Positions 1 to 64,000 of a stretch of 64,000 nt of DNA are shown here, one piece after another (the stretch's first letter is position 1; each line of letters opens with the position of its first letter). Source of the DNA: Raillietiella orientalis (lineage: Eukaryota); assembly GCA_036172245.1 (NCBI GenBank), contig JAYWIR010000039.1, positions 1,302,001 to 1,366,000 of the forward strand, given 5' to 3'. The position numbers and the translations under genes were made by a program. Under the pieces are notes generated by a model. The model was not told the DNA's origin. It worked only from the letters and a program-made list of their open reading frames with translations, and did no database searches.

Positions 1-299
1 TCTCAGATCCCGCCACGCTGCGGATCAAGCTTCACGGCGTGGCGGCGCGCCACGAGGCGGGAGGACCCGGAACCGCGCGGAGAACGGAAAAGATGAAAGT
101 TGTCCTTTGTCTGGGACTGGTCGCCACCGACATCCGCAACTTGGTCGCAGGTGGGTCCGGAGTGCGCGTCTTCCTCCCTCCCTCCCCACTCCAGATGCGC
201 TTCGTCCAGAGTGCAGCGGCGGCGGGAAATCATCTCGAGGACTGGAATGGGCAAATTGCGCCCCCTCCCCCCTCCCTCCTGCTATTTATGTAATGAATA

Positions 300-1870
300 A
301 ATGAATCCACTTAGCGTCGAAAGCTGCGCCTTTGGGACTTCATGTGGGGGCGGACCGAAAGAGTTTGCTCTCCGCTCCAGCAGTGAGCTTCGGGGGGAAC
401 ATTCTTCGACATTGAGTTTGAAACTCTTCGGCATTCTCGGACGAAAATCATCGAGCGAAGTCTGCGGGCAAAGGGGTAATAAATGCTCACTTCAGCGTCT
501 GCAGCACAGTCATGCACTTTCGAGGGAACCCAGAAGAAGTGGAGGAGGAAGAAGAGAAACTCGATTCGCAGCATCGTTTTCTTTCTTTCTTTCTCTATAC
601 AGCAGTCCGTTCCGAAGAAATATCGAAATTCAATTCCAGGTTTTCCCATTCTCGTCTGGAAATTTATGCATGAGGTCATGCCGTCGGGCGAGGTCGGCCC
701 GACCTTTCCCCGAAGCTCGCTCCGACTGGAATCCGCATTTCGGATTCAAATGAGATGCGCAATCCTAAGTGGTCCGAGGCTGCGGCTGCAGGCGCAGCTA
801 CGAGAGGAGACGCAAATCGCGGATGGGGGGGGGGGGGGAGAGGAGGAGGGAAGGCATCCCCGGTATCTCCAAACATTTCTCATCCGTGTGAATTATCTCG
901 TGATTGCTCTTTTAAACGCGCTCCGAGGAGGATTTCAAAGTTGTAATAATCTGTTGATAAAGTAATGCCATCTTAGCGGCAGGCGATTTCTTGCAGAATT
1001 TCCGCTCCGAGCGCAGGTTCGTTTGATGAGTTTCGTACATTCCAGCATAAGCTCCACGGGTGTGTTCGTGGTGCGTGTGTGCGGATGAGGAGGTGTGTCG
1101 AACAGTGTTTGCCCTACGCGGGTCTGCAGCGAATCGGGGAACGGGGATGGAAGCAGGGAATCATGCAAAGGCCGCAGCGGCATCAACATGAAACTTCGCG
1201 CGTTTCCACGGAATCGGGAAATCACCCGTCGTTAAGAAAGCGAGAGTTTTCTCTCTCTTTTTTCTTTTCAAGGAAGGGGGGGGGGGGATCTCCATGTAAA
1301 GGTTGCGGGTGATCGAAGGACACGGGCAGATACGAGGAAACCACGTCTTTCGCCTTTCTGATGGTTCGCGTCGAAACCGCAAAATCATTTCGAATTGGAC
1401 AGGATGCCTCTTATTTGGTCCGATAATGATGGGAACATCGGAAGGTTCTTGAAAACAGCATCCAACAACAGTGAGCGCGACCCTCTGATCCAGAAAGATG
1501 CTATCCAGGCAGAGGAGAAGCTGCCAATTTGGAAAAAGAGGCCGGAAGTCCAAGATGAGTGAGCAAATTCGGACCACAGAAGAGCTGTCGTGGTGGATGC
1601 GGAGAAGCACCTGCTGAATGCCGGAGGATTTGATTGTCAAAGAACAAGGAACAATTAAGATGAGTCACGCACGGGGAGGGGGGATCGTGGCCAATTTACG
1701 AGGAGCGAAGTTTCCAGAAAGCAGATTCCCGTATCGGGTCCTTCTTCCAAGATGGACCTGAAGCAGAGCAGTGTCACCATCCAGAAGCGCGATCTTAGAG
1801 TGCTGGAGCAAACTCGGGAAAAAGAATCGACTCAGCGTTGTCTTTCGGCCCGAATTATGTGCGATCATAG
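300..1870 (-). mobile_element. Decayed LINE APE-endonuclease fragments (probably two)
   Basis: Degenerate APE-like motifs in translation: CINFQTRMGK..EFRYF (about 680-600), DGDTALLQVHL, and TVVGCCFQEPS (like I.VGCCYRPP). Motif resemblance only. Confidence 0.35.
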
Positions 1871-1945
1871 TCCAAAGAGAGAGAGAGAGAGAAGAAGAAA
1901 TCTACCTCCAAAGTTTGCAGCTACTGAAGAAATCGAAAGGTTCGC

Positions 1946-2612
1946 GTTCGCGGCCGTGTGGCTACGCGCGCGGTGCCAAACGTCACGGGTTCGATTCCCT
2001 CTGGGGGAAGGATCGACGCCGCGAGAACGGGGTGTGAATCGTGGGTTTCGAGTCGCCCCTCCCCCCTCCCCCAGGATGACGCTGGATGGCCTGTTCTGGA
2101 GCGGCACTGGTGGAAGCTGGAATCGGAAGTTGGAATCCCGGGGTCTTTCCAAGGATCAAGGAACCGTTCAGGGTTCCCCCCGGTTGTGAAAATGGTACCC
2201 CTCCATCGCGTAGCATGGAGCTGGTTGACATGCCCCCCCCGGGGGTTCCCTCCTCTCCAGAAAGTCAAGAAGTGCACTGCCCCCTTTGGGGAACGTCCCT
2301 TCCGGGATTCTCTTGAGAGAAGTTCAGACAAGGAGCGGTTCCCTTGCGGGTTCCCTCCGGAGAAGAAATAAGAGAAGAAATAAGAATCAGAAAGAGGTTG
2401 CCTTCAGGGTTCCCATCCCAAGAGCGAGAGAGGAACGGACTCCTTCCTCCGGGGCCTTCCAGGATTCCCTCCGGAGTTGCCCTCTAACTTGAAGAGTCAG
2501 TCACTCACCCTTGGGTGACGCGAACAGCGTTAAAGTGCTTCTTGAGCTCCCCCCACGGAGGCGAACGCTTTTTCAGCGCTTTGCGAAGACAAAAGAAAAA
2601 AGAAAAAAAAAG
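1946..2612 (+). mobile_element. tRNA-headed SINE-like repeat, copy 1 (about 650 bp)
   Basis: Pol III B-box GGTTCGATTCC (1988-1998) after an A-box-like GCGGCCGTGTGGCTA. Body motifs shared with other copies (GGATCAAGGA, TGAAAATGG..CCATCGCGT, CAAGAGCGAGAGAGGAACGGACTCCTTCCTCCGG); A-rich tail. Confidence 0.8.
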
Positions 2613-2749
2613 GAATCAGAGAGGGCTCAAGAACGCTCAACAGGTGTCACTTGAACTCTTTATGGAAGGATGCTATCTTTTCATGCTTTCTGAACTTTAT
2701 TTACTTTTGATAAGCGCCATCAGTTTGTCCCTTGAAGTTATTTATGAGC

Positions 2750-3900
2750 CATAGAATTCCCGATTGCGCTGAGAGTTCCATTCCGCCTCTACTCGTGGTC
2801 AATAATCTGATCATTCGACCGAATCCCTCATCTGCGGGCGGTGATATGCAATCACGTGCTGATAGCAGCGGTTCCAGAGGCAGCAAGTGATGGTGGTGGT
2901 GCCGGATCACGTACAGCTAGGTTGTTGCCACAGCTTCAGTCCTTTCGATGGCAGTCCACTTGAATTTCCGCGGTTCCGCAGGCTGCTTCCCTCTGATTGG
3001 ACGTCGCCGCCCTCTGACGTTTTTCGGATCACTGGACGCCACGGATAGGACGGAGATCCTGCGCATCCATCTGGAGAGCTGGCTTGTAGCAACCTAGCAA
3101 TCCAGGGCCGCGTGATCGGTCAGGTTGGTTTGTGGGAAGGCCTCCGACCGCGCTATCACACTGTATTTACCAGCAAACACCGAAGAAGAGCGCGTCGCGC
3201 ACCCACAAGCAGTTCTTGCCCAGTCGTTGTCACCCAAACGCATCGGAGAGGAGCAAAACCGATCGGATCAGGAAGGGATGGACAGCTGCGATCGGTCAGT
3301 TGCGGCCGGCGTCGAAGTCATGACCGGTGGAGCTGTCAGTGATGAAGGGTATAAGGTTTGGTCAGGAGAAGAGTGAGCGGGCAATCCTCCCACGAAAACA
3401 CTCCATCATCTTCTAACAATATGGCGATCGAAAGCGAATGCCTGGTGGCGAGAACTTTGGCACCAGGAAGGAATGGAGTTGGTTCTCTTCTCCGTGTCTT
3501 GTGAAACCAGTTGCTAAAGCAGCTGCATCTCTTTTTCAGGATTGATTCTTGGCGGCAGGCACCAGCAGCAGCCGTAGCGCTGGGGTAACGATGGGTGCCC
3601 CTTGAAATGTTGCGGGTCTCTCCTTTCAAAGAGCTCTCGGTTCTTCGTTGGCCTGGTGTGGCACTGCGATTTTTCCCTCTCCACTTCCTCTGGAACTTCT
3701 CTCTTCACCTACTTTGTCTCCGCTTCCCCCTTTCCACCTCAGTTAACTGCTATCCATCGAAATCCAGTAATATCATCCTCCTGCAGGCCTATGGTGGCTT
3801 TTTTTGAGCATCCCGAAGAATCTCTGATTTCTCTGGAAGAAGGAAGGTTTCTGGATTCTTTTTCCAGCATGGCTTCATAGTCGGGTTCCTCACCTTATGT
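2750..3900 (-). mobile_element. Decayed LINE reverse-transcriptase fragment (CR1-like)
   Basis: Motifs in RT order across frames: TRNISRGTHRYPS (like DISKAFDRVPH), CFSNWFHKTRRR, RSVLLL (like GSVLGP), SSSVFAGK (like LFADD), SQLSRW. Confidence 0.4.
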
Positions 3901-3949
3901 CAACCGTGCCCAGTCTTTAGGGCCGTGTGCTCTTTCCAAGTCTTCTAGA

Positions 3950-6900
3950 GGTCCGAGAGCGTCCTCCAGTGACAGTAATCAGCAGACCTCAGTTTGTAGG
4001 CCATATTGCTCCACGAAAACTTTCGATGCATTCCATTCACTTATACAGCCGCTATGTAGGTCGAGGACCAACTCCTTACCTGGATGGACGCTACGTAGAT
4101 GATGCACTAGAAGACTATTCTGCAAGTAGTCTGCACCCTTCCAAGTACCACTTATTGTGATTAGGATGGAAGTTTCATTAGAAATCCGTTATTGGATAGG
4201 TACGCTCGATCTAAACTACAAGAAACATCTTTGTTCACAAGCTTTCCCTTGGATTCATATCGACTCTAAACCGTTTTTTTTTTTTTTTTTTTTTTTAATC
4301 CCACAGTGAGATCATCCCCTCATTATAGAGAATTAGAATATCTCGAGTTGATTAACGCGAGGAGATTTCTGACTCATTTCTGCATTGACTTCGGGAGATC
4401 AACTTTTACGTTCGGCTCCTAAACAGAATCCTATGTCATTCTTGATGGTTCGTCTGCGTGCCTGTCATCATCATCACGATTCGTTTTAGGGAGTTTCCAA
4501 ATCCACACATTGGCGAACTGCTGTTTTATCTTTTTTGCAGTACAACGTCGCATAGATAAAACAATCTTGGTGCTAAGTGCTGATGTATGGAGAGCTGATG
4601 GAGCCCATGTATTCTCATCTTTTAGCCACCTTACCATTGGTTTTCTTGAGCAGGTACGCAGGAAGGAAGAAGGCAGACAGGTGGTTATAAGCACCAAAGC
4701 CAATCTGCAGCTGTGATTCTTGCAGCCTGAGCAGATGTATCACTCAGGGTGCTGTTCGCGCTTGGACCTTTGGAGCTTTGGGGAGTGGAACCGCAAAAGT
4801 CCTAAAGCAGTTCGTGGAGGATGCTGGATGTGCACTGGAAAAGGTGAAGGCTTCGCTGTCCCAACATTCCCTCTGTGCAAACGAAACTCTGAGAAACTTG
4901 TTGGTGGCTCAAAGGATCTCTGGCCTGGCAAGAAGGATTAGCTTTTGAGTTCTTTCTCGTTTTCCTGGATGAGGTGTATTCTTGAAACTCGGCTTTGATC
5001 CTACCCGTAGAAGTACACTCATCGCTACAAGCCAAACAGCCGGCTTGCTGTTCCTAAACGATAGGGAATCCCAAAACACCCCAAAGAACTTGAAGAGCCC
5101 CGTAATTTGCGGATGTGGGAACCATGGCGAATCTGGTGACTTTCGAGACCACGTATCGAAGAGCTATTCAGCAGCAGAGCACCAATAAGAGTTGATGCTG
5201 AATGGAACATTGCAGCGCATTTTCAAAGAATGGAAAAATCATGCTTGGACTTCCAGCCGAAATATCTTGAGATGCATGAAAGCGGGTTGGAGAAGGGAAA
5301 GTCCTTTGTGTGTTGTCAAACACCCCATGTGATGGCATCTCGCTCAGGATCACGGTGGCTGCTGCATGTTGGCCAGGTCTAGGCATGTCTTCTTGCCAGG
5401 AGGCTGTCAATCTGGTACAGCCACGCAGCGTTCGTCTTTCTACTGTACGTTAGTGAATGGCATGACGTGAACGTGACGCGTAGCTTTCCCAGCTTACAAA
5501 ACTACCGCACCATATGGTGGGAAGAAAACGGTAAATGCGAACGCGTGGAAAAGTTGAGCAGTGGATGGGGAGGTGCTGATTCCGGCTGACAACTTGAGCA
5601 AAGCTGGTGCACTCGTTCGAGGGAACGAGGCTGGCGATGTGCGAAGTGTGAGCAGAAGAGGACTGTAGCTCAGGACCGCGGCAATTCTTTTCTTTCTTCC
5701 CCTCTCGCTCTTTTTTCTCTCAAATATGCTTTTCTTGACGTAACTAAAAGATAGATGGCCTTTACTTGATTTGATTCACCTCCTCGCCCATAGACAACTC
5801 TGAACGAAGCAGCAAACCAATTGGTGACATTGCCCACACTAGAGTGTAGGCAGGAAGGGCGCGTGGCTTCCGATGCTGCCTCCACTAGTTGGTAAAGCAT
5901 CTAAAAAACTGGGTGAAATGGGATCCTTTCTGAATCTAGAATTCACATTTGCATCCACCGAGAGAGTAGTAGAGCACTGCTGCAGATGCATTTCATGTAA
6001 AAAATCTGAATGTTCTTTGGAGCGGTTCCCGGATATCCGTGGAGCATCCAGCCTCTTTGTTCCGTTCAGGGAGCTCGAAACAACCGCTACGAGTCGGAGA
6101 ATCCTTTGCGGAAGGTGATGGCACACTTTGTACCACGCCGGCATACAAAATCCGTCTCTTGAGGATTTTGTTGCGACTACCATCTTCGATCGGATGCGAA
6201 ATAAGCGAAAGAAGAAGTTGCCTCGAGTAACGTTTCACCTTTCGGATCAATTCTCGAGTTACTCGGAGAAAAAATCTTTGAAGGGTATCCATTCTATCTG
6301 TTGAAAGTACCAGCTTGGAAAAGCGTTGAAACAGGAGTGGAAAAAATGGTCCACACGGAATAGATTTATGGAAAATGAAGCAACCGAAAATAAAAAGCAA
6401 ATGATTGCATTTTTGTGCCTCAAGTTAAAAGAAAAGACGAAGGACAACAACTACTGCTGCCAGACAACTGCTACTCTCCAGAAACCATTCCAAAGAACGG
6501 CAACCATCCGGAAAGGTCGCAATTATCAAGGAACATTGTATTTCTCTATGGAGGCCAGGACGTTTGCCACCTTGCAATACAACTCAGATGCATCTTTCTC
6601 GAGCCACAAGGGCTTAGCAATCTTTGAGATGGCACCGTGCACTCTCTTCAATTCTGTGTGGAGGGGAAGGAAAGAGGAAGAGGAGGAAGAAGAAGAAAAA
6701 CATTGTTCTACCAGAGCAAGGATTCGCCAAACAGTGGAAATTCCCCAAACTTTTCTTTGTCCATGCCTCAATATCCTTCTTTCTCTTCGATGTCTGGGTT
6801 GGCGAACCGTGTTGAAGACCAGATCACGAGGTTCCAATGTTGATAAGCACCCATCTAGGGAACACAGAGTTTGTTCTGACATGAACTCTTGCTCCTTTGG

Positions 6901-8900
6901 ACTCTGGTCTCCAAAGCCCCTTGGGAAACTTTGTTGGTGTATGTCCCGGAATGCACTCCTTGGCAAAACAAGATTTTCACTGCAGAAAGATACGTCGCAG
7001 AGAATAAGATCATGAGGTTTCAGCATGTCAGGCTGTGGTTGCAAATGAACCACAGTCTGAAAATCTGGGGATGTTCAAAGGTGCACCAAAATCATAGGTT
7101 TGTTTTTTGAGCAGTCAAGAGAAGGAACGTGCAGAGCTCCATTATAATAAGTCCTATCTCATTAAAGGATCCACCTTTTTGGCACCAGAATGTAGGCTGA
7201 ATGCCTTGGAATTGCTAGAACTGGAGCACAGCCATGGCTGGATCAGGGAAGAGACAGGATGAAACATCAAGAGCTGCATCAAAGAAAAATCCGACGTAAT
7301 GTAGCCATGTATGTCTCACTACAAATAAAAGGGCATCCAGGAACAGAGTCAGCCATTCCTGGTGGTCATTAGGCAATAGTGAGTCTGCTTTTGTTTTAGT
7401 TTATTTTTTATTTTTCATCTATTTTAGCTTACCACATGTAGGCAGAGCAAATGCTTTGTGAGGAACGATAAAAGGGCACTTCTGCACCACTTTCCAGCAA
7501 ACCACTTTTTGAATTTCAGCATAAACCAAGGGAAATTTCTGTGTACTTTGCAAATGTGAATAACAAGGCAGGAAATCACAAAGATTTCTTAAAGATCACT
7601 TTTTTGGAGTAGGACCTCCAAACGTATGAATAATCTGTCGAATGTCAATTTCAGCAGATTACTCATACCGACATAAACCAAGGAAAAAGAACCACATGCT
7701 AATGTTGCATGGGCTGCAACTTTTCATGAGCAGATATCGAACCGCATTTGATGAAATACAATGTATTCCTTGCAAAATATTTCGCAGTTATCGAAAATTT
7801 ATGTAGCCGAAAGCCAATGTATTGAATGGAGAGTTGATTCAGTACTCCGAGAAATAAGGAAAGCAGATTATCATAATTGTTATTATATTATATTATATTA
7901 CTCCGAGGCCGTTAAAAATATTCAGGAGAGGTTCAGTGTACACAATATGTGTTACAATGTATTACTTCACAATATAAAAGATGGCCTACAATGAAATGAC
8001 TGCTCGTTTGCTACTCTGTGTTAGTGTTTTGTGCTGCTCACGAGCGATGCAAAGTGGAAAAGCACATGTAATTTCACTGCATATTGATGGACAGCCCGTG
8101 TAAATTTCATATCGAGGTCCATCAGAAGGAGGTGCATATTTTTGGCACTCAGTGTAGTTGAATTTTTCGCAATTTTTAGTTCAATTTCATACTTAGCCTT
8201 GTGAGTTTTTTTTTTTTTTTTTTTTTTTTCCCCTACCACACCCTTTTCTTTTTTCCCCGTTGTGTTTCTGGATCTGAAGAAAACTTTCTAAATTCCGTCG
8301 CTGCCCAGCGATCGGAAATCCACAAGACGTGGACGTTTCTGCTTTTGGTCCCCTGGTCCTCACCAGTTCCGTTTCTGCAGGGAGTGTTTTGTGCAGCTAA
8401 CGTGTTTGCGCGTGTTTTCGTGCGAACATGCGTTGCGAGAGAGCATCCTTCAGAGAGAAGAACCCAAATGAACCACCGCAGAGATGATTCCCGAGTCTGT
8501 TCCGGAGTCCACGGAATTCCGAAAGTCATCCTTCTGGTAATTTCTGCCTTGATGATTTCTGTGAGGGCCGCAGCTCTCCAGCCGATTCATCTTGAGCATG
8601 GAAACCATGCATTTTTGTTTCGGGTCGAGGGTCCCCAACAGAAGCGAGCAAGAAATCGAAGATACGGGAGGTGCATGGACCCAGCCACCCACCCACCTAC
8701 CCCACGCACACGTATGTGTGCACCAGCCCCGCTGTCGGCCGACTTCACGAGCCGTCGAAAGCTCAACTCCCGAGGGTGAGAAGCAAATGTCAACACTTGC
8801 ATTCCAAGAAAGCGCACCAGCTGGAGCAGCCGCCACTTGCAACGAGAGAAGCCTCCGAAACGACCGATGGAATCTCTGGTCAATCCAAGTGATTTGTGGA
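3950..8900 (-). mobile_element. Near full-length, heavily decayed CR1/L2-group LINE (ORF1, APE, RT)
   Basis: Colinear relics. ORF1-like: RRMTFGIPWTPEQT (about 8530), KIAKNSTTLSAKN..D (about 8170), LKLTFDRLFI (about 7640). APE-like: STLEPRDLVFNT..GIST (6900-6730). RT-like: ASWQEDMPRPGQHA, FAMVP, HRGNV; C-terminal CISEWNA. Many stops and frameshifts. Confidence 0.55.
7755..7997. promoter_or_regulatory. Cluster of DM-domain (Dsx/Dmrt) consensus-like sites
   Basis: AATACAATGTATT (7755-7767, perfect pseudo-palindrome), GTTACAATGTATT (7951-7963), partial CCAATGTATT (about 7814) and CTACAATG (about 7986). Confidence 0.3.
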
Positions 8901-9949
8901 AGTTCGCGTCTTTCCACAGCCTCCTCGTTTTTTTACGGCTGTTTAGGCTTTGGATCTCATTGTCTTTGAGAAGTTCAAATGAGCTTCATCTGCCAGATGA
9001 ACTTTGCAAACTCAGAAAAAAAAAACAGAAAACAAAAGAGAGGGAGAGAGAGAGATAGAGAGAAAAAAAGAAGGAAAAAAAAGAGAAAGAAACGGAATCC
9101 TCAAAAGAAAGAAAGACCCAGCAGAATGCGTAGCAACCACTCCTCGAGGAGCTCATGAAAGGTAAGTTATGGAACGGATGTGCAGTTTCGCTTTTCCTCT
9201 CCACGTCCATTTAGCTCCAGGGATGGGGCTCATGTTTATGCAAATCTGTTAATCAAAGTAGTTAGCAAACAGTATGCCACATGACGAACCGGCCGAAGGT
9301 CGCATTCGCATGTGGATTTATTTAATTTATTTAGCAGCTTGCCGATGCTGTGCTGGAAAACGGGGATTTCACGAGCGTGACGTCGGGAGATAAAAGGACA
9401 TCTCTCACCCTCCCTCCCTCCCTCTCTCTTTCTCTCTCTCTCTCCCGGTTCTGGGACTTTGCATATTGTATTCCTTTTCTTGGTCGGCAGGGCATGCGAG
9501 TTGCTGGTCCTCAAACAGCTGTATCAGGAACGCGTCAAAGCGACCCTCAGGAAGGGACTTCTTCCCCCAACCGTTCTGAGGCGTCCGCCCCGATTCGGAA
9601 GCGGGAACTCTCTCGTTCTTGGCCCGTCTACTCCCTCCGTTCGAACCCGGGACACGCCCCGTGCCATGGTTGTAGCCGAAGGAACTCTCGTTTCTTTGTG
9701 CCTCGCTGCGAAGCGGGTGGCGCGTCTTCCTTTCGGTGGCAGCCGCGGCGCTCGGGAGTGGTCCGCTCCGTGGCAACCGGCTCCACACCGCCTCGACGCC
9801 TGCCGATCCAGCACCCGAAGACCTTCACTGCCTTCTTCGTTCTCGCAGCCGACCACCACCACCAGCAGTAGCAGCAGCAGCTTTCGCGGCTTTTCGGTAG
9901 GGTCAGGAGAGTTTCAGGACGAAACGTTTCGTCCCTGGAGATCCAGATC

Positions 9950-10800
9950 TATTTTCCCCCTTCCTCTCGTGCTCGACCCGTTTCCCATGAAAACCCATCG
10001 CGTGAGCGCAGTCGTCGCGTCGGTCAATCTCAAGCAGGCGTGTGCCATTTTGTAATTTCACTCTCGAATGATTCAACTTGCATCCCCGTTCATCAGGCAG
10101 TGCCGATGTTTTCCAATCGCTCCTGTCGACGAGACCGGAGCTTGGTGAGGGACTCCGTCTCACGGGAAACGCCGTTGAGACCACGGCTCCGCCAGTAGAA
10201 GCGGAGCAGTGTCGTACCTCCATTGCTGTTTGATTTTTCAAGTCCTTTTCCTATGTCCTTCATTGTAGCCGAGGTGCGACCATCGTAACCAGCATCCCCC
10301 CCTTTTAATCCGTGGACAGGGTGCCCCATGTATGTTATTTGGAATGGAAAATCTCTGGTCATTATCCGTCACGAGCAGCGTGGAACAGAAGCGTTGCGCA
10401 ACCTTCGCGCGTTCCTAACGAAATCATGGAATCGCTGGTTGAGTAACTGGGATTTGTCGTGGGTCCCTACGTGGTGGTTTGTGCACTTTTGAAGTTATCA
10501 TTAGAACCAAAGGTTTGCCAAGATTTCTCTCGCGCGCTGTCTTCCATCCCTCCTTTTCTGAAATTTTTTTTTTTGCGAGCACGGTGCTTGTTTGGTACTT
10601 GAAGGTTGACCAACGATCGTAACCTCGTAAACGAATGCGTGATGTCCGGTTGTGGTACGACCTTGTACATGAAATACAAATTTACTTTCAGTTTTGAAAG
10701 TTGCAAGTTTCGTGCGTCGAGGCCCAATTCGATAGCGACGTTCGCTTTGAGACTGGCACCACTGTGATTGTTGTTGTGAAGTTAGAAGCCATCTTGTCGA
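9950..10800 (-). mobile_element. Decayed LINE ORF2 fragment (region just before the RT core)
   Basis: FQITYMGHPVHGLKGGDAGYDGRTSATMK (like IT..EV..L..LK..KA.GPDG) followed by SSGLVDRSDWKTS (like SG.VPSDWKTA). Confidence 0.5.
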
Positions 10801-11555
10801 AATAAGCGATTCCTTTTCAGCGGCAGTCCGTTGCAAATTACCAGATTTTCATCCGATCCTCAAGGAATTTTGCAGGTTATCTTTTAACGAGTGCAGCTTC
10901 CTGAACCCTTCGAGGGATTTACGAAAGGATCGGACTTTTAAAGTGATAGCTTAAGTTTACGTTCCCCCTCTGGTGCGCCGAGCTCACTTAACGTAAGTCT
11001 GCACACGCTTTGCTCGTTTCATTTCCTCCAAAACAACAACAGCAAAAAAACCTTTTGGCCAAGTTATTCTTTGCAGGAGTTTTCTTTCTTCTCTCGCTAC
11101 CCAATCCTAATGTATCTTTCTCTTCCCCTGAAGCGTGTGGCAAAGCTTAAAGAGAAACCCAGCATCATTTAGGAAAAAGCCTGGTTCATAAGACCAGGAA
11201 GAGGAAACCGGAAAGATGCATTTGGTGCAAGTAAGTACTGGAACCGCGTAAGCTGTGTTACATGTTCCCGTTGTTCTTCAAGCAGCGAGAAGAGAGCGTG
11301 CGAGCATCCTTTCTCTTGCTGAGCATATCATTCATCCGTGGAGTGTCTTACAAAGTTGCTATTCACCCCGTGGTCGTTAGAAGCCGACCTCGTACGGTGT
11401 CTTTACGGTTTCTCTTGCCACTGGAGAGAGGGAAGGATGTTCCAGTGGAAGACGTGAGTGGGAGGAGGTGCAGCGCGCGCTTTTTTTTCTTTTTCCCCTT
11501 CTTTGTTTTCGATGAAAATAAAGTGACAGATTCGTCTGAATTTTTTCACCCACCC

Positions 11556-11627
11556 ACGCACACTCGCGCACGCACGCACGCACACACACACACGCGCACA
11601 CACATACACACACACATACACACACAC
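11556..11627. repeat. Imperfect (CA)n / (CGCA)n microsatellite
   Basis: Read directly from the sequence. Confidence 0.9.
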
Positions 11628-11719
11628 AAAAAAAAAGGGAGGAAGGTCTAAAGGGATGCTGCTTATTTGATTTTGATGTGATAGTGGCTACGGATACTTC
11701 CAATGTCAGAGCATAAATT

Positions 11720-12080
11720 CTACACATCGCCTAGCAACATCCAAGAGCAATGGAAGAGGAAATCCATCACATGATACAGTGTACCACGGGTACGTGGAAG
11801 GATGCTCTGATCAGATAACAAACATTTCGGCACCGCAAGTGAGAGCGCTTGGGTGCGGAGCTGCTGGTGAAAGATTTGTATGGAAACTCGGAGGTGGTAG
11901 ACGGCCCCCTCGCGACTCGCTGCCGGGGAAACGGATGCTGGGGCTGCAGCATCGAGGTGCGCCGTCGGAAGCCCCTTGCGCTCTGTTGCCATCGCTTGGG
12001 ATTCTTCTTTTCCGGCATGAGTAACTGCGATCCAGGATTCCCTTCCCTTTCTCCCATGGCACATCCATCGCCGAACGTGC
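11720..12080 (-). mobile_element. Decayed RTE-like LINE C-terminal fragment
   Basis: KRWQQSARGF, PSALTCGAEMF (like P.LLYGAETW) and DFLFHCSWMLLG (like F..RCLRRILG), in the expected order. Confidence 0.4.
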
Positions 12081-15000
12081 CCTGCCGTCTGTGCCTGCCT
12101 GTTGGTGGACTCGGCTTTGCCGAGGGCCCGTGGTCAGAGGTCGCCGATCCTGACTCCTAGCGCCTTCGTGAAGGAACTCCCGAGAGGCACCGCAGCGGGG
12201 GGGGGGGTGCGGAGACTGCGACGGCAGGAGAGGGGTCCACGAGTCCACCGGCTGCCCGGGAAGCTGGCGGGAGTGCTTGCACGGAGCCCCCGCTTGCCGC
12301 CCAGAGATCAAGCGGAAAAGACGGGACGGAGAAGCCAAGGGATGCGACGACCGCCTTCTTTTTTTCCTTCTCTTTTGGAAGGCCGTATGGAAGGCATGCG
12401 GAGCGAGACGGACGTTCGACCGGCGCCCGCATCCAAAATGGCGTCGCCGGCCGACGTGGCTTCTGTCGCTTCGCTTCGCCCGCGAGCGGCGCAGAGGTGT
12501 CGCTCCCGCAGAATGCTTGCCGGGTTCGAGGAGCGGCGAGACCGAGGGCAGCAGCACCCGAAGTAACCCTGGAAGCATCCGACGACGTTGCCGTCGCCGC
12601 CGCACACGCAGACTCTCGACTGCAGGGGAAGCGCGCGCAAGACGGGCGGAGGCGCGCGGGGGTCTCCTTCTAAGCAGCGAGCATCCCCTGGAGACTCGAG
12701 CGTTCCGAGAAGTGTTGCCAGGGAGCAGGAGGAGGAGGGGGAGGGGAGAGGAGAGCGAGGTGGAAAAAAAGCACTCACACACAGCTTTCTGATATTCGGG
12801 ACCGTAATTGAGGTGCCATTAAAACCAACTCCTTTATTCTTCGGCGGGAAGCACCAGAGGAAGGCATCTGCCCGCTGCTGCTTCGGCACCGCCGTTCCAA
12901 AAATACGCCTACGCGCACACGTCACGAGCGTGGTGACGGGGGGCCCCTCGGCTTGCTCTGCGGCCGACGGAGTCTGCGTTTTTGCAAGACGGCCGGCGGA
13001 GCCGCCGCCACGCGCGCCTCCCGCCGCCCTGCCTTCCGTGCCACGAAGGCAGGCGGGCAGGCGAAGAGCGCGGCGCGCAGCGGGACGGAGGCGAACTTCC
13101 CTCCGCTGGAAGTGCGGCCCGACCCGCCCACGGGGAACGAGGTACCGAGGAGAGGCGCGTGAGTCATCTCCGGGCGCCAAGGAGCCGCCGCTCCTGGCGC
13201 CTTCCCCCTTTGGAAGTTGGGCACCGTCCCTCACCGCGTGCGGAGCGCGCGCCTTCGGCCGGAAGGTCGCGGAGCGCAAGGGCGAGACGATCCCTCGCCG
13301 CCGCCCGAAAGTGTACGGGGAGTCCTCCGTGGCGTCCGCCGCCCGTGTCTCGTGCGGGGCTGCCAGGGACGCGGCCGGCGCCTGGATGCCCCAGGACTCC
13401 TCCCGTCCTTCGGCCGCCCCTCGCCGGGAAGGCGGGGCGAGGCGCGACGCAGAGAGGATGGGGAGGGTCAGCGGCTTCCCCCCGTGGCCGCCTCGGGGGC
13501 ACTCCCGGGTGCCGGGGTCAGGCGAGAAGATTTCTCGCGGAGGAGCGGCCTCCCGTGACCTCGGCGGACTTTGCCTTCCCGTCGTCCGGGAAGGCGTGCG
13601 CGCGCCTCCCGGGTTCTCCCGCTGGGCCTCGGACGGCAGCGCGATGGAGGAGGAAGGAAGGGGAGGGGTGGAAGGAAAAAGAAGGCATTTCTGGACTCCT
13701 CCGCCACCTCCACCGCTGCAGATAATTAAGAATTGCCAGCATCCATCGTGAATGTACGCGACGCACCAGCCTCAGACGCGCATTTTTCTTCTTTTTTTTT
13801 CTTCTGTCTTCCTTTCTTTCCTTCCTTCTTTCCGGGAACGCGTCGAGGCGCACGTCCATAAATCGCCGAATTTCATTACCTCCAACATTTACTATCGAAT
13901 AAATAAGGCCTTCGATTAAATACGCCGGCGCAGGCAAACCTCCTTCGTGTTTCCGTCTGGTGCACGACACGTCCAGGGCCCTCCTCACCTGCGAAGCGGG
14001 CAAGAGACCCTCTAATACAGCGTAGCAAAATTTACGCTCGACGCGCAGCCTCGCCTCTTCCTGACAGAACCTATTTAAATAAATAACACTTTTATGAAGC
14101 GTTTCCCGGAGATATATTATTGAGTTTGTGTGTCTCCTGTCGACTTTATGACAAAACCTGACATTTAGTACTCATATTTCAAGACGGTCTTCATTCCCGG
14201 AATTGCGCGCGGGGACTTTGATCCGCGCGCTGCTGCTCCTTCGCTTTGTCTGCTCACCCGCGCGAGCGAACGCGCCGCTCTCCTCCCCGGCCGACCGACC
14301 GACCGACGGCCGTCTACCGCGCGCGCGCGCGCGCATTCCTTGTCGCTCCCCGCGCACTCGCCTTCGCATTCCCGTTTCGTTCACGTAATTATTTATTTAC
14401 CTATTTATTCGTGTATGTGTGTGTGCGTGTTACCCCTGCGCTCTTGTGCTTTTTTTTCTTTTTACCGCGAAAATAAATAAGAAAATGCAGCGCAGTGGAA
14501 TTCTCCCGCGCGGCGGCTCTCTCCCCCTCGACGCTGGCGAGTCACCACCACCGCAGCTGCGCCCGCGCGCTTTCTCGGTTACCTGGGAGACGGTCGGTGC
14601 GTCCGACGGGGGGGAGAGTTTGCGCCGCCGGCGCGCGCGGCTTGGAGAGTCGCGCTCGCGGTGGCCGGTGTGGTCGGATCTCGGGAGGAAGGCAAAGGGA
14701 GCGGGAGGAGCAGGGCGGGGGGGGAGCACCTCGCTCGCTCGCGCGCGCGAGCCCTCCCTCGAGAGGCGGAAGAGGAAGGCGCGGGCGTGGAGGGGGCGGC
14801 GTCGCTCGCTTTCAGGGCAGCCGGATGCTGAGCGCGCGCGCGCGATCTCTGCGGTTTACGATTATTACAGGTTTTCTTTCGTGGGGCGGGCTGTTTCCTC
14901 TCCTGCCCTTTCGCCGGCGTTTCCGAGAGAGAGAGAGAGAGGAGGGAGGGAGAGGGGGGGGGGGGAGGAAGGCTAACGGGATCGCAGATGGAATCCGGCA

Positions 15001-18000
15001 TCATTATCGTTTCCCTCTTTATTTTTATTTTATTTTATTTTTTTGTTCCGCTCGCTTCCCCTTGGCGCGCAGGAGGAGGCGCGGGAGCGTGGCTCTCCGT
15101 CGGACGGAGCAGCTCATTTGCAAGCTCTCGTGAAATACGAGCGTTCGTTCCTCGCGGACGGAGAGCCTCGCGTGCAGAGATGCTAATGCGCAACAATGGG
15201 ATGCGGGCGCACCGAACTGAATCCGTGACGAGTGGACGCGGGGCAAATGGGTTGCTTGTCCCCCGGCCAGGCCCCGCGCCTTTTGCAACAGCGGCGAGGG
15301 GAAAAAAAAAAAAAAATCCCTTCCCCCCCCCTTCTCTCTCTCTCTCTCCCGCCTCTGCTCGAGCACGCGGTTTTTTTTTTTTTCATTTTTTCGGTGGCGC
15401 ACGCGCGCGCATGCACCCTCACGGCATGCTCGTGCGGGGGAGGCGCGCGCGATTTGTTTTCAAGTTTCAAAAACACACAAAAAAAAAACAGCAACAAAAA
15501 AACAAAAAGAAAGGAAGCAAAAAGAAAAACGAGGAAAAGACGTTTCGTAACCGAAACGCTGTCTTCCGAAGAGGAGCCGCGAGTGAACGCAGCAGCACCC
15601 TCCGGGCTCGCTGGAGCGAAACCGCGCCGCCCCCCTCCCCCCCGAACCGCATTGTTGCCGCTGCCCTCCTTCGGCACTCCCCACCGTCTGCGTCGGGCGG
15701 GGGGCGTGGCGCCGACTGGGCCCTTCCTTCCTGCCGTCTCTCCTCGCATCGTCGGGAGGGAAGACGAATCCGCGGAAACAAAATGGCCGCCGCCGAGGCG
15801 GTCCCTGCCTCGTCGCCGTCGTCGTCCACGGCAACGGCAGCAGCAATAGCACCCTCAGCCTGCCGCTGGCTTGTCTCCTTCCTCTTCCCTTCCCCTCCAC
15901 CTCCTTCCCTTGCCATTCTCCAGCCTGAAATCCCCGTTGGCGCCCCTCCCGGTGCAGAAGTGCCCAGTAGGCCAACACGCGGCGCGCGCGTTCCTACGGA
16001 TGGCGCGGGTGTCGTCTCGGCTGGGAGCGGGAGGGGGGAGGGGGAAGCGAGGGGGGAATGGGAGGAGGAGAGGGGGGAGACACCGATGATTGCTTCCTGA
16101 ACCTTCCGGACTTTTGGCGGGAAACTCGAGAGAAATCGTTGAATTTTTAATGGGGCTTGGAGCCCCTCCTATTCCCACCCCATGTATACAGCGGGGCTGC
16201 TTACCGATGAAGTCGCCCGCGAGGGGGACCGGGATGCAGGGATTCTTAATCACCTTTTCGATTTCGCTACAGAGGCAGGAAGAGATCCTTTGCAAGATAA
16301 GGCGGGCGCCGGGAGGGCGTTGCCTGGAAACGAACCTGTTGCGGAGTTCCCTGTGCGGGGCTGCGGTCCCCTGTTCCGGACTGCGCGGCAGCTTCTTCCT
16401 GGCAAGCGCGCGAGGGAAGTGCCGAAAGGCGGGGGCTCCCTCGGCGAACCCCACCTGGAATGGGGGGAGGGGGGATACTCGAGTCCACGCGTGGACGCGC
16501 CGCTCCAGCGGGTGCGCGCCGCGGAGACCCTGTTGGTTTTAGTGGGGTGATTTATGGGGAGTGGGGCGGCCGGTGGAAGCGCTCGGGGTTTACGACTGCA
16601 GCACCAGCGCTTGCGAGGGAGCGGCGCCCGAGGCTGCAGCCAACTCCGAAGACGCTGCGCTTCAAAGTGGACCTGCCGGCCCCCAAGTGCGCCTAGCGGC
16701 GGCTTTCTCGGGACTGCGTCCTCTCACCTTCGCCCTCCTCCCTTACTCTGCTACTCTTCGTCGTCCTCCGTTCCTCTGCCTCTCTTGCTGCTCCTCCTCT
16801 CCTCTGAGTGTTCTCCCTTCAGGGGCCCCTGCAGTGGTATCCGAGCTGCCAGGTCCGCGAAGCGACTCTCCGCAGTTCACGTTGCCTGCCGGGAGAGGCA
16901 CTCCCGTCGTGTCCCGATAGCCGGCGGCGCAGCGCCCATTGCCCGCGCAGCCTTGCGCGACATTTTCTTTTCGTTTCCCTTCTCCGGTCCCACGTGAAAT
17001 AACACGCACGCGTGTGTCCCTCCCTTTAGCTACTGTCTCGTGGTTCCCCCGGGAACGGGCGCGCGCGCCTTGTCGAAGCGACGCGACCCTTCCGTTTTTT
17101 GTTTTTTTTTGCTTTTTCTTTTGCTCCCTGCCTTTCCCTCCTCCACTCGCCGATCGTCGTTTTCCCCCGCCGGGAGAGGAACGCACGAACGGACGCTCCT
17201 CCGTGCCGGACGATCCCGGCGTATGCCCTATCCAACCTGTTGCTAGGCGCTCCGTCGTGCCCGCGCCAGCCAGGCGCGTCCGTGCGGCCTCTTCATTGGG
17301 TCTCTCGCCATCAGATGGACCAAGGATGCACTCCTCCGGTCCATCTCTCTCTCTTTCGCTCCCTCCCTCCCTGCGGCGAGAGATGCACGCGCGCGCTTCC
17401 TCCCTTTCCTCCCCTCCGCTGCTCTCGCACGCGATCTCGCCGTGGCAGAGGCTGTCGGACGGACGCCATTCGGACGCCGCGGGTTGGCCGGCCCGCTGCG
17501 TCCGACGATACCGCGCGGCACCTCCGATGCTGTTGATTGGAGGTAGTGGAGGCCTGGGCTCCTCCCTCGCTGTCAGTCCCATCCCTCGGGGAACGCGCGC
17601 GCGGGGGCGTACGAGGGAGTCGAGGCGGCTTACTCTTTGGAGCGAGGAGGATCGCGAATGGGAGGAGGAATTGGGGTGAAGGTGGGGATGGGGACGACAC
17701 AGAAGCATGGCGGCGGCCGCACCTGTTCGCCGTCGCTGTTTCGCGGTTTCGCTTGCTCCTCCCCCTCCTCGCCTCTCTCTCTCTCTCCCGGCTTTCGGGT
17801 AGCCGCTGCCGTTCCGATCGAGGCCTGATATGGGGGAGGTCGGGTCCGCCGTAAGGAGGGTGGCGGCGCTTGCTCCTCGCGTAGGGGGGTGGGGGGGGTG
17901 GGGGGATCGGCAGCGAGGGGAGACGCCGGCGGCTGCTAACGACGCCGATTCGATGACATTGTGCACCTCTCTCTCCAACGTAGAGGCCGTGCCTCCGGCT

Positions 18001-19802
18001 GGACCGCAGACGGGTCCTCCTGCGACGGCGTCCGCGTAGTCACAGGCGCGGCCTCTTCCAGAGGAGTTCCGATCCCAGACCTCTTCCTTCTTTCGTCGAG
18101 CCGGCCTTCTCCCTTTCTTTTTCTTCTTCTTCGTCCTCCTCCTCCTTCCCGCTCCCTCTGCTCTTTCCCGGTTTGGTTTATTTTTGACAGCTCAATAATT
18201 AACCGCGGCCCATAATGGGGCTTTCTTAGCGCCGGCGAGCGCGCTCCGGAGGAGCAGGATCGTAAAACGAGACCGGCAGCCTCCTCCTCCGTTCGGGAAC
18301 GCATCGGCAGGGATCGATAAAGATGACAGTTTAATCACTTTGTAGGGAAATATGGAAGGGGTGAAGCAGCCATAAACCTCCCCCTAGCTAGGAAAACACG
18401 GCCGAAAGAGCGGTCAGGACGACGAAGGGTGCGGTAATTGGGCCTCCTCGCTAGGCGTTGGGACGGGCGTCTCCTCGACTCGTAACTCACCTACGAACTC
18501 CCCTCCCCCTCCTCCGCGCGCACGCGCGATATCGCGAGGCGAAGGGGCGGTCGCGCGCGCTTCCGAGAGAGCGACCGCCGGACCGACCGCGCGCATGCGC
18601 CGTCGCCGCCGCCCTCCTGTCCGTCCGTTCGTCCGTCTGGGTCGGGAAGGACGCGCCTCCCCTTAGGCCGTGCGCTCTCTCGCGCGCGGCAGGGGAAGGC
18701 AAGGGGACCGGGACCGACTCCAAGGGTCCGGGAAAGGGGGGGTGGGGGTCCGGCCCGCCGCTTACCCAGCCCAGACGGGGTGGGGGGGGCGGGGGAGCTG
18801 ACCTAGTGCTTCCTGTCGCTGCTTAAAGATGCTCGCCGTCCCCCAGGCAGTGGCGGACGCGAGAGCGAGGGAGAGAGAGGAGCGAAAGAGGAACAATCAG
18901 GGGATCAGGAAGGAAGGAGGAAGAAGAAGGAAGAAACAAGCCGATACGCGCGCGCGAGCGCGTGCTCACATCCTCGGATTCGTTCCAAAGGTTGCGATGG
19001 CAACTCGGAGAGCAGGAATCAAACATATTTAAATCTCGCGGATCATAGGAGGCGAGCTAATCAATAGGGCCGGAATGATTTCCGAGTGCAATCGAGGAAA
19101 ATGGAGTGCCTTTTATGGCCAGGTGATTTCTGCAGCCCACGTCCAATGGCCGCGCTTTCGTCCGCGTTATGTTTTGCGTCAGTTATTATTTCCCTCCACG
19201 CGAAGAGAAAATGCGCAGCGCACTCGGCCATTAGGATAACAGTTACATTCTCTTACTCTTTGATAAATTGTTCATAAACTTCGGGTCGGAGGATGGCGCA
19301 TCGGAGCTCGCGGAGAGATATCATCATCATTACGGTGCAGCGTATGCTAATTACTGGCCGAGTGAATTTACTGGGCCTTTTTTTTTTTTTTTTTTTTATT
19401 GAAACCTGGCGAGGCTGCGACGCGCCGCAGGGTCCGCTTGGTTGTGTCTTCCTCTCACAGATGGCAGTCGTTCCGCCTTCGTCGCACCCGTGCATATCCT
19501 TTGTTTCTTTCGCCCCGCCCCGCCCCGCTTCCTGCCCCCGAAAGCACGACACTACACTAGGGGTGGGAAGGGGGGAGAATGCCTCCTTCCCTCACCGCCC
19601 CTCGCCTTTTCGCTCCCCCGCGAGAGCGGCGAGGCGTCTCTCCAGCCAGGAAGATCACGGTGTGTCCAATCTCTCTATTTGGCCAAAACGGGTACAACAA
19701 TGAAACGTGGGTCCACGCGCGCCGGCAACGGAGGGTCGTTGGGCGGGGAGAGACAGGCGGGCAAGGCGGCACCCGGGGCGGGCTGCTTGGCGTCGACGAC
19801 TG

Positions 19803-20434
19803 TCAGTCGCGCCTGTCCGGGTGGAGGTTGCGGTACATTGCACTGATGTCCTCCTGGGCGTTCAGGTAAAAGTTCGGTCCCGCCCACCTGCTGGAGGGGG
19901 GCCAGCAGATGGAGCACTGCTGCAGCGCTGTCATGTTCTGGAGAGCGGTGCTCGAGTAGGAGAGCCACGGGAAGAGGTTGCTTTCCTCCATCCAGGGCCT
20001 GCGGATGGACAGCTTGGGGTTTGAGGACGGCGGTGCCGACGGGAAGGAGAGAGCCGCCTTCTTCGACGACGCTTTCGACATGGGGAACTTGACCAGCTTG
20101 GGCTTCATCGACGTGGCCAGGCACAGCGGCTCCTGCGCCGCCCCCGCCGCCGACTCTTCCGCTATCGAGGCGGCGGACTCGCTCCTTGGGCTGGAGCCGT
20201 CCTCCACTGCCGCGCGCCGGGGGGATGGCGCGTGCTCGGGGGCCGGAGTGCTGACCACGTCGATGATCGGCGAAGGCGGAGGCGAGCTGACCTTGGACGT
20301 CGATGGCGACTGGAGATAGAAGGCCGAGTGGTTGGGGCCCTCCACGAAGATGAGGAGGTGCTTCCTCTGGATGTGCCAGACCAGCTCGTCCGGAGTGTTG
20401 AAGGTCGCGCCGCACTTCCCGCAGCAGTAGAGAC
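19803..20434 (-). CDS. Gene A coding exon 2: C2H2 zinc finger plus Ser/Pro/Ala-rich tail (spliced protein 309 aa)
   Basis: Branch-like CTGAC and acceptor ctctcctcgtAG|GT at 20435/20434, in phase with exon 1. Encodes (G)LYCCGKCGATFNTPDELVWHIQRKH (Y-x-C-x2-C-x3-F-x5-L-x2-H-x4-H) and runs in frame into track ORF 20345..19803 to TGA. Confidence 0.88.
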
Positions 20435-21584
20435 CTACGAGGAGAGCGCGTCAGGAGGAGGAGGATGCGCCGACCGCCCGGAGCACCTCGGAAAGGAACT
20501 GCCGGTTTCCGACTCTCGCTGCGCGAAAGCTCGGCCCGGCTCAGAGGACGCAGGATGGGGTGGGGGGTGGGGACTCGCCTCCTCGTCCCTCCGGAACGCC
20601 GCGCAGTTTCGAGTGGGGACGGCGGCGAAGCTCCGCGGCTGCCGGCCCCCGGCCGCTTCCTTTTTCCTCCTTTCCCCGACAGGAGTGGCAGCGGCTCCAA
20701 GGCGACGGTGGAGGCGGTCTTTCCGCGGCAGTCCCTCTGCGGAAAAGCCCCCCAAGCGGGCCGAGTTTCCTGCTGCAAGAAGGGGCCGCTCCTGGGATCC
20801 GCATTCCGAAGCGTGCGCCGCGCCAAGCGTGGCGCCTCTGCGAATTGCCAGGGATCCCGGGATGCTGGATCCGCTGTCGCGAAGGCGGCGGCGGCCACGA
20901 CGACCGTGCCCGCTCGGGCAACAGTCTCGGTCCGGCCGTCAGTCACAGTGGGCCACGCGAGCTCGGCCACGCTGGGCTCGCACGCAGCTCTTCCGAGGAG
21001 ATCCCTCCGAGGTCCCTCTTCGGCGGGGGAGGGCGGTTCCCAATTCGTGCTGGCACAGGAACGAATTCCCGGAGCACTTCTTGTGGGACGGAGGACCAAA
21101 TCGGGTGCTTGGCTGCCGTCGTCGACTTTGCCCTTCCTTAGTTGTCGGGCAGCGTCCGCGTTCCTCAAGACGGGGTCCAGGTGTGTTCCGGCAGGCGAAG
21201 GGCAGCGAGCAGCGCGTGCCGAGTGAACGGTCCTTTGGCGCTCGATCGGCAAGCGTTCACCAGGACGTCGGTTTCCGCCATTTTGCTTTTCTTCTTCTTT
21301 CTCCCCTTTTGTTTTTTTCCGTCCTCGTCAGATGACGTTGGTCCTCGAAAAGGGGAAAAGAGGGGCTTCCTTCCCCCGGCTCGGAAGCCAGCGGCGGCGG
21401 CGTTCCAAGGTCGCGGCCAGCGTTCTCGGGCAGAGCTGTTGCCCGTGAAGGCGCCGAGTGCCCAAGGGCGGGATTTTTTTTTCTTCTCTTCTTTCTCTTT
21501 TAGCACGCGCCCCATCGCCTTTTCCGGCTGCGAGCGGGAAGCGGGCGGGCGGCGGAACCGCGCCAAAGCACGAAGAGGGAGTAC
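20435..21584 (-). other. Gene A intron, 1150 nt, GT..AG, phase 1
   Basis: Joins the DM exon and the C2H2 exon in frame, at the same position (inside the Gly of Pro-Gly) as the gene B intron. Confidence 0.8.
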
Positions 21585-21882
21585 CTGGAAGCCTGTAAGC
21601 TCCTTCCTCGAGCGACTGCATCTGCTTGTCGAGCCTGGGCTTCTCCTCGGCGTTGAAGATGAGCTTCCGGCGGTGGCTCTGCTGCTTGGCCATGATCTGC
21701 TGCCTCTGGGACACCAGGTTGCAGCTGTCGCACTCGCACGCGGCGTACGGGCAGAAGCGCTTGTGCCCCTTCAGGGGGATTATCTTCATGTGGTTCCTGC
21801 ACCTCGCGCAGGTCGGCTTCCTGTTCCCGGAAGCGGCCTGGTTCATGTTCTCGCACAGAGAAGGCACGCGTATCGTAGGCAT
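21585..21882 (-). CDS. Gene A coding exon 1: DM (doublesex/mab-3) domain transcription factor, Dmrt-like
   Basis: MPTIRVPSLCENMNQAASGNRKPTCARCRNHMKIIPLKGHKRFCPYAACECDSCNLVSQRQQIMAKQQSHRRKLIF...RLPG has the full DM zinc-ligand pattern C-x2-C-x2-H-x8-H-x3-C-x4-C-x-C-x2-C plus the R..IM..Q...RR tail. It ends at a phase-1 donor CCAG|GTACTC (21585/21584). Confidence 0.93.
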
Positions 21883-24041
21883 TCGCTTATCTACAATTCA
21901 AGAGAACTTTCATGTAGCGCAGGATGCGCGCCCTCCACCGGCGGCGCGCCACCTGCTTCCCGAGCAGAGCGCACTGCCCCCGGGCTGGTACGTGCACGAG
22001 CGTGGTGCCGCCGTACAGTGTACAACCAACCAGCCAACCACCCGCCCGCCCTCGCCGCGCAGGTACACCGCACGTGAGTGTTTTGGCCGCACGCACGCAC
22101 ATGGATGCGTGCCTGCGCAGCGGCCTCGTCCACACGTGGATGCAGGCAGACCCCTTCATCTGCGCTGGAGCTTTCAAGGACCGGGAAGAAGGATGTGCCG
22201 GAGGCGGGGTGGGGTGTGCGCGTGGGTGGCGAAACCGACATCTTCGCCTCCTGCCTCTATTCGGGGAATTGTCCCCTTCCCCCTCCCCCTTCCCGCCCCT
22301 TTTGACCACGTTTCGCCGCGCGGGACGCTCCCTTTCGCTCCCGACATCCCGGCTGCAGCCCGGCGTCCGGCGGGGACCCCGGCTGACGTCACGACGGTTC
22401 CCTCTCCTCGCACCGGTGTCTATGTTTCCTCTTTTGTGCGAAGAGTGAGAGTCCCGAGTCCCGGACCGGTTTCAAAGGGGGATGCTGCGTTCCCATCCGT
22501 CAGTCTCGCTAAAGCGAGCCGAACGGAAATCTTTCTCACGGGGCGGCGGCGTTGCCCTTCGCGACAGCGCGCGTCTTCATCCCGCCCTTCGAAGGAGAAA
22601 TCCCGGAACGCGCTCTCCTGAGCTTCAGCGAGATGAGCCTTGAAGATGGCTGCGGATGCTGGGTTGCCCTCTGACCCGAGCGGCAGCGCGACGGAGCATC
22701 CGCAGCGGTCCTGCCGAAGTGGCGAACGCTCGAGTAGGCGGCGTTTGGCAGCTCGAGAGAACGGGAGGAGCAGCACCTGCGGTGGCTGCGGCGCTGGACA
22801 TCTGGAAACCATGGTCCCGGCGGGTTCTTCTGGATATCAGCCGAAAGGGGCAGGGAGCGCGCGCGCGACGCGTCCTGGGGACCGGATGGCACGCGGAGTG
22901 TCCCCACTTCCCCATGAGGAGTGGGGAGCTCTGAGATCGCAGAAACCCTCAGGTCGAGAGCTCGTCGTACGATGCGGTTATCCGGGAAACGTCCGTCCCC
23001 GAGGATTCGAGGAGAGCATCCTCTCGGTTACAACCAGAGGCTGGTGCCGGGGGAAGATCAGTTCGCTTGCCCTGGGGTTCGAAAGCCACCAACGCGGCGG
23101 CGGTAGGCGGCTTCCACGCCCGCCCGCGTGGACGAGCACAGTGGCTGGAGCTTTCTGTTTGGCGGGAAGGAGCCGCTTCGGGAACGGCGCGTTGCGGGGC
23201 GCGCCTGTCGCCCCTCGCAACGCGCGCAGACCGTCCGTCCCGGCGAACGCTCCTGCATGGGACGAACGGAGGTGGGAAGTGGCTCCAGAGGACACCCTGG
23301 AAGCGAGGGATCACCGTCCCCCGTCCACAGCAGCCCACGACTGGCACCGCTCCGAGAAAAGGGGAGCCGTGCTCTCCAGCGGCGAAACTGTGAACTCGGA
23401 CCTGACTTGAGGTCACGAGGGCTACATGCCATTTTCCCTTCCTTCGACGCGTTCATCAGTGAATGGGGGGGGGGGGAGGAGGAGGAAATCCTTTCGTGTC
23501 TTTCTTGTCTTCCGCGGGTATCGCTGCCCTCGTCGAAGACAAACAGCGTTTCCGTTTCCTAGGAGAACAGGATTCGTGACCAAGTAGCTGTTTGGGGGAA
23601 ATGAGTAGGTGAGGGTTTGCCCATCGCCCGCGTGTATCGGGCTGCTCGTCCATTTCACGAGGGGATGAGGTCGGTCTCCGTGGCGAAGATTTCGACCACG
23701 GAAAAAGATGCTCCTCATTTGGATCGAGTCTCACGTGCGGACCTTTACAGACCCGCGACCCTACGCATCGCCTACGTAAACACTTCCCTCCACTCCCACC
23801 CCATCCGCTCGCAACACGCGAAGAGCACCACGGACGAGGAGGGAACGCGAGTGAGTGTTGAGGAAAAGCAATCGGCGGTAGTTGGGTTGCGTGCAGCACG
23901 ACGGGAGCGGCAGCTTCCCAAAGCTGCAGCAGCCGTTCCACCTCCTTTTTCCCGCTTCGGATGCAGAAGAAACAAGCACAGAGCACGCAGAAGATAGTCA
24001 GTTCGAGAAGAGCACCATGCGACCGTTGCCAGGCAGCCTGC

Positions 24042-24768
24042 GCTGGCGACCGCGTGGCTGCGGCCTCCGCGCGCGAGGCACTAAGTGTCGCGGGTTCAAA
24101 TCCCGCCCTGGGAAGGATCGTTGTCGCCGAGAACGGAGGGAGCGCGTCGTGGGTTTCGAGTTCCTCCTTTCCCGCCGGATGACGCTGGTTGTCGGCCTAT
24201 CCTGGTGCGGCGCTGGTGGGAGCCGGAAGACCGCGTTGAGTGGACGAGATTAGAAGACGACTCTCCAGGTCCTTCGAGGGATCAAGGAGCCGTTTGGGTT
24301 CCCCTCAGGCTTTGAAAATGGCACCCTTCCATCGCGTGTCATGTCGTGGAGCTGGTTGATACTCCCCTCGGGGGAGTATGAGCTCTGGAGCGTCAAGAAG
24401 CGCGCTGCTCCCTTCGGGGAGCAGCCCTTCAGAGAGAAATCAGAAAGCGTACCTTCCCTTGGAACGGCTCCCTTGCGGGCGCCCTCCGGAGAAGAAAGAT
24501 GGGGTTCTTTTCCCCGGGTGTTCCTCCAGAGAGAACCAGGAAGAGGTTCCCTGCGGGATTCCCTCTCAAGAGCGAGAGAGGAACGGACTCCTTCCTCCGG
24601 AGCCTTCTGGATTCCCTGCGGGGTTGCTTTCTAACTAGAAGAGTCAGCACGCACCCTCGGGTGACGCGGACAGCGTCAACGAGCTTCGTGACCTCCCTCC
24701 CCCGGGGAAGCGCACGGTTCTTCAGCACTGGCGAGCCAGGAAAAGGAAACCCGAAGAAAGGAAAAAAA
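24042..24768 (+). mobile_element. tRNA-headed SINE-like repeat, copy 2
   Basis: GGTTCAAATCC at 24093-24103. Shares CAAGAGCGAGAGAGGAACGGACTCCTTCCTCCGG and the downstream GAAGAGTCAG...GGGTGACGCG block with copy 1; A-rich tail. Confidence 0.8.
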
Positions 24769-25959
24769 GCTGGAGGAGCAGTGTAGAAAGGGATGTCGTG
24801 GATGCACAAGAAAGAGGCAGCTGATCGCAACCCTCAGGAGCTCCACAGGGACGTTTCCTTTCGGAGCGACCGCTGATGATCGAGGGGAAGCTAGGACGCT
24901 GCTACGCGGCAGCACTGGCGCGCGCAGTGCGCATGCGGAAACCCGGAATGTCGAGCATTGGTGGCGCCTTCCGTGAAGAGAGAGATGCACCACCGCCGCC
25001 AGCAACAACAACAGCTGTTTCGAATTCTCAAGAGAAAGCGAAAATAAATAAATAAATTGAATAAGTGAATCGCTCTCGTGCGGAGGGAGTGGCTCCTTGA
25101 ACGCTTTGTGCGCGCGAGGGACGGTGGCCAATGGCGCGTGTTGCCCGCCTGTCAGGCTGCTCTTGGTTCAGGGCACCGGTTGGGCAAAAGCGGCCTTGCT
25201 CTGTGGGGCCGCGCGCGCGCGTCCGCGGACGGCTCGAAGCTTTTCTCGAGCTGGTGCCTCCACCCAGCGAGCGCTCCGCTTCTCCAGCTCCCCTTCTCTC
25301 CCTGGAGGCCCTTTCAGGGGGCTTCCCTCCACGGAGCAAAGCGCCGGAAAGACATGGAGGAAGCGCAGGTCCTCCCGAGTCTGGTGCTCGTCTGGGACGC
25401 CCGCGGAACAGGTACCGCCTGCGGACACTCGCGGACCACGCCAGAAGTCAGCGGCCAAGAGTCGGGAAAGATGGCAGAGAGGGAGGGGGGGGGGCATTCC
25501 CAATCCTCGTTCCACCCACGGCCCTGCAGCCGTCTGAACAGCTGTCTGGTTGGAGTTCAGCCGAAGTCTACCAGCCCACCGAGGAGACCTGCCGCTCGCT
25601 TGCCTGCAAGATCACCTCTTTCGCTGAAGAAGAAGACGACAAACCGGGGAAAAAGCCGAAAGATGAAACTGAAAAGCAAGCGCAGGCGGAGCGGAAGAAA
25701 GCACGGAATCGCCGTCGCCAGCACCGTGCGTTTCCCGGGTAACGGCGCAGCACACCGCCGGCGGTTGCGCGGAGGCAGAGCGGGTTGCCGACGGCACTCC
25801 GAGAAAACCGGAACGGGAATTCCCTGGACTCCGCTTCTAACCTCTCCAAAGAGTGGATGGCGCCCCTCGAATCCACTCGTTCGGGGGTGGACGTGAGGTC
25901 GCGGTTTTGGTGGCCTACAACTTCGAGTTTTGTTCTTCCCAGAGGCGGTGACCCCCTTT

Positions 25960-26640
25960 GTATTTTTAAGGGCGGTCGCAAAGCGCTAAAGAACCGTTCG
26001 CCTGGGGACTCACGAAGCTCTTTGACACTGCCCATGCCATCCGAGGTTCACGCTTTAGGTTAGGGGATGATCCCTCCGGGGTCACCCCATGAATCCAGGA
26101 AGGTTCCGTTCCTCTCGCTTGGGAGGGAACCCCGATTGTCTCTGAAGGGAACCCCGAAGGGGAGCCCTTGTTTTCTCTGGAGGGACCCTCCGGGGGAGCT
26201 ACACCTCGTTTCTTCTCCGGAGGGAACCCAAAAAGGATCTGCTCCTTGTCTGAACTCCTCTGAAGGAACCCCGAAGGGGTGCTTTGCGATTTCCTCTGGA
26301 GGGCCGTTCCCGAAGGGAGCAGCGCGCTTCCTGATGCTCTGGAGAGGCGGCGACCACCCGTGTGGAGCATCAACCCCAGCTCCATGGCACGCGATGGAGG
26401 GGTGCCATTTTCACAACCGGAAGGGTACCATGAAAGGCTCCCTGATTCCTAGAAGGACCTCGGAGGATCGACTTTGAATCCCTGCCAGTCAATGGGGGCA
26501 TCCGGCTCCCACTAGGCCGACCAGCGGGAGGGGGGACTCGAAACCCACGATGCATGCATTTCTCGGAGTCGATCCTTCACGTGGGGATTCGAACCCGCAA
26601 CTCCTGGCGCCACACGCGAGGAGACCGCTGCCGCGGGCCC
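25960..26640 (-). mobile_element. tRNA-headed SINE-like repeat, copy 3 (inverted)
   Basis: Reverse B-box GGATTCGAACC at 26585-26595. Reverse-complement body CCAGCTCCATGGCACGCGATGGAGGGGTGCCATTTTCACAACCGG matches copy 1. Confidence 0.8.
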
Positions 26641-28887
26641 TTTTGTTTGGGCGTCGCTGTCCACATGAACTGCGACGTGCTCCACCTGCTGGGAGAAACG
26701 GCGGTTCTCTTCAGGGGGTCTTTCGGTCCTCGCAGGCTGGGACGCGCAGCGTCTTGAAGAAGATGGTCAGATCCACGGCGGGCCTGGCGGCGTTCTTCTC
26801 CGCTCGCGCCGCTGGCTGTGGCACGGAAGGGGTGCACCCCTTGTCCCTTCGGCAGTGGCCTCTACTGCCGCGCGTGCCCCAAAAAGCCCTCCAGGGAGGA
26901 GAAAGGAGGGAAGCATCAAAGACGGCGGCAGGCGCGAGTTCCTGGAACGCGGAAGGCAGCTTCGGGACGTCTGGCGAAGATGTCCAAGCGAAGTGGAGGT
27001 GCCGCGAGTGCGCTCGCGAGCGACGGTGGTCTTCAGCGCCAGCGTTGCGCGCGCACTCCACCTTGGGTGCGCCGCGCCGGGACATTCGTTTCGACCGGGT
27101 TCCTTCCGTTCCCAGGACGGGGAGCGCTACCGAAACGGCGCGGTGGTGTTACGGGGAAGGGAAGGGAAGGGGGGAGGGGGGAAGAGACTCTCCGGGGCGC
27201 CGATGGAATGTAGCCGAGGGCCCCTTCTATCGAAGAGTGTAGAAGCGTGGCCGCTCTCGATGTGGTGGCTTCTTTCTGTTTTTTGCTCTCTCTCTCTCTT
27301 TTTTTTTTTTGAGAACAGAATAAAATTAAGGAAGGGGGGAGGGGGCACGCATCCGATGCATGCGCTGCTGCTGATTCCAGCCCAAACACAGAAGTGTTCG
27401 CACACGATTCCGTTTCCAATTAAAAACCCGAACGTCAGGAGATGGGACGGTAATGGGAAAACACGAAACCGTGTGTAGATCCATTAAACTGTAAGGTTTC
27501 GAGAAAAAATTCCTCCGAAAATTCCTCCGGGCACCGGGCGGGCGATCCGGAAGGCGTTTAGCAGGGAACGGCACCTTCTCCCTCTCGCGGGGCATCCGAA
27601 TGGGAATTAAAAAACGAGAGTTTTTAATTAAAAAATTTTATGGCTATCTGTAATTTATAGTGAAGGGAGTTCCACGGAGTAATGAAATTTGAATTCATCC
27701 ACCTCTCTCCACGCAAATTGCGTTGGCGCGTTACCAACTCTGCGCCCATTTTCACCTGCTCGAAATTATACAATCATCCGCTTTCGAATCGTCTCGAAAT
27801 GAAATATTTCGCAGGCAGCTATGTAATCCTGGAAGACGTCCCGTGTTCGCGACAGACTGCAATTGAATCCCCCCGGAGCGCGGAGGAAGTGCGCGCGTAC
27901 GTTTAATCTTTCGACGTGACGGCGGTTGTCTGTCCGCCATTTCGCCCGCCGCTCCTCTCTCCCCGTACTTATCGTCGTCCATCTGCTCGTGACGTAATTC
28001 ATCCTCGGCGGTTAATTAAATCCATCCATTCCATGTCGCACTTTTCGCGCTTGGCGCCTCGCAATCCACGTGGCTGATACGCTGCCGCAGCCGCTCGCCC
28101 TCGGGAAGGAGCAGGAGGGGAAAAATTCGCTGCGCCTGTCGCTCTCTCGCTGGCGCACGCATGGCCCCCCTCGAGGCGCACACCCTCCTCGCTGTCTCCT
28201 TGCCCCCCTCCCCCCCCCCCTATTCTCAGGCTCCGCTGTGCGGCGAGGGTTCCCATGCGGTGGGACACGCCCCCGGGGCTTATTCTCGAATGCCCGGCTC
28301 CCGCGCCGCGTTGCTGCTGCTGCCCGGAGCGAACCAGAAGAGCGTCCGCCCGCTCTACCACCGCGGTGCGAGCCCGCGTGCCTCCCCGAACACGAGGGCC
28401 GACACGGCAGTTGGTGCGATGCACGGTAATTTGAGGAAGAGCAGAGAGGGATCGTCAGAATGGGTCCAGAATGCCTTGTTTTCGGTGGCGCCTGACGAGG
28501 AGGAGGAAGAAGAAGAAGAGAGAAAAAAATCCTGCATGTGAGCCGCGCTCTTTCGTGTCTCTTGGCGCTACAACAAGCGCCGTCTCGTGTTACCCCGGCT
28601 ACACGGCGCGGAGATTTTCCAGAGAGTGTCACCCCGCGACGGGAATCCGATGGTCTTCTTTGAGACGTTACGGAATTCCCCCTTCCCCTCGGCCCGCACT
28701 GGTGAAAAAGTCTTCCAGACAAGAGCGCTTGCAGCTCTCGTGGTGCAAACCCCGCACCTCTCTGAAGAGGTGGCAGTGCGCTCGGGACGGTCAGCAGCGG
28801 CCTTGGTGTTCACTTTCTTCCTCCTCCTCCTTTTCTTCTTTCTCCCTTGCGCGATTTCGTGGCTGCTGGTTCTCCGGCGGCGGAACC

Positions 28888-29045
28888 GATGCGCCGGCGG
28901 GCGGATCCTCGGGGCACACACGGGAAGAAGGCCCACGCACGGAGGACGTCCTTCCGCAGAGCGACCGCGAGGCTGCGGCCTCCTCACGACGCGGCACCGA
29001 ACGTCGCGGGTTCGAATCCCACCCAAGGAAAGGATCGTCCGAGAA
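28888..29045 (+). mobile_element. 5' fragment of the same SINE-like family
   Basis: GTCGCGGGTTCGAATCCC..GGAAAGGATCGTC; similar to 30630-30785, including about 75 bp upstream of the tRNA-like head. Confidence 0.6.
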
Positions 29046-29399
29046 ATCCCGCCAGCCTTCCGTAACTTTCTCACGCGGCCGCGCAGCTTCGCGTGTCTGG
29101 GTCACTCAGTAGACGCGCGCGCGCAGCTTTTCGGGTTCTGTAGATTCCCGCGGGGCGCGCTGGGACCGAAAACAGATCGGGTTGCCTGCCTGCCTGCCGG
29201 CCGGCCGACCGACCGACCGACCCCTCTCTCCTTGCGTTGGGCGCGGGACATCTGTCCGGGGCGCCTAGGACGGGAGTGGTGGCGACGACGCCCGAGGCTC
29301 ACGTGGACTTTTCTCGAAGTCGCCCCGCACCTCCGCCTGCGAGCTGCGAGCGCTGCCGCGTGCGCGTCGTGGGTGACATGGGGGAGCGTGACCGCAGTG

Positions 29400-30480
29400 G
29401 TCCACCGGCGAGAGACGCGGCCAGCTGAATGCGTAAGCGGCTGGTGATGCCAGTTCGGCTTGGCAACCGGAGGTGCCACCGCATCGGACAACCAGAGCAT
29501 CCATCTCTCCCGCGTCCATCTCTCAGATGGCCCGGGGTGCGCTCCTGGGACCACTTGCGCAGGTCATAACCTGCCCGGTCGTCCGGACGCAGGTGTTGGG
29601 AAATGAACTGGGCAGAGGGAAGGAGATGGAAACGGGAAGAAGAGACCGGAGGACCGAACTGGGGAAGGGGGTGCCTGCGAGACCGCGCACGCCTCTCGGC
29701 TGGGAGGCAGCTCCGATCCGAACCGCAGTGTCTAAAAATAGATTTCGATCCGGAGGGCTCAGAGTGAGTGACTGCAACCTCAATCATGCGCGGCGAGGAC
29801 GTTCCATCAGGACTCGATGATGCATCTCGTTCGGAGCGGAACCCCCATCCTCTCCGTGCGCCGGTGCGAACAGGAGGGCGGCGTCGTAACTCACGGAGGA
29901 ATCTCCCGAGAGTCAGATGCTGCTGCAGTCGGGTCGTGCCTGCAGCGGCAGCGGTGGCGGCGAAGCAGGTCTCTCCCGCGCCAGGGGCTTCCTTTTTGTC
30001 GCCGCTGCCCCCTCGAACGCAGTTCAGGAGCGGTTCAGCGGCGGACCCGCCGCCAGGGGAAGCTGGGAAAGGGGGAAGGGAACGAGGCGGAACCTGCAGG
30101 TGCTCCCCCTCCCTCTTTCGCTTTCGTGCTGGACCGCGCGCGAAGGGAGCCGAGGGAGCGTCGTCTCCGCAGCGACGGGAAGGGGGAAGGGGGGGGGGGG
30201 AACTTTCCGGCGTCAACGGCAACGGCTCGCCTGAAATTCTTCTTTTTCAATTCGATTTTCCAACCTGCAAGAACGAACAAGAAAACGAGCTGTTGCGGAA
30301 CTTTGAGAGGACCAGGAAGAGAGGAGAGAGAGGAAGAGACGAAGGTGGGGAAGAGGAGGAGGAGAGAGAACGGCAGTTGGCGAATTTACGAGGCAGCAGA
30401 ACAATGCAGGTCTCGGAGATGAAGCGCTGCTCCAAGACCGAAAGATTCTTCAGCTCTTCGACCGGGAACCCATGAATTGC
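29400..30480 (+). mobile_element. Decayed CR1-group LINE 5' part (ORF1 and start of APE)
   Basis: RCHRIGQPEHPSLPRPS (like RAHR.G...PRP of RRM-type ORF1), then LKFFFFN...KNEQENELL resembling an APE N-terminus. Confidence 0.4.
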
Positions 30481-30629
30481 AAATGAGGCAAAGCGTAGAC
30501 GTGCTGTTTCGAAACGACTGCGTCCCGGAAATTGGATGATGCGCCTGCCGCTCCGCTGAGCACGGGGAAGCGATGGGAGCCGCTCCTGTAGCTCCGGAGC
30601 CAAGTCTTCCTCGCGGGGGGGACTCCCCG

Positions 30630-31440
30630 GATGCGCCGGCGGGCAGATCCACGAGGTGCAGACGGGGAGGAGGTCTACGCACGGAGGAGGTTTCTTCCGA
30701 CGCCGAGCGGCCGCGAGGACCTCCCCCACGCGCGTGGCACCAAGGCGTCGCGGGTTCGAATCCTGCCCGGAGAAGGATCGTCGTCGCCTAGAACGGCGGG
30801 TGCATTGTGGGCTTCGGGTGCCCCCCCCCCCTCACCTTCCCGCAGGATGGCCAACTGGTTGGCCTCGGTTGGATTCGGACGCGGCACTGGTGGAATGCGG
30901 ACGCTTGCCCCCCACGTTGACTGACCGGGACTAGAAAGTAGACCCTCCTCAAGTCCTTCCAGGACATCAAGGAACCCTTCGGGGTTTCCCTGCGGTTGTG
31001 GAAAGGGCAACCCTCCATTGCGTACTACGGGACCGGTAACTCTCCAGAATGGGAACAAGTGCGCTCCTCCCTTCGGGAGAGGCGCCTCCAGGGGAAATCA
31101 GGAAGCGACCTTTCGGGATTCTCTTTAGAGGAGTTCAAACAAGGAGCTTATCCTTTCCGGGTTCCCTCTGGAGGAAGAAACAATGAGGCACGGACCCCTT
31201 CTCGGGTATACCCTCCGGAGAGACTCAGGAAGAGAGCTCCCTTCCCTCCAAAGAGCGAGGGGAGAACAGACTCCTCCCTCCGGAGCCCTTCCTAAACTAT
31301 AGGGTGGTCCCTCCGAAGTCACCTCCTAACCTGAAGGGTCAAATGGATCCTCGGGTGGTGCGGACAGCATCAAAGATCTTCGTGAACCCTCCCCTCCCCC
31401 TTCCTTCGCCAGCGGCCGACGGGCCGCCGCTTCGAGCGAC
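30630..31440 (+). mobile_element. tRNA-headed SINE-like repeat, copy 4
   Basis: GGTTCGAATCC at 30753-30763, followed by the family body (GAAGGATCG..GAACGGCGGG..CAGGATGGC..CAAGGAACC..GGTTGTGGAAA..AGAGCGAG). Confidence 0.75.
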
Positions 31441-31647
31441 CTCGGTCAGCGCCACGCCACGGAGAGCACGGGAAAACGGTGGATCCCCGGAGCGGTCCGG
31501 ACCTCGGAGGGGATCCCGAGCTAAAAGGCGAAGACCTTGCGGAACGCCACGCGGCGGACGTGATGTCCCGTCGCCAGTGCAGGCCCGGTGACGCGGTCTT
31601 TCCGGGAACGGGAGCGCCAATATTGGTGCTTCTCACAGGGACGGGAC

Positions 31648-31690
31648 TGTCTGTCTGTGTGTGTGTGTGTGTGTGTGTGTATTTGTGTGT
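31648..31690. repeat. (GT)n microsatellite
   Basis: Read directly from the sequence. Confidence 0.9.
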
Positions 31691-32799
31691 CGCCCCGTTG
31701 CTAGGCAACGCGCGCGCCACTTCCTTCCGCGATTTTCCTTCCGACTGCGAGGGAGCTGCGGGCCACCTTCTCGGGCGCTTTGCCTGCGTCGATGGGGTTT
31801 ACTGGTCGTTGTCTCGCTTGGGCACCGCCGATTCGGCGAGGAGGAAACCCAGGAAGAAGGGATCGTTCCCGTTCGGAGTCTCCGTGCTGCCTGCAGGACG
31901 GAAAATTTCGTCGGATGACTTGGACGGAGACCCAGCGCGGAGATCTCCAGGAGATAGGAGGAAACAAGCAGAGGCGGAGAGCACCTCCGGAGGGAGACAA
32001 ACGATGTTTCTCTTGAAACGTGGGCGAGCTGAGAAGCAAGAGTCCTCCCACCCATCCCATTCCGTCCAGGAGACGGGGAGATCCCGTCAGGAGCTGCTTG
32101 TCCCCTTGGGCCGAGGATCATCAACCCGGCGACGGACGCCTTTGCGTGGCGACCGCGACTACCCCGGCATCGTGGATGCGGTCCGAGGTTTGGGGGCCCT
32201 TCCTTCCTTGCCCTTCCCGACTTGGCATCTCGGGAGCGCCGCCCGGGACGCGGCGCATCGCCCTCGGAGTGCAGGAGCGGGGGCAGAGAGGCCGACCGCA
32301 GGAGAGGAGGAAGGCCGCGAAGGTCCGGAAGCGGAACCTGAGCTTCCCCGAGATCCATTGCCGTGCGTCCGAGACGGAGCGTCTTCGGATCGACAACGGC
32401 AGCAGCAGGAGCAGCCGTGCGCTCGAAGAGGCCCGCCGCAGACATTCCGCAGACGCCGGGCACCGTCGGAGGCTGAGACTTTCGCTTCGCATCCGAGCGC
32501 GCTCGCGCGACGAAGCTGCACGCACCGCCCCTTCCTCTCCGGTGAGCTCCGGTCCCGAGTCCTGCATTTTCGCCAGTGGTGCCGACCACGACCTTCTCTC
32601 TCTTCCCAGAGTGAGCCCTGCGCCGTGGCGAAGCGCTCCGAGTTGACTGGCCTGCAGCCCGCAAGGTTTTCTGCAGCAGGAAAGGAGGAAAGGACGGCGG
32701 CGGTCCAGGTGCTCTTTTTGCCAGCGAGAAAGCTCCGGCACGAAAAGCTTCGAGTCTTCCCGCTCGCGGGCTCTACTGTTGCCAGGGGACGGGCAGCAG

Positions 32800-33400
32800 G
32801 ACTAGGAGAATAGTTTGCTAGGGAAGGAGGAACAGGGCTGGGAGAGTAGGTTGCCAAGGGAGGTGCAGGAACCGTACTTGGATGACCCCTACAATTTCCA
32901 CATATGGGGTCAGTCGTGGGACGAGCGCGCGACAGACGCTCAGAATCCGTGGCTGTCCGGTTGCCCGGGAAGCAGGTTGCCTGCCTCGTGTCTCGGCGCA
33001 TGCGCAGAACGCGCTCGCACGCACACATGGCCGCGGGCGAAGGCGGGATGCAGATCCGCGGGTGCCGGTCCTGCCCCATCGCTCACGTGTTTCCGCTCTC
33101 CCCTTCCATCAAGATAACTGCATCCTCCCCTGCATCCCCTGAGAATAACTGCGTCCGGCCCACGCCGCTGCCGAGGGTGCGCAGGCACCGCGTTGCGCTG
33201 GCAACACTCCGCGGTCCTGCCTCCCTCGCAAGGCTTCCCGCCGACCGTCTTAATGCATGCACGAGTAAAGGGCTTGTGGTGTTTTGCAGGGAAGGAGAGG
33301 CACCGCAAGACGGCCACGATCGGAGGCTTCGTGGACCCAACCCACCCACCGTGCCCAACGCGGATGGAAGTGCGTACGGAAGATGGTCGTTCAGCGAGGC
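32800..33400 (-). mobile_element. Possible decayed gag-like (CCHC knuckle) LINE ORF1 fragment
   Basis: Degenerate knuckles ..RGHVC.., FCACAE.., DPICGNCRGHPS. Confidence 0.25.
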
Positions 33401-36400
33401 TCTTTGCACGCGTTCCCCGACCGACGCCAGCGCGCCGCGAAGGAGCCCTTCGCACGCACCTCCGCAGACAGGTAAGGACGGTGCCTGTGGACGTCGTCCA
33501 AGCGGTGAGCCTGCCGCCAGGTGGAGCCTGCGGGGACCGCGGCAGACGCCGACGCTCCCGGTGCGCGCGGGCTGCCATGCCGACATTTGCCCTGCGCGGA
33601 GCAGGGGGTCGGGAAGGATTACCACGGGAAACCCGGAGTCTCTGGAAAGCGGCCCGCACGAGGCGTTTCGGACGCCAGGACTCCGGGGAGCGAGAGGCGG
33701 CGGCGTGCCTTCACGGAAGATCACGGAGGAGCTGAGAGACTAAGGGAGCGCGCGGCCTCCGGAACGTCCACCCTGGGTACAGGAGCGTCTCGGCGCGCAG
33801 AGGAGACGCGTCTCCACGCTCGACGAACGGTCCTGGAGCGGTTCGTGGTTCCGAGGAGGTCCCCGGATCAGAGCGGACGGCGGAAGACAGCGAAAGGACG
33901 GCGGCCCCTCGCCCGGCAAGCCCTGAGCAGTGGACCGACTTGGCTTGCAATTCTCCAGCGTCCGCCTACTTGGCTGCCACACTGCTGCTGCATCTCACGC
34001 CGCGAAGCAGCTTCTGCTGGCACCTCCTCGTCTCCGATAGCCACCGGCAACAGCAGCATTTCTTCGCCTTTTTTTTTTTCTATTTTTCCTTCTCCTTCTC
34101 CTCGTCTGTTCCCGGTACCGAAGAATGGTCGGCTCTTGGAAGTCGGGACGTCCGCGAGCTTCCGTCTCGTGCCCAGCGCACTTCTTTACTGGATGAGGCC
34201 CGTTGGTACGAGCAGCGCAGGAGTCCCTTCGACCACCGTCTGGGGCAGCTGCCACGCGGTCTTTGCCCAAGAGGACGGAAGAGAAGCGGCAGCTTCTCCG
34301 AGAGGCGTAAGGCCGCAGCAGGAAACCCGAAGACACGGGCAGCGGCTGCGCTCCCGCGCTTTCGCACACCCGGGTGACCGCCGCCCAGGAGGGAGCTGCG
34401 GGCCACAGCCCTTTGCGGAGAGCCAGGAAGGCGCCCGGACCGGCGGCACGCGTCCGTTTCCCGCGGAGGAAGGCTCCCTGCCCGGCTGGGAGGTGGGGAG
34501 CAATCGCGGACCGAAACGGGGCCGGGGGGGAAGCTCGCCTCCCGCGACTTGGAACTGGACCCGCCACGCGGGATTTATTTTTAGCTCCCTCGAAGCCGCC
34601 TCCGCCACGCGACCTCTCGGCACCACGGAGCTCCTCGGGCTCTGGACAGGAGGCCACATGGGGCCGCGGGCACTGGGCTCCCAGCCGGAAGGTGGCACGC
34701 GAGCTCTCACCCCCTCGCACTAGGGCCCCAAACACGCGAGTTGTACCTTCCGCTCCCGACGGCAGCGGATCGCCACGAACACCGCGGAAGGCGGATCGTG
34801 CGCGCCTCTGCGGGCTGACCGCGGTGTTCCTGAGCGGGGGCAGTTGAAACCGCCCGCTGGTGTGCTGGCTGGATGACGTCCCGTCAGAAGTTTACGACGC
34901 ACAGACCGCAGAACCGCTGCTCGACTGCAGCTGCTGAATCATCTCGTGAAGAGAAGGAGAGGCGGAAACAACAACAAAAGAAGAAGATAGAGGGTGGAGG
35001 GGAGGGGGGAAATTCCTTCTGTGAACATGAAAGATGGCAGCCTGCTCGAGACAGCTTCTGGGCATCCGCCGGTTCCTTAACAGCGATGCGAGCGAGCGAC
35101 CGATGACCAGGGCTGTGTACAACGGGATGCACGGAGACGAAGTCTTCCCTCGGCGGTGTTCTCCGGGAGAGGCCCGCTACACCGGATGTGCGGGGGGAAC
35201 CTCTTTTGGAACCGCCCGCCTTCTCTTTGCAGCAGAAGATGGAAAGAGGGGGAAAGGGGGGGGAGCAAGAAGCACTGGCGGTTGGCGCAGAGGCCAGCGC
35301 CCGCGCGCCCCCCGGATCGTCTCCAGGGTCGTTCCGCCCGATGGAGGCGAAACCGTCGTCTCGCGCCTCCGCACGAAGCTGCGTCGCGTCTTCCACGACG
35401 CACCACGTGCGGATCGCCTGCGCCCGCCATCTTGAGGCCGAAACCTCCCTTCGCGCCGGTTCGCTCACGCCGCCGAGCCGCGCGCGGCTCGCGGGTCGAC
35501 GGAGAGAGGGCGCTGCGTGCGACGATGCCACCATTCGGGAATCATTTTCCCGCGTGGTGACCGAAGTCCGAAACGTGACTCTGGGGTCTTCTGGTGCGTT
35601 ACCAGCCAAAGTGTCGAGAGAGAATCGGAGACCGGGAAGAGCAAAGAAAAGGGAAAAGAAGGGAGGGAGGGGGGGGGGGGGAAGTTCCATGTGCACTCGA
35701 TACGTCTCTCTCCGCGAGAAGAGCCTTTCACGTGGATTTTTATGATACCAGCATGCGGACCGTTTGTCGGTCGTCTGCTGAGCGTCTGCCGAGCTGCGAG
35801 CTGAGATCCCACAATGTGTAGGCATGGAAATCAGCAGCAGCGCCTCCTCTCTGTGTGTGTGGGTGTTTTTTTTTTCTTTTGGTTGTTGCTGCTGTCATTC
35901 GTTCGTCTTTTCGCCATCCCTCCCCTTTTTATTTTATTTTATTTTTTTTCTTCCCTCCTCTCCCGGTCAGTTCGTCGTGTAACGCGATCTTTTTCGATTT
36001 CACGGCGCCACTGAGAACGCCTTGTAGCGGATTGCTAATTAGTCATGCCGCGAGCTGGGATCCGGAGGCACGGCTGATTCTGGCGACCCGGACGGCGGCG
36101 AACACTTTCCGTTTCCCGGACCGGCGCGCCCCCGCCGCGCGTGCGCGCCCCCGCCGTCCGGGCGCGGAGCGCATTGTTGCTCTCCGTGCCGCGAGCGCGC
36201 GCTGCGGGCGCCGCCGGACGGACGGAAAGGCAAACAAACGGCGAGCGAAAAGAGGGGGAGATAAATCCGAAGGCGGATCGGCTGCGCTGGCGCCGCAGGC
36301 GGCGGTGGTGCTCGGGAGAGAAGAAGGGCCCCCGCAGCCTCCTCCTACCCCGCCGAAGTGGGGAAGCGATTCTCACTCCCTCTTTCCTTTCCTTCCCCCC

Positions 36401-37465
36401 CCCCCCCATAGCCTGCGGTGCCACAACGTTCCAGGTGGACGTCGCCACCACCTCTTGCGGCTGCTGCCAACGCGCGAAGATGGCACCCGCTGCCCGGCAA
36501 CTTTGGCATGCACCGGGTGGGGTGGGATGGGGTGGGGTGAGGTGTGGATGGCTCCCCGTGCTCGTCGTAGGCCTCTCCGCGGCATTGCCGAAAAACTGCG
36601 AGAGGGGGGGGGGGGGGAAGAAAGGCGACCGACCGTTATTTCATGATGGCGGTCCCTCACAGAAGGGGACCTCCTCCTCCTCCCCACCTCCCGGCAAGCA
36701 GACATCGCAGCGCGCTGCTTGCGGACCTCGGCAGCCGAGGAGGAGCACTGGCACTTGTTGCCACGGGGAGCGTTCCGGGGTGCGACGACGTCCCCAGCGG
36801 ATCCGCTGCTGGGACAGGGGAGCGAGGAAGGGGCGAGGGCGACCACGTCTCGCGCTTCTCCAGCCTCCGTCCGAGGATCGCGGCGGAAGGGCTGGTTCCT
36901 CGTGTCCGGAGGAGGCAGGAAGGTAAGGGGGTGGGGGCAACTTCATCCGCTATGGGGCAAAGGGCGGTTGGGCCCGAAAGGCATGCGGCACTCGTCGCAC
37001 GGGGATATCGGCATCCTTGACCTCCCTCCTGACTAAGGGAAGGATTGAATGGCCGGTCCGCCGCCACGAGCGTGACCACAATGACCCACCCCGGCCCGGG
37101 GAAGGCCCTTGTCCCACCTTGCGCGCGAAGCGCAGAGTGAGGAGCGTCTGGCCGCGAGCCGGCTCCAGGGGAGGTCACTCCCCGCCCCCTCATGGCTCGA
37201 CCTTGCGGGGGTGCCACGCCCTCCTCGAGGCGGGGTGGGTTTGGGGTGGGGGGGTAAGCGGATTGGATGCCCTCACGGGCCACCGTTGCTCTTTTGCCCC
37301 GCAGGGGGGAGCAATGAGGGGTGGGGGGGTAGGGGATAAGAAATTCAACCAAATTCAACCGGCGGACCTGCGTCTCCGGCGCAGCCTCCTCGCGCGCGCG
37401 CGCATAAGTGCGTGCATCCTCCGGGTCCCGCAGAGCGGGGGGCGTATCTCTCGCAGCTCCCCCGG

Positions 37466-37736
37466 AGCAGCAGCAGCAGCAGCAGCACCAGCACCGCCAG
37501 CGCCAGAAGCAGCAGCAGCAGCCACGGAAGTCTTTTCGGTCGTTTTTCCCTTTGTCTCCTGCGCTTCTCGCGCCGCCTACGCCCTGCCTTCCGGTGCGCC
37601 CCCCTCGCGGGCGCGCGCGACGGCGCCCGGACGTCTTACCTCTGTGGGTGCGGTGGCGCCGGCGGCCGTCGTGGTCGCTGTCCTCCTCCTCCTCCTCGTC
37701 GTTGCGCGCGGCGGCGGCGGCGGCGGCGGCGGCTGC

Positions 37737-37767
<31 letters not shown>

Positions 37768-37935
37768 CCGTCGCAGAGGCCGCGGGGGTCGTCGGCCTCT
37801 TCCCCCTCCTCCTCCTCCTGCTGGCCTCGTCGCCGCCGTCGACGACCACGTCGGCGACGACGCACGCACGCAGGGGCGGCGGCGACGACGTCACGGCGCT
37901 TCGGTGGCGGTGGCGCTGCTGCTGCTGCTGCTGCC
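37466..37935. repeat. Compound trinucleotide repeats (CAG/CTG, GGC, TCC)
   Basis: Read directly from the sequence; explains the spurious polyQ/A/S ORFs in several frames. Confidence 0.9.
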
Positions 37936-38216
37936 CATGCAGAGGGAGGGGCGCAGTGGGGCGGCGCGGTGGGGGGAAAATCGCGCGCTCAGCGCTCGCT
38001 TCACCGTCTCGCTGCCGAATGATCACGGCGCGCGCGGCTCCCAGCCTCCCGCTTGTTGCACGTCCTCGGCTCGCCTCGCCTCTCCGCCGCGGCGGACGCG
38101 CTGTACTCCGCGCGCGAGAGATGCGCCGCGCCGTCCGGCCTAACCCCGCCCTCGCACTGCAACACTGAATCAAAGAGGAGAGAGGGAGCGAGAGAGAGAG
38201 AGAGAGAGAGAGAGAG
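37640..38216 (-). promoter_or_regulatory. Candidate promoter and non-coding first exon
   Basis: (GA/CT)n tract at 38180-38216, arthropod initiator-like TCAGT (A at 38166), triplet-repeat-rich leader, strong donor GAG|GTAAGA at 37640/37639. Confidence 0.35.
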
Positions 38217-39099
38217 GCGCGCGCCCGTCCCGCTGCTCTCGTCCTCCTCCTCCCCCTCTCCTCCCCCTCCTCTCTGCACGCTCTCTTCGCCGTCTCCACC
38301 TCCTTGCCCCTCTCTCTCACTCTCCCCGTCTGCCTCGCACGCGCACGAACGCGGGCTGGCAGTCGCGCGCGAATCGCCCGCCGCCGCCGCCTCCTCCCTC
38401 CTTTCCACCCCATCCTCCCTTCCACTTCATCCTCCCTTCCGTTCCACTCTCCGCGCGGTCGTCTCCATGGCGAAACGGACGGGCGGCGCGCGTCGACCCA
38501 GCCGCTCCCCCTGGACCAGCAGCAGTCCCGGGGACGGCCTCCGCTTCGACCCGGCCGCGCAGCAGTCGGTTGCCCGGCGCAACAGCGTCCCCTCCCCGCT
38601 CGACTCCCGGTCCGCCGAACCGGGGGAGGACAGGAACCCGGGAGTGAACACGACGGGATCGGCGAGCTCGACGCCCCTTCGAGGCGGTGCATCCTTCTTC
38701 CGGGAGGCGGCGGGACGCCTTCGTCGGGGTGAGGCTGGGGGCGAACGATGCCCCTCTTCCCCCCGTCATCCGGGAAGGGCTCTGCGTAGGGAACAGGGGA
38801 TCGGGCAGCGGAGGCGAGAGCACTGCCGCCGGAAAGGAGACCTGGCGGCTTCCGCCGCTGCCGCGGCGTGCCGTAGGCGCCCGGACGCCTCCGATCCGAC
38901 CGCTGCCGCCATCTCTCGTCGATCCCTGCAAGTGCCCGCCGGTGTGCCCGTCGCGCACGCTGCGCCCTGCTCGAGGGTGGGCGCGCGCGATCCTGCTGCT
39001 CATCGCTTCCCTCGCTCCGCTCGTCTGCTGTCTGCCCAGCGCCATCCCCGCCCATCCCCACCCCCTTCCCTCAAGGGAGACTTGGCCCTGATGCAACGG

Positions 39100-41600
39100 G
39101 GTCGCGTCCCCAACGGATGCTTCAGGTCGTCTCGGGTAGGTTTCGGGTTGCCTCGGGGTGGTCTGGTGAGAGATCTCGTCGGTTCAGTAGTGGGAAAGGC
39201 CGTTGGCCTTTGGGAAGGGAAGGTCAGCGTGACCTGAGCGTGCGCAGGTGATTGCGGGGGGGGGGGGGTCAGATCGATTCAAGAAGCCCTGTGGCGCAGC
39301 CGAGAGTGGGCCGCACGAATCGCCCAGATGCAAGCAGGCGACGGGTCGAGGGCCCTCCGACAGAAGTGTTTGGGGCATGACCCACGTCCCTGCACCGTTC
39401 CGCGAGACCCGTGGGCGCAGCGGTGACGGCCGGTTGCAGCAGACCCAGCAGTAGGGTGGCCGGGAGGGGTGCGCGCGCGAACAGCTGCTCCTCCCCTCTT
39501 TCACCCCGCCTGATGCCAATCGTAGCGACGCTCCACGTGTCGGAGAACCCCTCTGCAGACAGCCAAGAAGCTACTCTGCAACCCGTCAGCTGACCCTGAC
39601 CAAGCCTCGCCCTCGGTCATTTGGCGGGGCTCCCTCGCTCCTTTCCCGTACTCGAGAAAGCGCGCCCTTCCCTTCCTCCTGCCAGGGAGCTGCAGTCCAC
39701 ATGTCCCCCACCTTCCCGACCCTATGCCCGGCCACTCTGCGAGCCGCGAGACCCTTTCTTCTGAGCCCAGTTACGTTCCCCCCATCATGCAGGCTCCAAG
39801 ACGAGGAGGGGCCCATGCCACACCCGAAGCTGCTCGCGTCGGCCCCGCGCGCCCAAAGGGTCACTTGGGAGGCTGCGCTCGGATGCAAGGTGACCTCTAC
39901 CCCACAGGAAAGAGCCGTCCAGTTGTCCTTCCTGCTTTGTTGAGAGACGGGGACGGGCGGCGCTGCTCTTCTTCGATGGCACCGAGGGCCGGGTGACGAC
40001 TTGCCGGGCGACCTGCCGCCGGTCGCAGGTCAGTCGGTCCGTTCTGCGAACACGAACGGGCGAACAAGCAGGGGTCGGCGGCATTTCTTGCTCGCGCTCT
40101 GAGGTTGGTCTCCTTCGTCCACTCACCACGCACCGACCCCTGCGGTTCGGTCTGTCATCTCCGAGGAGCCTGCTGCTGTTGTGGTCGCTTCTTCGCCTCA
40201 TGGATGCGTGGTGTCTGACGTCTTCCGCGCGGAGTCGGATGGCGCGCGTTCCCTTACGAGGGGGCGAGCAGATTGCGGTTGAGGAACCAGGCGTCATCCG
40301 GGTCACTGCTGCGAGTCAGGACGCACTCCTCGCGGGCTGGGTCTTTCGTTGTATTTGGTGCATCGCTGCGTCCGCAAAGCCCCGAGCATTCTTCAACGGA
40401 GTCTGCGCTCTCCGCGCTGAGTTTGGGTTTGGCAACGAGTTTCTCATCCCGGATCGTTTCTCTCTCTCCATCAGGGCGGAGGCATATTTAGGGATCCCGC
40501 AGGGGTAAGAATAAAAAATGAAAATCCCTTTGTTCAGCAGGTGGCATTTTTATGGAACACCTTCCACGAAAGGGTCTGTTTCAGTGCCAGGTGCACCCGA
40601 AGCAAGCTTTATGGGATGTTGCTGCGCGAGTCCAGGCGCACCACCGCGTGTGTCCATCTACCTGTTTTCGAGGCCGCTTCCAGTACGACGGTAGGACGAA
40701 AGAAACGAACCTTCTTCGAGGAATTTTATGACGCTGGCGTGTTCTCCCCCCTTGCGCCCATTCCGGATGCTTTCGAGCCCACACCTCGCCATCGATCGTG
40801 GTGGCGACATGCACGCTCCGGATGACTCCTTGCCGAAGTAGCGATCCGTTCTTTTCTCGGCCAGTGTTTAGCGCCCAGAGGTGCTCTCCTCAACGGAGTC
40901 CACGGTCGCTCACGAGCTGCGGTTCGGCGCGCCGATGACGCTTAGGCAGGCGGACGTGCGTCAAAGCGGACTGATCGACGGGGTTGTTCCTGTCCGGTGC
41001 TTGGCAACCGGAATCGAGCTCGAAGTCACCGGCCTCATACTTCCCATCGCCTTTGCTCCTCGCCGGACCGACGATAGCGCGGGAAGGACTGGACGCGCAG
41101 TGATGGACATAGGTCGCGGGTGGCGCCAAGGGCCGAGCCAGCGCTGTGGTGCTGCAGCGTAAGCGTGCCTGATGGCGTCCGGCAACTCGGTCTTTATCGT
41201 CGCGCTTCGGTATCGCACCAACCGCATCGTCAAGGGCATGCGGACCCAGTCGCCACAGCCTTCAGTTCATCTTTGTATGTGGGCGCAACCTGCCCAGCAG
41301 GGATGAGTCAGTGAGTGGCCCCCCTCGTTGACTGCTTCCGCCATCGCCCGTGCTTGCGAGCGAAGACTCTTCGACCACCTCGCGTCTTTCGCCACTCGAA
41401 AAGAATGTTCCGCTCAGTCACCGTTATCAAGGCCTGCAGCATCAGCCTTCTTGCACGATGGCAAGTACATGGCGTTGCGTTCTTAATAAAAGAACTTTGC
41501 AGACGTTGCCTCGCCTCCGTTTCCTCGTTCCTCCTTGATCCCGTGCATGTTTCTGTGGCGTGGTGGTTTTCGTAGGAAGTCAAGGACGTGGAGTTGCCTC
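39100..41600 (-). mobile_element. Decayed LINE fragments (RT at about 40.5-41.6 kb; possible APE at about 39.1-39.6 kb)
   Basis: RYRSATIKTEL..AAAPQRWLGP (like RSA.V....GVPQGSVLGP) and IKFLEEG (like KYLG); separately RVASW and PRPVACLHLGDS (like ILLGDFN). Confidence 0.35.
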
Positions 41601-41779
41601 TCTCGCGGTCGGAGGACTGTCCATTGGGTTGGGGTGATTGGCTGCTCTGAAGAGACAGAAACACTCCTTGGCGAAGGTGGTGTCCCTGCTAGTAGAGTTT
41701 GGTGCGATGCTGGAGCAAGTATCTCTTGCCTGGACGCGTTGTAGCATCTGAAATGTGTGGTAAACGTATGCGAGGGTTG

Positions 41780-44700
41780 CTTGGGAGTATTCAGTTAGGT
41801 AAAGTGAAAGATATCTCCTCCTCGTCTATCTCTATTCTCCTCTCTCCTTCTCTCTATTCTTCGGTGTCGAGTGGTCCGTAACCCCCGGGTCGAGCATCCG
41901 GTTTGCTGCAGTAGTCAACGTTGGACCGCGCAGATCCCTTTGCACGTCCGAGATGACTACAGTGAAATGGAGGGCGCCGCATCTGCGGCAAGGTTCTGGG
42001 TTCTCGCACTGTCTCTGGAGATGCGGTGTTTTTGTGGCTGCGCATTCTCGTCCGATGACTGCCTAGGAGACATTCAGTTCTTGATGTTGTCGGGTTCCTC
42101 ATCGTTGTAGTTGTTGGTTGCGAAGCACCAGTTTGCGTAGGGCATAATGCAGGCGTTAGTCCAAAAGTAAAAGACTGTTTGTGTGTGTCAGAGTAAGCGG
42201 TTTATATAGGCCGAGAGAAAGGTCAATAGTCAAGGGCGCTGGATCGGCAGAGGACTTCTGCGGTCAGGGGCAAGAACCTGGCCGCTTGACAGCCAGCTCT
42301 GGTTCGGTCGCCCAGCAAAGGTCAGTGTGTCGTCCGCCACTCTAGAGTTGGATTCCCGGAATGCCAAACAAAGCGTCGGAAGTCGGTAGTAAAGGCACGG
42401 CATTTTCCCCATCCAGTGGTGCCGCACCACGGCACCCGTTCCCAGGGTCACCAAACTACCCCATGAACCATTGATGCCAATCGTTTCCGTCGTGGCGTCG
42501 GAAAGTAAATCAAGCGGACCGCTCATGACTGTTTGCTCAGCTGCTGCAAGCAGGCGTAGTGACCATTTCACGCGCTTGGTCTGTACGCAGCCGTAGGGAA
42601 GAGACCGACCACCGTCTGCCGTCGGGACGCGCTTGAAAGTGAACGGTGCCATCACCGGTCCATCATCCCTCGCGCTCACGGGAGCAAGAGCGAGGAACGG
42701 TGTCCCGTCGGCATCTCGCTTTTGCCAGCAGCCATCTCAAGCCGCACGTTCAAACGTCATGGCAGCCGTCCGGCTCCGAAAATCCGTGCCACCGGGCATC
42801 CGACATCTGGCGAGCCTATCTGAGTTGATGAGACCGCAGGGTCGACCGACGCAAGGACGCAGCTCTTCACCAACCGGGTTCCACCGGACTGCCTTCGAAC
42901 GCTCTAATGTTGACTAGGCGCCACCTGCTTCGATGTCCCATCTGTGCACCAACCAGACCGGCGATCCGGTGCCAGAGGCGGCCTCGCCGCCGGCAGCGCC
43001 CCGTCTCCTGGTTGATACCAAGCCGCTCGACGCCCTCAACCCGAGTTCGCCGCGAACTGGTGGCATCGCGTTGCCTGGCGAGAGCACTTCGTCCCGAATT
43101 GCCAAGACCTGCGCTGCGCGGTTCCACGCCGCTTCCCTCGGCGACGTCCACGTGAGCAAAAGGCACGGAAGGAGACCGGAGCGATGCTGGCGACCGGGAA
43201 TGCCTCCGGTCTCCCGTGCCTGTTCGTGCCCTTTCGGAGAGTGTTCCCACCACCTTCAGGGAGTCGTATTGACCCGATTGGGTTGAGTTGCGAAGTATTT
43301 GATCGATCCTTGGTACCTGCAATCGAAGATGATCCCATTTTTGAGGGATTCTATGAGTTTGCGATTATCTCGAATCTATCTGGCTAGGTCGACGAGGAGT
43401 GTTCTCTCTCCGTTGTAAAGGTGTGCGGCATCTGCTTTTTTGCAAGATTGTGGGTACGTTGCTGATTCTTTGAGGAAGAGTCTGGAGAATGCTGTTTTGC
43501 CGCCGTTGCCTCCTTCAAATGGCGTTGCGTGGATGTGGTGGTTTCCGTAGCACATGGGGAATGGTGATTTGCCATTCTCTTAGGCGTAGCCTGCCATCGG
43601 GTTTGGATGCGTCTCTATGAAGATGTAAGCATTCTTTGATGAAGTTAATACTCTTGGAGTAGAAGCGTGTGCGGTGCTCGAGGATGTACTTTCCGTCTCG
43701 TGCAGATTTGACGAGTCGAAGTATCTGTTGGAATTGGATTCAGCAGGTGCAAGAGATGCACCTTTTTCCCGCATGGATTGTCGGTTTCGTCATTGCCAGG
43801 ACATCCAGATGCCCATGGGATGGGATCCCGTTTGGAGCATTAGTCTCGATTGCTTCGTGAGCTCCCTTTTTGCTTGTTCTGGTGAGTTCTTTGGAAGGGT
43901 GGGTCTTCCAAGTTGCGGTAGAGTTCTTGGCTCGTGGAGCTGGGCGTATCCTTGGATGTAGGGAGTGTTCTGGCTTCCCGTTTCCTTTGCTAGAACAGCA
44001 TGGCTGCAGTGAAAAGGCGGCACCATTTTTGGGGGTTTTGGAGATCGTCGCCGTTCAGGGTTAGGCACCAGGATGTGTGGGTTGAGTAGAGGCACCTTGA
44101 ACGTTAGCAGAACAGAGTTTCCTACTAAGGCTGAGGTGTTATCTAACTGACGATGTGGTCAAGGGAGAAAGACAATTTCGACAACAGGCGGGATGCCGCG
44201 ATCCCAGCTGGTTGCTTTGGCACATCTTTTGTTTGAGAGTTCTTCTTGACCTTGCCAGTGGTCTCCTCGGTTGAGGTCCCACGCTGTTGGAACCCTTGCC
44301 CCGAGCAGATCCGGATCGAAAGGACCGGTCGATTGAAGTCGATCCTCATATGTCAGTTTGTCAACTGTGTGTTTGCCCGACCTGAGGTCGGAGACGGGGT
44401 CACCAGCGTCCTTCTAGAGGTTCACACGCAATTCCGCTTCGCGAATCGGGCAGGGAACATCGCCGTCACAGTCGCCGACGTTTCTCCAGGGCGGCTGCGT
44501 CTCGAATCGCCCCCGGCACTTTTCGCTGCTAGGAGCAAAGTAGCGTGCTTTCGCCGGATCCCGTGTCTTCTTCGCCGCGAAACGGGATGCCGGTCGCCTC
44601 CGAAGAAGCCGTTCGCTGGGACCGCGTCGAATGGGCTCTTTGTTACCCGCCCGTGAGGCCCGCAGTCGTAATCTGCCCATCATCGCATGGGGCGAGCTGT

Positions 44701-45500
44701 CTGCGGCCGGCCCAGGTAGCAGCGGCCTTCGGGCGAGTTGGGGCGCTCGGAGAAAGCGACCTTCGCCGGCGTCCGGTGACCGGTAAACCTTGCCGCAAGG
44801 GGTGCCGTGGAGGGTCTCTCGCGGGTATGCCGAGTCTTTTTGGTGGGTTGCCGCTGTCGTAAAAGCAAAGGAGATCTGGGGACGTTGGATTTTTGTGGGT
44901 CGGTCAAGCGCGCCCTTTTGCTTGGTGGTTCAAGTTGAAAGCGGGCTTTCCACCCGGAAGCTAGGCTTCGGGGAGGCGTCTGGGAGCAGTGTCTTCGAAT
45001 CCATGGGCTTACTTCGAGGGGGTAGCCTGGGCGTGGGGACGTCTCCGGGTGCTCGTTGCGTGCGCAGCCCGCGTCTGCCTTGAGAGGCTGAATTTTAACC
45101 CGCAGACATTCAGCTGGGGCAGTATTGTCGGTGCTTCCTGCGTCGCCTTCCACCCGGTGCGACCATCCCGAGTGCGGTGGATACGTCAGGGTGTCGAGGA
45201 TTTCAAGTTGCCGCTGCTGCGGTCCATCTGGAGGACCTCCCGCAATGGAGGCTTCTCGGAAGAGCTCTTCGGCGAGGTTTACCTGCTCCGCTTGGAAATT
45301 CTGCGTGATGGTTCCGCGCCACCTCGAATCCGTCCTCTTCGATGTGATGAAAAATCTTTCGGGATGAGTCCAAGTTGAGACGAGGAAGTTGTGTGTGCGT
45401 CTTGTGGGCGTTGGTTGTTCATCTTTTTACTCGCAAGACTACTCCGCTTTGCGAACTTCTCCACCGCGCCCGGGGGTGGCGTGGGGGGGGGGGGTCGTGT
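41780..45500 (-). mobile_element. Near full-length decayed I/Jockey-group LINE (gag ORF1, RT, C-terminal zinc knuckle)
   Basis: ORF1-like TPAKVAFS..PEGRCYLG...RP then DYDCGPHG (about 44.8-44.6 kb); RT-like LVNIRAFEG (about 42.9 kb); C-terminal TPHLQRQCENPEPCRRCGALHFTV (about 42.0 kb, like HLL...PP.C..CG..LTV.H). Confidence 0.5.
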
Positions 45501-47699
45501 TGGATTTGGAGTAGCACTCGCAGTTGGATCTTTTCGCGAACTCTGCGTGAGGTCACTGGAAAGGTAAAGTCCTCAGCTGATGGATGATTAGACGCCAACA
45601 AAGCCTCGGAGCGTCCCTGTGTCGATGAGTTCTTTGCCTGTTGTTCCAAGGCGGCGCGAGTTTGGCATGTCCACTTTCGAGGGTTCCCTTTCCCTCCGCT
45701 GTGGCTAGCCGTCTCGAAGCACCGTGACCTCAGTCCCCAAGCTCGGCGACCGACTCATTGCATGCACAGGCGCGCCTCACCCGGCTCTTGCACGGAGTGC
45801 CAGGGTCGGTGGCAGCAGCAGCGGGCGCGTACCTTCCTGTGGCGTTCTTTCGCCTCGCGAAGGGCTCCCGACTGCATCCGGACGCCGGCGCGCGTGACGC
45901 TCTTGGTCATCCTGACGGCGAGCTGCCCATCGTTTCGGCGGAAGTCCATGCTGCAGGAGGGTGGAGGGAGGCTCGTTGCTTTGGCGCCAATAAGCCATGG
46001 AGAGGGGACACACTTCGAGGGTTGTCGTGGACTTCTGGAGCTCCGAAGTGGTGGGCGTCGCCTCTGCTTCCTCCTGATCGGAGACGGAACGAGGGGACGC
46101 GGATCGAAGGCGATGCGCCCCCCCTCATTCCGTGGGTATCGAAGACGGTGCCGTCTTTCAGTCATTCGGGAAAGTCGCTCCGGGCGATCTGCTCGCCCTC
46201 CTTTGTGGAAGAAACAAAAAAAAAATCTGCAGCGGGTTCTTCCTCGTTTCCTTCGCCGCTTCGTAGGTGGTTCCGTGCATGGGGTATCAGGCAGGGTGCG
46301 CGCTCCTCTTCAGACAGCTCCACCCTTCTTCTCGGCAGGTAGAGAGGTCCCCTGACGAGGTCACGAAAGGCATTGTCGGACTGTCGGTGCTTCCGGTCGT
46401 CTCTTAAAGACAGCTCACCTGCCTGGCCTCTTCCGTGCGCCCACGCGCGAGAGCGAGCGGGCGCCGCCGTCAGTTTCCAGGGGCGCGTGGCTCTCTGGGC
46501 CGGAAGCTCCACCGCTCCTGAAGCGCCGTGAAGCCCGGCACCCGCGGGTTCCTCTCCGCGTCGCAACCTCTCCTCCCTTGCGGCTAGAGGGTGCGGCGAG
46601 GGTGTTCTCCCCCACCGTCGTTGATGCCTTGGTGTTGCTCGATGGCGCGCCCATGTCTGGTGGCACGAAGCTTCCTCCCCCCGGACCAGCCTGCTGCGCC
46701 CTCCTTTCGGGTCGGTCGTCCTCGTGCCCTTTTCGCGCGGTGTCTGTGACCTCGAAAACGTTTCGCGGCTCTCCGCCGGAGCCTGCCGGGGCCGTGGTTC
46801 CCCCTCTGAGAGCAGGGGGACATCAGCTTCCCGAGAACTAGACATTCCCTGGCGCTCGGGTTCCTCGGGAGGCAGGCGTGTCATCCATTCGAGGATGGCG
46901 CCTGCCCGCTGCCGCTGTGGTCTTTGGCATGCTCTGGAAAAGGTCTGCATCCCCGCTGGCTCGGGGCGTTTCGGACCCCCCTTCGAGGCTCAGGGATCGG
47001 CGAGGGGGAGGGGAACCGCCCTTTTCCCACAGCGTGCCCCAGGGCGCCCCAATTCTCCGACGGGAGCCGCCGCACCTTCTACCGCGCCTGAGGCCGAGGG
47101 GCGATTCCGGCGCGCAGGGCGGCAGCCGCGCGATGGGGGAGAAGGCGGTAAACCTGAGGAGGGGAGGAAAAACCTCCGCACCGGTTTCGGATTTCCTTGG
47201 CGACGACGCCTCGGAATCCCCGCGGAGGTTCTCGGCGCGTCCTGCATCCTCTCCGAGGCTTCCTGGAACGTGGGAAACGGTTCGGGCGCTGCAGAGAGGG
47301 GGGGAGGAGGGGGAGGGGGTCGTCCCTGTTCCCGGTACGGAGGGATCCGCGGCTGCGCCTGGCGTCGCCAGTCTGCTGTCCTCCGCGGCTCTCGGGGGAG
47401 TGACGTCACTCCTGCTGGTCCGGAAAGGCATCGACGTCTTTTCCTGGCGTCGGCCCGACGCGGCGCCTTCGGAGGGAGTCCCGGGGAGCGGTCCGAAAGG
47501 AGCGAAGGTCCGGCGGCTTCTTCCCGCGGTTCATCGGGGCACCGGCGACCGGCGGGAGGAGAGGTCTCCGGTGGAGCAGTCGCGGAGAAGCGCCGACCTG
47601 CCCGGAGGCCCGCCTCGCTGACCAATCCGTACTCGCACCCCTCAGAGGCGAAGGGGAAAGCTCGCAGCGTCCAGCGGTGTCGCAGATGGCGCCGTTCCT

Positions 47700-48950
47700 C
47701 CGGTGGCTCTGCCAACCCGTGCCATTGTCCTTTGTGCTACCGTCCTCGAGAGCCATTCTGTGGCTGCGGTGACGCTCGGCTTCGTCAAGCTCACGCTATC
47801 GAGCCCGAGGTAGAAAAATTTGTAGGGGCGCCAGCGGATCTATGTGGCGCACGGAAGGCTTTTGCCACGCCAGAGGACATCCCCAGCGGGCGTGGGTGTC
47901 ATTGGAGCTTGCCCAGGAACTGCGACTTCCTTTTTTCTCGAGTGGCCGATGCACCGGGAACTCGGCGCATCTGGCTCCGCCGGTTCTCTCGCGAAAGGAT
48001 TTTCCCGGAGCAGCGTTCAAACTTTTAAGGTTTGCCACGAGGTGGCGCCGGAGCCTCTTCGTCTGGATGGAGTGAAACGCTTCTAAGTTCCAGAGAGCCA
48101 TGCATCTGCGTCTTCTTTGGTACAGTACTTGATATCTTGGCTAATGCATCCTTTCGAGCTTTCTACGTTTGCGCAGGAGGAGATGCCTTCCTCTCCCCTC
48201 CCCCCTCCCTCCTTCCTTCTCTAGATGGATTTTAAATCGTATGAATCCTTGTAGATGGCGGGCCCGGTCGGTTTTTGCTTCGTAAGGCGGAATGTGACCT
48301 CTTCTGCTGTCAAGGTTTGGGTGCTTCTTACGCAGTGATCCACTCTTGATACCACTCTTGGAGAGGAGGAGCGGGAGAGGGAGGGGACTGATTCCGAAAA
48401 GAAGGTGATGATCTGGTGCTTCGGAAAAAGGGCGACTCTTCTCACGCACCAAGTGAATGGCATCTGGCCTTGGGGGCTCTCATCGTGGTGAGCGTGGGTT
48501 GCCCTTGCAGTCTGAGCAGCTCCTCACCACGTGATGTCGCGTGGTTGCCCCTTTCCCTGTGTCTGGGGTGGGGTGCTCCTGCACGAGATTCGCCCTCGGT
48601 GCTCTCGTTTGAATCTCTTCATCTTTCTCTGCCCCTCCTGACAGAAGCGCTGCCGACGAGGGAGGATGGATGCGGAGGTCGCGGATGCCCGTTTGCAATT
48701 CCACGCCCAGGGACAGCTGCCTGCAGATGGCCGCGCGCGCGTTTCGTGATCGAATGACGCGCGCGCGCCTGCTGAAATCCTTGTTCGTTTCGAAGCCTGC
48801 CAACAGATGGCAGGCGGCAGGACCTTCGAGGCACCCGTGCCTCCCGTGTTTACCGAAGTCGGTTGTTTGCGGATTCACGCGGCGACCGAACACACGAGCC
48901 TTCCCGAGAGCCGTTTCGGCAGCAGAAGCTGCATCTTTTACCACGGGGCG
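47700..48950 (+). mobile_element. Decayed non-LTR RT fragment
   Basis: ADLCGARKAFAT (like DL.KAFD), LGWGAPARDSPSVLSF (like GVPQGDPLSPLLF) and QLPADG (like FADD), in order. Confidence 0.4.
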
Positions 48951-51038
48951 GTGTGCTCAAGGGAGCGTGCGATGCTTCGTGTCGCATTGCTCGGGAGGGT
49001 CGGTTTCCTCCCCGCTCTCACGCCGCTTCCCGCGATGACGTAACGGCGGAACCACAAAATGCCGCTCCGCACGCTTTTCCGAAAGGGGTGTGCGGGCGAT
49101 GACGAGTTTCCCGCTCCCTCGACTGCTAATCTTCCGGGAAGCACGGAAGTGACCTCGGAGCACGCGAGACTTGTGCGTCCTTCGCACACGCTTGCGAGAT
49201 GGCGATGTCCTCCCCCCACCCCACCCCCGTTTTGATCTCCCGTTTTCCCCCTACCGCTGCCAAGCCGCCTTCCCAAAGTCACGGAACGGCTCCTTTCTTG
49301 TTTCCTTTCTCTTGCGGGAGGGGAGGAGGAGGAACGGAGGGACGCGTCTATAGCTGGGCGATGGTCGTTTTCGCAGGGTGCAGCGATCGCGAGCGTCTTT
49401 AAGCTCGCGGTGCCTTGGCAACGCTGCTATCGATTGCCGGTCGAGGAGGAGGAGGGCGACAACGTGCACTTAACAGAACGTTCTTCCGCTGTGCTGAGAG
49501 CGACGCTGCCTCCGTCAGCGGAGGACCCTTGCAGGCAATGCGCCCTCAGGCGCCCGCACCTTCGACTCCTCCCGCGTTTCCCCGAGTCCCGGCTGGGGCG
49601 CCAAGGGCGGTGGGGTGCCGCCCGCAGTGCCCGTCCCGAGAAGACGGCGTCCGTCGCTGAGACAAACGGAGCGGCCGCCGCCGCCGAGACGCACCACGCA
49701 TCACCTCCGGAACTTCCCGCGGGTCTTTGCCTCCTGGCGATTGGCGTCGCGCGCGACGACGCGCGGAGCCGGGGCGTGGAGGAAGCGGCAGTGGCGTCTC
49801 CTCCTCCTTCCCGGAAGTTTCACTCCGAGGCCTCTTCGGAGGCGCCTTCCTTCCTCTCGTCTCTCCTCTCCGGCAGCCCGGAGCGGGGAGGCGCGCCTCT
49901 CTCGCTCGTCGCGCGCGCTGCTGCCTCCCGGCCGAGCCGCGAACCCGAGGGCGGAAGGGAGACCGCGGCGGCGGCCGCAGCAGTTCGTCGGGCGCCTCGG
50001 GGCAACGATCGGGCCAGGCGATTCTCCCTTCCCCCCTGCAGGACCGCCTCCAGCCACCGGGACCGCGGATGGTGGCTCCACCCGCGCGAGCAGATTCGCA
50101 GGGACCTGGTCCCCGCGTTCAAGAAGCGTTTCTCCCGCGCGGGGCGGGCATTCGCGGAGGAAGGCCGTGCGCCGTCCGACCGGACGCTGCCGCTTTGTCT
50201 TTGCCTCCCACTCCCCCCCCCGTCTTGGCCTTCCCGCGCCGCCGCCCATGCCGCGGCACGCAACGCCCATAACTCCTGGTCCGTTCTTTTGTCTGCAATA
50301 GCAAGGACCACGGCAGGTATCCCTTTTTCTTTCTTTCTCCCCCCCCCCCCGTCGCGTCCCTCCGGTCGGCCTTCGACGCTGCCGCGTCTCTTCTCTCCTC
50401 GCGGGACCCCTGCAAAGGTGCGGGCCGTCCGCTCCGCACGTTAAGACCCTGTGCGGGCGGAAGCGGCCGAAGGTTTCCCGGCGGCGCGCGTGCCACGGGG
50501 AGGGCGGAAGCAGGGGCGAGGCGTGGGCGCTTGCGGTGGTACCGACCTTTCCTCCGGGACTGCGCGCGCCTTCCGCTCCCTTTTTCCAGCCGCCGAACCC
50601 TTCCTGCGAAGAGCCCCTCTCATCCAGGCGTTTTTTTTTTTTATTGCTCCTTCGGGGTGGCCGCCGGTCGAAGAGGGTGAGGGGCCGTCGTGGGTCGCCC
50701 CCCCCCTCCGGGGATCGTCTCCCCCGGGGGGCCGCTCCGTCCTCCGAGCGGGCGCGCTGCCGTCGCGGGGGTCACACGGACGCGCCCGCGGCGCGTGGGG
50801 CCTCCTCTTCGACGGCCGTCCTGCTGCTCCCGGTGCTGCTGCTTTTCTTTCTCATGTGTGTTTTTTGTTTGTTTTTTTTTCTTCTTCTTCTTGCTCTCCT
50901 CCCTCCGTGGTCAGGAGGAATTTCGGTCCATCGGTCTTCGGGAATTTAGCTGCCTGGCAACACATCGACACAAGAGGAAGGACGTCGAATAAGACAAAAC
51001 GGCAGGAGGGGAGAGGAGAGGGAGAACAAAAAGGGGGA

Positions 51039-51041
<3 letters not shown>

Positions 51042-51071
<30 letters not shown>
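51042..51071. repeat. A30 tract (U30 in gene B sense), about 38 nt after the stop codon
   Basis: Read directly from the sequence. Confidence 0.9.
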
Positions 51072-51073
<2 letters not shown>

Positions 51074-51108
51074 CAGAGAGATGTCGGCGGCGTCGGCCGC
51101 CGGTCCTG

Positions 51109-51614
51109 TCACTGGTACTCCCAAGGTCGTATGATGGTGTGCATGCTGGTGTAGAAGAGTCCCTGGTTGCAAGGGTAGGTGGAGATGTTGTCGTCGCCGA
51201 ACGTGAGGTACCCGCTGTTGAAGCTTTGGTTGAACACTTTGAAGTCCTTCTGGGGCTCTCCCTCCGCCCCCGCGGGGACCCTGGCCGCGCTCCTGTGGGA
51301 GCGCGCAGAGGCGGCGGCGGCGGCGGCGGCGGAGGCCGTCCTGTCGAAGTGGAGGTCCTTCCACCGCTTCTTGGGAGGCGCGTGGTCGCTGACGACGTAG
51401 CGGCCGTCCATGTCCGCTAGATTGGCTTCGGCGGGCTGCAGCGGCATGCCCGGGTCGCCGCCGCCGCCGCTGTTGCTGTCCTCCGGGTAGGACGACGACG
51501 AGGGGCTGACGTCATCGTACTGCCGGTAGATCTGCTTGTGGGTCTTCTGGATGTGCTGGATCAGCAGCTCGCTCGTGCCCCACTCGCTGTGGCACAGTCC
51601 GCAGAGGAAGATGC
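51109..51614 (-). CDS. Gene B coding exon 2: C2H2 zinc finger plus tail ending IIRPWEYQ (spliced protein 256 aa)
   Basis: Acceptor gttttcctcccgcccgcAG|GC at 51615/51614. Encodes (G)IFLCGLCHSEWGTSELLIQHIQKTH (F-x-C-x2-C-x3-W-x5-L-x2-H-x4-H); stop TGA at 51111-51109. Confidence 0.9.
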
Positions 51615-51800
51615 CTGCGGGCGGGAGGAAAACGGGGCGGTTCAGTATGCGAGCGTCAGGGAGCTTCCCCTTCCCCTCCTGGCCCTCCGCCCGGCGGGGG
51701 TGGGGGTGGGGGTGGACGCCCTCCCTCGGTCGCCCCCGTGCTCCCGCCCCTGCCTCCCTCCCGGGCCTCCCTCTCACCCTCCCGCGGCGGGGCTGCTCAC
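51615..51800 (-). other. Gene B intron, 186 nt, GT..AG, phase 1, in frame and stop-free
   Basis: GTGAG donor, CTGAA/CTGAC branch candidates, pyrimidine tract and CAG. Removing it aligns gene B with gene A at the PG junction. Confidence 0.8.
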
Positions 51801-52065
51801 CGGGAAAGTTGCTCGAGTCCGCCTGCATCGTCTCCAGCCAGCTCTTCTGCTTCTCCGTCTTGGGTTTCTCCTTGGTCTCGAAGTCCAGCTTCCTCCTGAG
51901 AGACTGCTGCTTCGACATGATGATCCTGCGGTCCCGCACGAGGCAGCAGTGGGAGCACTGGCAGTTATCGTACCGGCATTTTCCCTTGTGACCTTTCAGT
52001 TTGCTGAGGATCGTGTGATTCTTGCAGAGGGCGCAATGAACCTGTATGGTTGGTTTCTCACTCAT
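51801..52065 (-). CDS. Gene B coding exon 1: DM domain transcription factor, paralog of gene A
   Basis: MSEKPTIQVHCALCKNHTILSKLKGHKGKCRYDNCQCSHCCLVRDRRIIMSKQQSLRRKLDF...NFPG has all 8 DM zinc ligands and the LKGHK motif. Phase-1 donor CCG|GTGAGC at 51801/51800; in-frame upstream TAG at 52123-52125. Confidence 0.93.
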
Positions 52066-52264
52066 CGCGCCACCGTCACTGGGTCTCTGGTCGGGAGGCG
52101 GGGGGGGCTCGGCGCAACAGGTCTACATGCGGGAGGAGGGCGGGAGGGCCGTCCCCTTCGCGGGGCGGGGGCAGGGGGACGGAGGAGCGGGCGAGCCTCC
52201 GGCGGCGTTCTCTTCCTCTTCTTCTCGCTCTCCTCCCTCCTCTTGCTGCAGTCTTCTCGTATTC

Positions 52265-52267
<3 letters not shown>

Positions 52268-52300
<33 letters not shown>

Positions 52301-52700
52301 GGCTGTTGCTCCTTCTTCTTCTTCTTCTTGTTGTCGTCGTCGTCGTCGTCGTCGCGGTCGTCGCACGTCCGTGGCAGCCGCCGGGTCCGCCGGCTGTCAT
52401 CGCAGGCCGGGACGCGCGCGCCGTTCACCACCCGGTCCTTCCGGGCGGGCAGGGCGGGGAGGAGGAGGCGGTGCGGCTGCTGCGATCGAACTCCCCCTCG
52501 GCGCTCATGGGAGCGGGCGGATCCGCCTTTCCCGGGCGAGTCACAGAGCCAGCGCAGGGAGACCAGCCCCGCGCGTTGCCGCACCGCGCAGCGCCTCGAA
52601 CATCTCTGGGCCTAAATTTGTAATCGATGCGCCTCCGCCGTGCGCCCGCCCGGCGAGAGCGAACACGTGGACTTTTTATGCCGCTTCCTGACCTTGACGC

Positions 52701-52737
<37 letters not shown>

Positions 52738-52910
52738 AGCCGCGAGCGCGCGCGAACGTGGGCAAAGAAAAGTGAAAGAGCCTGCCCGAATGAGACTTTG
52801 TATCGAACGGGTTCCCTTTCGGGAGCTGTTGCCAAGCGCTCCTCCGGAGGATCGCGCGCGCGCGCGCGCGCGGCGTTGGCGGCGGAGGCCGCAGCAGCAG
52901 CAGCAGGAGC
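52268..52910. repeat. Compound trinucleotide repeats upstream of gene B ((CTG)n, (CTT)n, (GTC)n, (GCC)n)
   Basis: Read directly from the sequence; lies in the probable 5' leader or promoter of gene B. Confidence 0.9.
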
Positions 52911-54387
52911 ACCGGGGAAGGGGCGGCGACTGCGGCGCCAACCTTCGCCACCCGGGTGCTTCTCTCTCTCCCCCTTCCCCCAATCCTCCGCCCCCTTTGC
53001 GTTTGCTTCTTCCTTCTTTTTTCTGCGTGCTTTTTTTCCCCTTTTTCTTCCCCCTTCCTCCCTTCCTCCTTCTCCCTCTCCTCTTCTTCCACTTTTCTTC
53101 CCTTTCTTCTCTTCCTCCTGCACTCGTCCTTTTTCTCGACCATCTGGGCAGAGGCGCGCGCGCGCCCGACTAGTGGCCCCAAGTTGGTTACGTTTTTGAG
53201 ACCGTCGCCGCCGCGGGGGAGGAGGGAGGGAACGAATAGGTTCCGACCGCCACCACCCACCTGCCCTCGCCCGAGAAAGAACGGGAGGGCTTCGCCCCAG
53301 CACCCACGGGCCAACCGGGCGGCTCCTCCTCTGGGAAACGCGGGGTTCTTTGGCTCGCCACCCTCCGTGTCGCCGAGGATGCAGAGCGGGCCGAGAGGGG
53401 CGTGTGGGCAGTGCTCCGTGGTGCGCCCCTTTCGCCGAGGGCGTGAGTGCAGAGCGTCCCGCAAGATGGCATCAAAGCATCGAAGCGCTCGCGTGGGTAA
53501 GCCGGCCAGTCCCTCGAAGACCCGGCGAGCGAGGCGCCACGTTTCGGTGCCCTCGGAACGTTGAAAGCTCCACCCTGGTCTCCTCCCTCCATCTCTCTCC
53601 CACCGCCTGACGGCGGGTCACCCGCCCCCGAGCGCGTCTCGGCGACCCAACGTGTCCAGTGGTGGCGGTCCGCGACTCCTCCGGCCGGAAGCCGGCGGCC
53701 ACTTCCCAGGGCACGCGCTCTCGGCGGCGGCGGGGCAGGCGAAGGGATGCGACGGCGGAGGCACCCGGCCCCTATCGTGAAGCTGCGCCGCGTGCTCCCT
53801 TCGGAAGACCGAATCCGCCGCCTGTGGCCTGGTGGAGCGACCCCTATCTAAGGGGTCGGTTCGTATCCTCCAGCGTCCTCGGCTGCCACCAGCGTTTGCT
53901 TTTCCCGCGGCAGTAGTGCCCTCTCCCGGCGTTCGCGGGGGTTCTTCGGCGCTTCCTCCCGCACGGCTCCGCCTCCTTGAAACCCGTCGACGAGACCCGG
54001 GGCATCCCGGGGTTTCCTGGTCGTCAACTCCCCTCTTTCCCCTTCACCGCCATCGCTCTGGCCTTCCTTGGAACAAGGAACGGCCAGAGGGGAGAGCGAG
54101 GGCGCGCCGCGCGTGGCCCACGGTCGACCGGAACGTTCTGGGAACGAGGAGCCTGGGATGGCCCGCCGCCGCCACGGCTCGGGTTCGAACCCATCGGAGG
54201 GCCTCTCGGAGGTGCGGCGCCGGAGGACATCGTTGGAAAGGAAGCGTGAGAGGGCGCGCGTCCGGCTGCCACCGGAGCGGCAGGGTTGCCTCCTTGTTGT
54301 CAGGAAGAAGGACGCCTGCTGGTCAGGGGGTCTGTTGGCGCCACTCGGCTGCATCCTTGGCAGCGGATCCTCTTCCACCGCCTAGTG

Positions 54388-54425
54388 GATGAAGGTGTTA
54401 CCGGTTCCCCGGTAACACCTTCATC
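54388..54425. repeat. Perfect 17-bp inverted repeat with 4-nt loop
   Basis: GATGAAGGTGTTACCGG-ttcc-CCGGTAACACCTTCATC. Confidence 0.95.
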
Positions 54426-56021
54426 TCCCGAACCCGTTCTCCTGACCTTTTGGCCGTTCCGTGTTCGCAGATGGCTCGCTGAGGTCCGGAGCTCTCGGCT
54501 CGTCATCACGGAGACGCGCAGGTGGCTCGAATGCTTTGTGGTCATGTGATGCTTCCAGGGTCGAAGATCACTCCGTTCCGAGATGTTTCCATGACGGAAC
54601 CGCACCCTCGCTGCCTCGTGTCGAGTCGACAGCAGCGGCAGCAGCTGCTCCGCTTTTTCTACGGTGACCTAAGGTCACGTGCGTTCGCGTTCGTATGGCA
54701 AACCTTCGCGAGGGCTGATGCAACCGTCCCTCCTTCAGCGGACCTTGTCCAGGAAACGCTTCCGGAATTCGGTTCGTTGCCATGGTGCTCTTGCAAGGAG
54801 TATGCGCTCTTTCGCGAGGTGAGTCTGTGAGCCCGCAAAATGCCTCTCCGCGAGACGGGACGTCAGGTCGAGTGCTGCTCTCTCGATGTCAACCAGAGGA
54901 CTTCTTTGCCTGTTTTTTTTTTTTTTTTTCGTGTGGTATTCCGCGCCCCTGCGTATCTACGGCGGAGGATACGGTTTGGAACCTCGAAGAACCGGCGGTC
55001 AGAGCTCCGGATCTTCGGGGTAACCGCGGGCTATCCACGTGAGAGCTTCCACGCGACCACCTCGCGACGCTCTCCATCTCGGGGTTGTGTTCCTTACAGG
55101 ACCCCTTTTGCACGTAGACCTCGCTTGAGGGTGCTTTTTTTTTTTGTTTAGCGCCGTCAGCTGATGTCGGCGCTCGTAGTCTGATTTCTTCGCTCAAGAT
55201 GGCGCATGTGGTGCTTTACGGAGGTCCCGAGGCGAAGAGGCGGGAACGCTGTCGGCAGGCGAGAGAGCGAAGGAGATTGCCCCACAGCATTGCGGGCGCG
55301 AGGGAGGGCTCAGCGGCGGTCGCGAATTTGGGAGCGGTGAGGAAACGCCCTTTGGATGCCTCCCGCTGCCTTCCGGGACCGGGATCTTCAGGGACTGCCG
55401 CCAGGTGTCGGGCGTTATCGGGACGCGAGGGTGATGCATAGAACCACGTGACTCCGGACCGTCGACACACCCGAGGTCATTCAATGTTACTGCTGCTGCT
55501 GCTGGCGGTGGAAGCTGGCGGCGAAGAGGGTCGCCCCTGGTCGGTCAACAGAGCGCAGAGCCCTTCCAGCCGCTGTCGCTTCCCTGCCTCCGTTCTTCCG
55601 TGCCTCGAGGCTAGCAGAGCCACCCAAAGATGAACGGGAGGCTGCGACCAGGAGCCCGGGCACGAAGGCTGCGCGTCAGATTTGTTGGTAATTTTAGATA
55701 CCTTCGTAAACTGTTTCATCTCACGGGTTCTTGTTGTTTTTTCTATTCATTACTCGTGGTCCGGCGGACTTTTTGCCGCGCTCAATTTTTTCTTTGTGTG
55801 TGTGTGTGTGTTTTTTTTATTCTCTCTCTTAGATCTCTTCATCTCTTCTTCCCCCTTTCCATCTTTCAAATTTCTCCCGCAGTAACGCAAAAGTTCATTT
55901 GTCATGTCGTGTTTCCTTGGATACGAGCAGATTTATTGAAAAGACCATCACTATTTGTGTGTATTAATACGTTCGCATTCTTTATTTATTGCCGCACTCA
56001 CTGGTGCCAGTAAAGCTACCA

Positions 56022-56077
56022 CTGACTCTCCCCCTCCCGCCTCCTCCTCTCTCTCTTTTTTTTTCTTGTAGGTGAGT
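56022..56077 (+). other. Candidate recursive splice site (ratchet point, zero-length exon)
   Basis: CTGAC branch motif (56022-56026), about 41 nt of almost pure pyrimidines, then TGTAG immediately followed by the consensus donor GTGAGT (AG 56070-71 | GT 56072-73). Confidence 0.5.
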
Positions 56078-57599
56078 GTGGGCGTGTGCATTTCTTGCAA
56101 TGAAGCCGCTGCCTCGCGCGCCCGTTCAGGGGACGGCGACTTATCCGCTCTTGCAGGGCGAGGTGAGGCCGGCGAAGCTGCAACGGCCCTCGCACCTGCT
56201 CCCGGTAGGCAGCACCTTCCTGCCCCTGCCACCTCGCGTCCCCGTTTTGGCCCTCCGGGAGGCCGGCCCTCCCCCCCACACCGAAGTGCGCCAGCCACCC
56301 TCCTTGCTTTTTTCCTCGCTTCCTTTTTGCGAGCCGCCGCTGCGGGATTCACCCGCGTGGAGGTGACCGCTCCCTGTGACCTTTCCGATGCGCACTCGCC
56401 GCCCTCTCAGCATCCTGCGAAGTTCATCTTCCGGTCTGACGCGGTGCTTTTCAATCCGTCTCCCGGCCGACCGCCGCGTGTCCTTTCCCATTTTGGAAGC
56501 GAGCAGCTGCGAAGCAAGCGGGTCAGTCCTTCCCAGGGGACAAGCATCGGTGCCGTCATTCCGAAGAATCTCCGGCCTAGATTCTCCAGGACTCCGGTCC
56601 AGAGTTCTAGAGGAAGCAGTACGTCCCACGCACGGTCCAGGCGCAGCTTCCTCTTGAGGTCGATCCACCTCGCCCTGCCGTCTCCCAGGAATCCTGACGC
56701 AAGAGCCCAGTGTCTGGATCCATGGAATCCGCCGTCACTGATGCGACCCCGATCGAAAACCTGAGGAGAGCGGGAGTGGGTTCGTCTACATCCATTGGCT
56801 TCCTTGGATGCCGCCAGTGTCGCTCTTCCCGTTGTTCTCTCCCGGAAGTCGTGGCGACTTCACCCCTCCCCCCCGGGCCCCTCCTCCTCTGCATTTTCCG
56901 TAGAAGCTTGAAGGCTCAGGACTGCCTCATGGACGTCTCCTGCTGCAGCTCCCAGCAGACCGCCTCCATCTTGCCAGCAGTGCACCCGAAGCGAGGAACG
57001 CCGCCACTGCGCCTCGGTGGGGACTCGGTTTTCCGCGATGCTGCCCCCTGGACTCGTTTCGAGGAACCCTCGCTCCCCCAGGATTGCCGGCCGCCTCCTC
57101 GCTGGCGGCCCTCCACCACGTCGCAAGCAGCGGCGGCCGCCGAAACGGAACAAAGGGCACGGCCGCCGCGTCATCCCATGGTGCCCTCGCGACGCCATCG
57201 CCTGCAGGCGGAGGGGCGCCATCTGGGACGGGAGGTTCGAAGAGACCTCCGGACGATCGTGGGTAGGCGAGCAGGACCCCGGTAGATCACTTCCGTCCCA
57301 TCCCTCCCCTATCTGGCGCAGATCCTCGGGAAATCAAGCCGAGTACCTCGGGGTCCATCCAATCCACTCGCTTCCCTTCATTTACTTATTGGTCCTCCAT
57401 CCTCTTCTCCCGTACCCAGTGAGGTGAGCGCTCTTAGCTTCAGGACGGCGTTCGGACTCCTTCTGCATGGATTCTATATACTGCTGTTAAATAAACATCC
57501 TGGCAATCCGGGGTGAGAAGGTCGCGCGCCGGGTCGTTTCCTTATATAGGAAAACAGAACGACCCTCGTAGGAATAAATACGTACATATTAAGCACGTC

Positions 57600-60500
57600 A
57601 GAAGGGCACGGCGTCCTTCAAACACTTGAACCGCGGAAGGGATGAGTACAAAGGTGAGGGGACAGCAAATGCATGAAGAAATAAATTATGAAGGAAAGGT
57701 CACCCCGGTCACAGCCCTCCGGAACCTCAGATTTTTGCGCAGCGGCGCTTGCGATGCCTTCCCTTGCTGCTCCACGCAGGTGGAGCCACTTCGCTGCAAT
57801 CCTCGGCGTGGATATGGCTGGGGGAAGGAGGATGACCCTCATTCCTATGATGGCTGGGGCCGCTCTCAAGCCGAGCCGTCGGCGCGGCGTAGGGGCTGAT
57901 GAAGAAGCAGCGCCATGCTTTCCTCAGGGCTGTCATCCGGGTCTTGCGAGGGCCGTCGGCAAGCTCCCTCAGCCCGAAAGAAGGGCAGGGACAGGAGGAC
58001 ATTCCGCAGAGGCTTCTCGCCCTCGTCAGGTGACGGCAGCGCCCGCTGCACACGTGGCTTTCCCAACGCAAGGGAGGGGCCGTCGTCTACTGAAGCGCGG
58101 AGCTTTCAGGACCCTCAGGGCGGGGAGCCAGCTGCTCTTGGGGGAGACCAGAAAGGTCCGTGAAGTGAGCATCGTCTCCGGTCCTGCAGCGTACCAGGAG
58201 CAGCCGCAACGACGCAAACACTTTGTGTCAGGCGGGAACGACGGGAAAAGGCCACCGCTCAGGGAGCGACTCTATAAATAGATCTCGCGACCTTCGGACG
58301 CATCCGAGATCTGCACGAAAGAAGCGGGAGATGCGGATGTGCCATCCCGACGACCCGAGGATGTTACCGAGCAACGAGCAGGAGGTCGTTCGAGGTGACG
58401 GGGGTGCGGGGAAGGAGATAGCAAGGCGAAGTCACGTGGCGTCCCCTGCTGATTCCCTAGTGAGCGTGGCGGCGCGAGTTCCCCCCATGATGGGTCGTTG
58501 GTCTTGTACGCGCAGGAGTACCTAGCCGACCTCAGCGTCCTGGGGGGAATTCTGGATGCAAAATACCGGGTTGAGCGGAGACTGAGCCTCCGTTTCGCTC
58601 TCCCGGGAACCGTTCCCGAGGGAACACGAAAGTTTCTGAATTGGACGGAAGGGCTTTCTTTCTTCTCTGGATGATCCCGAGGCCTGCATAGCCGGATTCT
58701 CTCTGGGATGGAGGCTTCTTTTCTTATTTGCCCACGGGGCTGTTCTCCGAAGCGGCCTTCGGCCGTCCGAGTGCCCACTTCTTGCGCGGAAGGAAACCGT
58801 CTCCCTCGAACGTCTGGAACCTGACGGTGGTGTCTTCGTCTCCGGGAGCGTTCCTGCGGGAGCTACAGAGAGGGGGACTGGATGCCTCCGCTGCTGCCGA
58901 AGACGCTTCTTCGCGGCTTGGGGAACATCCCAGCGCCGTTGGCGAGCCACCACCACTCAGCTCCAGGAACTTCTTGTCCCGGGCTGGCGACCCGCTCGAA
59001 GCGCGCGGAGGAGAGAAGAAGGTCCTCCACAGCGTGCCCGGCTCCCAACCCTCCCTCTTCCCTCCAGGGAGGAGGGCATCTGGGGAGGAGGAAGAGGGCA
59101 GGTCCGAACGGGACCGAATGAGTCGGGAAGAATCCGTGGTTCGGTTCGACACTGAGGAACCAAGAAGACCAGCCGCAATCCTCCCGCGCAGGCTCCGAGG
59201 ATTCACCGGGGGGGTCATCGTCACTTCTCCTGCATAGAATTAGCACTCGGTAACTCCAGGAGGAACCGCTGATGAAACGTGGATGCGGACGGAGACTCTG
59301 ACCCACCTGAACTGCAACGCCATCATCGGATGGGGAGACCCCTTGCAGGGAGACTCAGGGGTGTCAGTGTAGATCGCACCCCAGCATGTAACTGCTGAGG
59401 ACGGCGTGCGTCCATCACTTTATTGTGCGCAGCAGGAGGAAGAGGATGCTCCTGCGGAGAGGGAGGTGTGACCTGCCGTATCCCCTGGGAGTCACCAAGC
59501 CCACTGGCCAGTGGGAAGCTTGACGAACGGAGACATTCCGGAAGTTCCAGCTAGGGTCCCCCAATGAAGGATGGAATCTCTGGGGATCACCAGAGAGATC
59601 TTGGAGATTCCGTGTTTGCTGGTCGACGCTTCCACCCACCCTCTCTTCGGCGCCTGCAGACCGTCCTGTTGCAGGAGCCACTAGACGCCTCCCTTCCGGA
59701 AACGAGAAACGCCAGAGAGCCTCCGCGTGGAAGGTCCCCAAGAAATGCCTCCGCTGCGGGACAGATGGTAGCGACACCCCCGCACGTGCTGCTGGGTGCA
59801 GGAGCTGCGCCGGGGCCGGGGCTCACCGCTGGGATGCTTCGGTCCCATGGTGCCGCAGGGCGGGAGGGGGCCGTTCGCGTCTCCAGGCTCTCTCACCGGT
59901 CGCCCTTGCCGCGCACGAGCTGCGATGGCTGCCGGGCGGAAAAGGGACGGCCGTCTTCCCGGGGATCCGCTTGCAGTCGCCATTGCCTGCAGGAGAAGGG
60001 CGGCGAGATCTGCTAGTCTGTCGTCCGGGATGGGAGGTCCGAGCGAGGATTGAGGGCAGACCCAACCCCAAACTGGAGAAAGCCCCTTACGTCCCATCCC
60101 TTCCTGACTGAGGAATCATGCTGAGCACCGCAGGGCATGCCCATCCCCACTCCCTATTTATTTATTTTCTGTCCCTTTCCTTTCCCTCTCCTCCTCCCTA
60201 GTTGTGTCCGCTGAGAAGGCAATCCCTTTGGTTCCGTACCGATGCAGGCTGGCCCCTCTCCGCCTGTGGCTGTGCCACTTGACTTCATTTTCGATCGACA
60301 GTGCGGCTATGCGCGATGGATTGGTCACGCTGGGACGTTTATCGGTAGCGAAAATAAACCCACAGCGATCCTGAATGTACCGGGGTGGAGGGAGGCGCAC
60401 AATTGGAATCACTGAACCAACATAGGGGTCCCTAGTGGGGCGGCAGGAAGAAAAGAAAGGGGTGGGAATGGGGGGACAGTCGACCGGGCTTCTGGCTAAG

Positions 60501-60700
60501 GTTTCTCTGCGGATGACCGCATCCGGATACCTCCATCCTCGGAGCTGCTCGGAGCGGTCCCTGGAGGATGCCTTTGCCAAGCCTTTGGCGTTACAAAAAA
60601 CAAAGCAGTCTGTAGCGACGGAGATGCCTCCCTCGTCAGGTCGTTTTGCGGGAAGAGCCAGCTGGGCAGGTCTTCGGAACTGCATCTCTCGCCTTCGTCC
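57600..60700 (-). mobile_element. Decayed LINE ORF2 (APE endonuclease to start of RT)
   Basis: CFVFCNAKGL...YPDAVIRRETL (like WNARGL..PD.I..QET) at 60.6-60.5 kb, SLGD at about 59.56 kb, SSGRRDGT (like SPGPDG) at about 58.35 kb. Confidence 0.5.
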
Positions 60701-61919
60701 CCCATGCTGGAGGTCCTGGAATCCTGTGAGGAGGGTCGGAAAAGTTTCCTTCGCTCGGCATTTCTTGCAGTGGGGGTCTGCTTTCCACTGTGGGGAGTGG
60801 CTGAGGAGGTCATCCCAAGCCTTAGCGACCCCTGTATGTCGCTAAGGCCAGCAAGTGCTAGACTCTTGAGGGAATCGTCGAGGACTATCGAAAACCCGAT
60901 TGGGATTTGCATCGAACTTTCAGGCAGATTGCCCGCTGTCTCAGTCCTTTGGCTCTGAGCGTTTTCTGTTTTTCTTCCTCCTCCTCTTCTTTCTGTCTTC
61001 TTCCTCTTCCCTTTTCTCCTCCTCTTCATCTTTCTTCTTCTTTCTCCTTCTCCTTCTCTCTTCCTCCTCATCTTGCTTTCTCCTCATCCTCTCTCTATTT
61101 TTTTTTTGTAGCGATTCTGCCACCAGGTTGCATGATGGGCCTTTCTTTCTCGCGAGAAGATTCTTTCCCCGAATTTTTCTCTGTTCCCGCGGGATGCCAT
61201 TCCCCTCTGTCTCTCCTTTGTCTGCTGCTGCTTCTGGTTCCACTCCGCCGCATCAAGAGTCACGGGAACTCTTCCATCGCGTTTCGGTAGTAAAGAAAAA
61301 GGCGAAAGGGAGTGGCGCCTTTGCTTCCCATGTTTCTTGTCTCCCTGGATCTCCCGGTCTGAGCAGCCTCTTCCTGTTCCATCCAGGAGGAGATCCACCC
61401 CTTCTCTGCTGGTTCGTAAGTCCCCCCACCCTCCTGCTGTCCGATGACTTTCGGCATCCTCGATGCATCGCCTATGGAGCGTGAGGATCAGGGAAGAGAA
61501 AGCAGCGTGGGGCACTCGTCCAGCGAGGTGCTTCCTCCTGAGACGATCCTCCGAGTCCGGAAGAGGGAGAGGGGTGAACGCGAGGCGCCGACAGCACGAC
61601 CTCGTGAAAGGTCTGTTCTTGCATAGCCGGCCAAAAAAAAAAAACAAGAAGAAAAATCATGCCCATCGGCTACTCGACGAGACAAGAAAGACATCGTCTC
61701 CACATGCCCCTTGGCATGTAGCAGGAGGAGCGGGCGGCATCGAGTGGGATGACATTCCCGGAACAGTTGTTTCCGTTTGCAGGGCGAGAAGCCACCAATC
61801 ATCGCACTGTGGCACCTCTTCGCTCCGAGAGGCGCGGGAGAAGGGGCAGACAAAAAAAGAGAAAGAAAGAAAAACAAAAACAAACGGCCCGGCTCCGACA
61901 CGGTGGCCGTCGGGTGACT

Positions 61920-64000
61920 TCCCCTCAGCCTTCCAGACTGGTGCGGATGCCGGAGAGGGTTTGTTCTTGGATGCTATTGATGGAACTGAACTTTGACAAC
62001 CTGTAAATAAATCTCCCTGACAAGAGGACGGATGCGGCCCCTCCGCTCATCCAGGCGGGCTGCTGGCGACCACCTTTCAAGATTCTCAAGCTCTGCGGGC
62101 GACAGTGCTGCCGCCGCTGCAAGGAGCGGTGCTTCCCCGGCACCTTGAACGATTAGCGAAACCTACATTGTATCCCGAGACCCCGTGTACATAAACATGT
62201 TGCATTCCGGGATCATCTACGTCGGGGATATGTAGCAAGCCGGGCAGTTGCAACAAAATGTGCCGGGGACCGAGGAAACATGCTTGGATCTCCTCGCTTC
62301 CAGAGGACGGAGGTGGGGGTGGGGAAAGCAAACGGGCTGTGCAGGATGAGATCAAGGATGCGGTGCTCAGGACAAGCTGGAAAGACGCCGATGGTGGATC
62401 AGGAAGATCGTCGACTTGCGGATGCACAGGACGCCAGAAGGATGTTCCAGAAGGACTTAGCCGTGTAGGGATCGGGTAGCCGCAGGGGCAGGCAGTCGAC
62501 TGCTGAACGAGATGTCGAAAACTCGGCATCTCTCTGGCGAGGGAAATGTCGACCCGACATCTCTCCATCATCTCTTGGGAGCACAGAGGGAAAACATTCT
62601 GGACCACAGAGGGAACCCAAACCAATTAATCCATTCCCTCGTTGGCGGCCGTGTGGCTAAGGTCTCCTGCGAGTGGCACCAGGTGTCGCGAGTTCGAATC
62701 CCGTCCGGAGGAAGGATGTTCGACGCCGAGAACGGCGGGTGCGTCGTGAGTTTCCTTCTTTCCTCCCTGCCTTTCAGGATGGCACTGGTAGGCTTCGGTT
62801 GGCTTCGAACGCGGCACCAGAGGAAGCCGGATGCCCCCCGTTGACTGGCTGGGAACGGAATCTGACCTTCCAGGAATCAAGGAGTTCTTCGGGGTTCCCC
62901 TCCGGTTGTGGAAATGGAGGGAGAGTCATGGGGCGACGCTTCATCGAGCACCATGGATCTGATTGATGCCCTTCTCGGGAGGACGCCACCTCTCCATAGT
63001 GTCAGAAGCGCGCTGCCCCCTTCGAAGAGCGGACCCTTCAGAGGTAACCAGGTGTTGCTTGCTGTTCCGATGATGACTGGGGGTGTGGTGTAGTCGACAC
63101 TGGACGCACCCAAAGGATCAGCCTCGATGTTCGGGGGCTCCCCGGAGCTTCCCTTCGACTTCCCTCCCACCATTACCTTTCTTCTCCTCCGCGATGCTTT
63201 TCTGGGCAGGAGACGAAAGAGTTGACTTTTCTTCCAGAGCGGAAAAGGGAACGCTATCTGGAATCCACGGTTTCCATGGATGCGACGGAGCCTTGTGAGC
63301 CAACAGCATTTCAAGCAGGCAAGAAGCTCAGGAATTCCAGGAAGAGAGGGAGGGAGTGTCAGCTGCGTGGTCCTACTGCCATCAGCATGAAGAATGTTGG
63401 GTCCTCAAGTGACACAGGATTCATCTAGAGGCCAGTTCTTGAGACCGCGGGGTCATACAGCGCCCATTGCGAAGACCATACTGGACACAACCGGATCGCG
63501 CAGTGGGCGGAAAAGTATCCATCTCTGGGACCACTCAATCACAAGATGAAGCAACAGTGGCAGGGGTACTAGAAAGCACAGAGGTGTTGGCTGGTGGAAC
63601 AGGACACAGTGGCTGCGAAAGCTGCAGCATCTACAGTAGAGGGACCAGATGCTAAAAGTGGCAAGAGTGGCACCTGAAGTAGCATCAGCGAGTACAAAGG
63701 TAACTTTCAGCAGCGGCTTTGAAGACGAAACCAGGAAAGCGAGTTGCAAAGTGCTGAGGGAAGGGAGGGAATCCCATCTTGGGATCATTTTAGGGGCAGC
63801 GAATCTGGAGATGCAGGCCGCGCGGAGCAGAGAGAATCGCTCATCGTGCCCTCTGGCGAAGATTTCCAAAATCCCCTGCCCTTTCTGCAGGCGCAGCCGA
63901 GAAGCTGTCAACGTCGGATCGCGTGCTTGAAACTCCCCTCGATGCGGCAGAGCCTTTTCCGGCGCCGGGTCTGCAACAGTCTGGACCGAAAGAACGGCAC
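61920..64000 (-). mobile_element. Decayed CR1-group LINE RT and C-terminus (interrupted by SINE copy 5)
   Basis: LVPLP..FRPLRDPVVSSMVF (like YRPISL..VVSKVF), GSRTTQL, RRRKVMVGGKS..DPLG (like RQ.VVVGG.S..GVPQG), then LENLERWSPAARL..RPLVRR. Confidence 0.55.
62641..63045 (+). mobile_element. 3'-truncated SINE-like copy 5, inserted into a LINE relic
   Basis: GTTGGCGGCCGTGTGGCTAAGG...AGTTCGAATCCC (62691-62702) and family body to about 63045. It interrupts RT-like sequence on either side. Confidence 0.75.

Follow-up and report, generated by a model that had tools for sequence, protein, structure and literature searches.

We analyzed a 64,000-nt stretch of DNA, hereafter the window, and found two intact genes, designated A and B, on the minus strand with approximately 30 kb between them. 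Their predicted features are as follows.

21882-19803, minus strand: gene A, encoding a product of 309 aa by predicted splicing
21882-21880, minus strand: start codon (ATG) of gene A
21585..21882, minus strand: coding part of gene A exon 1, with the start codon, DM domain, and conserved linker
21682..21822, minus strand: DM domain of gene A, residues 21-67, matching positions 1-47 of 47 of Pfam PF00751
20435..21584, minus strand: gene A intron, 1150 nt, GT..AG, phase 1
19803..20434, minus strand: gene A exon 2, with the C2H2 finger, a disordered Ser/Pro/Ala-rich tail, and the stop codon TGA (19805-03)
20358..20429, minus strand: C2H2 finger of gene A, C-x2-C-x12-H-x4-H, a strict pattern match
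19992..20006, minus strand: I-x-RPW tail motif of gene A, with invariant I, R, P, and W columns in the exon-2 alignment
52065-51109, minus strand: gene B, encoding a product of 256 aa by predicted splicing
51801..52065, minus strand: coding part of gene B exon 1, with the start codon ATG at 52065, DM domain, and conserved linker
51907..52038, minus strand: DM domain of gene B, residues 10-53, matching positions 4-47 of 47 of PF00751
51615..51800, minus strand: gene B intron, 186 nt, GTGAG..CAG, phase 1, in frame and stop-free
51109..51614, minus strand: gene B exon 2, with the C2H2 finger, a disordered tail, and the stop codon
51538..51609, minus strand: C2H2 finger of gene B, C-x2-C-x12-H-x4-H, a strict pattern match
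51121..51135, minus strand: I-x-RPW motif of gene B, three residues ahead of the stop

The ATG of gene A is preceded by an in-frame TGA 18 nt upstream. The GC content at the three codon positions was 0.51/0.43/0.89 in exon 1, with the periodicity stopping at the donor (GT, 21584-83), and 0.53/0.55/0.89 in exon 2, which begins behind the acceptor (AG, 20436-35). No GC3 periodicity was flagged inside the intron. Reading through the donor leads to a stop after approximately 85 further codons, a stretch in which no Pfam family was found. The final base of exon 1 is the first base of a split Gly codon. As claimed in an earlier note on this DNA, the fusion of the DM and finger parts requires splicing, since the two exons are in different reading frames and the finger exon lacks its own start codon, with no Met ahead of the finger in its frame. 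One DNA run (share 0.08) over 12001-32000 gave short contigs and repeat pile-ups, with no informative joints for gene A. Two short contigs of that run were identical to 19578-19855.

In gene B, the GC content at the codon positions was 0.43/0.39/0.82 in exon 1 and 0.57/0.48/0.91 in exon 2, in contrast to the flat values of the intron (0.84/0.65/0.82). The DM and finger parts share one open frame even when unspliced. When the intron was removed, A and B aligned without gaps at the junction.

We compared the two genes with each other. The exons are coding, and the order of the domains is conserved: GC3 was 0.82-0.91 in all four exons, against 0.39-0.57 for GC1 and GC2, and the periodic stretches stopped at the predicted splice sites. 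The earlier note had described two old same-strand paralogues that encode the DM domain on one exon and the C2H2 finger on another, share a phase-1 intron in a Pro-Gly codon, and keep every zinc ligand. Their coordinates and gene models were confirmed base by base. Both introns are GT-AG and interrupt, in the same phase and at the same position, the Gly codon that follows a Pro codon (G|GT in A and G|GC in B). The spliced proteins were colinear across the junction and identical at 49 of 115 residues (43%, E 8e-29). Identity was 56% over 50 columns of the DM core and 34% over 32 aa of the finger region, near the values counted by hand in the earlier note (29/52 for the DM domain plus tail and 11/30 for the finger region). 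Judged from these two paralogues, all 12 zinc ligands per protein, eight in the DM domain and the rest in the finger, are conserved together with the canonical splice sites and the residues of the finger's hydrophobic core. Tandem and dispersed repeat searches revealed no DNA-level repeat linking A and B.

The DM domain was identified by Pfam in both products, with 80 bits (E 1.2e-22) for A and 54.3 bits (E 1.2e-14) for B at a cut-off of 27. The eight intertwined zinc ligands, C-x2-C-x2-H-x8-H-x3-C-x4-C-x-C-x2-C, were invariant between the copies. A profile built from A and B matched the structures of DMRT1 on DNA (4yj0, E 1.2e-17) and Dsx (1lpv, E 9.7e-14). The recognition helix contains the sequence KQQS, which was found in 2 of 211 DM-domain rows, those of A and B; the relatives carry a hydrophobic AQVAL-type stretch at this place. 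This substitution suggests that the target site of A and B may be shifted.

A tree was calculated from the same 211 rows and 50 columns of the DM core. In this tree, 105 of 198 inner branches were open, and no starred clade included A or B. The free search did not pair the two genes; the tree holding them together had a log-likelihood 80.95 above that of the free quick search, with a p-AU of 0.938. Over these 50 columns, the identity of A to four unrelated DM proteins (62%) exceeded its identity to B (56%). A third DM fragment at 14295-14420, suggested by tblastn (E 0.003), was rejected because its translation lacks the DM cysteine pattern.

The strict finger pattern [FYW]-x-C-x2-C-x3-[FYW]-x5-L-x2-H-x3-5-H had exactly two occurrences when the 64 kb were translated in all six frames, starting at 20429 and 51609, and none in 100 dinucleotide-preserving shuffles. 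Counted from the split Gly codon at the acceptor, the finger begins 2 codons downstream in A and 1 codon downstream in B, and it follows the last DM cysteine at a distance of 50-53 residues. The earlier note had assigned a DM domain and a C2H2 finger to each protein; Pfam recovered the DM domain in both spliced proteins, while zf-C2H2 (PF00096) scored 23.4 bits (E 7.6e-5) in A, under the gathering cut-off of 25.2, and gave no match in B at E ≤ 1. Single C2H2 fingers often score under the Pfam gathering cut-off. When the finger peptides were compared with PDB sequences by phmmer, the matches of A were C2H2 fingers (best E 2.3e-7), and B also matched C2H2 fingers, the best being a yeast ADR1 finger (E 4.2e-4). 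AlphaFold2 predicted a beta-beta-alpha fold for both fingers (pLDDT 92-94 in A and 93-95 in B), composed of a pair of short strands and a helix spanning residues 14-24/25. Predicted order in gene A exon 2 was limited to residues 1-25, and the rest of exon 2 in both genes was mostly below a pLDDT of 50. The residues at the canonical base-contact positions are T/D/E/W in A and, in B, T/E/L/Q, with no basic residue among them and no conservation between the copies. Gain of the finger through exon shuffling, as the earlier note suggested, would be plausible for a phase-1 exon; no donor of the finger exon was found.

The tails of both proteins share RPW, near the C-terminus in B. Neither tail has an aromatic residue directly before RPW: B carries I at this position, and A carries R. 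In WRPW-type repressors, a C-terminal W/F/Y-RPW tetrapeptide binds the WD domain of Groucho/TLE.

The window has a GC content of approximately 60% and a CpG observed/expected ratio of 1.0, showing no depletion. The arthropod setting taken up in the earlier note found no support here. Pfam searches of stop-to-stop frames of at least 200 aa gave no family for 75 of 89 frames, and the remaining 14 overlap A and B. Five short periodic segments in the window likewise gave no Pfam family. With Rfam, nothing in the window reached the gathering scores, and sub-threshold matches at chance level were the sole output at E ≤ 0.5. ARAGORN called a tRNA-Arg(GCG) of 90 nt at 24026-24115; this call was unmatched by Rfam and was thus treated as doubtful.

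From these results, we consider it likely that A and B are intact, anciently duplicated Dmrt genes whose ancestor already had a single C2H2 finger, 50-53 residues downstream of the final cysteine of the DM domain and encoded where the following exon begins. The DM domain would act as a sequence-specific DNA binder, by analogy with DMRT1 and Dsx. The finger would take the place held by the UBA/CUE-like Dsx-dimer or DMA domains in other Dmrt subfamilies; judging from its residues, it most likely serves as an accessory module for protein interaction or DNA-backbone contact and not for base reading. The I-x-RPW motif of the disordered tail could, speculatively, recruit a co-repressor. As for a function in sex determination or in sexual or neural differentiation, family membership permits no more than a guess.

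We searched for the same combination of domains elsewhere, since the architecture might be real but already present, undiscussed, in public annotation, with A and B as just another member. We regard this as rather unlikely, although our inspection covered the best 150 of 2409 DM matches in the database search. Among the nearest DM proteins, none of 154 contained the pattern C-x2-4-C-x12-H-x3-5-H and none of 148 matched a Pfam C2H2 family at E ≤ 0.01; the finger pattern was also absent in any frame from 63 metagenomic DM loci. In word-index protein searches, gene A exon 2, comprising the finger and tail, had no protein match at E ≤ 10, nor did the gene B read-through have one at E ≤ 0.001. When longer proteins were searched in the same way with gene A exon 1, five of 18 candidates matched, all of them DM-only or DMRT1. 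In the Protein Atlas, the gene B read-through matched just zinc-finger clusters below 0.9, such as Trps1 and basonuclin, and the clusters matched by gene A exon 1 were DM-only, with Nematoda and Arthropoda as their commonest sources. Among contigs of prokaryotic genomes, none of 58 pattern-matching stretches was confirmed as a relative by tblastn. No description of a DM+C2H2 architecture was found in the literature searched, which misses most subscription journals. The available part of a review-type paper on panarthropod Dmrt genes names the DM and DMA domains, an oligomerisation domain, a short conserved motif, a second DM domain, and an RBD-like motif, and no C2H2 finger. Within the proteins, loci, and literature covered, the undescribed subfamily named in the earlier note remains a candidate.

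Two other explanations concern the gene models themselves. The DM and finger exons could belong to separate mRNAs or be alternative exons, making the fusion an artefact of the gene model. Dmrt genes such as dsx have alternative 3' exons, and read-through into the 1150-nt intron of gene A would give a DM-only product. However, the order of DM and finger and the phase-1 split codon recur in copies at 43% identity, the finger exon of gene A has no upstream in-frame Met, the parts of gene B lie 186 nt apart in one open frame even when unspliced, and the 64 kb holds no other segment of at least 52 codons with coding periodicity; we therefore judge this explanation highly unlikely. It is even less probable, and in our view barely credible, that A, B, or both are young pseudogenes, unexpressed remnants that owe their open frames solely to GC-richness. 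Elsewhere in the window, chance has indeed produced stop-free frames of 400-550 codons; these match no Pfam family, and their GC content is flat across the codon positions. Unlike these frames, the four exons show a strong third-position GC bias, and the 12 zinc ligands per protein, the finger core, and the canonical splice sites have been kept at 43% identity.

In our judgement, A and B represent a real and probably lineage-specific variant of the Dmrt family, and their present value is that of a well-supported observation of gene structure. Among the regulators of animal sexual development, Dmrt genes are the most widely shared, and their subfamilies are set by what comes after the DM domain: nothing, a DMA domain, a Dsx dimer domain, or a second DM domain. 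We tentatively propose, with somewhat less than even confidence, an undescribed Dmrt subfamily in which a single C2H2 finger replaced the UBA/CUE-like accessory domain and is combined with a changed recognition helix and, possibly, a co-repressor motif. A and B could then be a lineage-specific switch for sexual differentiation in an unusually GC-rich eukaryote, and the known diversity of DM domains would be widened further if that eukaryote belonged outside the well-sampled animal phyla. If this is true, a finger-bearing subfamily would be a new tuning of DM-domain function via partner choice or extended DNA contact, two paralogues with one finger each would provide a compact test case, and A and B would be candidate sex-differentiation genes in this organism.

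We compared A and B with known systems. Their fingers share the ligand spacing, hydrophobic core, and predicted beta-beta-alpha fold of classical H-x4-H C2H2 fingers (yeast ADR1, 2adr/1paa; Aart, 2i13). In contrast to these, the finger of A and B is single and not part of an array, lies behind a DM domain, and lacks the usual basic/polar residues at the contact positions.

Among the matches listed, the top relatives of the DM exon of gene A were two-DM MAB-3-like proteins (P0006-P0012; E 6e-36 to 1e-24), whose high scores are sums over two or three DM stretches. These proteins also carry a second zinc module, but theirs is another DM domain and not a C2H2 finger. DMRT1-type single-DM proteins, represented by the human DMRT1 DM domain on DNA (PDB 4yj0), share the N-terminal DM domain, the CCHC+HCCC ligands, and the C-terminal recognition helix, and mammalian DMRT1 is 57% identical to gene A over the DM core. 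A and B differ from DMRT1 by lacking the Dmrt1 family region (PF12374 unmatched), by the KQQS helix, and by the added C2H2 finger.

The combination of a DM domain with a conserved accessory domain is also seen in DMRTA, Dmrt93B, and Dmrt99B, where it is the DMA domain (PF03474). The absence of DMA and Dsx-dimer domains from A and B, implied in the earlier note, was borne out. The DMA motif had no Pfam match in A or B and no tblastn match in the window. DSX_dimer (PF08828) had no match at E ≤ 1 in exon 2 of either gene, and tblastn with 154 relatives, two of them carrying DSX_dimer, detected nothing in the window outside the DM exons. In Doublesex (PF08828; DM structure 1lpv), the DM domain likewise has a companion behind it, a small module that folds independently and is encoded by an exon further downstream; this module is a UBA-like helical domain in Doublesex, whereas in A and B it is a predicted zinc finger.

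Two minus-strand genes, each joining a DM domain to a C2H2 zinc finger, had been proposed in the earlier note as a tandem pair representing a candidate undescribed Dmrt subfamily. The coordinates given for both genes matched the sequence exactly, and its product lengths were reproduced from the predicted spliced models (309 aa for gene A and 256 aa for gene B).

Predicted structures of genes A and B
21882, minus strand: start ATG of gene A, 18 nt downstream of an in-frame TGA
21882-21585, minus strand: gene A exon 1 (coding), with GT directly after 21585
1150 nt ending in AG at 20436-35, minus strand: gene A intron, phase 1
20434 to the TGA at 19805-03, minus strand: gene A exon 2
ATG at 52065 to 51801, minus strand: gene B exon 1 (coding), with GTGAG directly after
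51615-51800, minus strand: gene B intron, 186 nt, phase 1, with a pyrimidine tract and CAG at its 3' end
51614 to the TGA at 51111-09, minus strand: gene B exon 2

In both genes, the phase-1 intron splits a Gly codon that directly follows a Pro codon. In both predicted proteins the DM module and the finger are intact, and a long disordered tail is present. The gene B intron (51615-51800, minus strand) is in frame and stop-free; its retention would add 62 Gly/Arg/Pro-rich residues to a product that still has DM + finger. With the gene A intron retained, the product would instead be DM-only and about 184 aa long.

The window has a GC-rich composition (59.7% G+C, CpG observed/expected of 1.0, and TpA of 0.43) that would be unusual for most animals. 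All four exons showed a strong third-position GC bias; GC1/GC2/GC3 was 0.51/0.43/0.89 and 0.53/0.55/0.89 in gene A exons 1 and 2, and 0.43/0.39/0.82 and 0.57/0.48/0.91 in those of gene B. The gene B intron had a flat profile (0.84/0.65/0.82), as expected of non-coding DNA. We then scanned all open frames of the window for 40-codon stretches with the third-position GC signature. Seven of the 12 resulting rows corresponded to exons of genes A and B or to antisense shadows of these exons, and their periodicity broke off no more than a few codons from the predicted donor and acceptor sites. The remaining five rows (40-51 codons) matched no Pfam family.

Remaining periodic stretches
32290-32427, both strands: short periodic stretches
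33985-34113: short periodic stretch
50022-50141: short periodic stretch
56848-57000: short periodic stretch

Other open frames reached 550 codons, with flat GC profiles and junk-like translations, and Pfam, run on 75 of the 89 frames of at least 200 aa, detected no family; the other 14 frames overlap genes A and B. Because such long stop-free frames have flat GC profiles and no Pfam family, the ORF track of the window is misleading in this GC-rich DNA. By GC periodicity and Pfam, the two DM genes are the sole evident protein-coding genes in the 64 kb.

Several non-coding features were also recorded. A 90-nt tRNA-Arg (anticodon GCG; 24026-24115, plus strand) was called by ARAGORN only, with no Rfam tRNA at the gathering threshold or at E<=0.5, and probably represents a spurious call or a degenerate copy. 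Contigs of X1, one DNA sequencing run, piled up at 15336-18003, 28676-29342, and 30010-30676. Their summed word depth was 100 to 5300 versus 1-5 over the genes, indicating high-copy or low-complexity repeats in the X1 sample. Runs of the trinucleotides CAG/CTG and GGC/GCC are clustered at 37468-37933 and 52270-52735, the latter just upstream of gene B, and the two clusters show up as imperfect inverted repeats, designated I3 and I4. The window is also dotted with poly-A/T runs of 12-30 nt.

DM domains bind DNA, usually as dimers or higher oligomers, by means of their zinc module and a recognition helix at the C-terminal end. Pfam DM was detected in both first exons (80 bits in gene A and 54.3 bits in gene B; cut-off 27), and all eight zinc ligands were invariant between the two genes. 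A profile built from the two first exons matched the DNA-bound DMRT1 DM domain (4yj0, E 1.2e-17), in agreement with this binding mode, and the DM domain of Dsx (1lpv, E 9.7e-14); nothing further in the PDB matched at E<=0.001. Among 211 DM-domain rows, comprising the database matches and the window, KQQS in the recognition helix was found in genes A and B only.

At the start of exon 2 both genes encode C-x2-C-x12-H-x4-H, and the aromatic and Leu residues of the core are in register. Pfam zf-C2H2 gave 23.4 bits in gene A, under the cut-off of 25.2, and no match in gene B. As these scores were weak, we sought further evidence on the fingers. Over all six frames, the strict finger pattern matched the window exactly twice (20429 and 51609). 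It never appeared among 100 dinucleotide-preserving shuffles, in which a loose ligand-only pattern averaged 0.31 matches per shuffle. When 34-residue finger peptides were compared with PDB sequences using phmmer, C2H2 fingers were retrieved by both gene A (115 at E<=10, best 2.3e-7) and gene B (13 at E<=10, best the yeast ADR1 finger at 4.2e-4). In AlphaFold2 models from two-sequence alignments, exon 2 of each gene is predicted to fold over residues 1-25 into two short strands and a helix (pLDDT 92-95), and nearly all of exon 2 beyond residue 25 fell below pLDDT 50 in both genes. The DM + finger observation is real and beyond chance. The base-contact positions (-1, 2, 3, and 6), assigned from sequence, are T/D/E/W in gene A and T/E/L/Q in gene B; they contain no basic residues and differ between the genes. 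The two disordered tails are otherwise unalignable and have I-x-RPW in common, at 19992-20006 and 51121-51135 (minus strand); in gene B, three residues separate it from the stop.

The spliced proteins aligned colinearly in a single BLASTP match (49/115 identical, 62% positives, E 8e-29) spanning the DM domain, a conserved linker, the splice junction without a gap, and the finger. On this alignment, 50 residues in gene A and 53 in gene B separate the last DM cysteine from the first finger cysteine. The gene B query also retrieved the gene A finger exon by tblastn (E 0.001). Over the DM core alone (50 columns), gene B was closest to gene A (56%), and gene A was 62% identical to four unrelated proteins. 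A quick free tree search on the DM core did not pair A and B, but the tree constrained to pair them scored 80.95 log-likelihood units higher (p-AU 0.938); the free search was thus poor and sisterhood is not rejected. No DNA-level repeat joining the two loci was found within the window. We conclude that the DM + finger combination was already present in a common ancestor, from which an old tandem duplication produced genes A and B.

A phmmer search with the gene A DM exon against 1.84 billion representatives gave 2409 proteins at E<=0.001. Among the best 150 of these none was near-identical, so the searched representatives include neither the gene A protein nor a close orthologue. C-x2-4-C-x12-H-x3-5-H was absent from all 154 nearest DM relatives (the best 150 plus four from a word-index search). 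Pfam, run on 148 of these proteins with the two longest omitted for their size, detected DM in 148/148, DMA, DSX_dimer, and the Dmrt1 region in two each, and no C2H2 family at E<=0.01. Protein Atlas neighbours of the DM exon were DM-only clusters from nematodes and arthropods, and an arthropod origin of the window is not supported by the analysis. One match, P0008, is a Pro/Ala/Arg-rich two-DM protein, 56% identical to the gene A DM exon; its source would seem to be a similarly GC-rich genome, perhaps that of a related organism. Neither the finger pattern in any frame nor the linker or KQQS of A and B occurred in 63 DM loci on metagenome contigs (locus lengths 1.2-20 kb, including flanks of as much as 10 kb if the contig extended that far). 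The finger-plus-tail exon retrieved no protein at E<=10. Since tblastn of the 154 relatives against the window matched nothing but the two DM exons and one chance stretch, which was rejected, no DMA or Dsx-dimer exon lies nearby. Among the titles and abstract beginnings returned by full-text literature searches, none described a DM + C2H2 protein. We provisionally regard the architecture as not described.

At the level of gene structure, it is well supported that genes A and B are a predicted Dmrt variant with a new accessory domain. The KQQS substitution common to both recognition helices may shift site preference. Because the finger contact positions lack basic residues and are not the same in A and B, an accessory role (partner binding, self-association, or backbone contact) would be favoured over base reading. 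The tails are like WRPW-type co-repressor motifs in RPW, but the first residue is non-aromatic; I-x-RPW may be such a co-repressor-recruiting short linear motif, and is a lead only for want of that aromatic residue. According to PMC6604209, the domains that accompany DM in panarthropods are DMA, the Dsx oligomerisation domain, a short conserved motif, a second DM, and an RBD-like motif. The finger of genes A and B would stand at the place of the small helical protein-interaction domains of other Dmrt subfamilies.
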